Below are positions 1-64,000 of a stretch of DNA of 64,000 nucleotides, in pieces. Both the position numbers and the translations under genes were made by a program. Under the pieces are notes generated by a model, which searched no databases, had not been told where the DNA came from, and was given only the letters and a program-made list of their open reading frames with translations. Source of the DNA: Ylistrum balloti (Eukaryota); the NCBI RefSeq assembly GCF_031769215.1, contig NW_026781863.1, positions 310,001-374,000 of the forward strand, read 5' to 3'. Every line of letters begins with the position of its first letter. Positions within the stretch are counted from its first letter, which is position 1.

Positions 1-503
1 ATTATCATTTCATGGTAAATTTTCATTGACATTAATATTTTTTTATTGGTGTTTTATGTCCTTGCTGTTTAATGGTCGGAGGTTTGGTTGGTTGTGTTCA
101 TATAGTGCTGCCCATATCAGTCTTATTCTGGTGTACTGTTTTGTTTGAAATTGATGTCACAGCCCTAGACCTTCAAAACAAAAGTCAGTGGGCTGGGTCA
201 TCAGAGAACTGTTATCAGCTTACCTGTCCTTGCCACCTGGGGCTGGGCTGCTGGAGACCTGTAATTTAGCTAAGATGTTCACAGAATCTCATTCTAACAT
301 AATTCAATGTGTGTTTCACGTGCCAGTTTTCAGGTACATTATTACATTGTATTAGTTTGTTACCTTCAATTTAAGTGCCTACTTACTTCATAAAATGAAA
401 CCATGCAGACTTGTGTTATAATCAAGATGATGTATTTTAAACATAAATGCCTCCCGAATCTGTCCTTGTAAAGTCTTCACACAGATCACATTCTTTATTT
501 TAG

Positions 504-3500
504 ATGCCCCTGACGAGCAGCTACAGTGGTTACAGAGTGAAGCTCTATGATATGGTTCCAGTTAATACTATACCAGGTAATTCATGTCATTCAAATCCAT
601 TGTATATACTGGCCCTGTACATGTGATGTAGTGTTAATCTGTTTACAGGACTCAAGTCCCTGTATATGTGATGTTGTGTTTATCTGTTTACAGGACTCAA
701 CTCCCTGTATATGTGATGTTGTGTTTATCTATTTACAGGACTCCACTCCCTGTCTATGTGATGTTGTGTTTATCTGTTTACAGGACTCAACTCCCTGTAT
801 ATGTGATGTTGTGTTTATCTATTTACAGGACTCAAGTCCCTGTATATGTGATGTTGTGTTTCTCTATTTACAGGACTCCAGTCCCTGTATATATGATGTT
901 GTGTTGATCTATTTACAGGACTCAAGTCCCTGTATATGTGATGTTGTGTTTATCTGTTTACAGGACTCAAGTCCCTGTATATGTGATGTTGTGTTTATCT
1001 ATTTACAGGACTCAAGTCCCGGTCTATGTGATATTGTGTTTATCTGTTTACAGGACTCCAGTCCCTGTATATATGATGTTGTGTTGATCTATTTACAGGA
1101 CTCAACTCCCTGTATATGTGATGTTGTGTTTATCTATTTACGGGACTCAAGTCCCTCTACATGTGATGTTGTGTTTATCTGTTTACAGGACTCCAGTCCC
1201 TGTATATATGATGTTGTGTTGATCTATTTACAGGACTCAAGTCCCTGTATATGTGATGTTGTGTTGATCTATTTACAGGACTCAACTCCCTGTATATGTG
1301 ATGTTGTGTTTATCTATTTACGGGACTCAAGTCCCTCTACATGTGATGTTGTGTTTATCTGTTTACAGGACTCCAGTCCCTGTATATATGATGTTGTGTT
1401 GATCTATTTACAGGACTCAAGTCCCTGTATATGTGATGTTGTGTTTATCTATTTACAGGACTCAACTCCCTGTATATGTGATGTTGTGTTTATCTGTTTA
1501 CAGAACTCAACTCCCTGTATATGTGATGTTGTGTTTATCTGTTTACAGGACTCAAGTCCCTGTCTATGTGATGTTGTGTTTATCTGTTTACAGAACTCAA
1601 GTCCCTGTCTATGTGATGTTGTGTTTAGCTGTTTACAGAACTCAAGTCCCTGTCTATGTGATGTTGTGTTGATCTATTTACAGGACTCAAGTCCCTGTAT
1701 ATGTGATGTTGTGTTTATCTATTTACAGGGTTTAGGTCCTTGTACATTTATTGATCAATGTGATGTTGACAGTGAACTTGAACCGATATCCGATCTTTTG
1801 ATTTGATTTATGATAAAAAGTTACATCAATGATTCCATTATCCTCTGCTGCACACTTCACACTATATTTACAGATGAAGTGATCGAACCCCTGGTCCGGA
1901 GGCTGTACAATGTCTCCAGCTCTGCAGCAATACCCCCAGGGCGGACGTATCACCTGAAACAACAGCATTGTATACTTATCAAATGCAAGGTATTCCACAG
2001 AGTGATTCATTATTCAACAGTTAGATGAAGTCTATGATAAAATATTGATGGTTTCTTTTCAAACTTATAGACCAGGCCCCACTTGTATAAAACATCTCAA
2101 CTTGAGATTTCCTCAAGTCGAGATTTTCCTCAGCTGATATCTCCTCGATAACGGCTTGTATAAAATTTCTCAAGGAACAGGAGGAAGTCATCGGCTAGGA
2201 TGTCCTGAAATTCCTTGAGGAATTTTCATACAAGATATTTTCAAGGATATATCAGCTGAAGAAAATCTCGACTTGAGGAAATCTCAAGTTGAGATGTTTT
2301 ATACAAGTGGGGCCTGGTAAAGTAGGTAGGACACAAAAAGTTCATTTTTATTTTGGGAATAATTTGCTCATATCTACATAATATTTACATAACCATTGAT
2401 TAAAGTTTACAGTATGATGATTATCAACACAAAATTTTGTGGAATTGTTAAACCAAAACTAAAAAGAGATGATGCTTACTTTACAGAATGATGTATTTAA
2501 AATGTTAGAAGAATTTGTTATGATACAATCATTGAGAAATTGAGAAGATTTGAATTTGTGGCAATATGATGACTGGGAAAGTGAGAAGATTAGAATTTGT
2601 GGCAATATGATGACTGGGAGAGTGAGAAGGTTTGAATTTGTGGTGATATGATGACTGGGAGAGTGAGAAGGTTTGAATTTGTGGTGATATGATGACTGGG
2701 AGAGAGAGGTTTGAATTTGTGGCGATACGATGACTGGGAGAGAGAGAAGATTTGAGTTTGTGGTGATATGATGACTGGGAGAGAGAGAAGATTTGAATTT
2801 GTGGTGATATGATGACTGGGAGAGTGAGAAGGTTTGAATTTGTGGTGATATGATGACTGGGAGAGTGAGAAGGTTTGAATTTGTGGTGATATGATGACTG
2901 GGAGAGTGAGAAGGTTTGAATTTGTGGTGATATGATGACTGGGAGAGAGAGAAGATTTGAATTTGTGGTGATATGATGACTGGGAGAGTGAGAAGGTTTG
3001 AATTTGTGGTGATATGATGACTGGGAGAGTGAGAAGGTTTGAATTTGTGGTGATATGATGACTGGGAGAGTGAGAAGGTTTGAATTTGTGGTGATATGAT
3101 GACTGGGAGAGTGAGAAGGTTTGAATTTGTGGTGATATGATGACTGGGAGAGTGAGAAGGTTTGAATTTGTGGTGATATGATGACTGGGAGAGTGAGAAG
3201 GTTTGAATTTGTGGTGATATGATGACTGGGAGAGTGAGAAGGTTTGAATTTGTGGCGATACGATGACTGGGAGAGTGAGAAGGTTTGAATTTGTGGTGAT
3301 ACGATGACTGGGAGAGTGAGAAGGTTTGAATTTGTGGCGATACGATGACTGGGAGAGAGAGAAGATTTGAGTTTGTGGTGATATGATGACTGGGAGAGTG
3401 AGAAGGTTTGAATTTGTGGCGATACGATGACTGGGAGAGAGAGAAGATTTGAGTTTGTGGTGATATGATGACTGGGAGAGTGAGAAGGTTTGAATTTGTG

Positions 3501-3980
3501 GTGGTTTGAATTTGTGGTGATACGATGACTGGGAGAGAGAGAAGGTTTGAATTTGTGGTGATACGATGACTGGGAGAGAGAGAAGATTTGAATTTGTGGT
3601 GATACGATGACTGGGAGAGTGAGAAGGTTTGAATTTGTGGTGATATTGATAACTGGGAAAGTTAGAAGGTTTGCGTTTGTGGTGATACAATAATTTGGGA
3701 AATTAGTAGCCTTGAAAGGAAGATGTTTAGGAAGTTGGTTTAGGGTAACCTTCTCATATCTGCATCTTATGTATAATTTGTTGCTGATGAATGTTCTCTT
3801 TGTCTTTAGGATGGATGGGTTGGATTCCACAGACTGTTTGTGAACACAATGTTAACAGCTGCAGCATTCTACAATGGATACTTGTCCAGACCAGGAAGTG
3901 TAAACAACTATTTTGAAAGTCACTCAAGTACATTGAAAATAGATACAGATAACAGTGTTCCAACAGCTGTCCATAATTAG
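504..3980 (+). CDS. 3' exons of an unidentified multi-exon protein-coding gene (exons 504-576, 1874-1989, 3810-3980; probable further exon near 163-260)
   Basis: AG/GT-bounded segments join in frame with phases 1 then 0: MPLTSSYSGYRVKLYDMVPVNTIP-DEVIEPLVRRLYNVSSSAAIPPGRTYHLKQQHCILIKCK-DGWVGFHRLFVNTMLTAAAFYNGYLSRPGS...TAVHN*. Product not recognised; the upstream exon frame is uncertain. Confidence 0.7.
620..1729. repeat. 45-bp intronic minisatellite, about 24-25 copies
   Basis: Unit atgtgatgttgtgtttatctatttacaggactcaagtccctgtat; gives the 15-aa periodicity of ORF 547..1806. Confidence 0.97.
2071..2318. mobile_element. Foldback MITE (non-autonomous DNA transposon), about 250 bp
   Basis: About 70-bp terminal inverted repeats (accaggccccacttgtataaaacatctcaacttgag... 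/ ...ctcaagttgagatgttttatacaagtggggcctggt) plus an inner inverted pair (~2156-2179 vs ~2210-2233); no ORF. PIF/Harbinger-like termini is inference only. Confidence 0.85.
2545..3700. repeat. 41-bp intronic minisatellite, about 27 copies
   Basis: Unit gaatttgtggtgatatgatgactgggagagtgagaaggttt; the 41-aa periodicity of the minus-strand ORFs is three units read through three frames. Confidence 0.97.
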
Positions 3981-5008
3981 TGTCAAAATCTTCTCCTAGA
4001 ATTTAGAAAGCTATGAGATTTCGAATAAAAGTCGAATTATATCATGGGAGATCAGTAATTCAATTCTAACTTCAAGTTATAAAATGACATTTGATTGGTA
4101 AATGTGTGTAACTTGTGACAGTGTAACCATGATATGGAGCTGAAAATTTCTCATGCATATCTTGTCCAGATGTCATTTTTGTAAATGATGTCACTGACAG
4201 TAATTTTATCTGAAACGTCATAAGATGATATCAGAAACAGTAGTGTTACCCTGAAAATTCGCCTGATCTTTAATTTTACTGTTGTCATGAATCTTGAGCA
4301 AATAAACTTTTTTGAAAAAATGTGCACAAGAATGGCACTGAATTGTCATGTTTTTGCTTGTTTAAATCTGTATGAATTAGTAAAGGAGTATACTGCGGTG
4401 TTTTGGAATTTGGTGAGTGTATTATGATGAAACGGTCACAACTAAGTGTTTTATAGTCACTGATATCGGTCACTAGGTTAACTCAATTAGCAACAGTATT
4501 TATAATCATAATATACTGCCCCAGATGTTAAAAAATAATCCCCTTAACAGTCATTAGTTACATAGAGGAATATTAAAGCATTTTCCTCTCTTTTCAGATG
4601 GAATGAAATTGCAAAAAAATTACAAAATGTACATTAAAAATTAAATTGATAAAGTCTGCAATATGCTTTTAATGAAAAAAAGCTTTTTTGCTTCAAGGTT
4701 TTGATATGACGGTGAAAAATCAAACTATTAAAAAAAATAACCTTAATTGGAGAATGTTTCATATATGTATATATGTACATCGTCAACTTTCCTGAAAACG
4801 GTTTTGGTGTTATAAGATGATTTTATAAAACTGTTGTTGTTTGGTAATTTTCTTTGTTGTTGTAATCAGTGTTTGGCTATAGAGACCATCATTATGGCAG
4901 AGACATTTTGGTTACTAAGTCGGATATTAATGTAGTTGCAAAAATTTTGATTTTGTGAAAAAATAAAAGAAGTGTTAATATCATCTGTAATATAATGAAA
5001 TGTAACCT

Positions 5009-5288
5009 AAGACTGTCATCATATTCACGATGAGACTGTCATCATATTCACGATGAGACTGCCATCATATTCACGATGAGACTGTCATATTCACGATGAG
5101 GCTGTCATATTCACGATGAGACTGTCATCATATTCACGATGAGACTGTCATATTCACGATGAGACTGTCATCATATTCACGATAAGACTGTCATCATATT
5201 CACGATGAGACTGTCATATTCACGATGAGACTGCCATCGTATTCACGATGAGACTGCCATCGTATTCACGATGAGACTGTCATCATAT
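5009..5288. repeat. 23/20-bp minisatellite, about 12 copies
   Basis: Unit gactgtcatcatattcacgatga, with variants lacking one cat. Confidence 0.95.
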
Positions 5289-5412
5289 TTGTTAGATTGT
5301 TACTTTAACTAGCTGATTCTCTAATCATCCAAGGATATTTCAACAATAACAATTGTTGGAAGGTATTAGATAGTATGTGATGCAGATTACTTGTTAGATA
5401 ATGATAATTGTT

Positions 5413-5605
5413 GGATGGTTGGAAGGCACAGTAATGCACTCGTCTTTCACCTAGCCATCCAGGGTTCGATTCGCGGAATGGATGAGAAAAGGTATACAGA
5501 TACCTGCCTGACCATATTGATTTTCCCCAGGTACTCTGGTTTCCTCCCTTTGTAAGACCCCATGTGTGCCTCCATTCAGGCCAATAAAGGTTTATTTATA
5601 TTTAT
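5413..5605 (+). mobile_element. tRNA-derived SINE (degenerate)
   Basis: tRNA-like head with B box gggttcgattc; central ttttccccaggtactctggtttcctccc resembles the conserved V/Meta-type SINE domain; ends aataaaggtttatttatatttat. Confidence 0.7.
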
Positions 5606-7548
5606 CAAATGGTACAGAACACTTGCGTATAGAAGTGTAAATTATCATCATGATACATAGAGGTGTTGGACTGTTAAGTCATTGGGAGTAAATATAAGCA
5701 ATGGTATGGACCATCACCAGGTCACGAAATTCTGATTCTATGAACTTTGATTCTTTGTTAAAATTAAAAACATGGGAAATTAAGATCTGCGCAAATAACA
5801 GGCAATGCATTGTTATGTTAACTTCATACTCATGATAATCCATTATAGTAAAAAAAGTAATGTTCATAGACATGAATATACTATATGTACATGATACATG
5901 TAAGGGAATTTCATTCACATAAAATGTGTTAAAGTTTAGATGTTTTTAAAAAAAAGATATTTATACATTAAATTAAAAAAAAGAATACGGTAAATGTTTT
6001 ATGACATTTCTTTATGACTACAAATGCTATTTGATATGGAAACAAACTGAGAATATTGTTGGTTGTTTAGTGTGCTGGATTTATCTTTCTGTGAACAATT
6101 AAGTTCATATTAAGGTGGGGTTTCCTTGTAGTAACTGGTGAATACTGCACTGATAGCATACAGAGGGTTTATAGCATACTTACTACTCAGAGTAATTATA
6201 GTGTCTGGCTTATAGACACAACCATGCCAGCACAGACTGGTCGGTCAAACCATGCTTCTTGAGTCTTCGCCTAAGGTTATCTAGGGCACGGTTGTAGAAG
6301 ACTGAGCTATCATGGCCTTCTGAAATAAGACTGGCATTGACACTTACTTTAGTTATGGAGGTGAGATCTAAACAAAATTTGGTATTTGGATATTCAGATT
6401 TCAGATGAGTTTGGTCAGCATCTGTCAATATTGTGGACTCTTAAACCCTTCAAAACATAATTTCTTTGTTTCTGTCAAATACCGAAACTTTAACATATAT
6501 CATCAGGAAAATGCTTACAGATTTTGACTAACATCAAACTCATCTGAGATCTTAATGATGTAAAGCAATATACCAAATTTGGTTAAATTCTCACCTGCAT
6601 AACTAATGTAAGTAATTAAGTAATGAATTTCTGTAGTTTTGTCGCATATACTACAAAATACCAATAATTTCCATACAATTTAAGATTATTGCTCAACAAT
6701 TCCAACCTTATTAAAGTTATATATACTTCTGGATGTGAAGTATTGACTTTATATTAACTGACTGAAAAGATCTTGACAGTTTTCATAATTTTCCATTGTC
6801 TTGTGACTTTGAGGATTGTGTAGATGTTAATTACAGGTGTGATAAACTTTAATTGAATGATAAACTCTATAAAAATACAGTTTATTGTTCTCTTTGTGAT
6901 GCCTTTTAGAAGGTTTAACGATTATTAGTGTAGAGGTGGGAGAAAATGAGTAATTTATTTTGTTAATATATAGTTTATTAAGATGTAAACCTGGTACTGA
7001 CCCAAACTCTATATCATAGATATAAAAATTGACACCATATTATTAACTACCTGTGGTAAAGCTTTATACATTTTGCTCTGTATGTTTCATGTAATATACC
7101 GGTACACAATTTTAGAATGAAGATACCCAGTAAAAATAATCAAATGCATTCTTGGTCTCCATCGGCTGTCACATCTATACCATCCATTGACAAGAGTGAA
7201 ATGAAGGGAAGTAACTCTGGGAGATAAGCATAAATAAACGTGAATGTTGAAATTGAATTATCTTTTGTATCTAATTAAAAATCTTATTAGAAAGGTGCCA
7301 GCCAGTTGTGATTGTTTATTGTTCAATCTTTTAATTGATATATATGTACATCAGGACATCCACTCATTGGGAAAATAATGCCACCCTAAGTTTGTTAATG
7401 ACTTCAATGACTTCTTCAATATAACCCAACCCCCCCTGTGTCTGTTAGAAACATCTTCTTTTACTTGATCAGTCATAGAAGGACAAACTGTGACAACAGT
7501 TTAAAAAACAGTTTTCTTTCAGTTTCAAGGATTCAAAATAGTCATGGC

Positions 7549-7950
7549 TTTTTATGCTCCCCGAAGGGAAGGGAGAGCATATAATTGCCGCTTTGTCTGT
7601 CTGTCCGTCTGTCGTAGTTTTGTTCGCAGCATAACACAAAAACTGTAAGAGGTATCAACATAAAACTTCATCGGTACAATTGTAGATAAACCTCAACAAG
7701 GAGAAATGTAGTGCACTAGTACCGTCACTCTCTTTTGCATAATTTAGGAGTTATTGCCCTTTGTTATTTTTTTCATTTTTAGATCTTGTCCGGAGTATTA
7801 CGCTGAAACTATAAGAGTTATCAACATCAAACTTCATAGGTAGATAGATATCAAACAGAAGGAGGGCAGTGCACAGGAATTATAACTCTCTTATTGCCCT
7901 TTGTTATTTTTCGCACTTAAATTGTGTTCTTTTTATGGAGCATAATCCGT
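7549..7950 (+). mobile_element. Non-autonomous Helentron-associated element (HINE/DINE-1/pearl-like)
   Basis: T-run, then subterminal inverted pair atgctcccc...gggagagcat, then a (GTCY)n microsatellite, then two diverged ~150-bp core repeats each ending ttattgccctttgttatttt. Confidence 0.75.
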
Positions 7951-10174
7951 CTTTGATGGCACTTGTTCTGTCTTTTGCGCAATCCATTCTAAAACTTGTC
8001 CAAAGGGAAAGAGAGCTGATGTTGTACTTGTGGTGTCAGTCCTACATCATATCCAACATCTGAATAACTGACAGGTCCATGGATATCATATGTGTACAAC
8101 ATACTGGAATTATGGTTCATATGAAGAAGATGTCCATGTATGATTTGACTTTTATATAGAATGTTATACTCTCCATAAACTAGCACGGCACCCCGCCTGG
8201 TGATGTGGTTCTGATGTCCTTGTGTATCCAGATAAATGCTGATGTCGTGCTGGGCGTATCATATAGTGACTTTGGTATTATGACCTGAGGAGCTACTCAA
8301 CATCAAAATTAAAAAATAACTTTCAGATCTCGTAGTGATATTGCGGTTTCATCCGGCAAATGTTTTCCTAATATCTATAAAGCAAATGTCTGTCGAGCGA
8401 AGCTGATATACTTAAATGAAGAAACGCCCAAGTTATCCTTTTTATATTTTTTCTGAATTGAATATGAAACTTGTGTTTGCAGAAATTGATTGTGCTATAA
8501 GAAGCCTTAAGTTAAAGCATCCGCGATTGACGGCATTCAAAGTGAACATCTGTAATACAGGGGCCGGCCTTTTAATATTATGTACACAGAAACTCACCAA
8601 ATGCCTTCCAGCTTAGACATGTAACTGCTGTATGGAAAAGATGCATTATCCTTATCAAAGGTGGTAATTAACCCGTTTGTGTCCCTGCTAGTTACATACC
8701 GATGTTCCTTTATGTTGTACATACAAACGTTTTGTAAAAGTCATGAGTATTGAATACGTGATAAGCTTTAAACTTCTGTAATACCGTTTTTAAATGTCCA
8801 GCAGAACGGTTTCTTTAAAATGTTGCATGGCCACACTCCCTCCCCAGGAGACTGTTTATCACTATCTCGAGTTAATCACTTGTTTGAGTTAATCTGTAAA
8901 GTATACATAGACTTTCTGGACATTTTGACACTCGGCGTTTGACACTGTCATACAGGGTTCATGAGTAAACTGTGATTTTGGCGTCAAAGATCACGTTTAA
9001 CACCACCTATGACACACACACAGATATAACGTGTGTCGTGACGTGGCACGGAATAACGTCACCGTGCTTTCCGGTGTGTTATCTATATTTCTTTACCAGG
9101 TGTTTATCGACAATCTTCTTCACCTCTTAAAAATAGCAATTACGGCGCGTAAATCGGGACAGAAATCCTACTCTAGCGGACGATATCACCGTTGTAGTGA
9201 AAAATGCAAACGTGAATTCAATAACTCTTAATAGAACATAGTCATGGTCAGGAATTATATTCCGACCCAGCCTGTGTATTGTCAAGGCTAGTCTCTACAA
9301 GAAGATGATTTTACCATCAATATTTTACGGGTTTTAATATTAATCAGTTTCCATCATTACGCCGCCAAATTGATGTGATAGGTTAGATATTGCTGAGGCC
9401 ATTTTTCTCCTTATCTCCACGCAAATCGACAAGACAAAATTACTTTATCTGCAAAAGTTTTATTGGATCAAACCATTTTAGTAAAACAGATTTACAATTT
9501 CTGAAAGTTCAAACTGGATTTTCCCCGAGGGTAACTTTCCCGATATTGTTAAAGTGCTCCAGAAATAGAACTGGATGTCTTACTTGAATTCGTATACATG
9601 GAATTGCCATCCAAGTGTCAATGGGAATTCATCGTGAAATCTGCTATAAGGTCCTTCGGAAAGTCAGCTTAAAAAGGCCGAATGGCTGATGGTCACGTTT
9701 TTGACATTTTCGGTAAGTATCAATCCTCTTACAAACCATATACATAACGTGACTCGTGGTAGAATCGGTCGCGGACGTTAAGTTAATTTTATTGTGTACA
9801 CTACTGACAATACCAGCATCTCCTGTCCACACCACGTGTCTTCTTTGCTCTCAGCCTTCGTTGACGCTGTTCGTTATTATTGCTCCACTTTCGAGTATAC
9901 AGACGACCACGTACAAATGTTTTGTGGGATCTCCTTTCCGAGTTTCCGAGTTTGCCCGGATGTGTTCACTGCGATTGGATTTGTAGACAATACCTTATTT
10001 GTTCACACCTTATTAAGTGCGAAGATAGACATTCATGTATGCTTCGCTTCGTGGTGCGCGCTTCGCGTTTCATTTTTTATTGACATCTCAATATGAGGCA
10101 AGTGATAGTTTACACGTGTACGTACATTATCTATATTCACGCTTCATTAACTATCTCTTAATCTCATTCATTTT

Positions 10175-10316
10175 NNNNNNNNNNNNNNNNNNNNNNNNNN
10201 NNNNNNNNNNNNNNNNNNNNNNNNNNNNNNNNNNNNNNNNNNNNNNNNNNNNNNNNNNNNNNNNNNNNNNNNNNNNNNNNNNNNNNNNNNNNNNNNNNNN
10301 NNNNNNNNNNNNNNNN
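10175..10316. other. Assembly gap (142 N)
   Basis: Run of N; abuts the 3' end of the LINE at 10317. Confidence 1.
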
Positions 10317-11373
10317 TCTTTATAGCGCACTATCTATTTTGAAAAAAATATTCTAATGCGCTTCACAATTACATAATAATCTTACTACAAAATTTATAGA
10401 ACATGTATAACACAGTAATCAACATATGTAACACAGTAACCAAATCAAGTAAGTAGTGGTGAAAGTATGTATATACAGGACGTCTGCGTGAGAGTCTAAA
10501 ATGCAGACGTAAACAGGTGGGTTTTAATATCCCTCTTGAATTTGGCCAGGGATTTTGACTTTCTAGTAGCAGATGGTAAGCTGTTCCACAAAGTGACCGC
10601 TACCTTTCCAAAGCACCGGTTACCATAAGTCACAGTCCGAGAGTTCGGAACGCACAGTAAGGATTCTGTCTCCGATCGTAGTGATCGTGACGGCCGATAA
10701 ACGGTGACAAGTTCCTGCAAATATTCAGGAGGTGTTCCATTTATTGCCTTGTATGTATACATCAAAATCTTGTACTGTGACCGGAATCGCACGGGCAGCT
10801 AATGCAATAAGTAAAGGACTGGTGTAATGTGGTCCCTCTTTCGAGTACGGGTAACCAGGCGTGCTGCGGTGTTCTGTACCCTCTGCAGGCGGCTCATTAG
10901 TGTATCAGATACACCAACGAGCAACGCGTTACAGAATGTACCAGTGTCTTGCATGCATCTGTGGTGATGAACTGACGGATACCCCCAATGTTTCTGATTT
11001 GGTGATAACAGGAACTGGCAATTGAGTTTATATGTTTCTCCATGTTCAGAGAGCTATCAAAGTGTACACCAAGGTTTCTCACAGCTTGGACGGCCTCAAT
11101 AGTTTGGGCACCGACCTTTAACTGGAGATCTTTAGTGTGTTGACACTTGTGGGAAAAGACGATCAGTTCTGTCTTTTCCTGATTGAGCTTGAGCATATTT
11201 GAGTTCATCCAAGCACTGATGTCATTTAGACAGGCTTCAAGACTTGCTACTATTATGTCCCAGTTGTCTTGAGGTCTGATAACCATGTAGATTTGTGTGT
11301 CGTCGGCATAACAATGGTACTGAACGTTATGACCACGACAAATCTCTCCGATTGGTTTCGAATAAAGACAGTA
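10317..11373 (-). mobile_element. 5'-truncated L2/CR1-group non-LTR retrotransposon (RT C-terminus and 3' UTR), disabled
   Basis: [18 protein letters not shown] and LGVHFDSSL motifs; near-identical to 28213-29293; 25-bp deletion near 10935 and a TAG in LH*LP. Confidence 0.93.
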
Positions 11374-11989
11374 GTTATGATAAGTAGTTAAATTAATACT
11401 TTAGCTAGTTGAGAGTATTTGTTGCCATGCAGAACGTCGAATTTCCTTTCCAAACGTATGCTATATATGGTAAGTCATACTATAGTTGTGAGTGAAAGTA
11501 ATAAGCTGGCCCTGGTTACTCAAAGGTTAGTTAGAATTAAATAGTGCTTAGTGAAAAAAAATCAATTGTTGCAACAGAAAATACTAGGAATTCTAAGAAA
11601 ATCATCGGAAAACACACTCAAAATATATGAAACTGACCTGTTTCAGCTAATCGACAGCTGTGAAATGATAAAGAATGTTTCCAAACTCGTTAAATTTGTG
11701 AAAGAAAAAATTGCAAACCGTTCATAATATGTAACCAGTCTTTGAAACAACCGGGCGTGACAGCTATTGGTAAAGTGGCTCTTGTTTAATGTTGAAGGTG
11801 ATGTATATTAACCAAGCTATATAAACGGACATGTACACTACACCAGCCGTTCACATTTTATAAAGTCGCTCTATATATAGAATATTCTCTTTGTGAATTA
11901 TCACAATAGTCTATAAGACTTACAGGAATTACATAATATGATAATGCAGGTATGTTGTTAAAACTCCACTCAACCATATAGACTTCCAT

Positions 11990-12140
11990 TGAATGGTGGG
12001 CGGAGAGGGACAGATACCAAGCTTCGTATTCTAACTGCTTCGATATATTGACTGCATCGCGAGAAAATAATTAAGAAAGCGAAAACGATGAAGTGAGACT
12101 GATTCTCGCCGCCATGTTGTTGCTTTGTCACGTGGTCGAC
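11990..12140. promoter_or_regulatory. Possible promoter motif cluster upstream of the TRIM-like gene
   Basis: GC box gggcgg (~11998), YY1-like gccgccatgttg (~12108) and E-box cacgtg (~12129) in locally CpG-richer DNA; motif matches only. Confidence 0.3.
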
Positions 12141-12720
12141 TTCAGGTCGAGGGAGCGAGAAGGCGAGATTTTACTATTTGGTCCTAACCGGCTGCCATAC
12201 TTGAACTAAAACACTTACATGTAGTTGTGGGCAGCAATATTATATATTGCTTTAGTCTTTCAATAGACGTGTATACACGGGTAGTACTGCTCCTTCCGTC
12301 CTAGATCTGATCTAGTATATCACAGATATAGCATGATACGGAAACCATTTTAACAAATATTCTTCTGTTTCTGTTCCTGCTCCTACGAAGTGGTTGTCAT
12401 GGTAAAAGTAAATGTTTACGTACCAAACAGAAAGGATCTGTGCCTATGATTACAAACGCCTCTGTATGATCATAACATTGGGACACCGATATGTCTTCAT
12501 TAGATATGCAAACCAATCTAAAGGAACATCGACAAGTGATTATATTATTCTTTTAATACTGAACATAAACTTACCTGAAAGTATCAGATGTCGTTAGGTT
12601 GCCAAACCAGCAGATAGGAGCAAGACGTAGGCCTAGTAAAAGTCACTAAGACCTTAAAGATTGAAATACCAGCAGGATTTGAAGTTCAATTCGACAAAAC
12701 ATTTTAAGAGGCAGAAAAAC

Positions 12721-14214
12721 ATGAATCCCATTTCTCTACCAAATTACTACCAGGAAGCTGTACGGGTTAGAGGTAGTCGTCAGTGCCCTAGCCATAAACA
12801 GAAGGAAGTTGTCTATGCGTGTCTTGATTGTGAAACACTTTTGTGTACAACATGTGCCATCAAGTCTCCCCACAGGCCTCATAATCTCGAAGAACTCACT
12901 GAGATTGCAGCAGAGAAGACAGTCGCTATGCACGACTTTATCAACAATATTGAGAATAATACACTTCCTCAACTCAAACGGGATCTATTGTCAACAGAAA
13001 ACCAACTGGAAGAAAATTCTTCTAAGTTTATAGAAATGAGACTTAAAATGAAAAGTCAAGGAGAAAAATGTAAACAAGAAATCGACGATTTGATTGGTCA
13101 ATGGATGTCTATCTGCGAAAATATGGAACGGGTCAACATGGAACTACTCCAACAACGAAAAAGGACGAAACAAAACAGACATGATGTTCTCACTCGAGAA
13201 GTTGAAGAATGCAAAACAACACTACAAGGAGGTTCGCCAGTTGATGTGTATGACATGGAATTCAATACGCTTGGAAATGATACACTTTCCGAGGCACCAG
13301 TTTTACAAACAGCAGAGTTCTCTCCCCGTTTGTCCGTCATTCATCACTTGACACGAGCTCTGGGTGTATTTACTTGCTGCAACTACGATCTGCTGGACAG
13401 GCCAACAGTAGTGGCAAAATTTCCTTTTACGAACCTGTTAGGTTCAATCTGCCCTACATCAGAAGGACATGCTTTAGCAGTTCTGGAATATAATAACTGC
13501 TCTGTTCTCCACCTCAACAAAAACGGCGGTATAGAAAAGGAGATAACACACGACAACGAAATAAGAGACGTCAGTCGAGGTCCAATCACAGACGAGGTTT
13601 GGTTTTGCAGTCAACAAACTGTATATGAGATGAAGTCAACATCACCTGTCGCAAAATTCAAAGTAGGTCGCGAGATTTGGAGCATGCATGTAACAAACCA
13701 GCGTGAAATCATTGTCGGAACAAGAGAAATGTTGGCGATCTACACGTCAGCTGGAACCCTGATGCACGAGGCAACAAGACACGAGACGGGAATTCGCGGT
13801 CCAATGAAGTTAGCACAATGTCCTGTTACCGGTAACATAGCTGCTGTGAGCTGGGAAGAAAATGAAGGGAAAGAGGAAAATTTAAACAGGTATACAATGT
13901 ACATCATCGTGTATGATCGAAACCTCGCGGTGATTTTCAAATACAACGGATACGGAATCCAGGGCGATGAAATCGTAACATCAGACACATTCGGTCCCGG
14001 AACTGTTGCTTACGATTCGTATGGAAATCTGATTGTAGGGGACTGGAAACGCAACACTATAGAACTGATCAGCGGATGTGGTCAATACATCAAAACTCTA
14101 CACAGAACCGCTGGGCAACAGGGAATTATTGGTATTGAACCAGGGAATATCTTATGGTCACAGACTGATGATGAGGAAATACAAATCCTCAAGTACTACA
14201 AAGACAGCGATTAA
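12721..14214 (+). CDS. B-box zinc finger / coiled-coil / C-terminal beta-propeller (NHL-like) protein, RING-less TRIM-like, 497 aa, single coding exon
   Basis: B-box2 pattern C-x2-H-x8-C-x2-C-x4-C-x2-C-x5-H-x2-H (CPSH...CLDC...CTTC...HRPH); helical charged segment; propeller-type motifs (PGTVAYDSYGNLIVGDW, PMKLAQCPVTGNIAAV). Family is expanded in bivalves; no orthologue assigned. Confidence 0.88.
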   Translation: MNPISLPNYYQEAVRVRGSRQCPSHKQKEVVYACLDCETLLCTTCAIKSPHRPHNLEELTEIAAEKTVAMHDFINNIENNTLPQLKRDLLSTENQLEENSSKFIEMRLKMKSQGEKCKQEIDDLIGQWMSICENMERVNMELLQQRKRTKQNRHDVLTREVEECKTTLQGGSPVDVYDMEFNTLGNDTLSEAPVLQTAEFSPRLSVIHHLTRALGVFTCCNYDLLDRPTVVAKFPFTNLLGSICPTSEGHALAVLEYNNCSVLHLNKNGGIEKEITHDNEIRDVSRGPITDEVWFCSQQTVYEMKSTSPVAKFKVGREIWSMHVTNQREIIVGTREMLAIYTSAGTLMHEATRHETGIRGPMKLAQCPVTGNIAAVSWEENEGKEENLNRYTMYIIVYDRNLAVIFKYNGYGIQGDEIVTSDTFGPGTVAYDSYGNLIVGDWKRNTIELISGCGQYIKTLHRTAGQQGIIGIEPGNILWSQTDDEEIQILKYYKDSD

Positions 14215-16974
14215 AAGGCGCACATGATCACAGAAACGTTTGGTTTTCACGGTCACGGAAACGAACGACTCTCATTTGAATTTTTTCTGCTTTTATTTTA
14301 CTGGCAACTTTCCTGCTGAAATGTGAAGACAAAGGGTACTCTTGTTGTGTGTCAACCACAACGTGTGTCACGTTGTGGTTGTGGACAACAATCAGCACGA
14401 GTGTTTTAATTGGTTGAATTACATGAAACAGTTATTTCGTTTGAAAATCTATGCAATATGTTGACTTTACTGAAATGTATGTGGTGGATATGTATTAATA
14501 GTAGGGAGATAGAGTCGTATGGTGCCTAAGAGGTTTTTTTTTTATTTTGTGCGTGCTTGTGATGTAATGGCAAATATTTTCAGGTTGAGTATTCAATAAT
14601 TGTTAACAATGAGATTCCTTCGGTGTCTGACATTGATGTTGCAGAATCAATGATTTCACGTTATTTAAGACTGTTTGGGACATCGATTCTTCTTGACACT
14701 TTGTTTATACAGGTTCGTAATGGATCAAGCGTGTATGCTATGTACTCATGGTGTGATAATGAGTTAAATTTCCCCAAAATTTTGGGCACCATCTGAACTA
14801 ATTATTACAGAGTAGTGTTTAACGGGGTACGTTAGGACACATAATTTGGCTTCAGCAATACTCAGTACGTTTGGCATCGTTGTGTTCCTTCAAATGTCTC
14901 AATCTTTCTTGTTTCTTTGAGAAAACCTTTCCATTATTTATGTTTGTCCTTCCTTTCATTTGAATTTGAATTAAGACTTGGCAACACTTTCTCAATAGAA
15001 ACAGTCTCTACAAGTGAAACACGCTAGATTTTATAGATTTTTCTGATTGTAAGAATGCCATGGCCGGAGAGAAACTAACAGATGTACGTGATTATAGTAT
15101 AGACCATCAAATGGATTTAACATGAATGAATAAGAGGACGTAACATGTTTGTTAATATAAAACGTAATAACGGGACAATCTAATGACCTATCACCCCTGA
15201 CCTCACAATGACCTGTGTACTGCAGCTACCTATACAGTACAGGTATAAACAATGAGTATACGGTAGTACAAAAAGAACAATGGTTATCAATATGCTTTGT
15301 TATCGTGGTGCATTAAAGAATCCTTTACAAACATATAACACTGTGTATTGTGTATGATATAATTTGACACGGAAGTAGCGATTGTAAAGGAACTGAAGCA
15401 CAATACATAGATTAGTTGCGAAACACTGCTCTTAGTGATATAGATCAGTTCTGTCATCTAAATCAATGAGTTCTATTTTAGGTAAAATCAAGCGCGTACC
15501 TCTGTCTACTCGACCATATTAAATTTCATTTCTATTATAAAGAGAAAATTTCATCTCTATAATCCATTATTATCAGTACGAGTTCAATACCCATCTGCTA
15601 GTTAATGAAATACACGACGATAACAAGACAAACTATTTATAACGCTATCAGCGATAAGATAGGGCCTACGTTCCTTGACGTTAAAGCTTGACCACGTGAC
15701 TTTTTACAATTAATATGGTCACCGGAAGTGATATTTCAATGCGCAGCTTGTCACAGGAGCGTCTGTGGAAATTATTTCCATGACGTTGACAGAACTTTTC
15801 AACACAAATGAATTGGACAAGGCTAAGTTAGATACTAAATCAAACTTGTTATTTAACGGTTACGTCTTGCCAAGATTCATTGTGTCGCTAGGCTTCAGTA
15901 CTTGACAAACTCTATGTTGGTACTATTTGGGAGAATAATTAACTTTCTAGACTGAACTACAACTTTTTACCGTATAATAACACTGGGGAAACCTCTTCAT
16001 TTAAAATTATTCACGCCCCTTCTTATAGCTTGAAATGTATATACCTTTATTTCCATGTATGTTTCATGGCGTTGGAGAGTCATTTGTTATATTCAGAACT
16101 TGGTAATATGCCAAGGACAAATGATTCCAATAAAGAACATGTTTTATAGACGTGAGTATATGTGATATAGACATGATAGTTGCGATATATAAAAAAGTAC
16201 GGTACGACTAACAACTCCTTTATATTACACTTGAGTAAACACAATAGAAAAGGCCAACAGATATATCATCTTTTTATCCTGGTATAAGTGCACGGTATCG
16301 ACATTTCTATATTTCTATCTACATATACAAACATATAGATGTATAATGAAGCAAAAAACGAAAATGGGATGGTTGGATGAATGGGATATTCATAATAATA
16401 CCCTGAAGTCACTTTTGTGTAAAACTTCAACAGAAATAGAGTGTGTATCTTGTTGTAAGATCTACAGATGGATTAATTATGTATATTTACGGTTTGACAA
16501 AATGGAAAATAGTCATAATATCAGTGAACTACTAACTAAATAAGTCAATAAAAAGAAACAACGCAGACGAGCCATGGTCACACTTATTAGTGTGATTATT
16601 TCCAGAACAGAAAGTGGTGTCATAAAGGGTTATATGCTGAATAATTCATTAAAATGTTTCGTCTGTTAATATACACCTCTGTTCTCCTTCATGCTTGATA
16701 GCGTCAGACAGTCATTAATGGTATTCGGAATCAATAACAAATGTATCTTAGTACCAAAATTGCTGCATTTCGTTAAAATCATACTGGTACATATACTATC
16801 AGCACCGACTGATTGTTACATTGAGCTAAACTGTGTATTCATGTTTATTCATTATTTACTGCAATAGACAAGTTATGTGACTTTTACAATCATCCAAAGT
16901 GCAACGGATCGTATTGACAATCAATAACAATGATACAGATGTTACACAATAGTTAAACAACAGTAAATAACAGC

Positions 16975-17422
16975 GGTTAAACACTAAATTACATTGGTTA
17001 AACAACACTAAATTACAGTGGTTAAACAACACTAAATTACATTGGTTAAACAACAGTAAATTACATTGGTTAAACAACACTAAATTACATTGGTTAAACA
17101 ACACTAAATTACAGTGGTTAAACAACACAGTAAATTACATTGGTTAAACAACAGTAAATTACATTGGTTAAACAACACTAAATTACATTGGTTAAACAAC
17201 ACTAAATTACATTGTGTTAAACAACAGTAAATTACATTGGTTAAACAACACTAAATTACAGAGGTTAAACAACACTAAATTACATTGTGTTAAACAACAG
17301 TAAATTACATTGGTTAAACAACAGTAAATTACATTGGTTAAACAACACTAAATTACATTGGTTAAACAACAGTAAATTACATTGGTTAAACAACACTAAA
17401 TTACAGTGGTTAAACAACAGTG
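16975..17422. repeat. 24-bp minisatellite, about 18 copies
   Basis: Unit ggttaaacaacactaaattacatt. Confidence 0.95.
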
Positions 17423-17682
17423 GTTTTTCACTTAACAACTGGTATAATATATAATCATCATTAGCTGATTAGTAGATGTCAGGGCGATAAATAGTTACGA
17501 TATATTTGTTTATTTAAAGCATTTAACAGCGTCATTTTAAACAAAAACCTGTATATGATTATTGGATCTTACGCTATGTAAACTTCTATATCCCATTCAT
17601 TCTCTGGTAATTAATTTTTTTTCAAAGAATGGTGAACAGTGAACTATACTGAAGTCAAAAATACGTCCAATGTAACAAAATA

Positions 17683-17727
17683 GAAGAAGAAGAAGAAGAA
17701 GAAGAAGAAGAAGAAGAAGAAGAAGAA
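17683..17727. repeat. (GAA)n microsatellite, about 15 units
   Basis: Direct inspection. Confidence 0.97.
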
Positions 17728-17899
17728 GGAGAAAAAAAAGGTTGACGACATCATTAAAAATGATCGAATTTCTCCCTTATATTATCCTATCCAATAAATT
17801 AATGACATACCTATAAGAACAAACTGTGCCCTCCTCTCGGCTGACCTTTTTGTTTTTTATTCGATGGGATTTCAGATATGACGTCCAGCTTTTAACTAG

Positions 17900-18200
17900 A
17901 AATTTAATATCCATGTAGTTCCTACATACCCACCACAATAGGAAATCAACTAACTCTGCCACACCTGACACTTACCTTGATATTTTTCTTCAACGAAACC
18001 ACCATAGACAGCTTTTCTGTATGTTGTATGACAAACGTGATGATTTCAATTTTCCTATTATGAACTTCTCATTTCTGGATAGCAACATCCCTGCAATCCC
18101 AACGTATGGTATTTATAATCCACAGATGATAAGATATTCAAAGACATGTTCCCAATATCACAATTTTCGTGTAAATGTCGACAACTGACAGGTAAACTGA
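17900..18200 (+). mobile_element. Penelope-like retroelement RT fragment (degenerate)
   Basis: Translates YLDIFLQ...LYDKRDDFNFPIMNFSFLDSNIPAIPTYGIY...QMIRYSKTCSQY, matching the YDKRDDFxF / SNIP / QLIRY signature of molluscan Penelope-like RTs as I recall it. Confidence 0.75.
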
Positions 18201-18804
18201 AAACACAGGGTGTCGTGTGATATGAAGCTGGACCAATCTGTTCCAGAGTGCATTGTGATACCCGAATAACACTTCTGTTAACGGCTCGCGCTATTTCACA
18301 AATCTTGTGTAGCGTATTTTTGTCAAATAGTAAAGTAATTGATTACTTTTCTGTTTTAATATATGTATTATTGTCTTAAAAATAGATGTTTGTTCATCTG
18401 GAAAATGACTACATTAGTATATATGGTTATAAATTATGGATTATATCGCTAAAAAGATTAAATTTGAGTTAATAATAATCACCAATTATTTTATATTTTG
18501 TAATTTCACTTTTCAACTACCGACGTGTCCTCAAGATATGAAATTCTTCTTTCATGACATCAATGATAAATTATGGTAATTTGGCCATGAAATTGACACA
18601 AAACCCCTTTACGTGCACGAATGCTGTTTTTTGGCGCCTATCGCTGATATACAATTACGTCTACAGTCTTCGTTGGTGACTTCATAGATGATGCAGTAGT
18701 TGTGCACGCTTTGATAGAAATTGGAACTGATTGTGTGTTTATTGTGGTTAGTTGTCTGTTTCTTCCATTGTTTTATACGACTTTTTCATTTAGTTACATA
18801 AATG

Positions 18805-18965
18805 TACATGGCGGATGTTCTCGGTAAACCAGAACACGATCACTCTTCCGGAACATCTGGGTATTCTCTTTCTTTTTTCAGGACTCTCGGTGTAAATATT
18901 TATTTTCATATATTTTGTCTTATTTTTTTTAAATATAGAATATGACTTTGTAGACATGTTGACAC
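18805..18965 (+). mobile_element. Possible Penelope-like 3'/pLTR remnant
   Basis: gatcactcttccggaacatctgg resembles the cttacccttccggagcacctg motif of these elements; recall-based and weak. Confidence 0.35.
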
Positions 18966-19299
18966 TTGTTGTTTTTGTTTATATATTGCGCTCATTTCAC
19001 CATGTGTTAGGTTAGTTTGTATCAGTATTTTCATGTCGTCAATAACTATTGGATAATGACGAGGACCTTTCTTCTTCTTGTTATTAAGACGTTGCTATCG
19101 GAAAAAGACCAAACAGAAAATTTTGTTGTATGAATCAATTGCTATCGGATAAGGACCCGGACCTATTTCCTTGTTTCCAAACAAATTCATACAAGACGTA
19201 GTTATGTCAAAACGTGATGTTGTAAATGTAAATACAAACTTGTAAGATTTCACTGCTATAACAGCAGGTTAGTTTATTGCTTGTTAATTTATTGCCACG

Positions 19300-19640
19300 T
19301 GAACAGCTGAAATACATTTTGGATGGGGTAACTTTCTTGTACAGCAGATGACTTACTCACTGAACAGAAAACAGGTACTCAACATGACATCCTGGGTAAA
19401 GTGGATAGTTCACTGTTGTCAGTATGATGTGATCGGGTTGGGGATCCTGCCAGCAACAGCATACCTCAGTGGAGTAGCATACAAAAGTTGGTTTTAGACT
19501 TCTATCACATGGCAGTCACAAACATAACCACCCAACAATTCATCGCAGACATGCAGTTCACAAGAAAGGTGCCCTTCCTTTAATGACAAAAGCTGTTGAT
19601 AGGATGTTTATTATTATCCATTAAACCAAACATAACCGCC
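19300..19640 (+). mobile_element. Possible old SINE remnant
   Basis: Ends aaagctgttgataggatgtt...taaaccaaac, similar to molluscan SINE tails; head not resolvable. Confidence 0.3.
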
Positions 19641-19954
19641 ATAAGTAGGGAGAGCAGTATGACGAACCTTGAATCTTCGTCTGAGTTTATGTAGGATGAC
19701 GTCTCCCTTTCCCTGACCCATGGGTATGTATATATTAAATTATATGAAATATTATATTCTGTGATGGTATTTCTTTCCAGATGAATGATTCATATTTGTA
19801 GTGCGAATGTTTATATATCTGTATTAATTATTAAATAGCATTGCTTGTTATGTTAGTTCATTGCAGTGTCATGGAATGGTCGGATACGTATGGCATATCA
19901 CAGTATGATAGGAAAAGCAGACGGGGGCAGATGTCTGTTTACCTAGGATTACGA

Positions 19955-22900
19955 ATGGAGTTATCAATATTGGTCCTGGTTATTACGACACAACTCAGAG
20001 GTAAGAGAGTACAAATACATGTCATTTAAATGAATTTTGTCTTTAATTCCATATTTTGAACAAGAGCTCATCTGTCTTAAATGAAAACAATGTTGTCCGA
20101 AGCAATTTCATTCTATTGTAGACAAATACTGCGTACTTCGTATCCATAATCGAATTTGTTTTAGAACGTATTATAATTTATCATTTCGCAATGTATTTAT
20201 ATTTATAAGTGGGTAACATGTTGTAAGTACAGACAACAGGTTAAATTTACATTTTGTACAACATATCGAATCAGCATTAATCTGAATGCATTTAGATTAT
20301 TCATCCCTTCCAGTAAAAAGTACACGAAGATTTCCTTTCTAACTTGATGAAATAGACTCATAATTTTAAAGCAAGCTGAAATATTGGTTCTGTAACGAAT
20401 TAAATATCATTTCATATACGTTTCATAGAATTGAACAATCATTTTTGTAATACTTTGTCCTAATCCTTGAGACAATTATCATAATGCTATGCAATAATCT
20501 TACGATGTATAATATTTTGAAGAAAGCGGAACCTTAAAATAACGATAGAATATTTAACTGATATTTAAAGTCACCCTTATGATTGTCGCTTTACTCTTCG
20601 TCAGTTATTCACTTTTACCGAGTTTAATTACAGTTCACCGCTCGTCATTAGATTTTCAAAGTTAAACGTCGTAGGTTTGGGAGGCGATATCCAAGGAATG
20701 GTCATTTATTAATTCTGTATTAAATTCACTCTTAAAGAAAAATTATCTTCGTCTGCCAAAATGTGTTCTCGCAAAGATGCCTCGTGGACAGAATGTTTTT
20801 ATGTGGTTTTCAGATCAATACAACTGAGAACAGTGAGCTTCTTCATCAAATATGACTTTTAACGATATCCCATGATAGCTTAATCCGGAGGAATTTACAT
20901 TTTATTTTCAAACATACTACACTAATTTGAATGAAAGTGACTTTAATAATTTCATAAAAATTGTCTAGTTCTATTTCTATGTATGACAAATATGTACATT
21001 ATCATGAAAGGGTAAAAATCCAATATTGGGTCATACTAATCCTCCAGAACAGACTTGTATAAAATTGCAGGCAATTGGTGTCCAGCGTTCAATGCCTGTA
21101 AAAACTGGTCTTTTTTCTTCTTACAATCGAATTCCGTAATCGTGAGGTCGGTGAGACCGTGGGGGAAATTTCGAGGTATCCGAGTGGTCAATATATGCAA
21201 GTTTGAATGTTTAATGCGTAGTTTGGTGGGGACCGACGAAATTCCTCGACTTACATAAGGTACTCGCGATAACTACATATATGTAGGTTCAACTGCATGT
21301 TGTTAAAGGGCTGCTAAGTAATTAGCTTAATTTATGTTCGTAATATCATAACAAGCTATTATTTGTTTTAATCCTGGGCTTCTTTTTCTCTTTGGGTGTA
21401 TATATATACGATGTATATATGTGTATGTAAGATCCGGGCTTGCCTCAATGCTGGCTAACTATTGGCTGCTGATGAGCTCATGTGTGTTACATAAGGTGCT
21501 GGTCGCTGATTGGTCAGCTAAGGTTTGGGCCCGCATCCCCTTTCTCATTCAGCAGCCATCTTGAAATTGATTCACATCAGAAGCCCTGGATCTCAAGAGT
21601 TTAAAACCCACCCACAACCTCCCCCTTTTGGTGATACTTGAGGTGCCTTATGACTTTAGTTTAATAAGTCATGAATGGAGTACGATTTACAAGAATTTGA
21701 ACCATTTATTTTGTCAATGTTGGCGGTTTCTGATTAGTATCAGAAGTGTCTTAGTGGCGGTATTTGATTAGTATCAGAAGTGTCGTAGTGGCGGGTTTTT
21801 GTCAACCCCACTTACGCTAGCTGTCATTATTTTTTAAGTAGTATTTGCTTCTATGGTTGATATAATGCAATTACAGTATCTCGGAAATTTTTGTTGAGTA
21901 TTATTGTCATTTGTGTTTTTGAGTCATGGTGTTGACTCTTTGATATATATAATAAATTTGATGTCACCATTTGGGTGGCCATTTTCATTCAATCTGCGTT
22001 TTCTTGTTATACCATAGTAAAGCTTGTTTATTCTTCTACTTAGCTGTATGCGGGCATAAGGTAAAAAAATATCAGTTAGTTTAATAATTTAACTTTTGTG
22101 CACCACCTTCGCGCTTCTCATACAGTATCTTATATAGTACCGTCACTCGGTTAACAGCGGACATAGCACACAGTGTTATCGAGTCGCGGGTATAAGGTGA
22201 GGAGAAAAGTTGCCCATGGAGTGTAGAACATAAAAATATTTTATTCAGGAAACACCGGGATGGACCGAATACATATATTTATCAGTCACATACTAGCATC
22301 ATGACGTTGGAGATGATAAGCCGGCCGCAAAGGGAGAAAACGTTTGATTAATTAAAACAGAAAAACGCTACCAATATCATAGCAGGAAATAGGCCAAGGA
22401 ACTACTGTAATACCACGATTATTTTATCTCTTCTGGACTCTTCGTGTGCCATTATTTGTTAGTCTCTCTGTTAGGTAGATGCTTAAAAAATGTTATATCT
22501 GTCATTTTGTTGCTTTATAAACGTTCTATTACCACGTATGTTAAAATAGAAGGCGTAAGTTGTTTCCGGTCTAAGACTAAACAAACAGGTGTGAACTAAG
22601 AGAGAATGACTTCTTCAATAGACACGGGACAGAACAGACCGCTTGAAATTGATAAATAGATCAATATATAGACGTGGCTGAATTAGGCTTTTATATTGTA
22701 CAGTAACGTATTTATTGAGGACTTTGATGTAACTGTGTTAGGTTTTCCTTCTCCAAACTCTGTGATCGGCACATTATAATTTTTGTAAGTTGAAATAGTT
22801 TCTTCCATCTGCTCGTTATTGGCGATTCACGACGTGCTATCCGAGAGTTTTTTAACTGATATATGCAAGTACTCTGGAGCAAGTGAATACTCGGTAGTAG

Positions 22901-25900
22901 TGAACGCTCAGTCTTAGGGAACACTCGGTAAACAGTGAGTACTCGGAACAGTGAGCACTCCGTCTTAGAGAACACTCGGTAAACAGTGAATACTCGGTAG
23001 TAGTGAGCACTCCGTCTTCGGGAACACTCGGTAAACAGTGAATACTCGGTAGTAGTGAGCACTCCGTCTTCGGGGGCACTCGGTAAACAGTGAGTACTCG
23101 GAACAGTGAGCACTCCATCAACATGAGTACTCGGAACAGTGAGCACTCCGTCTTAGGGAACACTCGGTAAACAGTGAGTAATCGGTAGTAGTGAGCACTC
23201 CGTCTTAGGGAACACTCGGTAAACAGTGAGTATTCGGTAGTAGTGAACGCTCAGTCTTAGGGAACACTCGGTAAACAGTGAGTACTCGGAACAGTGAGCA
23301 CTCCGTCTTAGAGAACACTCGGTAAACAGTGAGTATTCGGTAGTAGTGAACGCTCATTCTTAGGGAACACTCGGTAAACAGTGAGTACTCGGAACAGTGA
23401 GCACTCCGTCTTAGGGAACACTCGGTAAACAGTGAGTACTCGGTAGTAGTGAGCACTCCGTCTTAGGGAACACTCGGTAAACAGTGAATACTCGGTAGTA
23501 GTGAACGCTCAGTCTTAGGGAACACTCGGTAAACAGTGAGTACTCGGAACAGTGAGCACTCCGTCTTAGAGAACACTCGATAAACAGTGAGTATTCGGTA
23601 GTAGTGAACGCTCAGTCTTCGAGAACACTCGGTAAACAGTGAGTATTCGGTAGTAGTGAACGCTCAGTCTTAGGGAACACTCGGTAAACAGTGAGTACTC
23701 GGAACAGTGAGCACTCCGTCTTAGAGAACACTCGGTAAACAGTGAATACTCGGTAGTAGTGAGCACTCCGTCTTCGGGAACACTCGGTAAACAGTGAATA
23801 CTCGGTAGTAGTGAGCACTCCGTCTTCGGGGGCACTCGGTAAACAGTGAGTACTCGGAACAGTGAGCACTCCATCAGCAGTGAGTACTCGGAACAGTGAG
23901 CACTCCGTCTTAGGGAACACTCGGTAAACAGTGAGTACTCGGTAGTAGTGAGCACTCCGTCTTAGGGAACACTCGGTAAACAGTGAGTATTCGGTAGTAG
24001 TGAACGCTCAGTCTTAGGGAACACTCGGTAAACAGTGAGTACTCGGAACAGTGAGCACTCCGTCTTAGAGAACACTCGGTAAACAGTGAGTATTCGGTAG
24101 TAGTGAACGCTCATTCTTAGGGAACACTCGGTAAACAGTGAGTACTCGGAACAGTGAGCACTCCGTCTTAGGGAACACTCGGTAAACAGTGAGTACTCGG
24201 TAGTAGTGAGCACTCCGTCTTAGGGAACACTCGGTAAACAGTGAATACTCGGTAGTAGTGAACGCCAGTCTTAGGGAACACTCGGTAAACAGTGAGTACT
24301 CGGAACAGTGAGCACTCCGTCTTAGAGAACACTCGATAAACAGTGAGTATTCGGTAGTAGTGAACGCTCAGTCTTAGAGAACACTCGGTAAACAGTGAGT
24401 ATTCGGTAGTAGTGAACGCTCAGTCTTAGGGAACACTCGGTAAACAGTGAGTACTCGGAACAGTGAGCACTCCGTCTTAGGGAACACTCGGTAAACAGTG
24501 AGTACTCGGTAGTAGTGAGCACTCCGTCTTAGGGAACACTCGGTAAACAGTGAATACTCGGTAGTAGTGAGCACTCCGTCTTAGGGAACACTCGGTAAAC
24601 AGTGAGTACTCGGAACAGTGAGCACTCCGTCTTAGGGAACACTCGGTAAACAGTGAGTACTCGGAACAGTGAGCACTCCGTCTTAGGGAACACTCGGTAA
24701 ACAGTGAGTACTCGGAACAGTGATAACTCGGTAGCGGTGAATACTCTTGTAACAGTAAGCGTTCGTTAATAATACAATTATATCCCAGATAGGGAATAGG
24801 AAACGCTGTATTGACATATCAGTAAATAGTTCTGTTATATGTGGATATACTCTAATGAAGAATACTCAGAGGTGACGAGTAATTATTATATCTCTTACAA
24901 TATTAGTCATTGCTGAATAGTCGGTCGTGAATAAAATGAAGATATTTGGCAAGCTGTAGATTCATAATATCTGTATATATCTGTGTTAGGTGGTTGTAGT
25001 ATTGACTATCTCTATACTAGACAAGATACAAGATCATCAGTAGGAACCGATACGAACCCGGTATACGTCACACTACAATAGCTCGTCAGGAAGGTGTGAA
25101 TTTGTATGTCTTTAATATACCAAGCTATACAATACAGTTGTACCACAGAAAATTGTATCAAAGAGTACAAATGCATGATATGAATATCCTATTAATTTGG
25201 TACCATATAAGATGTGACATGGTACACAAGATTGTTGGATTGAAAAATGTGCCATGGTACAAACAGAAAAACGAAAAATCCTATTATTTCGTCAGGCTCT
25301 TGTCAACCGTAGTAGTCTTGGGATTTCAAAAATAGAAAAAAACGATAGCCGGATTTACCAATGTCGGTTCTTGTACATTCCGGGTGTCGTCGATGGAGGC
25401 TTATCCTTTCAGTTCACCTGTCGTTTACATCAATACAGTGACATCAGCTCAGTATGACCAATAGAGTTAGGTTAGATTATATAACTGTTTTTGTTCCAAT
25501 TATTTTCAGTTGGAGAGACTCTTTACACAGATCTGGTTCTTAGCCCGAATGCAATGTCTTGGAGTAAGTCCGAAACATATTGCCAGGGGCAAAATGGGCG
25601 ACTTCTCGTGTTGGACAGTAAGGAGAAATGGGACCAATTCACTTCTCACGAGGAGTATAGGAAAAACGACATGTAAGACTGATTACACATATAATTGTCT
25701 AGTTTAATACAAATCAAGCTGTTTTGTATAATTGATCGACTTTAATATCCCCGGGCTGGACATGTTATTGAATAGAAGTGAAGATATCTCCCAACTAGGT
25801 TGATACAATCCAATCCTTGTTCGCAGAAAATCACTTTTTACATCAATCACTAGTAGTGACTAGTACATCAAGTTTATTATTCATATTCAGAACACAACTT

Positions 25901-28900
25901 TATCGAGAAGGTAAGATTCAATAAGACCCTACATTGTTAAAGTGAACCTTATGATAAAGACAAAGTTTTTTTTATTTTAGAAATTTCTTGTACGCTAGTA
26001 GTGTCATCAACAAGACAATGTCTTATAAATGAATCAGATAATTGTTCACTTAAACGCTTGTAATATTTATCATATATCTGATTAAATTCAAGCGTCAACA
26101 AGGCCTGTTGGATTGGTATGAAGTTTAATGACACTGTTCAGTGCAACTATACCAATGATTGGAATCAATGGCAGTACAGTGGATGGAGTAGATGGGCTGA
26201 TGGCACCTGGGAGCCCAACTATTGCCCCAAACAGAAGTGTGTCAAACTGAAAAATAACGAAATGTACACAGCGTATTGTTATAAGCAATTACAAGCTATA
26301 TGTGAGATAGGTAAGTTGTGGTTTAAAACATTGAACTTCTTTAAGTTTGTATTCTTTACCAATATGAACGATAACCGGATATTTGAGATGCCAAATAAGC
26401 GCAGTTCATAAATATTAATTGTAATCAGTTTCAGTTGTAAAAGTAGTGATAAACGACTGATGTTTGTGTGATTGTCTCATAAATCAATACTTAATATTGA
26501 CCAAACCACTAACAACAACTACTGGATTCTTTTCGGAGCCATTCGTAACCCCATCGGCTTATCTATTGTTTTATATGCGTACGTTATCAGTCCTCGCCTA
26601 CACTGAAGTCATTTCAAACTATATTCCATAGAAATACTGTTAACACAATCCATACTGTTTCAGGGGAGAAAACTCTTGTTGAAAATCAATTAATGTTTCT
26701 CAACATCAGACTGTGTTATTCCTCAGTGTTTCATAGAGTGTTACGTACGGTGGCTTATACCTGCCATTTTGTCTTTTCGCTTTGTTGTCCGAGAAAAGAC
26801 GGTGGGCGAAAAATGAAATAATGAAAAGACAAAACCCACGCGAAAAGTAAGAGAAAAAACACACAACAAACATCAAACTATGACAATCAAACAAGTTATT
26901 GTTTCCTCTGTTTGGCGTCTTTTCTTTGGTGTCCGTTTTTGTTGCATGCAGGTACTAAGGGTGCCACTCTTTCCATAATGACAAACATAAATATATCATT
27001 TGAATGTAGAATGCGGATATCTGTTCTAGGGTAATTCTGATTGAGCTATATCACTAAATACTGATTTCGAGAAATATATTTAATATCCTTATAAATTTAC
27101 TTTCGACATTTAAACCTTGTTATCTTCTCCGGGTGATGATAAGAAACATGAATAATTCAGGCGTTTATTAAAAGAAATAATCCACCGTCCAGTCGTTTGT
27201 TTGGCAACTTTTCTCAAATGAAATTACAATCCCCAATTTAAATATGTAAATGAGGTGACTCTAATCAAGTTAGTTTTCAACTTTTTCTTCATACACATTT
27301 TTATGTAATTCATATATGTAAACTGTTATAGGGCACAACGTTTTCTAACTTATATTTCTTATTTTAATATTAACAAAGTTGGATAAAAACATTCTGATAG
27401 GTGAAAAAGTAATTGTTAAAAAAAACCTATATCCTTATATACTACTTCCAATCTTAAAAGACATGGCAATATCAATACAATCAGGCAAAAGATTGATGTT
27501 GTGAATTCAACTTCCGACACTGGCATCTCTGCCATTGAACCTTTGACGCAGTTCACTCCAACAACCGAAGAAGAATTGCGCAAGATCATTACAAACTCTC
27601 AATCGAAATCCTGTGAGCTGGACCCGCTTCCCACAGTTTTACTGAAGCAATGTCTTGATGCACTGCTTCCCTTGATCACCTTTAATCATGAACAAATCAT
27701 TAGCAGAGTCTAGGGTTCCATTGTGTTTCAAGACGGCTAATGTAAGACTACTGCTGAAGAAGCCTGGACTGAACAAGGAAGAATTAAAGAACTACCTTCC
27801 GGTGTCAAATCTCCCTTTCTTATTTAAGATCTTGGAGAAGATCGTGTCCCAGTGACTTGAGGCTCATCTCCATGCTAACAGTCTTCATGACAACTTGCAA
27901 TCAGCCTATCGCACAGGACATTCCACTGAGACGGACCTACTTCGTGTCTACAGTGATATTGCTGCCGCTCTGGATAACAAGTGTAGAGCGGTTCTTATCA
28001 TGCTTGATCTGTCTGCTGCATTTGATGTCATTGACCATGGCACACTGTTCAAGCGTCTGGAGTACTCTTATGGGGTGACTGGTGATGCATTACGCTGGAC
28101 CCAGTCTTACTTGAATGAACGACGACAGTGCGTTGCCATTGGATCAACTGCTTCAGACAGCAAAACCTTAGACATCGGAGTTCCTCAGGGGTCCGTTCTG
28201 GGACCTAGAAAATACTGTCTTTATTCGAAACCAATCGGGGAGATTTGTCGTCGTCATAACATTCAGTACCATTGTTATGCCGACGACACACAAATCTACA
28301 TGGTTATCAGACCTCAAGACATCTGGGACATAATAGTAGCAAGTCTTGAAGCCTGTCTAAATGACATCAGTGCTTGGATGAACTCAAATATGCTCAAGCT
28401 CAATCAGGAAAAGACAGAACTGATCGTCTTTTCCCACAAGTGTCAACACACTAAAGGTCTCCAGTTAAAGGTCGGTGCCCAAACTATTGAGCCGTCCAAG
28501 CTGTGAGAAACCTTGGTGTACACTTTGATAGCTTTCTGAACATGGAGAGACAGATAAACTCAATTGCCAATTCCTGTTATCACCAAATCAGAAACATTGG
28601 GTGTATCCGTCAGTTCATCATCACAGATGCATGCAAGACATTGGTACATTCTCTTGTTAATTCTAGGTTAGACTTTGGTAACGCGTTACTCTTTGGTGTA
28701 TCTGATACACTAATGAGCCGCCTGCAGAGGGTACAGAACACCGCAGCACGCCTAGTTACGCGTACTCGAAAGAGGGACCACATTACACCAGTCCTTTACT
28801 TATTGCATTAGCTGCCCGTGCGATTCCGGTCACAGTACAAGATTTTGATGTATACATACAAGGCAATAAATGGAACAGCTCCTGAATATTTGCAGGAACT

Positions 28901-31900
28901 TGTCACCGTTTATCGGCCGTCACGATCACTACGATCGGAGACAGAATCCTTATTGTGCGTTCCGAACTCTCGGACTGTGACTTATGGTAACCGGTGCTTT
29001 GGAAAGGTAGCGGTCACTTTGTGGAACAGCTTACCATCTGCTACTAGAAAGTCAAAATCCCTGGCCAAATTCAAGAGGGATATTAAAACCCACCTGTTTA
29101 CGTCTGCATTTTAGACTCTCACGCAGACGTCCTGTACATACATACTATCACCACTACTTACTTGATTTGGTTACTGTGTTATATATGTTGATTACTGTGT
29201 TATACATGTTCTATAAATTTTGTAGTAAGATTATTACGTAATTGTGAAGCGCATTAGAGTATTTTTTTCAAAATAGATAGTGCGCTATAAAGATGTTGTA
29301 TATTATTATTATTATTATTAATATATCTGGCGAAATTCATACGCAAATAATGTTCCGCCTGATTTAACATTTCAATGTAGTAAATTAACTTTTTCAATGT
29401 GTTTGCCAGCGAGACAATTTCCCTTCACGGATCTTGTACTTAGTCCACAAGAAATGTCTAGGGATGACTCAGAAAACTTCTGTCAGAATCAAAATGGCCG
29501 ACTTATTGTACTGGACAGTCAGGAAAAATGGGACTACTTCACCGCTCACGAGGATTACATCAAAAACGATATGTAAGAATCATACACATATTTATACGTA
29601 AAAATCCTACACATATTTATATGTAAAAATCCTATACATATTGATACGTAAAAATCCTACACACATTTATACGTAAAAATCCTACACATATTTATATGTA
29701 AAAATCCTACATATCTTTATTTGTAGGAGTCCTACACATATTTGTATGTAAAAATCCTACACATTTATTTGTAAGAGTCCTACACATAGTGATATGTGAT
29801 GATAATCATTTAACAAGTAAACTTGTTATTGGCCTGTCATACTCTTAACGTATATTGCAATATGATTTATGTTATGCTATATCATTATAATTTGTGTTAA
29901 CACTTTTAACGTGCAACGTATGATTGAATTTTAGGAACTATGAACACTTAGCATACGAGTGTGTATATTGAACTGATACAATAATGGTATGATAACCGGA
30001 GTGAAATATCTTGTCATTTCTAGACATCTGGGGGCGTACTGGATTGGTATGAAGTTTGCTGACACTGTTCAGTGTAACACAACCGAAACGCATACGCCAT
30101 GGATCTACGATGGGTGGGGAAAATGGCGTGACAAGTACTCGGAGCCTAACAAATGTCCATTTGATCGATGTGTTTTATTGAAGACCAATTCGATGCAGAC
30201 AAGGCCGTGTAATCATTTGCATATAGCCCTATGTGGTAATTATTCTGCACTCCTAACCCACACACTCCTCGAGGTCATGTTCATGTACTATTCTTATAAG
30301 CAGTGTCAAGGTTTAGATGATACACATATACTTACCATACCTTAACCTTTGTTCTGACCAATATGGATATTTTGTTATCGTCTCCTAGATTTTAAATACG
30401 CCTTTAGCATGACTTACGCGTCCTGGGAAGCTGTTTAATCTATACGGTACTGTTAAATTCGTTATTTGTATTTAATTCATAATTCTTATTAAATGTTGCT
30501 GATCACTTGTGTGTGTTTTGCACAATCCTTGTTACAGATCGACTACGCTTTAACATTTATCCGTACTCTGATTACATTTCCTATTTTAATATCTACTGTT
30601 TTAAGATTACTAGATTAACTACATTTTCTGTTAACGGATTGATTTTAATTTCGATTCACTTTTTTTCGAAATGTTGTTGGTGTTGTTTATATGTTGAAGA
30701 AGTACTATTTACTCTAGTATGACCTCACTAAAATCCGTTTAAAACGACTCGTAAATTTTCATGTAAACAGGAGACAGAAAGACGCTGTTGATTACAAAAA
30801 TAAAGTTTCCTTGGTGTCCTGTTTAAGGCCCTGTGATAACATTGATTTAATTGAGTCATACAGATATACCATATGCAATAGCAAAATTTGACAGATATGA
30901 AATAAAATTTCCACTTTACTTGTGCTGTAAATGTTAGTTACTTTTACTTATAATGTAAATGTCATTTATCAATGCTGTAAATGTCATTTATTAATGCTGT
31001 AAATGTCATTTATTTATGCTATAAATGTCATTTATTTATGCTATAAATGTCATTTATTTCTGCTGTAAATGTCATTTATTTCTGCTGTAAATGTCATTTA
31101 TTTATGCTGTAAGTGTCATTTATTTATGCTGTAAATGTCATTTATTAATGCTGTAAATGTCATTTATTAATGCTGTAAATGTCATTTATTAATGCTGTAA
31201 ATGTCATTTACTTATGCTGTAAATGTCATTTATTAATGCTGTAAATGTCATTTATTAATGCTGTAAATGTCATTTACTTATGCTGTAAATGTCATTTACT
31301 TATGCTGTAAATGTCATTTATCAATGCTGTAAATGTCATTTACTTATGCTGTAAATGTCATTTATTAATGCTGTAAATGTCATTTATTTATGCTGTAAAT
31401 GTCATTTATTAATGCTGTAAATGTCATTTATTTATGCTATAAATGTCATTTATTTATGCTATAAATGTCATTTACTTATGCTGTAAATGTCATTTATTAA
31501 TGCTGTAAATGTCATTTATTAATGCTGTAAATGTCATTTATTTATGCTATAAATGTCATTTACTTATGCTGTAAATGTCATTTACTTATGCTGTAAATGT
31601 CATTTACTTATGCTGTAAATGTCATTTACTTATGCTGTAAATGTCATTTATTAATGCTGTAAATGTCATTTACTTATGCTGTAAATGTCATTTATTTATG
31701 CTGTAAATGTCATTTATCAATGCTGTAAATGTCATTTACTTATGCTGTAAATGTCATTTACTTATGCTGTAAATGTCATTTATTAATGCTGTAAATGTCA
31801 TTTATTAATGCTGTAAATGTCATTTATTAATGCTGTAAATGTCATTTATCAATGCTGTAAATGTCATTTATTAATGCTGTAAATGTCATTTATTTATGCT

Positions 31901-34900
31901 GTAAATGTCATTTATTAATGCTGTAAATGTCATTTATTAATGCTGTAAATGTCATTTATTAATGCTGTAAATGTCATTTACTTATGCTGTAAATGTCATT
32001 TATTTATGCTGTAAATGTCATTTATTAATGCTGTAAATGTCATTTATCAATGCTGTAAATGTCATTTATTTATGCTGTAAATGTCATTTATTTATGCTGT
32101 AAATGTCATTTATTAATGCTGTAAATGTCATTTATTAATGCTGTAAATGTATTATTTATGCTGTAAATGTCATTTATCAATGCTGTAAATGTCATTTATG
32201 CTGTAAATGTCATTTATTTATGCTGTAAATGTCATTTATTAATGCTGTAAATGTCATTTATTAATGCTGTAAATGTCATTTATCAATGCTGTAAATGTCA
32301 TTTACTTATGCTGTAAATGTCATTTACTTATGCTGTAAATGTCATTTATTAATGCTCTAAGTGTCATTTATTTATGCTGTAAATGTCGTAAATGTCATTT
32401 ATTAATGCTGTAAATGCTGTAAATGTCATTTATTTATGCTGTAAATGTCATTTATTTATGCTGTAAATGTCATTTATTAATGCTGTAAATGTCATTTATT
32501 AATGCTGTAAATGTCATTTATTTATGCTGTAAATGTCATTTATCAATGCTGTAAATGTCATTTATCAATGCTGTAAATGTCATTTATTTATGCTGTAAAT
32601 GTCATTTATTTATGCTGTAAATGTCATTTATTTATGCTGTAAATGTCATTTACTTATGCAAAAAAATATAATTTTCTTTTTTTATTCTGTAAATGTCATT
32701 TACTTATAGTAAATGTATATGATTTTGTGGTAATCTTATTTAGCGCTAATTTTCACTTCTGAATATTGTTTAAATACAATAATTATGAATGGTGCGTGAA
32801 TTAATCGTTTTCCTATTTTGATACTCGGTAAATTCTGATTGCACGAAATTATGTACATTAACAGTATCAAATATTTCCATAGATACTGAACACATTCTGT
32901 GTTCAACCTGTCACCTAGTAGGCACTCTATATAATGATAAAACACCACGGTCTCCTTTACAGAATTGGCTGAATATATCACCTAGTCCACATCAATTTAA
33001 AAAAGTAGTTCTTCGAGAAAGATCGGAAAATAACAGCATGTTCATGTTTTTTTTCTCTCTAATTTTTCGTTTTTTTAGCGTTAATGGAAGTCAAATTCAA
33101 AGCTCTGGGTTTTACTGTCTGAAAAGGTACACGCACTAGAACATTTGCATGGCATTTGACTGTACGTAATGTTAATCATGTTCAAGTGATCTGCTCTTTT
33201 CTAAGAACATACTTAATTAATTCAAAAGTATATGAGCCAGTACAAAATGGATGTTTACTGGCACCATGAGCACGAGGCAAACCTTGTGACTAAGTCATGT
33301 TAGGATAGCATATGTATAATCGTTTTTAAACAATGATATGGTTTTATAAATCATTATCAAAGGAAAAGACAAGATAAGAGGAAGACAAAGATAGTTATCG
33401 ACCACAAACACATAGTTTATACATTTTTACGATTTCCTCGTAGCTTCTCCTGATTACAGTGCTTAGGTGCAATAGCCCCTAGTATTGTGGTTTTGTATTC
33501 CCATGCTGTATACAGATAATTAATTTTAGTTATTACGAATATTTTAAATTTGAAAAAAAATGTGAAAATGTACACATTATCAGCATATACAGAAAATTAT
33601 AAACATGATTAATCCGTAGCATATATACCAAGAACAGATGGATACCGAAAGACAAAATGCACTATTACGTTCCACATCAGAACGTGTTCCGAAGAAAGTA
33701 TTCCTGTTTTGAAGGTGGAGTCTATCGTAACGGGTTTTTCTTAGTTCGGGAAAAAAAGCAGTAAACATGAACATTTTGGAGTGCATATTTTTTAGCATGC
33801 CATGAGAAGTGAACTCTTTTATAACTTAAACAATAAGTAAATTGACAGCTTTGGGGAACAAGTCACAACAACACTGTTTTTTACTTACATCCTTTCTTGA
33901 GAATTTTACATAACAACGTCTAAGAGAGATTCTTTTAAATCTAAAACGCTAGAAAATACGTCAAAACGATCCTTATATTTAGAAACTTTATTGCTTATTT
34001 CGATTTTTGTATAACACAAAACTAAGAAAAGAATGAATATCTCTAAAATACTTTGATTTGCGATAAAATCAAAATGACTTTAAAACGATCCCGTGGAAGC
34101 CACATGAAGACAAATAAATGTTCAGTATTATATTGCAAATGCCTTCGCGATGATTTGTAATTCGCCGTCGGATGAATATCAGAGGCGTTTTTTTCTGAAA
34201 TGTGAATTTTTTCAGTTTAATTTCAAGGCTTTTTCTTCTTGTTAATACCAATATAATAATTATTGGTACAAAAATTAATGGTCCAGATCGACAATGATCA
34301 CGGAAGAAATAAGTTATCATTAGAAAATGGTTACATGTATTCCCTTTCCTGGCAAATCAAGCGTCTATGAGACTAACATAAGCGATCTATAAAATTATAA
34401 TCCTACCTCAATATATATGATATATATTTATTTGATGAGCGGTAATTTCTTTTGTTTTATTTTTTTCTCGACTCCAGATTTTAAGAGCGGTATTTCCCGA
34501 AGAATAACTATTCAAATTGGTGTGGGCCTAGTATTAGAAATTCATATGATAAAACAATACACTCTCCTTTACAGAGTTGGTTCAATCGACGACGGAATTA
34601 TCTACAACTCATAGTCAATCAACAACTGAAGTGTCTTTTACTGTACCAAGTACTCCAACATCCACACCGCATGGAACTGGTGACAACTCTGTGGTGTCGT
34701 CTACAACTCTCAAGTCACAAGAAACTAATACGACGGCACCTGCTTCGACAACTTCATCAACATCTAGCGCAGAAAACATGACGTCATCTATTCCAGTAAC
34801 CACGACTGACGCAGAAACTATGACGTCATCTATTCTAGTAACTCCATCCACGACTGGCACAGAAAAGACGACGAAACCTATTTCAACAACACCTGCAACA

Positions 34901-35239
34901 ACAGTGTTGCCGGTTTCCACTGAAGCCGTAAATGACTCGTGTAGACAATGTTGTTTCGTGGTAAACAAGACAAGGGCACTGAATAACCAGGAAAAAGAGG
35001 TGATACGACACGAGTTACGGGTTCAGTTAGCTGTAAATAAAACCATCCTTTCTTCTTATATTCGTAAACTCACCAGTGTGTATGACTCCCGGCCCAGCAG
35101 TGTAGCTATTGGAGGCGTGGCTTGTGTATTCCTCGCGGCGGTTGTCGGGGTGATCATTATTCCGGACTGCGTCACTCTTTTCAGATTTCTCTACAGATAT
35201 GTAGGATCAGATCAAGTTATTTCTGGTATCAATCAGTAA
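19955..35239 (+). CDS. Lectin gene A: type-I membrane C-type lectin with two CTLDs, mucin-like stalk and TM (488 aa)
   Basis: Exons 19955-20000 (signal [15 protein letters not shown]), 25510-25672, 26093-26310, 29410-29572, 30024-30235, 34575-35239. All GT/AG, phases 1-2-1-2-1, total 1467 nt with no internal stop. WIGM and EPN motifs in both CTLDs; [22 protein letters not shown]. Confidence 0.88.
22883..24760. repeat. 51/52-bp minisatellite, about 36 copies, with ~757-bp higher-order repeat (intron 1 of gene A)
   Basis: Unit cactcggtaaacagtgagtactcgg(aac/tagt)agtgagcactccgtcttagggaa; ORFs 23205..23456 and 23962..24213 are identical, 757 bp apart. Confidence 0.97.
27470..29322 (+). mobile_element. 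5'-truncated L2/CR1-group LINE in intron 3 of gene A, disabled
   Basis: RT motifs [48 protein letters not shown]; frameshifts (~27685, ~28495) and stops (27852, 28809); (TAT)n tail at ~29303-29322. Confidence 0.95.
29584..29789. repeat. ~25-bp minisatellite, about 8 copies (intron 4 of gene A)
   Basis: Unit acacatatttatacgtaaaaatcct. Confidence 0.9.
30954..32659. repeat. 22-bp AT-rich minisatellite, about 77 copies (intron 5 of gene A)
   Basis: Unit tgctgtaaatgtcattta + ttaa/ttta/ctta/tcaa variants. Confidence 0.98.
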
Positions 35240-35949
35240 TCAACGTGATTGATTTCCTTTTGAAATGACTTCGGGTTCTTATTAATTAATATAGATTTAG
35301 TTCTATGGAATGCGATTGAAAATTTTCTTAACAGGAATACCACTAATAAACCTGGAAGGGTTTATCAATATTACAGCAAATAAGAATAAACTTATTTCGT
35401 AACAAAGAGATAAAATATCATAATATCAACATAAAAAATAGAAAAGGAATAATAGATAAATTAAAGTAGATAATGTATATGTTTTCCGGATATTTAATAA
35501 GGTATACCTTATATTATACTTGTTGATATGCTAAAGTTACAAAAAAAGTATGTTTTTCTTTACTTCAGTTGTATTCCAGTGCAAAAAACTTTCTGTGCTA
35601 ACTTTACTTGATATAGATAATCTTATAAAGACCTAAATCTCCGTAAAATCTTACTTCGTCTTAAACATCGACTTACTATGCAATAGGTCGTATAGGCAAT
35701 AAACCAGCATTTTTTCGCACGAAGTTTTCAAAGTTCTAAATATAATATTGTATCGCAATTTTTCTGTTAGGATAGCAAAATATTGGAGACATGAGCACGA
35801 AAGATGGATAAACACAAATCACTCTGTCTCTGATAACATATTTTGAGAAAGATAAAACTCACGAGCTTTATCGTAAAAAATAGTTTGATGAACCCCGATA
35901 TCTCATGGTCCTTTTTATTGTATTTAAAGTATAAGATGCACATTTCACA

Positions 35950-36790
35950 CTGTGAAAACATGACACCTTCAAAAACATCATGTCTGACAATACACCTCCA
36001 ACATCTGGTCCCCTCAAGGAGGTTGTCCGATTTAAGGGTCATGACAAATGTTTCAGCCACAAGCTGAAGGATGTAGGTTTTGCATCTAACATTAAATATG
36101 ACGTCCATGTGACGGAAAACATCTGATGATAACAAGACTTCTATCCATCCTCAGCCTCCTTATAAACTACTTGACCAGAAACTGTGTCAGTATGTCCAAC
36201 AATACAAGGTTATATGTGGAGAATGAAAAAAATCCTATAGAATGCGATTCTGTGGCACCGCAAAGGTAAAATCATATAAATGGTAGTATTTAAGAGGCGT
36301 GTCCAAGATATGTGAATGTCCCCAGCCAGTGATATCTAGTTATGAAATGAAGACATCAACATCAGTGCAACGAAATACGAAACACCTGACTGTCGCACAT
36401 TTAAAGCAAACTACACCGCGGCCTGGCTGTGTATGAGTTCACTGGGCAGACTGACGGTTACACAGACACCGGGTCTGTAGTGTGCAACACCACTAATGAG
36501 GAGGAACATAGTGATGCCACTGAAAGTGTCGCTGTTTTCAGATACTGAGAAACATAGCACTGGCATATGATAAAGGCTTAAGAGACGAATGAGTATCTAC
36601 GTGTATAAGAAAACATTCAACAGACCTGATCCTTCATCGTCATATTGTATTGTTATCAATGGAAGTTCACGTCACTTTAGTCTACGATTTTATTGAATAT
36701 TCGATGATAAATGACACAATAGAGTTGATAAGCGGATTATGCCAGTTTATAATAAACTCTTAACAATGCTGCGGACTTTGCAACAGCTCA
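35950..36790 (+). pseudogene. Heavily decayed TRIM-like/beta-propeller paralog relic (unit 1)
   Basis: Fragmentary translations in correct order versus the 12721 gene: ETVSVCPTIQGYMW vs LGSICPTSEGHAL; GLAVYEFTG vs MLAIYTSAG; PLKVS vs PMKLA; NDTIELISGLCQFI vs RNTIELISGCGQYI; many stops and frameshifts. Confidence 0.7.
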
Positions 36791-37872
36791 AATACATACG
36801 AGTAAAATATCACATTTTCATAATTACAAAAGAGCGTGTACTTTGGTGTAGTGACTATCAAATCAGTGGTTGAGGTTAACATTACATAAGATAATATTCG
36901 AAATTCAACTAGATATACCAACAGTTCAACATATTCATAATCTGAAACTTGATAAACCTAGGGCAAAATATAAACAAAGGAAAGATTTTGAGAAAAAATT
37001 CAGGTAAAATACGTTATTGGTCTAAGTAATTAATGTAGCAACTCACTTTCCCAACTCTGTTCATAAGAGCATCTGATCAAAAGGGAAAAGGAAACTTGGA
37101 TTCCGTTTCTTTCATAACAAAAATAACGAAAAGTGAATACGAAGACACAGAAAACATTAAAGATTGAATCTTGCTGATGTCGATTTCATGGGATGATGAA
37201 TTGAGTCGGCCTCGAGACAAATTTAATGAACTGCGAAGTTGGGGAGTTTTCTCCCCTTACGTAATATTTGTATTCATACGCACTAGCAATGTTAATCTGG
37301 TCAAATTCATCGGTAAATGAAACAGATCACATTTAGTAGTTTCATTGAGTCTGATTTGGGAAGTGAAATATTACATATTGAATCTTCAAGGGTTTTCACA
37401 TCAGTTGTTGTTTTGTTATTTTTTATATCGAAATATTATAGTCGTTGAACTCTCAATGAACAAATGAGACACCAACCAGAAGACGAACGTTGGACAGTTA
37501 CAATTAGATGACGGAGGCTGATAAAATTGCTGTAAGATTTGAACGGAAGCACAATTATATAAAGCGTTGCTGATTTTTTAGCTGAAATATTTTCAGAATG
37601 AACCATTTTAAAAGGTGCCATTGACTTGTATGTCTTTTGAGCAATCTTTGATATTTCAATGGACCAAATAGGACATCAGTCTGTTTGTGGTCAAAGTTAA
37701 AAGTTATGCCACTTAATAACGTCACTTAATTTCGTAAATAGTGTTTTCCTTTACTTATCAGTATAAGAGAACTATGTGATAAAGACAAGAAGAACATATG
37801 AATATTGTAATCCCAAACTCCAAAGCGGGGAGTCAAGGACTCGTTTAGAATAGAAAAGAATATTAGTGTCAA

Positions 37873-38105
37873 AGTCTAGCTCTGCAATCAACAAACTATA
37901 TATGGGAAAAACAGCAACCTGTCGCAGAATTCTAAGTAGGTCGCAAGATTTGGTGAATGCATAGCAGAATCCAAAGGTGAAATCATTTTCGGTAATAGAG
38001 AAATGTTGACGTCAGTTGAGACCATGCTACACAAGACAAAAAAAGGCCCAGAAAAGAAATTGGTGACCCAATGAAGATAACTAAAAACCCTGTTACCATT
38101 AACAG
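37873..38105 (+). pseudogene. Second, less diverged TRIM-like gene fragment (unit 1)
   Basis: Direct nucleotide similarity to ~13595-13836: cctgtcgcagaattctaagtaggtcgcaagatttgg vs cctgtcgcaaaattcaaagtaggtcgcgagatttgg; roughly three-quarters identical by eye; in-frame stops. Confidence 0.85.
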
Positions 38106-38789
38106 CCGGTAAATCTAATTCATCCAGCATCGCAGTTCCGGCACGAGTAGTGACCGATATAATATATGAAAAATATATTTTTAAAAAAATAGGCGAACAA
38201 TGAGTGAAATTGTGTCATATTGGTATCTAAGATTTGCTTGTGGTGCTAGGCTCAGATACCTATTGAATACTGAAGAAGATTGATATTGGCCGAACTAAAT
38301 GTTGATAGAAAATTCAGACTGTTAGCATCACTGACGAGTCTTGCAGGGAAGAAAAAAAACATTCAGGTAAATCCCATGTATGACTTTACTGTATTTAAAA
38401 CCAAATTTGAATTAAAGGGTATATGCACTAAAGATATATGTCTTTAGTACAATCTTCGAGGCTGCAGGTGGTAGATATCGCTGGTGGGCTTTCCCCCTCC
38501 GCTTTGCTGTTGCGTGACCTGCATGCCAGGTTTAATTCATTTAGATAGCGGCACAGGTCAGAATATACACATCAAATTGACTTTGTTCTAAACTTATCAG
38601 ATATGATAACTTCTCGTTGTTAATATTCTTATCTACACATCCACACTTATGGATGTTAAATATAACTGGAGGTTGGCGAAGCAAAAATAAAATTTGAACA
38701 GTTTCATTTAACCAATAACAACACCCTTAAATTAGAGCAAAGCATAAGGTTAACGTCGACCAGAATTAAAACTTTTTTATCTTTTAAAA

Positions 38790-40222
38790 TATACTCAAGG
38801 GATAACGAAATGCAGGGCGACATTGTTTGCAATATCTTATCAATATACGCGTTGTTAAAAAACAACGAATATTGGTCAAACAGCTCTCTAGGTTACAGTT
38901 TCACGTGGTCCTGTATCGAATGTTGCATTATAGTATTGGGTGATGATGTCTTTCGGGGAAAACACGCAATGCGAAAAACGTCGTGCACAGCAGTGTTGTG
39001 ACATTGAGTCACACTGCTCGTCATACCATTATGAGACAAATCATTTTCCGATGTCCTGATTAATTTCTGATAGCATTTCACAAAATGGCACGCTTAACGG
39101 GAGTTCGAGGAGTCAGGCCATTGCGATAGTTATGCAAGGTCAAAGGAAAATGCAGGTTGTCAGACATTACGGTGTCCATATCTGCACTATAGGACGTCTT
39201 CTTAGACGTCTAAGGGAAACATGGCAAACTGCTAACAGACCTATGTCTGGGTGTCCGCGCATGACGTCACAACGTCACAACAAGACAGGTTTATTCGTCG
39301 TTTTTACACCTTTCTCCCACTGAATTTGCCCTTCATACAATAGGTACTCATAACCGTCCTGTCCATGCAAAAACTGTAAGGAAACGATTGCGGGAAGTTG
39401 GTCTGCGAAGTTGATGATGATGATGATGATGATGATGATTATGATGAAAGTTTTTCGTCTTCTTTACTCTGTCCGTCGCCGGGTCAGCGGGTACGTCACC
39501 CATTTATAGGTCTGCCCCTTACCGCGCCTCGTCGCCAGCGTCGTATGGCTTGAGTAGCGGCACATGCCCTTAGAATATTCCGATTGAGGCAGCGGAGGCA
39601 GGTCTTATGTAGTGTAGGGAGGAATATCACAAGGATTTAATCACCACTGGTTGTGAAAGCTGGTGATTTAACTACCGCGAAGTATAAAGATTAGATCCTA
39701 CGACCCTATTTTGTCCCATTATTGCAGCAAAACAAACTCACATTCTAGCAGGATAATGCTCGGCCCCATGTAGCGAGGATCTGTCGCGACTTTCTCACTA
39801 ACAACAATAACCACCCACGGCCCTATTCAATCCTACTGAGCACTTGTGGGACCAGCTTGATAGACAGGTACGATGATGCCAGCCCCCCCCCCCCCCCCCT
39901 ACTCTTGCCCAACTGTGAGCAGCCCTCTTGAAAGAAGGGACAAACATTCCAATGAGTAGGATAAACTCATCTATGATTTCCATAGGGGACATACCCGGTA
40001 TTGACCAGGCAGCACCTACTATCAGTCCATTGCTATTCAGATTCTTTCCATCAATTACTCCTATATCACTTACCAAATGAAAGTCGTTGATTTTTGATTT
40101 TGCAGTTTGTTCTGTATGGAATAAACTTCATTCTTACTTAAAAATATTGAACATTATACTCGACGTATTGCCTAAAATCATCTTCAAAGTTTACCCTGCC
40201 TTCATTTATCACTTGCGTATAT
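38790..40222 (+). mobile_element. Tc1/mariner transposon fossil (unit 1)
   Basis: Broken transposase: paired-like HTH (RHYGVHICTIGRLLRRLRET...RPMSGCPRMT), QDNARPH, P.EHLWDQL; degenerate TIRs tatactcaagggataacgaaatgcaggg / ccctgccttcatttatcacttgcgtata with TA flanks; (GAT)n and poly-C expansions inside. Confidence 0.9.
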
Positions 40223-40483
40223 ATAGATGGATGACTATTTGCTGTTGACAAAGATGAAAATAGTCACATTATCACTATACGGATCATAGAACTACTAAAT
40301 AAATAAGTCTCGGTTGTCCACATGACAAGGTCACACCGGGTATGATACTTAATGATTCATTAGAAAAGAGATGTTTTACGACGTCTTTTTTAGTATTCGG
40401 AATCAATAACACCAAATGTGACTCCAAAGCACTAACGGACCAAATGGTACAGCGGATGTTACAAAATGTCTGTTTAACTAGGA

Positions 40484-43400
40484 ATGGAGATATCAGTGTT
40501 GATCCTGATCATCACGTCTTTACTGAGAGGTAAGACTGTACAAATACACGTTCAATTATCTTCAATTACGTTTAATTGATTTTCGCATTTGTAGATGTGT
40601 GAGCAGCTATTTTGAATGATAGCAAAGCTATGCGAATCGATTGCATATTCTATTTCACAAAGGCTGTGTATCCATAACCAAATTTGTTTGAGAAATATTA
40701 TCATTCGGGTTGAATTGATATTTAACAGTCTGAACAGCTGGTAACAAAACCACCAGAACTGCAATAAGTGAGCTAATATATGGAAGTATATTTAACACAG
40801 ACAGCATGTAATATTTACATTCTGTGTGTTGACAGATGGTATCGGTATTAGAATAAATCCTTTATAACTTGATAAATTGACTTAGTCACAGTTTTTGAAA
40901 TCAAATTTGAATTATAACAGTTGCTAAAGATCGGTAGCTAAGATTGTTGATGTCAATATATTCCTGGTGACAAATAACTAGTCAGGAAGTCTATAGGGAC
41001 ACCACTCTATCTTTCTGTCACACATTTATACAGACAATGCAATCCGACAAGACCTTTTTTGAAATGTTATCTTGGGTCGGAAGATATGTCTGATTTTTAT
41101 TTGAAAGTAATGTGAAACATGGGGTCTTAAATCAATTAAACATCTTTTAAAATATGATACCATAGAAAGGAATCATTACGGATGTATTCAGTATATGAAG
41201 CACCATATAAATATAACTTTAGCCTTATCTGCTTATCTTACCTCTTATATGTATGTACATCATCAATTAATCAGTCGTGCTTGAAACTTGTTTGGTCAAA
41301 ACAGTTTTTAATATCATCAAATTTCTCTACCAGTATTTTGGTAAGACTTTTTTTCATGTTATTTGTAAGGTATATTTTTGCGTGCTCTACTTAAATTATG
41401 TAAATATAGATTTATATTGTACATGTACGTTTACGCGAACATATTAATGAAATATACATATTAGTCATTTCTGAAGATCATCATTATTACAAATGGTCCT
41501 TGATTGTTTCTTGTCGTCTGTCTTTCTTACCTATGTTGTGAAACGTGAAACTCAGGTGAGTGCATTCAACCGATTTTGTTGTGTTAGGCATGCCTACAAT
41601 TGTGCTCAATAATCGATTTTTCAATATCTTTTTTTAACTTGTTGAATTGAAGTAAATGTGTCTTAACAAGCATGAACGTTTCATATTTAGTAAACTTTTA
41701 ATTTATGAATCATGCTTTGTTTCTATTTTCTCCATTCCTATAAATTTGATATGACTGACAGAGTTGGTAAAACGTTTAACTCCTTACTTCTACACCTGTA
41801 CATGTTTATAGTTGCTGCTGAATTTGTTGTATTGATAAACTGTTTTAAATCGATTGATCTGGTCATTATTAATGTATATCTTGTCCTCAGATCGCTATGT
41901 ATGAAACCCTTACGACTACAACGTGCTGAAAATAACATACATATGATATTTTATACATGGATATTGAGGTAGAGTCGAATCTATGGGATGACTGATTTTC
42001 ATCATTGGAATTGGTTCTTTCTCCATTTATTTGGGTCACCATGACGGCAAATATATCTCTTGACTGTGACACGTGTATCTTACGTATGGAGCTGGTTACA
42101 ATTTGTTTTGTTTTTAGTTTGCCATTTAATAGCATCGATTACTGCAAACTACAGTTTGGATCGAGATGAATGATTTTTTACTTAAATTTGAATATAAAAT
42201 TTAAACAATTTTGTATCGACACGAAATGTTATGTTACATGTCTGATTTAACATATTTTTTGTAGTTTTCTTTTACTTGTAATGGTGAAATGGCATAATAA
42301 CATTCCAATGTATATCAGAAATTGGAATCTGCATATTTCACTGCAATTAGGGGATACATAGGTATCTCATCAATATACAAATAAATATATATATAAATAT
42401 ACAAGTTTGTAAATGATTCCATTTCAAAATTTAAAAGAAAAATACATCAAAAGATTCAAAATGAACTGCAAATCAAGTTATTTATAATCTCAATCCAGAA
42501 AATATTAGTAGGTATGTTTGTTTACCTGGTATTTGATAGTGCATTATTTCACAGAAGTTAATAACATCTGATAAATGTTTCATTTTAATATCTCATAGCT
42601 CATCAGGGCTTATGAATAATGTTCTTTATAGACAACAAAACATAAAACTCTTTTAAATAGCTTCATATCTACTGCAAATAAAATTCGCTATGCTTATTCA
42701 GACCAGAGTGTGTATATATTTGAAAGATTGGTTTTCTGTTTAAAGTGTTTTATAAATTAACAAACGAGACAAAATCCATTTTACATCATATTCACAGTAG
42801 AATTCACAGTAGACTGCAGTAGAAGAAATAATACTTACTATACAACATACATTAGAAGCTACTGTACATAAATTTTAGGATCATTGTCAGTACGAATAGA
42901 AAGAAAAAGAAAATTTCAGAATTCATTATTAGACAATCAATGACTTTTTAACTTAGCGAAAGCAGCTCTCATGTCACGAGAAGCATATCCGGCGTTTCTT
43001 TAAGACATCTTGTGTTTAAGTGGCACCATGCGCAAAGCAGTGTAAACAAGATGCCGGAGACGACAACAATCTTGTAACACTAAAAATATACTAAAATATT
43101 TTCTACTCGAAAGTGATTGATTTGGATTTTTGAGTTCATCATGCAATAACAGATCATTTGGTTATGTTTAAATGCCCAAAAGGACTACAAAAATACCCGT
43201 CGCAGTTAGATGTTGTTGATATATTTCATTCGCAAGGGTTGACTGACACTTTTCCCGTAAAATATATCAATTTTTGTACGAACGGCAATGATTTGGTTAG
43301 CTCCACGTTACATTCCGGGTGTCGTCTATGGAGCAGAGGAGGCTTATCCTTCCAGTTCACCTGTCGTTTACATCAATACAGTGACATCAGCTCAGTATGA

Positions 43401-46130
43401 CCAATAGAGTTAGGTTAGATTATATAACTGTTTTTGTTCCAATTATTTTCAGTTGGAGGCTCTTTACACAGATCTGGTTCTCAGCCCGAATGCATTGACT
43501 TGGAGTAAGTCCGAAACATATTGTCAGAAGCAAAATGGCCGACTTCTCGTGTTGGATAGTAAGGAGAAATGGGACCAATTCACCTCTCATGAGAACTATA
43601 GGAAAAACAACATGTAAGACTGATTACAGACAAAAATTATCGACTTTAATATTCCCTTATTGAACATATTATTTAAGGGGTGAAAATGTGTGAAGGTTAA
43701 TACAATTCAATCCGTTTCGCGGAAGATCATTTTTACTTTTACAAACTAGTACAAATTCAGACCTTTTAGAAATGAAAATTAATACAAACAGTAAGACTTG
43801 ACATTGTAAAACATGAACCTTATGTAGATAAATCTATGATGTTATATTATTAAAGTCAACGAGACGATGTCTTACTAATGAATCAGGGCATGATTCATTT
43901 AAACGCTTGTAATGTTTATATTATCTACCATTAATTTCAAGCGTCATTGGTTCGTATTGGACTGGTATGAAGTTTGCTGACACTGTTAAGTGTGATAAGG
44001 CCAAGGAACATAAGATATGGCTGTTTAATGGTTGGGGTAGATGGGCCAGCGAAAGCTCGGAGCCCAACTATTGCCCACAGCAGCGCTGTGTTAAACTGCA
44101 TAACAACGAAATGTACTCAGCCTTGTGTGATCAGCTATTTCTAGCTATATGTGAGATAGGTAAGCATTGGTTGAAACATTTAACTTCTTTAAGGTTGTAT
44201 TCTTTGGTAACATGCAAAATTTCTATGTGATGGTCAGTCCTTGAGATGGATATAACACTTAATGGTGGCATGATAACATCGTAATACAATACTTTATATC
44301 TACATCAGTGTTAGTCATATTCTTATTATTACCAATCGTCATCATTCTGGGCAAAGAAAGTTTGCATTCTTGGTCGACCTTGGCAAAGTTACAAGTTTGC
44401 ATACCTGGTCGACCTTGTCAAAGTTACAAGTTTGCATTCTTGGTTGACCTTGTCCAGGTTAAAAGTTTGCATACCTGGTCGACCGTACCATAGTTTTATC
44501 GATGCGGTGCGCCAGATTGTATAGAGACCTGTGTGGTAATTATTCTGCAAACCCTCTCCTACCCCTTCAAGGACGCAGATCTTCTTTTATATCCTGATAG
44601 ACTTCAAAGAACCTTTAGCATCGCTGATGAGTCATAGAAATTTTAAAACGCAATATTGTGAATTTAACTTCATTGTTTAGCTCTACTTTTCCTAATTCGT
44701 TATGTATGTTGAAAGGTGCTGATTACTTGTGTGTTTTCTTAAAATCTTCGTTAGAGATCGACTATGCCTTAACGTATGTGTGTACAATGGCCACATTCCC
44801 CAACTTCAATATATACATTGTTTAGTTATACTGATTGTTAACAGATTTATTTTATTTCAATATTCATTCAAACTTTGACTAAATGCATTTACTGTAATAA
44901 TACGTCACTGAGCATCCGTTTAAAGCGACTGGTAACATTTAAACAGGAGACAGGAACTATACAATAGGGTCTCCTTAGTGACGTGTTTAAGGCTCTCGGT
45001 AAACATTGGCTTTAAATTGAATTAAAAGATATAGTTTGATTTAATTGGATAAGAAAATCTTATCAAGTAAATCGTTTACATTACAATCATGCTATGACCT
45101 AAATGCTAGTGTTATTTTGTTTGTGTATGTAAACAGCCTTAAGATACCAATAATTTGAATAATTAATTGTTTCTGATGGAAACGTCAAGGTTTTAAGTGA
45201 AATATTTGAAGTTATTTACTTACACTTTAAATGTATATGATTTCGTGATAATCATTTCTAGCGCTAAGTGACGCTTTTGTACTTTGTTTTTTCACAGATA
45301 TCACTAATGATGCGTGAATTCATCATTTCCCTATTTTGTCAAAACGTGGTAATCCGGTAAAATCTTATTTCGCTTGATAAAGAATACTAGACACTTTTAA
45401 AGTTCAATATATAACCCAGCATTACAATTTTATACAATGATAAAACAACGCACTCTCCTTTTCAGTGTTGGTTCGATCGACGGCGGAATTATCTACAACT
45501 CATAGTCAATCAACAACTAAAGTGTCTTCTACTGTACCAAGTACTCCAACATCCACACCGCATGGAACTGGTGACAACTCTGTGGTGTCGTCTACAACTC
45601 TCAAGTCACAAGAAACTAATACGACGGCACCTGCTTCGGCAACTTCATCCACATCTGGCGCAGAAAACATGACGTCATCTATTCCAGTAACCACGACTGA
45701 CGCAGAAACTATGACGTCATCTATTCTAGTAACTACATCCACGACTGGCACAGAAAAGACGACGAAACCTATTTCAACAACACCTGCAACAACAGTGTTG
45801 CCGGTTTCCTCTGAAGCCGTAAATGACTCGTGTAGACAATGTTGTTTCGTGGTAAACAAGACAAGGGCACTGAATGAACAGGAAAAAGAGGTGATACGAC
45901 ACGAGTTACGGGTTCAGTTAGCTGTAAATAAAACCATCCTTTCTTCTTATATTCGTAAACTCACCAGTGTGTATGACCCCCGGTCCAGCAGTGTAGCTAT
46001 TGGAGGCGTGGCTTGTGTATTCCTCGCGGCGGTTGTCGGGGTGATCATTATTCCGGACTGCGTCACTCTTTTCAGATTTCTCTACAGATATGTAGGATCA
46101 GATCAAGTTATTTCTGGTATCAATCAGTAA
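40484..46130 (+). pseudogene. Lectin gene B: single-CTLD membrane lectin with 2-bp frameshift in exon 2
   Basis: Exons 40484-40529, 43453-43613 (161 nt vs 163), 43942-44159, 45466-46130. ttggaggctc vs ttggaaaggctc in gene C gives TAA at 43506-43508 when spliced from exon 1. Could be an assembly indel or rescued by another leader exon (see findings). Confidence 0.7.
44357..44492. repeat. 35-bp tandem repeat, about 4 copies (again at ~55258-55393)
   Basis: Unit aagtttgcattcttggtcgaccttggcaaagttac. Confidence 0.88.
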
Positions 46131-46837
46131 TCAACGTGATTGATTTCCTTTTGAAATGACTTCGGGTTCTTATTAATTAATATAGATTCAGTTCTATGGA
46201 ATGCGATTGAAAATTTTCTTAACAGGAATACCACTAATAAACCTGGAAGGGTTTATCAATATTACAGCAAATAAGAATAAACTTATTTCGTAACAAAGAG
46301 ATAAAATATCATAATATCAACATAAAAAATAGAAAAGGAATAATAGATAAATTAAAGTAGATAATGTATATGTTTTCCGGATATTTAATAAGGTATACCT
46401 TATATTATACTTGTTGATATGCTAAAGTTACAAAAAAGTATGTTTTTTTTTACTTCAGATGTATTCCAGTGCAAAACTTTCTGTGCTAACTTTACTTGAT
46501 ATAAATAATCTTATAAAGACCTAAATCTCCGTAAAATCTTACTTCGTCTTAAACATCGACTTACTATGCAATAGGTCGTATAGGCAATAAACCAGCATTT
46601 TTTCGCACGAAGTTTTCAAAGTTCTAAATATAATATTGTATCGCAATTTTTCTGTTAGGATAGCAAAATATTGGAGACATGAGCACGAAAGATGGATAAA
46701 CACAAATCACTCTGTCTCTGATAACATATTTTGAGAAAGATAAAACTCACGAGCTTTATCGTAAAAAATAGTTTGATGAACCCCGATATCTCATGGTCCT
46801 TTTTATTGTATTTAAAGTATAAGATGCACATTTCACA

Positions 46838-47680
46838 CTGTGAAAACATGACACCTTCAAAAACATCATGTCTGACAATACACCTCCAACATCTGGTCCC
46901 CTCAAGGAGGTTGTCCGATTTAAGGGTCATGACAAATGTTTCAGCCACAAGCTGAAGGATGTAGGTTTTGCATCTAACATTAAATATGACGTCCATGTGA
47001 CGGAAAACATCTGATGATAACAAGACTTCTATCCATCCTCAGCCTCCTTATAAACTACTTGACCAGAAACTGTGTCAGTATGTCCAACAATACAAGGTTA
47101 TATGTGGAGAATGAAAAAAAATCTTATAGAATGCGATTCTGTGACACTGCAAAAGTAAAATTATATAAATGGTAGTATTTAAGAGTCGTGTCCAAGATAT
47201 GTGAATGTCCCCAGCCAGTGATATCTAGTTATGAAATGAAGACATCAACATCAGTGCAACGAAATACGAAACACCTGACTGTCGCACATTTAAAGCAAAC
47301 TACACCGCGGCCTGGCTGTGTATGAGTTCACTGGGCAGACTGACGGTTACACAGACACCGGGTCTGTAGTGTGCAACACCACTAATGAGGAGGAACATGG
47401 TGATGCCACTGAAAGTGTCGCTGTTTTCAGATACTGAGAAACATAGCACTGGCATATGATAAAGGCTTAAGAGACGAATGAGTATCTACGTGTATAAGAA
47501 AACATTCAACAGACCTGATCCTTCATCGTCATATTGTATTGTTATCAATGGAAGTTCACGTCACTTTAGTCTACGATTTTATTGAATATTCGATGATAAA
47601 TGACACAATAGAGTTGATAAGCGGATTATGCCAGTTTATAATAAACTCTTAACAATGCTGCGGACTTTGCAACAGCTCAA
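46838..47680 (+). pseudogene. Decayed TRIM-like relic (unit 2)
   Basis: Copy of 35950-36790. Confidence 0.7.
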
Positions 47681-48761
47681 ATACATACGAGTAAAATATA
47701 ACATTTTCATAATTACAAAAGAGCGTGTAGTTTGGTGTAGTGACTATCAAATCAGTGGTTGAGGTTAACATTACATAAGATAATATTCGAAATTCAACTA
47801 GATATACCAACAGTTCAACATATTCATAATCTGAAACTTGATAAACCTAGGGCAAAATATAAACAAAGGAAAGATTTTGAGAAAAAATTCAGGTAAAATA
47901 CGTTATTGGTCTAAATAATTAATGTAGCAACTCACTTTCCCAACTCTGTTCATAAGAGCATCTGATCAAAAGGGAAAAGGAAACTTGGATTCCGTTTCTC
48001 TCATAACAAAAATAACGAAAAGTGAATACGAAGACACAGAAAACATTAAAGATTGAATCTTGCTGATGTCGATTTCATGGGATGATGAATTGAGTCGGCC
48101 TCGAGACAAATTTAATGAACTGCGAAGTTGGGGAGTTTTCTCCCCTTACGTAATATTTGTATTCATACGCACTAGCAATGTTAATCTGGTCAAATTCATC
48201 GGTAAATGAAACAGATCACATTTAGTAGTTTCATTGAGTCTGATTTGGGAAGTGAAATATTACATATTGAATCTTCAAGGGTTTTCACATCAGTTGTTGT
48301 TTTGTTATTTTTTATATCGAAATATTATAGTCGTTGAACTCTCAATGAACAAATGAGACACCAACCAGAACACGAACGTTGGACAGTTACAATTAGATGA
48401 CGGAGGCTGATAAAATTGCTGTAAGATTTGAACGGAAGCACAATTATATAAAGCGTTGCTGATTTTTTAGCTGAAATATTTTCAGAATGAACCATTTTAA
48501 AAGGTGCCATTGACTTGTATGTCTTTTGAGCAATCTTTGATATTTCAATGGACCAAATAGGACATCAGTCTGTTTGTGGTCAAAGTTAAAAGTTATGCCA
48601 CTTAATAACGTCACTTAATTTCGTAAATAGTGTTTTCCTTTACTTATCAGTATAAGAGAACTATGTGATAAAGACAAGAAGAACATATGAATATTGTAAT
48701 CCCAAACTCCAAAGCGGGGAGTCAAGGACTCGTTTAGAATAGAAAAGAATATTAGTGTCAA

Positions 48762-48994
48762 AGTCTAGCTCTGCAATCAACAAACTATATATGGGAAAAA
48801 CAGCAACCTGTCGCAGAATTCTAAGTAGGTCGCAAGATTTGGTGAATGCATAGCAGAATCCAAAGGTGAAATCATTTTCGGTAATAGAGAAATGTTGACG
48901 TCAGTTGAGACCATGCTACACAAGACAAAAAAAGGCCCAGAAAAGAAATTGGTGACCCAATGAAGATAACTAAAAACCCTGTTACCATTAACAG
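48762..48994 (+). pseudogene. TRIM-like gene fragment (unit 2)
   Basis: Copy of 37873-38105. Confidence 0.85.
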
Positions 48995-49680
48995 CCGGTA
49001 AATCTAATTCATCCAGCATCGCAGTTCCGGCACGAGTAGTGACCGATATAATATATGAAAAATATATTTTTAAAAAAATAGGCGAACAATGAGTGAAATT
49101 GTGTCATATTGGTATCTAAGATTTGCTTGTGGTGCTAGGCTCAGATACCTATTGAATACTGAAGAAGATTGATATTGGCCGAACTAAATGTTGATAGAAA
49201 ATTCAGACTGTTAGCATCACTGACGAGTCTTGCAGGGAAGAAAAAAACATTATTCAGGTAAATCCCATGTATGACTTTACTGTATTTAAAACCAAATTTG
49301 AATTAAAGGGTATATGCACTAAAGATATATGTCTTTAGTACAATCTTCGAGGCTGCAGGTGGTAGATATCGCTGGTGGGCTTTCCCCCTCCGCTTTGCTG
49401 TTGCGTGACCTGCATGCCAGGTTTAATTCATTTAGATAGCGGCACAGGTCAGAATATACACATCAAATTGACTTTGTTCTAAACTTATCAGATATGATAA
49501 CTTCTCGTTGTTAATATTCTTATCTACACATCCACACTTATGGATGTTAAATATAACTGGAGGTTGGCGAAGCAAAAATAAAATTTGAACAGTTTCATTT
49601 AACCAATAACAACACCCTTAAATTAGAGCAAAGCATAAGGTTAACGTCGACCAGAATTAAAACTTTTTTATCTTTTAAAA

Positions 49681-50300
49681 TATACTCAAGGGATAACGAA
49701 ATGCAGGGCGACATTGTTTGCAATATCTTATCAATATACGCGTTGTTAAAAAACAACGAATATTGGTCAAACAGCTCTCTAGGTTACAGTTTCACGTGGT
49801 CCTGTATCGAATGTTGCATTATAGTATTGGGTGATGATGTCTTTCGGGGAAAACACGCAATGCGAAAAACGTCGTGCACAGCAGTGTTGTGACATTGAGT
49901 CACACTGCTCGTCATACCATTATGAGACAAATCATTTTCCGATGTCCTGATTAATTTCTGATAGCATTTCACAAAATGGCACGCTTGACGGGAGTTCGAG
50001 GAGTCAGGCCATTGCGATAGTTATGCAAGGTCAAAGGAAAATGCAGGTTGTCAGACATTACGGTGTCCATATCTGCACTATAGGACGTCTTCTTAGACGT
50101 CTAAGGGAAACATGGCAAACTGCTAACAGACCTATGTCTGGGTGTCCGCGCATGACGTCACAACGTCACAACAAGACAGGTTTATTCGTCGTTTTTACAC
50201 CTTTCTCCCACTGAATTTGCCCTTCATACAATAGGTACTCATAACCGTCCTGTCCATGCAAAAACTGTAAGGAAACGATTGCGGGAAGTTGGTCTGCGAA

Positions 50301-50348
<48 letters not shown>

Positions 50349-51119
50349 AGTTTTTCGTCTTCTTTACTCTGTCCGTCGCCGGGTCAGCGGGTACGTCACC
50401 CATTTATAGGTCTGCCCCTTACCGCGCCTCGTCGCCAGCGTCGTATGGCTTGAGTAGCGGCACATGCCCTTAGAATATTCCGATTGAGGCAGCGGAGGCA
50501 GGTCTTATGTAGTGTAGGGAGGAATATCACAAGGATTTAATCACCACTGGTTGTGAAAGCTGGTGATTTAACTACCGCGAAGTATAGAGATGAGATCCTA
50601 CGACCCTATTTTGTCCCATTATTGCAGCAAAACAAACTCACATTCTAGCAGGATAATGCTCGGCCCCATGTAGCGAGGATCTGTCGCGACTTTCTCACTA
50701 ACAACAATAACCACCCACGGCCCTATTCAATCCTACTGAGCACTTGTGGGACCAGCTTGATAGACAGGTACGATGATGCCAGCCCCCCCCCCCCCTTACT
50801 CTTGCCCAACTGTGAGCAGCCCTCTTGAAAGAAGGGACAAACATTCCAATGAAGAGGATAAACTCATCTATGATTTCCATAGGGGACATACCCGGTATTG
50901 ACCAGGCAGCATCTACTATCAGTCCATTGCTATTCAGATTCTTTCCATCAATTACTCCTATATCACTTACCAAATGAAAGTCGTTGATTTTTGATTTTGC
51001 AGTTTGTTCTGTATGGAATAAACTTCATTCTTACTTAAAAATATTGAACATTATACTCGACGTATTGCCTAAAATCATCTTCAAAGTTTACCCTGCCTTC
51101 ATTTATCACTTGCGTATAT
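49681..51119 (+). mobile_element. Tc1/mariner fossil (unit 2)
   Basis: Copy of 38790-40222 with a longer (GAT)n and shorter poly-C. Confidence 0.9.
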
Positions 51120-51380
51120 ATAGATGGATGACTATTTGCTGTTGACAAAGATGAAAATAGTCACATTATCACTATACGGATCATAGAACTACTAAATAAA
51201 TAAGTCTCGGTTGTCCACATGACAAGGTCACACCGGGTATGATACTTAATGATTCATTAGAAAAGAGATGTTTTACGACGTCTTTTTTAGTATTCGGAAT
51301 CAATAACACCAAATGTGACTCCAAAGCACTAACGGACCAAATGGTACAGCGGATGTTACAAAATGTCTGTTTAACTAGGA

Positions 51381-54300
51381 ATGGAGATATCAGTGTTGAT
51401 CCTGATCATCACGTCTTTACTGAGAGGTAAGACTGTACAAATACACGTTCAATTATCTTCAATTACGTTTAATTGATTTTCGCATTTGTAAATGTGTGAG
51501 CAGCTATTTTGAATGATAGCAAAGCTATGCGAATCGATTGCATATTCTATTTCACAAAGGCTGTGTATCCATAACCAAATTTGTTTGAGAAATATTATCA
51601 TTCGGGTTGAATTAATATTTAACAGTCTGAACAGCTGGTAACAAAAAACCACCAGAACTGCAATAAGTGAGCTAATATATGGAAGTATATTTAACACAGA
51701 CAGCATGTAATATTTACATTCTGTGTGTTGACAGATGGTATCGGTATTAGAATAAATCCTTTATAACTTGATAAATTGACTTAGTCACAGTTTTTGAAAT
51801 CAAATTTGAATTATAACAGTTGCTAAAGATCGGTAGCTAAGATTGTTGATGTCAATATATTCCTGGTGACAAATAACTAGTCAGGAAGTCTATAGGGACA
51901 CCACTCTATCTTTCTGTCACACATTTATACAGACAATGCAATCCGACAAGACCTTTTTTGAAATGTTATCTTGGGTCGGAAGATATGTCTGATTTTTATT
52001 TGAAAGTAATGTGAAACATGGGGTCTTAAATCAATTAAACATCTTTTAAAATATGATACCATAGAAAGGAATCATTACGGATGTATTCAGTATATGAAGC
52101 ACCATATAAATATAACTTTAGCCTTATCTGCTTATCTTACCTCTTATATGTATGTACATCATCAATTAATCAGTCGTGCTTGAAACTTGTTTGGTCAAAA
52201 CAGTTTTTAATATCATCAAATTTCTCTACCAGTATTTTGGTAAGACTTTTTTTCATGTTATTTGTAAGGTATATTTTTGCGTGCTCTACTTAAATTATGT
52301 AAATATAGATTTATATTGTACATGTACGTTTACGCGAACATATTAATGAAATATACATATTAGTCATTTCTGAAGATCATCATTATTACAAATGGTCCTT
52401 GATTGTTTCTTGTCGTCTGTCTTTATTACCTATGTTGTGAAACGTGAAACTCAGGTGAGTGCATTCAACCGATTTTGTTGTGGTAGGCATGCCTACAATT
52501 GTGCTCAATAATCGATTTTTCAATATCTTTTTTTAACTTGTTGAATTGAAGTAAATGTGTCTTAACAAGCATGAACGTTTCATATTTAGTAAACTTTTAA
52601 TTTATGAATCATGCTTTGTTTCTATTTTCTCCATTCCTATAAATTTGATATGACTGACAGAGTTGGTAAAACGTTTAACTCCTTACTTCTACACCTGTAC
52701 ATGTTTATAGTTGCTGCTGAATTTGTTGTATTGATAAACTGTTTTAAATCGATTGATCTGGTCATTATTAATGTATATCTTGTCCTCAGATCGCTATGTA
52801 TGAAACCCTTACGACTACAACGTGCTGAAAATAACATACATATGATATTTTATACATGGATATTGAGGTAGAGTCGAATCTATGGGATGACTGATTTTCA
52901 TCATTGGAATTGGTTCTTTCTCCATTTATTTGGGTCACCATGACGGCAAATATATCTCTTGACTGTGACACGTGTATCTTACGTATGGAGCTGGTTACAA
53001 TTTGTTTTGTTTTTAGTTTGCCATTTAATAGCATCGATTACTGCAAACTACAGTTTGGATCGAGATGAATGATTTTTTACTTAAATTTGAATATAAAATT
53101 TAAACAATTTTGTATCAACACGAAATGTTATGTTACATGTCTGATTTAACATATTTTTTGTAGTTTTCTTTTACTTGTAATGGTGAAATGGCATAATAAC
53201 ATTCCAACGTATATCAGAAATTGGAATCTGCATATTTCACTGCAATTAGGGGATACATAGGTATCTCATCAATATACAAATAAATATATATATAAATATA
53301 CAAGTTTGTAAATGATTCCATTTCAAAATTTAAAAGAAAAATACATCAAAAGATTCAAAATGAACTGCAAATCAAGTTATTTATAATCTCAATCCAGAAA
53401 ATATTAGTAGGTATGTTTGTTTACCTGGTATTTGATAGTGCATTATTTCACAGAAGTTAATAACATCTGATAAATGTTTCATTTTAATATCTCATAGCTC
53501 ATCAGGGCTTATGAATAATGTTCTTTATAGACAACAAAACATAAAACTGTTTTAAATAGCTTCATATCTACTGCAAATAAAATTCGCTATGCTTATTCAG
53601 ACCAGAGTGTGTATATATTTGAAAGGTTGGTTTTCTGTTTAAAGTGTTTTATAAATTAACAAACGAGACAAGATCCATTTTACATCATATTCACAGTAGA
53701 ATTCACAGTAGATTGCAGTAGAAGAAATAATACTTACTATACAACATACATTAGAAGCTACTGTACATAAATTTTAGGATCATTGTCAGTACGAATAGAA
53801 AGAAAAAGAAAATTTCAGAATTCATTATTAGACAATCAATGACTTTTTAACTTAGCGAAAGCAGCTCTCATGTCACGAGAAGCATATCCGGCGTTTCTTT
53901 AAGACATCTTGTGTTTAAGTGGCACCATGCGCAAAGCAGTGTAAACAAGATGCCGGAGACGACAACAATCTTGTAACACTAAAAATATACTAAAATATTT
54001 TCTACTCGAAAGTGATTGATTTGGATTTTTGAGTTCATCATGCAATAACAGATCATTTGGTTATGTTTAAATGCCCAAAAGGACTACAAAAATACCCGTC
54101 GCAGTTAGATGTTGTTGATATATTTCATTCGCAAGGGTTGACTGACACTTTTCCCGTAAAATATATCAATTTTTGTACGAACGGCATTGATTTGGTTAGC
54201 TCCACGTTACATTCCGCGTGTCGTCTATGGAGCAGAGGATGGTTATCCTTCCAGTTCACCTGTCGTTTACATCAATACAGTGACATCAGCTCAGTATGAC

Positions 54301-57031
54301 CAATAGAGTTAGGTTAGATTATATAACTGTTTTTGTTCCAATTATTTTCAGTTGGAAAGGCTCTTTACACAGATCTGGTTCTCAGCCCGAATGCATTGAC
54401 TTGGAGTAAGTCCGAAACATATTGTCAGAAGCAAAATGGCCGACTTCTCGTGTTGGATAGTAAGGAGAAATGGGACCAATTCACCTCTCATGAGAACTAT
54501 AGGAAAAACAACATGTAAGACTGATTACAGACAAAAATTATCGACTTTAATATTCCCTTATTGAACATATTATTTAAGGGGTGAAAATGTGTGAAGGTTG
54601 ATACAATTCAATCCGTTTCGCGGAAGATCATTTTTACCTTTACAAACTAGTACAAATTCAGACCTTTTAGAAATGAAAATTAATACAAACAGTAAGACTT
54701 GACATTGTAAAACATGAACCTTATGTAGATAAATCTATGATGTTATATTATTAAAGTCACCGAGACGATGTCTTACTAATGAATCAGGGCATGATTCATT
54801 TGAACGCTTGTAATGTTTATATTATCTACCATTAATTTCAAGCGTCATTGGTTCGTATTGGACTGGTATGAAGTTTGCTGACACTGTTAAGTGTGATAAG
54901 GCCAAGGAACATAAGATATGGCTGTTTAATGGTTGGGGTAGATGGGCCAGCGAAAGCTCGGAGCCCAACTATTGCCCACAGCAGCGCTGTGTTAAACTGC
55001 ATAACAACGAAATGTACTCAGCCTTGTGTGATCAGCTATTTCTAGCTATATGTGAGATAGGTAAGCATTGGTTGAAACATTTAACTTCTTTAAGGTTGTA
55101 TTCTTTGGTAACATGCAAAATTTCTATGTGATGGTCAGTCCTTGAGATGGATATAACACTTAATGGTGGCATGATAACATCGTAATACAATACTTTATAT
55201 CTACATCAGTGTTAGTCATATTCTTATTATTACCAATCGTCATCATTCTGGGCAAAGAAAGTTTGCATTCTTGGTCGACCTTGGCAAAGTTACAAGTTTG
55301 CATACCTGGTCGACCTTGTCAAAGTTACAAGTTTGCATTCTTGGTTGACCTTGTCCAAGTTAAAAGTTTGCATACCTGGTCGACCGTACCATAGTTTTAT
55401 CGATGCGGTGCGCCAGATTGTATAGAGACCTGTGTGGTAATTATTCTGCAAACCCTCTCCTACCCCTTCAAGGACGCAGATCTTCTTTTATATCCTGATA
55501 GACTTCAAAGAACCTTTAGCATCGCTGATGAGTCATAGAAATTTTAAAACGCAATATTGTGAATTTAACTTCATTGTTTAGCTCTACTTTTCCTAATTCG
55601 TTATGTATGTTGAAAGGTGCTGATTACTTGTGTGTTTTCTTAAAATCTTCGTTAGAGATCGACTATGCCTTAACGTATGTGTGTACAATGGCCACATTCC
55701 CCAACTTCAATATATACATTGTTTAGTTATACTGATTGTTAACAGATTTATTTTATTTCAATATTCATTCAAACTTTGACTAAATGCATTTACTGCAATA
55801 ATACGTCACTGAGCATCCGTTTAAAGCGACTGGTAACATTTAAACAGGAGACAGGAACTATACAATAGGGTCTCCTTAGTGACGTGTTTAAGGCTCTCGG
55901 TAAACATTGGCTTTAAATTGAATTAAAAGATATAGTTTGATTTAATTGGATAAGAAAATCTTATCAAGTAAATCGTTTACATTACAATCATGCTATGACC
56001 TAAATGCTAGTGTTATTTTGTTTGTGTATGTAAACAGCCTTAAGATACCAATAATTTGAATAATTAATTGTTTCTGATGGAAACGTCAAGGTTTTAAGTG
56101 AAATATTTGAAGTTATTTACTTACACTTTAAATGTATATGATTTCGTGATAATCATTTCTAGCGCTAAGTGACGCTTTTGTACTTTGTTTTTTCACAGAT
56201 ATCACTAATGATGCGTGAATTCATCATTTCCCTATTTTGTCAAAACGTGGTAATCCGGTAAAATCTTATTTCGCTTGATAAAGAATACTAGACACTTTTA
56301 AAGTTCAATATATAACCCAGCATTACAATTTTATACAATGATAAAACAACGCACTCTCCTTTTCAGTGTTGGTTCGATCGACGGCGGAATTATCTACAAC
56401 TCATAGTCAATCAACAACTAAAGTGTCTTCTACTGTACCAAGTACTCCAACATCCACACCGCATGGAACTGGTGACAACTCTGTGGTGTCGTCTACAACT
56501 CTCAAGTCACAAGAAACTAATACGACGGCACCTGCTTCGGCAACTTCATCCACATCTGGCGCAGAAAACATGACGTCATCTATTCCAGTAACCACGACTG
56601 ACGCAGAAACTATGACGTCATCTATTCTAGTAACTACATCCACGACTGGCACAGAAAAGACGACGAAACCTATTTCAACAACACCTGCAACAACAGTGTT
56701 GCCGGTTTCCTCTGAAGCCGTAAATGACTCGTGTAGACAATGTTGTTTCGTGGTAAACAAGACAAGGGCACTGAATGAACAGGAAAAAGAGGTGATACGA
56801 CACGAGTTACGGGTTCAGTTAGCTGTAAATAAAACCATCCTTTCTTCTTATATTCGTAAACTCACCAGTGTGTATGACTCCCGGCCCAGCAGTGTAGCTA
56901 TTGGAGGCGTGGCTTGTGTATTCCTCGCGGCGGTTGTCGGGGTGATCATTATTCCGGACTGCGTCACTCTTTTCAGATTTCTCTACAGATATGTAGGATC
57001 AGATCAAGTTATTTCTGGTATCAATCAGTAA
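51381..57031 (+). CDS. Lectin gene C: type-I membrane C-type lectin with one CTLD, mucin-like stalk and TM (363 aa)
   Basis: Exons 51381-51426 (MEISVLILIITSLLR), 54352-54514, 54843-55060, 56367-57031. Phases 1-2-1, total 1092 nt, open frame; WTGM and EPN motifs. Confidence 0.85.
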
Positions 57032-57738
57032 TCAACGTGATTGATTTCCTTTTGAAATGACTTCGGGTTCTTATTAATTAATATAGATTCAGTTCTATGG
57101 AATGCGATTGAAAATTTTCTTAACAGGAATACCACTAATAAACCTGGAAGGGTTTATCAATATTACAGCAAATAAGAATAAACTTATTTCGTAACAAAGA
57201 GATAAAATATCATAATATCAACATAAAAAATAGAAAAGGAATAATAGATAAATTAAAGTAGATAATGTATATGTTTTCCGGATATTTAATAAGGTATACC
57301 TTATATTATACTTGTTGATATGCTAAAGTTACAAAAAAGTATGTTTTTTTTTACTTCAGATGTATTCCAGTGCAAAACTTTCTGTGCTAACTTTACTTGA
57401 TATAAATAATCTTATAAAGACCTAAATCTCCGTAAAATCTTACTTCGTCTTAAACATCGACTTACTATGCAATAGGTCGTATAGGCAATAAACCAACATT
57501 TTTTCGCACGAAGTTTTCAAAGTTCTAAATATAATATTGTATCGCAATTTTTCTGTTAGGATAGCAAAATATTGGAGACATGAGCACGAAAGATGGATAA
57601 ACACAAATCACTCTGTCTCTGATAACATATTTTGAGAAAGATAAAACTCACGAGCTTTATCGTAAAAAATAGTTTGATGAACCCCGATATCTCATGGTCC
57701 TTTTTATTGTATTTAAAGTATAAGATGCACATTTCACA

Positions 57739-58580
57739 CTGTGAAAACATGACACCTTCAAAAACATCATGTCTGACAATACACCTCCAACATCTGGTCC
57801 CCTCAAGGAGGTTGTCCGATTTAAGGGTCATGACAAATGTTTCAGCCACAAGCTGAAGGATGTAGGTTTTGCATCTAACATTAAATATGACGTCCATGTG
57901 ACGGAAAACATCTGATGATAACAAGACTTCTATCCATCCTCAGCCTCCTTATAAACTACTTGACCAGAAACTGTGTCAGTATGTCCAACAATACAAGGTT
58001 ATATGTGGAGAATGAAAAAAATCCTATAGAATGCGATTCTGTGACACCGCAAAGGTAAAATTATATAAATGGTAGTATTTAAGAGGCGTGTCCAAGATAT
58101 GTGAATGTCCCCAGCCAGTGATATCTAGTTATGAAATGAAGACATCAACATCAGTGCAACGAAATACGAAACACCTGACTGTCGCACATTTAAAGCAAAC
58201 TACACCGCGGCCTGGCTGTGTATGAGTTCACTGGGCAGACTGACGGTTACACAGACACCGGGTCTGTAGTGTGCAACACCACTAATGAGGAGGAACATAG
58301 TGATGCCACTGAAAGTGTCGCTGTTTTCAGATACTGAGAAACATAGCACTGGCATATGATAAAGGCTTAAGAGACGAATGAGTATCTACGTGTATAAGAA
58401 AACATTCAACAGACCTGATCCTTCATCGTCATATTGTATTGTTATCAATGGAAGTTCACGTCACTTTAGTCTACGATTTTATTGAATATTCGATGATAAA
58501 TGACACAATAGAGTTGATAAGCGGATTATGCCAGTTTATAATAAACTCTTAACAATGCTGCGGACTTTGCAACAGCTCAA
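57739..58580 (+). pseudogene. Decayed TRIM-like relic (unit 3)
   Basis: Copy of 35950-36790. Confidence 0.7.
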
Positions 58581-59694
58581 ATACATACGAGTAAAATATA
58601 ACATTTTCATAATTACAAAAGAGCGTGTACTTTGGTGTAGTGACTATCAAATCAGTGGTTGAGGTTAACATTACATAAGATAATATTCGAAATTCAACTA
58701 GATATACCAACAGTTCAACATATTCATAATCTGAAACTTGATAAACCTAGGGCAAAATATAAACAAAGGAAAGATTTTGAGAAAAAATTCAGGTAAAATA
58801 CGTTATTGGTCTAAATAATTAATGTAGCAACTCACTTTCCCAACTCTGTTCATAAGAGCATCTGATCAAAAGGGAAAAGGAAACTTGGATTCCGTTTCTC
58901 TCATAACAAAAATAACGAAAAATGAATACGAAGACACAGAAAACATTAAAGATTGAATCTTGCTGATGTCGATTTCATGGGATGATGAATTGAGTTGGCC
59001 TCGAGACAAATTTAATGAACTGCGAAGTTGGGGAGTTTTCTCCCCTTACGTAATATTTGTATTCATACGCACTAGCAATGTTAATCTGGTCAAATTCATC
59101 GGTAAATGAAACAGATCACATTTAGTAGTTTCATTGAGTCTGATTTGGGAAGTGAAATATTACATATTGAATCTTCAAGGGTTTTCACATCAGTTGTTGT
59201 TTTGTTATTATTTATATCGAAATATTATAGTTGTTGAACTCTCAATGAACAAATGAGACACCAACCAGTTCACGAACGTTGGACAGTTACAATTAGATGA
59301 CGGAGGCTGATAAAATTGCTGTAAGATTTGAACAGAATCACATTTGTCATTTTTTATTATTAAAGTAGAAGCCCAATTATATGAAGGGTTGCTGATTTTT
59401 TAGCTGAAATATTTTCAGAATGAACCATTTTAAAAGGTGCCATTGACTTGTATGTCTTTTGAGCAATCTTTGATATTTCAATGGACCAAATAGGACATCA
59501 GTCTGTTTGTGGTCAAAGTTAAAAGTTATGCCACTTAATAACGTCACTTAATTTCGTAAATAGTGTTTTCCTTTACTTATCAGTATAAGAGAACTATGTG
59601 ATAAAGACAAGAAGAACATATGAATATTGTAATCCCAAACTCCAAAGCGGGGAGTCAAGGACTCGTTTAGAATAGAAAAGAATATTAGTGTCAA

Positions 59695-59927
59695 AGTCTA
59701 GCTCTGCAATCAACAAACTATATATGGGAAAAACAGCAACCTGTCGCAGAATTCTAAGTAGGTCGCAAGATTTGGTGAATGCATAGCAGAATCCAAAGGT
59801 GAAATCATTTTCGGTAATAGAGAAATGTTGACGTCAGTTGAGACCATGCTACACAAGACAAAAAAAGGCCCAGAAAAGAAATTGGTGACCCAATGAAGAT
59901 AACTAAAAACCCTGTTACCATTAACAG
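59695..59927 (+). pseudogene. TRIM-like gene fragment (unit 3)
   Basis: Copy of 37873-38105. Confidence 0.85.
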
Positions 59928-60614
59928 CCGGTAAATCTAATTCATCCAGCATCGCAGTTCCGGCACGAGTAGTGACCGATATAATATATGAAAAATATAT
60001 TTTTTAAAAAAATAGGCGAACAATGAGTGAAATTGTGTCATATTGGTATCTAAGATTTGCTTGTGGTGCTAGGCTCAGATACCTATTGAATACTGAAGAA
60101 GATTGATATTGGCCGAACTCAATGTTGATAGAAAATTCAGACTGTTAGCATCACTGACGAGTCTTGTAGGGAAGAAAAAAACATTATTCAGGTAAATCCC
60201 ATGTATGGCTTTACTGTATTTAAAACCAAATTTGAATTAAAGGGTATATGCACTAAAGATGTATGTCTTTAGTACAATCTTCGAGACTGCAGGTGGTAGA
60301 TATCGCTGGTGGGCTTTCCCCCTCCGCTTTGCTGTTGCGTGACCTGCATGCCAGGTTTAATTCATTTAGATAGCGGCACAGGTCAGAATATACACATCAA
60401 ATTGACGTTGTTCTAAACTTATCAGATATGATAACTTCTCGTTGTTAATATTCTGATCTACACATCCACACTTATGGATGTTAAATATAACTGGAGGTTG
60501 GCGAAGCAAAAATAAAATTTGAACAGTTTCATTTAACCAATAACAACACCCTTAAATTAGAGCAAAGCATAAGGTTAACGTCGACCAGAATTAAAACTTT
60601 TTTATCTTTTAAAA

Positions 60615-62027
60615 TATACTCAAGGGATAACGAAATGCAGGGCGACATTGTTTGCAATATCTTATCAATATACGCGTTGTTAAAAAACAACGAATATTGG
60701 TCAAACAGCTCTCTAGGTTACAGTTTCACGTGGTCCTGTATCGAATGTTGCATTATAGTATTGGGTGATGATGTCTTTCGGGGAAAACACGCAATGCGAA
60801 AAACGTCGTGCACAGCAGTGTTGTGACATTGAGTCACACTGCTCGTCATACCATTATGAGACAAATCATTTTCCGATGTCCTGATTAATTTCTGATAGCA
60901 TTTCACAAAATGGCACGCTTAACGGGAGTTCGAGGAGTCAGGCCATTGCGATAGTTATGCAAGGTCAAAGGAAAATGCAGGTTGTCAGACATTACGGTGT
61001 CCATATCTGCACTATAGGACGTCTTCTTAGACGTCTAAGGGAAACATGGCAAACTGCTAACAGACCTATGTCTGGGTGTCCGCGCATGACGTCACAACGT
61101 CACAACAAGACAGGTTTATTCGTCGTTTTTACACCTTTCTCCCACTGAATTTGCCCTTCATACAATAGGTACTCATAACCGTCCTGTCCATGCAAAAACT
61201 GTAAGGAAACGATTGCGGGAAGTTGGTCTGCGAAGATGATGATGATGATGATGAAAGTTTTTCGTCTCCTTGACTCTGTCCGTCGCCGGGTCAGCGGGTA
61301 CGTCACCCATTTATAGGTCTGCCCCTTACCGCGCCTCGTCGCCAGCGTCGTATGGCTTGAGTAGCGGCACATGCCCTTAGAATATTCCGATTGAGGCAGC
61401 GGAGGCAGGTCTTATGTAGTGTAGGGAGGAATATCACAAGGATTTAATCACCACTGGTTGTGAAAGCTGGTGATTTAACTACCGCGAAGTATAAAGATTA
61501 GATCCTACGACCCTATTTTGTCCCATTATTGCAGCAAAACAAACTCACATTCTAGCAGGATAATGCTCGGCCCCATGTAGCGAGGATCTGTCGCGACTTT
61601 CTCACTAACAACAATAACCACCCACGGCCCTATTCAATCCTACTGAGCACTTGTGGGACCAGCTTGATAGACAGGTACGATGATGCCAGCCCCCCCCCCC
61701 CCCCTTACTCTTGCCCAACTGTGAGCAGCCCTCTTGAAAGAAGGGACAAACATTCCAATGAAGAGGATAAACTCATCTATGATTTCCATAGGGGACATAC
61801 CCGGTATTGACCAGGCAGCATCTACTATCAGTCCATTGCTATTCAGATTCTTTCCATCAATTACTCCTATATCACTTACCAAATGAAAGTCGTTGATTTT
61901 TGATTTTGCAGTTTGTTCTGTATGGAATAAACTTCATTCTTACTTAAAAATATTGAACATTATACTCGACGTATTGCCTAAAATCATCTTCAAAGTTTAC
62001 CCTGCCTTTATTTATCACTTGCGTATA
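60615..62027 (+). mobile_element. Tc1/mariner fossil (unit 3)
   Basis: Copy of 38790-40222 with the shortest (GAT)n. Confidence 0.9.
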
Positions 62028-63118
62028 TATAGATGGATGACTATTTGCTGTTGACAAAGATGAAAATAGTCACATTATCACTATACGGATCCTAGAACTA
62101 CTAAATAAATAAGTCTCGGTTGTCCACATGACAAGGTCACACCGGGTATGATACTTAATGATTCATTAGAAAAGAGATGTTTTACGACGTCTTTTTTAGT
62201 ATTCGGAATCAATAACACCAAATGTTACTCCAAAGCACTAACGGACCAAATGGTACAGCGGATGTTACAAAATGCTTTAACTACACTGCGTTACAGAGGG
62301 TTTAACTACAAAAAGTCATAGTGGTTATACACTGGAATAATTATGATTATCATTAGTTGTAAAAGCGACAAACAGTAACAGTATATTTGTTAATCTTAAA
62401 ACTTTTGACATCGTCTTCTCATTAAGAATATTTTCTCTATTATAACATATGCTTTTACCGCTATGTACACTTCCATACTCCTTTCCAAACTATAGAATAA
62501 ACATTCGCGAATTTATTATGAGAGCTTTCACTTCAATGGTGAGCGGTGGTCAGATATATGTAGTTGTGTATTATACGTCCAATTAAGTCAATGAAATAAA
62601 ACGCGACTCTGTTGACAGGTTGACATTTTCTTAGCTTTGTTTTATATATATATATATATATATTTCGCTCTTTTCATCGATTTTGTTTGTATAACCTTTT
62701 TATTATTGAAATGTTGCTTTTTTAATAATTAAGATAAACTACTTTCTAGTCATTATTAATAATTAGCTATAAGATAGGGTCACATAACTGTTGCTAAATA
62801 TTTCATGTGGGTAGTCGTTATGTCTAAACATGGAGTTACATTTAGTTTACAAGGTAGTAAAATTCCAAAGGTATGACAAGGAATTATTCATAAACATGGA
62901 GGCCGCCTTTAAATGATTTTAACTGTTGATATGACATATATTATAATAAACCAAACCGGGTTGGAAGAGTCGCATCACAAACCTGAGATCATCACATAAG
63001 TTGATGTTTGGTGACGTCATCATCTGTGGAGGAATACATACTATAGATTGGTAGGATAAGGATGTCATAGATATGGAATAAAAATAAAAGACGTAGACAG
63101 ATGTCTGTTTAACTAGGA

Positions 63119-63164
63119 ATGGAGATATCAGTGTTGATCCTGATCATCACGTCTTTACTGAGAG
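63119..63164 (+). CDS. Lectin gene D, exon 1 (signal peptide); gene continues beyond the window
   Basis: atggagatatcagtgttgatcctgatcatcacgtctttactgagag/gtaaga, identical to exon 1 of genes B and C. Confidence 0.8.
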
Positions 63165-64000
63165 GTAAGACTGTACAAATACACGTTCAATTATCTTCAA
63201 TTACGTTTAATTGATTTTCGCATTTGTAAATGTGTGAGCAGCTATTTTGAATGATAGCAAAGCTATGCGAATCGATTGCATATTCTATTTCACAAAGGCT
63301 GTGTATCCATAACCACATTTGTTTGAGAAATATTATCATTCGGGTTGTATTTATATTTAACAGTCTGAACAGCTGGTAACAAAACCACCAGAACTGCAAT
63401 AAGTGAGCTAATATATGGAAGTATATTTAACACAGACAGCATGTAATATTTACATTCTGTGTGTTGACAGATGGTATCGGTATTAGAATAAATCCTTTAT
63501 AACTTGATAAATTGACTTAGTCACAGTTTTTGAAATCAAATTTGAATTATAACAGTTGCTAAAGATCGGTAGCTAAGATTGTTGATGTCAATATATTCCT
63601 GGTGACAAATAACTAGTCAGGAAGTCTATAGGGACACCACTCTATCTTTCTGTCACACATTTATACAGACAATGCAATCCGACAAGACCTTTTTTGAAAT
63701 GTTATCTTGGGTCGGAAGATATGTCTGATTTTTATTTGAAAGTAATGTGAAACATGGGGTCTTAAATCAATTAAACATCCTTTAAAATATGATACCATAG
63801 AAAGGAATCATTACGGATGTATTCAGTATATGAAGCACTATATAAATATAACTTTAGCCTTATCTGCTTATCTTACGTCTCATATGTATATACATCATCA
63901 ATTTATCAGTCGTGCTTGAAACTTGTTTGGTCAAAACAGTTTTTAATATCATCAAATTTCTCTACCAGTATTTTGGTAAGACTTTTTTTCATGTTATTTG

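What the first reader, a model, noticed from the sequence alone, without database searches (positions are those of the whole stretch)
12721..64000. Repeating TRIM-like + membrane C-type lectin cassette
Seen: the intact B-box/propeller gene lies upstream of lectin A. Each 10.9-kb unit has relics of the same family upstream of lectins B, C and D in the same orientation: an old long relic (35950-36790) and a younger fragment (37873-38105, direct nucleotide match to 13595-13836). None of this appears in the ORF track. Inference: the ancestral duplicating unit was a two-gene cassette pairing a cytosolic TRIM-like protein with a surface glycan receptor. The TRIM partner decayed in most copies while the lectin diversified. 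Both families are established as expanded immune-associated families in bivalves; a functional link is untested.
Basis: partly seen in the sequence, partly recalled or inferred. Interest (0 to 1): 0.75.

Follow-up and report, generated by a model that had tools for sequence, protein, structure and literature searches.

The report
Scallop TRIM-like and lectin gene cluster
A scallop-type genome region alternates B-box/propeller (TRIM-like) genes with membrane C-type lectin genes; the two kinds were copied together at least once, but most TRIM-like copies are dead, and I found no evidence that the two genes work together.

Summary
The 497-aa ORF (12721-14211) is a RING-less B-box/coiled-coil/NHL-like propeller protein, here TRIM1. 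Each 10.9-kb unit carries two real relics of that family on the + strand.

The "young" fragment (37874-38190) is 71% identical in DNA to TRIM1. The "old" relic (36001-36751) is not older. It derives from a second linked paralog, TRIM2, which is intact on the minus strand about 18 kb beyond the window.

Co-duplication is supported. Eight colinear non-coding blocks, the TRIM fragment and the lectin exons all align between the TRIM1-to-lectin-A segment and the unit at 60-73% identity. Ten of eleven control segments gave no hit.

The three units are 99-99.8% identical, so their relics were dead before the amplification and count once. Counting the array once, there are four relics and two intact TRIM-like genes.

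The array is bounded by a 727-bp repeat around the lectin's mucin/TM exon. This fits unequal crossover that rebuilds whole lectin genes.

No TRIM-lectin adjacency appeared elsewhere in this genome or at the closest homolog loci in two other scallops. A functional pairing is therefore unsupported. This is an ordinary, nicely resolved tandem immune-type gene cluster.

The parts
12721..14214 (+). TRIM1: intact single-exon gene, 497 aa, B-box + coiled coil + NHL-like beta-propeller, no RING
   Evidence: ORF; Pfam zf-B_box, 35.9 bits; PDB profile matches to TRIM28/TRIM3 B-box-coiled coil and TRIM2/3/71 NHL; NHL, Reg_prop and SGL hits in homologs
16479..20435 (+). Non-coding blocks upstream of and around lectin A exon 1, colinear with 62037-63807 of unit copy 3
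   Evidence: 8 + strand colinear BLAST hits at 60-72% identity; 0 hits in 10 of 11 control segments and 0 on the reversed sequence
19955..20000 (+). Lectin A exon 1 (signal-peptide-like, 15 codons + 1 base, GT donor)
   Evidence: Aligned with exon 1 of B, C and D
25510..26310 (+). Lectin A, CTLD module A1 (exons 25510-25672 and 26093-26310, phase 1 to 1)
   Evidence: tblastn; exon borders and frame; Pfam Lectin_C positions 2-37 and 39-106; 73% nt to the unit's CTLD including the intron
27895..29293 (+). LINE-type reverse-transcriptase fragment between CTLD modules A1 and A2
   Evidence: Pfam RVT_1, E 1.9e-21; 95% identical inverted copy at 10317-11376
29410..30235 (+). Lectin A, CTLD module A2 (exons 29410-29572 and 30024-30235, phase 1 to 1); has no exon 1 of its own
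   Evidence: its downstream intron aligns with the unit's intron before the TM exon
34575..35239 (+). Lectin A last exon: Ser/Thr-rich mucin-like stalk, transmembrane segment, short tail
   Evidence: ORF; 95% aa identity to the other copies; phase-1 acceptor
34527..45414 (+). Tandem unit copy 1 (TM exon of lectin A, relics, first three exons of lectin B)
   Evidence: 99.1% identity to copy 2 over 10.9 kb
36001..36751 (+).
   Evidence: Family HMM colinear hits; blastx, tblastn and blastn to TRIM2
37874..38190 (+).
   Evidence: blastn 71%, E 1e-25; alignment with 4 indels; tblastn E 1e-4
40484..46130 (+). Lectin B (exons 40484-40529, 43453-43613, 43942-44159, 45466-46130); a 2-nt deletion at 43456 shifts the frame
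   Evidence: run X1 shows both forms at 43456
45415..56315 (+). Tandem unit copy 2
51381..57031 (+). Lectin C (exons 51381-51426, 54352-54514, 54843-55060, 56367-57031), frame intact
56316..64000 (+). Tandem unit copy 3 (runs on to window-equivalent 68111; a partial fourth copy, the TM exon only, ends at 68838)
   Evidence: on contig flanks fetched
62284..63100 (+). 817-bp segment present only in copy 3; ancestral, since it aligns with cassette A at 17383-19703
   Evidence: run X1 has a contig that runs on unmatched upstream of 40466, compatible with the form that carries this segment
63119..63164 (+). Lectin D exon 1 (rest of the gene lies beyond the window)

Best explanation
This is a lineage-specific tandem gene cluster built by nested segmental duplication. 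It is not a functional two-gene module.

Step 1 (shown by homology). An ancestral block, TRIM1-type gene, then membrane C-type lectin, then TRIM2-type gene, all on the + strand, was duplicated once. The divergence is about 30% in DNA and dS about 0.37.
- Copy I is TRIM1, lectin A and relic 2a.
- Copy II is relic 1, the ancestor of lectins B/C/D, and relic 2b (beyond the window).

Step 2 (shown). The TRIM-like copies decayed by frameshifts and deletions. Four independent relics remain (1, 2a, 2b, 2c) against two intact genes, TRIM1 and the inverted TRIM2 beyond the window.

Step 3 (structure shown, mechanism inferred). A 727-bp repeat around the lectin's mucin/TM exon is kept near-identical. 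It served as the substrate for unequal crossover, which amplified a 10.9-kb unit to three copies plus a fourth TM exon. The break points lie in the intron before the last exon and just after the stop codon. Each junction therefore rebuilds a complete lectin gene, and the dead relics ride along.

What the amplification multiplied is the lectin: signal peptide, an EPN-type CTLD, a mucin-like stalk and a transmembrane anchor. TRIM-like genes sit beside it because this family itself grows as tandem arrays, and a lectin lay inside one of them.
For: Relics and their closest relatives:
- Relic 1 to TRIM1: 71% nt.
- Relic 2a to TRIM2: colinear protein and DNA matches.
- Further TRIM2-type relics beyond the window at window-equivalent 69631-69943 and 71834-74446, and an intact TRIM2 at 81713-83281 on the minus strand.

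Block duplication:
- Eight colinear non-coding blocks plus the TRIM fragment plus the CTLD block, against 0 hits in 10 of 11 controls.
- The TM exon to relic 2 block, 34527-36081 versus 68112-69715.
- dS between A1 and C/D is 0.36-0.38, against 29% nt difference for the TRIM fragment.

Recent amplification:
- 99-99.8% identity along the whole unit.
- The array starts 48 nt before a TM exon and ends 11 nt after the fourth one.
- An independent DNA run shows a junction at 46141, where the array ends.

Family habit:
- About 140 TRIM-like matches in this genome, many in tandem arrays on C189, C818, C901, C391 and others.
- A Mizuhopecten locus has two tandem copies plus a relic and no lectin.

Lectin identity:
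- Lectin_C across the two exons with an invariant EPN motif.
- Homologs in other scallops combine Lectin_C with the same stalk/TM module.
Against: - Copy number rests on one assembly. At 99-99.8% identity, part of the array could be an assembly or haplotype artefact, and the one public run gives no usable depth.
- That lectin A is one gene with two CTLD modules is inferred only from splice phases, the missing exon 1 of A2 and the missing TM exon of A1. No RNA run was available.
- The unequal-crossover step is inferred from the repeat structure, not observed.
- The search for adjacency elsewhere used Pfam CTLD hits of which only 150 of 393 candidates were scored, and only 10 kb on each side in other species. 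No locus examined is a proven ortholog.
Confidence: 0.78

Rival explanations
1. One reading: a selected two-gene cassette in which a cytosolic TRIM-like protein and a surface lectin act together and therefore duplicate together.
For: The two gene kinds alternate along about 70 kb and were copied together in at least one block. Both families are large in this genome, and tandem growth of immune genes is typical of bivalves (PMC4346834).
Against: - Every lectin produced after the old duplication sits next to dead TRIM copies.
- The recent amplification multiplied lectins with relics that were already broken.
- No other TRIM-like hit lies within 20 kb of a Pfam CTLD hit; the nearest is 23 kb away on C100.
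- The closest lectin paralogs (C675, C258, C1346) share no contig with a TRIM-like hit.
- The nearest lectin and TRIM homolog loci in two other scallops lack the partner within 10 kb.
Confidence: 0.08
2. The relics are independent insertions or chance resemblances, so there was no co-duplication: TRIM fragments landed near lectins separately.
For: Relic 1 is only an internal 230-320-nt piece of the gene. Relic 2a lacks aa 32-239. Fragments of a large family are scattered through the genome.
Against: The relics have the same orientation and colinear order, with eight intervening non-coding blocks, and divergence similar to the lectin's. Relic 2a and relic 2b each follow a TM exon within one continuous 1.65-kb alignment. 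The E-values are 1e-25 and 3.6e-7.
Confidence: 0.04
3. The 10.9-kb triplication is an assembly artefact, with haplotypes or collapsed reads laid in tandem, so only one or two units exist.
For: The copies differ by only 0.2-1%, similar to the differences seen against an independent run. Only one assembly is available.
Against: The copies carry distinct structural differences: the 817-bp segment, indels of 95, 49 and 33 bp, and the 2-nt deletion. In run X1 both forms of the 2-nt indel are present, and a contig runs on unmatched upstream of 40466, compatible with the form carrying the 817-bp segment.
Confidence: 0.1

Closest known systems
TRIM-NHL proteins (class VII TRIMs: TRIM2, TRIM3, TRIM71, Brat)
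   Same: B-box, coiled coil and a C-terminal NHL-like six-bladed propeller. The family profile matches solved B-box/coiled-coil and NHL structures of these proteins.
   Different: There is no RING finger; the ORF starts about 18 residues before the B-box. These are single-exon genes belonging to a lineage-specific expansion of at least 70 loci. The match to NHL is weak, with E 1e-7 to 1e-3.
Bivalve membrane and secreted C-type lectins (perlucin-like, EPN-type CTLDs)
   Same: A CTLD with conserved cysteines and an EPN motif, and tandem gene copies. Scallop homologs share the CTLD + stalk + TM layout.
   Different: The second sugar-site motif (WND) is not conserved. The stalk/TM exon is a module shared with more than 100 other loci carrying other ectodomains. 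Sugar binding is untested.
Tandem immune-gene clusters grown by local duplication (oyster TLR, C1q and lectin arrays; vertebrate TRIM clusters)
   Same: Nested tandem duplication, pseudogene relics between live copies, and very young copies next to old ones (PMC4346834).
   Different: Two unrelated families are interleaved and were copied within one block. The amplified unit is cut so that each junction rebuilds a lectin gene.

Membership tests
TRIM (RBCC) family | N-terminal RING finger | tested here: not met
   No RING family hit in Pfam for the 497-aa protein or any of 13 homologs. The ORF and its homologs start just before the B-box.
TRIM (RBCC) family | B-box zinc finger | tested here: met
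   PF00643 at 35.9 bits against a cut-off of 24.1, residues 19-58. The Cys/His ligands are invariant in 13 homologs.
TRIM (RBCC) family | Coiled coil after the B-box | tested here: inconclusive
   Profile positions 23-188 align with the TRIM3 B-box-coiled-coil chain 8amr and with TRIM28. No coiled-coil predictor was run.
TRIM-NHL subclass | C-terminal NHL beta-propeller | tested here: met
   Profile matches to the NHL domains of TRIM2, TRIM3 and TRIM71 (E 1e-7 to 2e-3) and to a repetitive propeller, 2ymu (E 1e-17). Pfam NHL, Reg_prop and SGL hit 5-6 of 13 homologs. No structure was predicted.
C-type lectin-like domain | Match to Lectin_C over the whole domain | tested here: met
   Searched exon by exon. 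The N exons cover profile positions 2-37: 24.5 and 24.8 bits for A1 and C, above the 22.6 cut-off, and 21.2 bits for A2, just below it. The C exons cover positions 39-106 at 15-19 bits, below the cut-off alone. Full-length scallop homologs pass.
C-type lectin-like domain | Ca-dependent sugar-site motifs (EPN/QPD and WND) | tested here: inconclusive
   EPN is invariant in modules A1, A2, C and D, while the WND position is not conserved. Binding cannot be tested here.
Type I membrane lectin | Signal peptide, stalk, transmembrane segment | tested here: inconclusive
   There is a hydrophobic 15-codon exon 1 with a GT donor, and a Ser/Thr-rich exon ending in a hydrophobic stretch of about 20 residues and a short tail. 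Splice phases fit. No RNA evidence and no predictor were available.
Co-duplicating functional gene pair | Both genes lie within one duplicated block | tested here: met
   Colinear coding and non-coding homology, with controls.
Co-duplicating functional gene pair | Both partners stay intact in the copies | tested here: not met
   Relics 1, 2a, 2b and 2c are broken, and the three recent units carry only dead copies.
Co-duplicating functional gene pair | The pairing recurs at other loci or in other species | tested here: not met
   There is no other pairing within 20 kb in this genome. None lies within 10 kb of the nearest homologs in Pecten maximus and Mizuhopecten yessoensis. Orthology of those loci is not established.

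The most novel reading that the evidence does not exclude
The B-box/propeller proteins and the membrane lectin form a sensor-adaptor pair, with the cytosolic propeller reading the lectin's short tail. The surviving TRIM1 and TRIM2 would serve the whole lectin array in trans, which would explain why extra TRIM copies are dispensable while the linkage is kept.
Probability: 0.06. Interest if true: 0.7.

Novelty: new member of a known kind. Interest (0 to 1): 0.28.

Why it matters
The locus is a clean worked example of how bivalve immune-type gene arrays grow. An old block duplication carried three genes. Most copies of one family then died. Finally, a very young amplification, with break points placed so that every junction rebuilds a working lectin gene, multiplied only the family that seems to be wanted.

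It gives annotators corrected gene models: lectin A probably has two CTLD modules, lectin B is frameshifted, and the TRIM-like pseudogenes are unannotated. It also flags a likely copy-number-variable lectin locus. It does not reveal a new kind of system.

Tried and rejected
The old relic became clear only with a family HMM and with the linked paralog TRIM2 as query.
- The word-based protein search with the mucin/TM exon found nothing. The exhaustive search did.
Only lists of matches could be compared there.
- No RNA run holds this locus. Expression, splice junctions and co-expression could not be tested.
- Depth from the single DNA run is contig-based and was not used for copy number.
- dN/dS of 2.2 between the young CTLD copies C and D rests on about 9 versus 1 changes and is not significant.
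- Literature searches found no description of a TRIM-lectin pairing in bivalves.
Full report
SETTING. The window is G000:C6:310001-374000 of a 648-Mb eukaryotic assembly. The best protein relatives are all from scallops: Mizuhopecten, Pecten and Ylistrum. Earlier notes of this scan call the genome a scallop; I did not verify the species. I fetched 60 kb on each side of the window. Coordinates beyond 64000 below are window-equivalent positions on that contig. The N run at 10175-10316 was left alone.

THE INTACT GENE. The ORF at 12721-14211 (+) encodes 497 aa.
- Pfam finds a B-box at residues 19-58 and no RING.
- A profile of the protein and 12 scallop homologs matches solved B-box/coiled-coil structures of TRIM28 and TRIM3. 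It also matches the NHL propellers of TRIM2, TRIM3 and TRIM71 (E 1e-7 to 2e-3) and a repetitive propeller at E 1e-17.
- NHL, Reg_prop and SGL propeller families hit 5-6 of the 13 homologs.

"B-box/propeller, TRIM-like" is therefore correct, with one qualification: the defining RING is absent. I call this gene TRIM1. The family has about 140 matching pieces in this genome, which means at least 70 loci, and many stand in tandem arrays.

THE RELICS.
1. The "young" fragment. Positions 37883-38104, and the same stretch in the next two units, match TRIM1 13606-13837 at 71% over 235 nt with E 1e-25. The alignment shows four indels that break the frame, and the three copies are identical to each other. 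At protein level the similarity extends to aa 401, at 38190.
2. The "old" relic. A direct tblastn with TRIM1 fails here (E 3.4). A family HMM gives four colinear + strand hits between 36013 and 36751, the best at E 2.5e-4. The explanation lies outside the window, where a second intact family member, TRIM2, sits at 81713-83281 on the minus strand.
   - The relic matches TRIM2 colinearly at aa 4-31 (54%), 240-259 (71%), 273-321, 362-391 and 452-480, with linked-HSP E 3.6e-7.
   - In DNA it matches at 78%, 70% and 87.5% over 64, 103 and 40 nt.
   - It lacks aa 32-239.
   - The relic is thus real, but it looked "old" only because it was compared with the wrong paralog. Its identity to TRIM2 is like that of the young fragment to TRIM1.
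3. Further TRIM2-type relics. Beyond the array lie relic 2b at 69631-69943 (aa 3-133) and relic 2c at 71834-72061 plus 73887-74446, the latter 78% identical to TRIM2 over 337 nt.

Unlinked paralogs are only 32-39% identical in protein to TRIM1 and at most 36% to TRIM2.

THE LECTIN GENES. I located the exons by homology and splice signals.
- Exon 1 holds 15 hydrophobic codons plus one base, followed by a GT donor.
- Two exons encode one CTLD and form a phase 1-to-1 module.
- The last exon encodes a Ser/Thr-rich stalk, a hydrophobic anchor and a short tail.
- Searched exon by exon, the N exons cover Lectin_C profile positions 2-37: 24.5 and 24.8 bits for A1 and C, above the 22.6-bit cut-off, and 21.2 bits for A2, just below it. 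The C exons cover positions 39-106 at 15-19 bits.
- An EPN motif is invariant.

Joined frames were read only inside local scripts, to check phase and to compute dN/dS.

The exhaustive protein search with the last exon found 325 relatives. The best ones from Pecten maximus and Mizuhopecten carry Lectin_C followed by the same stalk/TM module, and some have two or three CTLDs.

- Lectin A probably holds two CTLD modules, A1 at 25510-26310 and A2 at 29410-30235. A2 has no exon 1, A1 has no TM exon, and all phases fit. This is an inference without RNA support.
- Lectin B has a 2-nt deletion at 43456 that shifts the frame. An independent DNA run shows both forms at that position.

THE ARRAY. Unit copies lie at 34527-45414, 45415-56315 and 56316-68111. 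A fourth partial copy at 68112-68838 contains only the TM exon. Identity is 99-99.8% in nearly every 500-nt window. The array begins 48 nt before a TM exon and ends 11 nt after the stop codon of the fourth one. Each unit is therefore the last exon of one lectin, then the relics, then the first three exons of the next lectin.

This structure is what unequal crossover between two near-identical 727-bp TM-exon repeats would give. The mechanism is inferred from that structure. Run X1 contains a contig that leaves the unit at 46141, which is the position where the array ends.

WAS A TRIM COPIED TOGETHER WITH A LECTIN? Yes. I compared the TRIM1-to-lectin-A segment with unit copy 3, which keeps an 817-bp piece lost from copies 1 and 2. 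The comparison gives a strictly colinear, same-strand chain:
- the TRIM fragment (70%);
- eight non-coding blocks, 16479-20435 versus 62037-63807 (60-72%), which include exon 1;
- the CTLD block of 1067 nt, intron included (73%).

With identical settings the intergenic part gave no hit on the reversed sequence. It also gave no hit in 10 of 11 equal-sized control segments of the contig.

On the 3' side, lectin A's module A2, its downstream intron, the TM exon and the start of relic 2a are colinear with the unit's CTLD, intron, TM exon and relic 2b. This includes one continuous 1.65-kb alignment, 34527-36081 versus 68112-69715.

The divergences agree: dS between A1 and C/D is 0.36-0.38, and the TRIM fragment is 29% different. 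Module A2 is older, with dS about 1.2-1.4.

The simplest history has three steps.
1. One old duplication of a block made of a TRIM1-type gene, a lectin and a TRIM2-type gene.
2. Decay of the extra TRIM-like copies. Relics 2a and 2b keep different parts of the gene, so their common ancestor was still largely whole when it was copied.
3. The recent amplification.

IS THERE A FUNCTIONAL PAIRING? I found nothing that says so.
- Counting the array once, four TRIM-like copies are dead and two are alive.
- The recent amplification multiplied lectins together with relics that were already dead.
- Elsewhere in the genome, TRIM-like and Pfam CTLD matches share only five contigs. The nearest pair is 23 kb apart, on C100, which is about what chance would give.
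- The closest lectin paralogs, on C675, C258 and C1346, share no contig with any TRIM-like match.
- In other scallops, the loci of the closest TRIM homologs show TRIM-like tandem copies and, at one of them, a relic, but no lectin within 10 kb.
- The loci of the closest lectin homologs show no TRIM-like signal, with all HMM hits at E > 0.1.

These tests have limits. Only part of the CTLD candidates were scored, the flanks were only 10 kb, orthology is unproven, and weak relics escape the genome-wide lists.

COMPARISON AND VERDICT. The proteins resemble TRIM-NHL proteins without the RING, and EPN-type bivalve C-type lectins on a mucin-like membrane stalk. The locus is a typical tandem immune-type cluster of the sort described for oysters (PMC4346834). 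Its less common feature is that two unrelated families were carried within one duplicated block. I found no paper describing such a pair in bivalves.

The novelty is that of a new member of a known kind.

Noticed in passing
window 62284-63100: An 817-bp piece just upstream of lectin D exon 1 is absent from unit copies 1 and 2. It aligns with cassette A (17383-19703), so it is ancestral and was deleted from the other copies, apparently between short similar motifs.
   Followed up: yes
window 43456: Lectin B lacks 2 nt at the start of its first CTLD exon, which shifts the frame. An independent DNA run shows contigs both with and without the 2 nt.
   Followed up: partly
window 27895-29293 (+) and 10317-11376 (-): Two LINE-type reverse-transcriptase fragments are 95% identical in inverted orientation. 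One sits between the two CTLD modules of lectin A, and the other abuts the N run at 10175-10316.
   Followed up: partly
window 613-1729, 2541-3687, 16952-17419, 23120-24715, 30943-32659: Five satellite arrays with periods of 45, 41, 24, 52/155 and 22 bp give long spurious ORFs. The 22-bp array (78 copies) lies in lectin A's last intron. The 24-bp array has a short counterpart in the unit.
   Followed up: partly
window 45800-46130 (last ~110 codons of the lectin's final exon): The juxtamembrane, transmembrane and tail module matches more than 100 other places in this genome and 325 proteins in the public library, with varied ectodomains. It is a widely reused stalk/anchor module with no Pfam family.
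   Followed up: partly
window 54352-55060 versus window-equivalent 66053-66761 (L018:2053-2761): The CTLD exons are the most diverged part of the otherwise 99+% identical units C and D. They show 9 amino-acid changes in 125 codons against about 1 silent change (dN/dS about 2.2, too few changes to be significant).
   Followed up: partly
contig C6:391713-393281 (window-equivalent 81713-83281, minus strand): The second intact family member, TRIM2, is 52% identical to TRIM1 in the B-box/coiled-coil half but only 37% in the propeller half. This points to faster change of the presumed recognition domain, or to gene conversion in the N-terminal half.
   Followed up: no

Follow-up and report, generated by a model that had tools for sequence, protein, structure and literature searches.

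Recent unequal crossover within a last exon as the probable source of a tandem C-type-lectin-like gene cluster in Ylistrum balloti

Four neighbouring membrane-anchored C-type-lectin-like genes of Ylistrum balloti, here called A, B, C and D and all on the + strand, form a cluster that we consider probably (roughly 0.78) the outcome of ordinary gene-family expansion: a recent unequal crossover inside the last exon copied a 10.9-kb block, and the near-constant last exon is not a selected constant region. The window analysed comprises 64,000 nucleotides (contig NW_026781863.1, positions 310,001 to 374,000), and all coordinates refer to it. The initial annotation had described A, B and C as a germline variable/constant receptor system; it overlooked that the 10.9-kb block in which B and C each lie is 99% identical throughout, and it overlooked gene D as well, the fourth member of the cluster, which lies mostly past the window end.

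The predicted gene models have GT-AG introns in phases 1/2/1. Gene A consists of a signal-peptide exon, four exons that encode two C-type lectin-like domains (CTLDs), with two exons per domain, and a last exon; in genes B, C and D, a single CTLD stands between the signal-peptide exon and the last exon. This bears out the earlier count of two CTLDs in A versus one in B and C. Exon 1 of A (19955–20000) provides the ATG and a signal-peptide-like hydrophobic stretch, and ends in phase 1 at a GTAAGA donor. Exon 2 (25510–25672), delimited by its splice sites, encodes the N-terminal half of CTLD 1, and exon 3 (26093–26310) its C-terminal half with the long loop and an EPN motif; exons 4 (29410–29572) and 5 (30024–30235) encode the corresponding halves of CTLD 2, and the last exon (34575–35239) is the left terminal repeat of the array described below. 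In B, the signal-peptide exon (40484–40529) is followed by an exon 2 of 161 bp versus the expected 163 (43453–43613), an exon 3 identical in sequence to that of C (43942–44159) and a last exon that is a hybrid of a D-type 5' and an A-type 3' part (45466–46130). The exons of C lie at 51381–51426, 54352–54514 (CTLD N-terminal half, frame open), 54843–55060 (C-terminal half) and 56367–57031 (last exon, again hybrid), and those of D begin with exon 1 at 63119–63164 and end with a last exon at window-equivalent 68163–68827 (locus L008). Poly(A) signals are found 100–150 nt downstream of each gene's stop, and the same exon order recurs at at least five other loci of the Y. balloti genome and in Mizuhopecten. 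The five public sequencing runs found are all of DNA type, with no RNA run among them; splice models and expression are predicted. Intron 3 of A contains a fragment of a non-LTR retrotransposon with a reverse transcriptase match (27420–29111, + strand; Pfam RVT_1, 2.3e-22), of which self-comparison revealed an inverted copy, 95% identical, at 10317–11376.

Exons were searched singly. The first CTLD exons matched Pfam PF00059 (Lectin_C) over profile positions 2–39 with 24.1 bits (exon 2 of A) and 24.4 bits (cut-off 22.6), and the second CTLD exons, scored alone, reached 15–19 bits over positions 41–106, under the cut-off; the separately scored exons thus span the profile across the domain, and a full-length homologue (P0002) matches positions 4–106. 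The four framework cysteines and a WIGL-type motif are present: the first CTLD exon has a cysteine (ETYC), and the second has WIGM or WTGM together with invariant cysteines C49, C62 and C70 and an additional invariant pair, C17 and C44. Compared with the PDB, the second CTLD exon of A1 alone gave nothing meaningful, and the family profile of this exon gave weak matches to CTLD chains only. The EPN motif of Ca2+ site 2 is found in five of five CTLDs, its E and P being invariant in an alignment of nine family sequences, and it aligns with the EPN of mannose-binding protein A at a weak E-value. The WND motif completing that site is absent, the aligned positions reading MYT, MQT or MYS, and sugar binding therefore cannot be assumed.

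The last exon of A encodes a Ser/Thr-rich stalk, a CxxCC juxtamembrane region, a transmembrane helix, a short tail and the stop. The predicted protein is a type-I membrane glycoprotein in which a mucin-like stalk, rich in Ser/Thr and about 115 residues long, is followed by a helical, cysteine-bearing juxtamembrane segment, a single transmembrane helix and, finally, a tail of about 20 residues; it probably acts as a cell-surface recognition or adhesion receptor whose CTLD is held on the glycosylated stalk. The stalk/transmembrane exon has no Pfam match and no PDB relative. The C-terminal part of this exon represents a membrane-anchor module that occurs across molluscs and has no Pfam family (CxCC, a helix, RK..SV.DSRPSS and a transmembrane helix ending in Pro-Asp); the module is found behind lectin, Ig, discoidin, WSC, kringle, PAN and EGF ectodomains.

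The last exons of the first three genes are nearly identical, as had been claimed, with 13 of 660 nucleotides differing between A and B, 11 of 660 between A and C and 2 of 660 between B and C. This identity extends over a head-to-tail array at 34546–68838, made up of three full units of about 10.9 kb and a terminal 705 bp beyond the window, all in + orientation. Unit 1 (34546–45436; 10,891 bp) contains the last exon of A, intergenic DNA and exons 1–3 and intron 3 of B; unit 2 (10,901 bp) covers 45437–56337; and unit 3 (11,796 bp) runs from 56338 to the window end at 64000 and on to window-equivalent 68133. The near-constant last exon is the first 705 bp of the unit, starting 29 bp before the last-exon acceptor and ending 11 bp past the stop, and the same 705-bp segment stands at both ends of the array. 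Non-coding divergence in the units is 0.48% between B and C and 0.70–0.75% between B/C and D. Open reading frames of transposase-like appearance in the intergenic part of the unit had no Pfam match.

Within the 705-bp segment, all 14 of the 14 A-only substitutions fall at or before 34987 and none later, and of the D-only sites three precede the switch and five follow it, up to the stop (Fisher P = 0.002). Left of the interval 34988–35025 (A coordinates), A stands apart and B, C and D agree; right of it, D stands apart and A, B and C agree. In both B and C, the last exon is a hybrid that combines a D-like 5' side with an A-like 3' side at one switch point, and this site pattern is thus the signature of an unequal crossover in which the last exon of A recombined with that of D. 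The same bounding repeat and the single-switch hybrids inside the array identify the locus as a tandem segmental duplication by unequal crossover (nonallelic homologous recombination, NAHR), which supports the earlier suggestion that the 3' exon was shaped by conversion or unequal crossover. Classical opsin and globin arrays are NAHR tandem duplications with hybrid junction genes; as in those, direct repeats flank the block, the internal hybrid has a single switch and identity is high including non-coding DNA. Unlike in those arrays, what recombined here is a single tract of 705 bp, the size of an exon, which had itself probably been homogenised beforehand.

Synonymous divergence between A and D changes from exon to exon, dS being about 0.65 for exon 1, 0.18 and 0.55 for the first and second CTLD exons, respectively, and 0.03 for the last exon, which lies far below the second CTLD exon (P = 7e-9). 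This mosaic of silent divergence points to earlier, patchy gene conversion. One further tract covers an intron end and the start of exon 2 of A (25395–25540, + strand), with 25410–25540 identical between A and D. Its 115-bp intron part occurs at just four places genome-wide, the four cluster genes, which rejects a repeat; an RNA element was also rejected, the segment folding no better than shuffled sequences (z = +1.2), and we read it as a conversion tract. The homogenised tracts comprise the first CTLD exon and the last exon, with the loop-bearing exon outside them. The old paralogues A, with two CTLDs, and D, with one, would originally have stood head to tail; gene conversion would first have homogenised their last exons over the 705-bp tract, and unequal crossover between these exons would later have duplicated a block of last exon, intergenic DNA and D-type exons 1–3. 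A second round of duplication would then have given B and C. Both copies are chimeras, in which D-type exons 1–3 precede a last exon of hybrid D/A type and a 3'UTR of A type. The order of conversion before crossover is suggested by the levels of divergence.

Two of the four copies look damaged, by lesions that the initial annotation had missed. In exon 2 of B, a 2-bp deletion in a GA repeat causes a frameshift and a stop inside the exon, and 818 bp immediately 5' of exon 1 are missing from B as well as from C. The segment found in this position directly upstream of D exon 1 (62284–63100, + strand) has no second copy in the genome and is colinear, in its 3' part, with the sequence that precedes exon 1 of A; it is likely to represent the ancestral proximal promoter and 5'UTR. 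The ends of the deletion show ATG microhomology; at the junction, A matches D. B, through its frameshift, and B and C, through the 818-bp loss, appear to be in decay, or redundant at the least.

The copies could in principle be fewer than assembled, if B and/or C were an artefact in which two haplotypes of one inserted copy had been laid in tandem. Heterozygosity in bivalves is such that the 0.48% between B and C lies within the expected range, and the public data agree with fewer copies: the share of C-type 31-mers never exceeded 0.69 in any of the five runs, and contigs from four of them were D-type at all five sites that distinguish D in the second CTLD exon, in the promoter segment and in the 3' flank, although contigs cannot reveal copy number. 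Against this, the array interior is gap-free (the sole run of Ns is at 10175–10316), and B and C can be told apart by private substitutions and indels and by a microsatellite with 9 repeats in one copy and 15 in the other. At least one real duplication is in any case needed to explain the hybrid last exon and the 818-bp deletion common to B and C, and we regard an artefact as rather unlikely. Copy-number variation between individuals, as previously proposed, is hinted at by the D-type-only contigs. In Logan, the last-exon contig had about twice the depth of its neighbours, contig depth being no measure of copy number.

The initial annotation had further contrasted the last exon with the loops of the lectin heads. 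We located the three loop peptides on the + strand at 26139–26219 (A1), 30070–30150 (A2) and 43988–44068 and 54889–54969 (B and C), and the strong divergence of the second CTLD exon was borne out, with 35 of 70 amino acids differing between A1 and A2, 33 of 72 between A1 and C and 36 of 70 between A2 and C. B and C differ at 0 of 72, so that the distinct heads number three rather than four. Diversifying selection on the loop was not supported: dN/dS was below 1 everywhere between the old paralogues (pairwise 0.46–0.63 in the loop and 0.56–0.58 in the whole exon), and nonsynonymous divergence of the loop (pN) showed no significant excess over the divergence of the flanking intron (z = 1.05). 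The sole positive hint of selection is in the comparison of D with B/C, where the second CTLD exon has five nonsynonymous and no synonymous changes (P = 0.02, post hoc), at three times the non-coding rate; this 5:0 ratio hints at adaptive change rather than neutral decay. Conversion from A was rejected as the source of the five changes, as A1 and A2 lack those residues.

These observations also bear on a receptor set with variable heads and a constant anchor, in which recombination would keep the stalk/transmembrane exon uniform, for example for a common partner, selection would drive the loops and copy number would vary. The 5:0 changes would suit such a set, as would the sparing of the loop-bearing exon by the homogenised tracts, the variable stretches that separate the invariant positions (W, C, G and EPN) of the family alignment and the missing B/C-type sequence in public contigs. 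The loop dN/dS and the lesions of B and C speak against it, and so do three further findings: the non-coding DNA of the units is conserved to the same degree as the last exon; at older paralogous loci and in Mizuhopecten the last exon (41–53% identity) diverges as much as the CTLD (32–53%); and no two genes share a terminal exon, a stop or poly(A) signals. Such a set thus appears improbable, and a shared-exon locus of the protocadherin or UGT1A type was rejected because each gene has its own terminal exon, besides its own signal-peptide exon and stop. Under ordinary expansion by crossover, the last exon is near-constant because of recency and recombination rather than selection for constancy, and the loops are divergent because the A1, A2 and D heads are old and under relaxed purifying selection. 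We likewise give little credence to a general mollusc design, of which the cluster would be one local case and in which the terminal anchor module would be recombined behind many heads and, in clusters, kept uniform through conversion and unequal crossover, with the loop exon escaping homogenisation and diversifying; if true, it would provide individually variable surface-receptor repertoires with one common membrane partner.

Bivalve C-type lectin expansions are lineage-specific sets of tandem CTLD genes with variable domain number, with signal peptides, transmembrane segments in some members and commonly atypical sugar-site motifs; a C-terminal transmembrane domain, as in CgCLec-HTM and ScCTL-1, has been termed unusual (PMC10140915; PMC12842671). 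The Ylistrum cluster resembles these in being tandem, in its variable CTLD number and in its signal peptides and transmembrane segments, but differs from the reviewed lectins in the long mucin-like stalk and conserved juxtamembrane/transmembrane module behind the CTLD, and in a crossover and conversion history resolved to breakpoints. The closest functional analogues, likened by analogy as membrane-anchored bivalve CTLD receptors, are the oyster transmembrane C-type lectin receptors CgCLec-HTM and CgCLec-TM1, which are described as signalling by way of a hemITAM tyrosine motif that recruits Syk (PMC13027682). Unlike in these, the short Ylistrum tail contains no hemITAM YxxL/I, its sole YxxPhi being a YRYV adjoining the membrane, and a hemITAM–Syk signalling route is therefore not supported. 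In Biomphalaria, polymorphic clusters of single-pass transmembrane genes are linked to schistosome resistance (PMC13712769). Those are likewise mollusc genes of signal peptide, ectodomain and single transmembrane segment, and differ in presence or absence between haplotypes; their ectodomains are Tie2-ligand-binding or MEGF-like and linked to a phenotype, whereas the Ylistrum genes have CTLDs and are known from genome sequence alone.

The cluster provides a breakpoint-level worked case of how a bivalve gene family of immune type grows, with an exon-sized homogenised tract serving as the substrate of unequal crossover and the chimeric new copies soon gaining disabling changes. It also cautions that a recent segmental duplication can be misread as a "constant region" and, as a by-product, flags the anchor module shared across molluscs.

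The genes A to D are neighbouring C-type-lectin-like membrane genes, the last lying mostly beyond the window and continuing in the adjoining locus L008. The window is C6:310001-374000, and a Ylistrum balloti protein (P0013) agrees with a different contig of the assembly at 97–99% identity in each exon, so the source is a saucer scallop or a very close relative. The gene models were predicted from the DNA sequence and an alignment of the copies, are mutually consistent, and have canonical GT–AG introns throughout; every search and fold was run on single exons. Each gene has one exon 1. In gene A, this exon (19955-20000) carries the ATG and a hydrophobic signal-like peptide in phase 1 and is followed by two C-type-lectin-like domains (CTLDs), A1 (25510-25672 and 26093-26310) and A2 (29410-29572 and 30024-30235), and a stalk/TM last exon (34575-35239). 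B, C, and D, with exon 1 starting at 40484, 51381, and 63119, each have a single CTLD split over two exons and then a last exon (45466-46130, 56367-57031, and, window-equivalent, 68163-68827). Pfam found Lectin_C in the CTLD exons and gave no match for the last exon. The CTLD cassette is in phase 1 at both ends and the last exon also begins in phase 1, so gain or loss of a cassette or exon-level recombination keeps the frame.

The introns of gene A hold two satellite arrays, one in intron 1 (22882-24715, 52-bp unit, ~1.8 kb) and one in intron 5 (30943-32659, 22-bp unit, ~78 copies); further arrays were found at 613-1729 (45 bp), 2541-3687 (41 bp), and 16952-17419 (24 bp). Intron 3 contains a fragment of a non-LTR element with reverse transcriptase (27420-29111, + strand), and an inverted, 95% identical copy of it (10317-11376, − strand) adjoins the sole assembly gap (10175-10316). 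A ~60-bp relic of the end of intron 3 with the last-exon acceptor lies at 32940-32995, some 1.6 kb before the true last exon of A; as a putative phase-1 acceptor, it would extend the frame by about seven residues to a stop, and the product would be secreted with two CTLDs. Upstream of the lectin cluster, a single open frame of 517 aa with a B-box zinc finger (12661-14214, + strand; Pfam 8.9e-09) is probably a TRIM-like gene.

The contrast between heads and last exon described in the initial annotation was recovered. The last exons differ at 13 (A–B), 11 (A–C), and 2 (B–C) of 660 nt, whereas the second CTLD exons, which hold the long loop, differ at 33/72 (A1–C), 35/70 (A1–A2), and 36/70 (A2–C) residues, and the gene models likewise give two CTLDs in A and one in B and C. 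B and C show no residue difference in the second CTLD exon. The loop peptides lie on the + strand at 26139-26219 (A1), 30070-30150 (A2), 43988-44068 (B), and 54889-54969 (C).

Self-comparison of the window with 30 kb of added flank revealed a head-to-tail array of three units (34546-45436, 45437-56337, and 56338-68133) and a terminal 705 bp (68134-68838). In each unit, a last exon is followed by ~5.2 kb of intergenic sequence and then by exon 1 and the two CTLD exons, introns included; the repeat starts 29 bp upstream of the last-exon acceptor and ends 11 bp past the stop, so a last exon stands at both ends of the array. Its intergenic part contains an ATG/GAT microsatellite of 9, 15, and 6 copies (39412-39438, 50301-50345, and 61235-61252), a convenient marker for telling the copies apart. 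Within the 705-bp segment, all 14 substitutions private to A lie at or before 34987 and none beyond, with an A-only 3-bp indel at the left edge; of the sites private to D, three precede 34987 and five fall between 35026 and the stop, and the flank of D is unrelated past 35250. This switch (Fisher P = 0.002) makes the last exons of B and C D-like in their 5′ part and A-like in their 3′ part, the pattern expected if the last exons of A and of a D-type gene lying downstream crossed over unequally; the unequal crossover that the annotation proposed for the 3′ exon is thereby supported. B and C are chimeras with D-type exons 1 to 3, a hybrid last exon, and A's 3′UTR with its predicted poly(A) signals.

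Homology between A and D forms an older mosaic and is limited to sharply bounded, exon-sized tracts that enclose the first CTLD exon (316 bp), the second (351 bp), and the last exon (705 bp). Synonymous divergence is 0.65 in exon 1, 0.18 and 0.55 in the first and second CTLD exons, and 0.03 in the last exon (last vs. second CTLD exon, P = 7e-9; vs. first, P = 0.009). Positions 25410-25540, the final 100 bp of an intron and 31 bp of exon, are identical in A and D; the intron piece has genome matches only at these four genes, and its RNA fold showed nothing notable. We read these tracts as the product of repeated short gene conversion between the paralogues A and D, by which the last exons had probably been homogenized to ~97% when the crossover made use of them; conversion followed by crossover is the order that we infer.

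A variable/constant receptor system, as the annotation had read the cluster, is not supported. Once the coding exons were masked, the non-coding DNA was seen to diverge by 0.48% for B–C and 0.70–0.75% for B/C–D, and the last exon is conserved no better than the surrounding unit DNA. Second CTLD exons of this type have ten matches in the genome, and the order of first CTLD, second CTLD, and stalk/TM exon recurs at five other loci (two on contig C675, the others on C1346, C258, and C27) and in Mizuhopecten yessoensis. Identity at these is 41–53% for the last exon and 32–53% for the CTLD exons. Across the family, the head is no more variable than its anchor. The public Mizuhopecten model P0001 ("DAN4-like", "cell wall protein DAN4-like"; L017:6777-10702, NEDP02076516.1) covers the stalk/TM exon only; two CTLD exons, in the same architecture, are situated 2–3 kb upstream of it and were apparently overlooked in the public annotation.

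The diversifying selection proposed for the loop, with intron divergence named as the yardstick, was not shown, by a weak test. In the second CTLD exon, dN/dS is 0.56–0.58 for A1 vs. C or D and 0.35–0.38 for pairs with A2; over the 27 loop codons, it is 0.46–0.63, with the exception of A2 vs. C (0.15). JC divergence of this exon (0.34–0.35) equals that of the adjoining intron (0.30–0.32), and the excess of loop pN (0.33) over intron divergence (0.26) is not significant (z = 1.05, with ~13 synonymous loop sites). The five changes between D and B/C in this exon, all non-synonymous, hint at diversifying selection (2.3% vs. 0.70% non-coding, P = 0.02, post hoc). Summed over all exons, pN/pS among the young copies is 0.69, close to neutral.

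A and D look intact as far as can be read from their DNA. B has lost 2 bp from a GA repeat where its first CTLD exon begins and, read in the phase of exon 1, meets a stop inside that exon. The 818 bp directly upstream of D exon 1, a segment unique in the genome, are missing from B and C; the deletion has ATG at both ends. A matches D at the junction, and its upstream region shows weak colinearity with the final ~200 bp of the D segment (71% over 80 bp, E = 6e-6). On this evidence, B and C have probably lost the ancestral proximal promoter or 5′UTR. No RNA run among the public sequencing runs searched contained the stretch; in five runs of DNA type, drawn from two studies, 65–69% of its 31-mers were present. 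Contigs from public runs aligned to gene C have the D-type base at 20 of 40 listed sites, among them 5/5 in the second CTLD exon, and they also match D at the end of its specific upstream segment (30/30) and in its 3′ flank (29/30). A ~95–100-bp insert in D intron 3 (L008:2812-2907, window-equivalent 66812-66907), lacking in B and C, is present in contigs of four runs, and no B- or C-type contigs were seen among them. As contigs cannot show copy number, this is no more than a hint, which would fit either variation in copy number or an artefact of assembly.

The second CTLD exon has invariant W, C, G, and EPN-x-CP around two variable stretches, C17–W26 and W34–E40. The PDB chains matched by a family profile were all CTLDs (Ly49, mannose-binding protein A, and CD69), though the matches were weak (E about 0.1–0.5); EPN aligned to that of mannose-binding protein. 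The WND positions are occupied by MYT, MQT, or MYS, which leaves Ca2+ site 2 incomplete and sugar binding putative. The last exon has five N-glycosylation sequons, about half of its first 117 residues are Ser or Thr, and inter-chain disulphides may form through a CxxCC segment. Its C-terminal 103 residues (34928-35236, 45819-46127, and 56720-57028) are a juxtamembrane/TM module, whose structural model has a helix at residues 20-35, a short one at 42-49, and a long TM helix, predicted with confidence, at 56-101; no YxxL/I motif is present in the tail. The module occurs at no fewer than 115 places in this genome and matches 338 cluster representatives in a public protein set; in almost every one of the 150 matches listed, it is C-terminal. 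The named sources are scallops, oysters, Aplysia, Littorina, Batillaria, and a chiton. Ectodomains among 62 longer matches included Lectin_C (22), Ig (7), IgGFc-binding (4), F5/8-C (3), and WSC (3), besides kringle, PAN, EGF, SUEL lectin, and sushi. Invariant residues of the module are S, R, G, and D, with near-invariance at two Cys, L, R, S, and P. The module had no family in the Pfam copy searched and no solved relative; a brief literature search found no description, and an earlier one may exist.

Conversion and then unequal crossover, with hybrid junction genes as the outcome, is a textbook mechanism, and the finding is real yet ordinary, of a kind already known. Bivalves are well known for expansions of CTLD genes in tandem arrangement (PMC10140915, PMC12842671), and polymorphic single-pass TM genes are known to form clusters in Biomphalaria (PMC13712769). 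The nearest functional analogues are the membrane-anchored CTL receptors of oysters with hemITAM tails (PMC13027682), a motif that the scallop cluster lacks, and signalling, if any, would pass through a partner and not the short tail. The products are likely type-I surface glycoproteins that would serve recognition or adhesion by presenting one or two CTLDs on a stalk bearing O-glycans.
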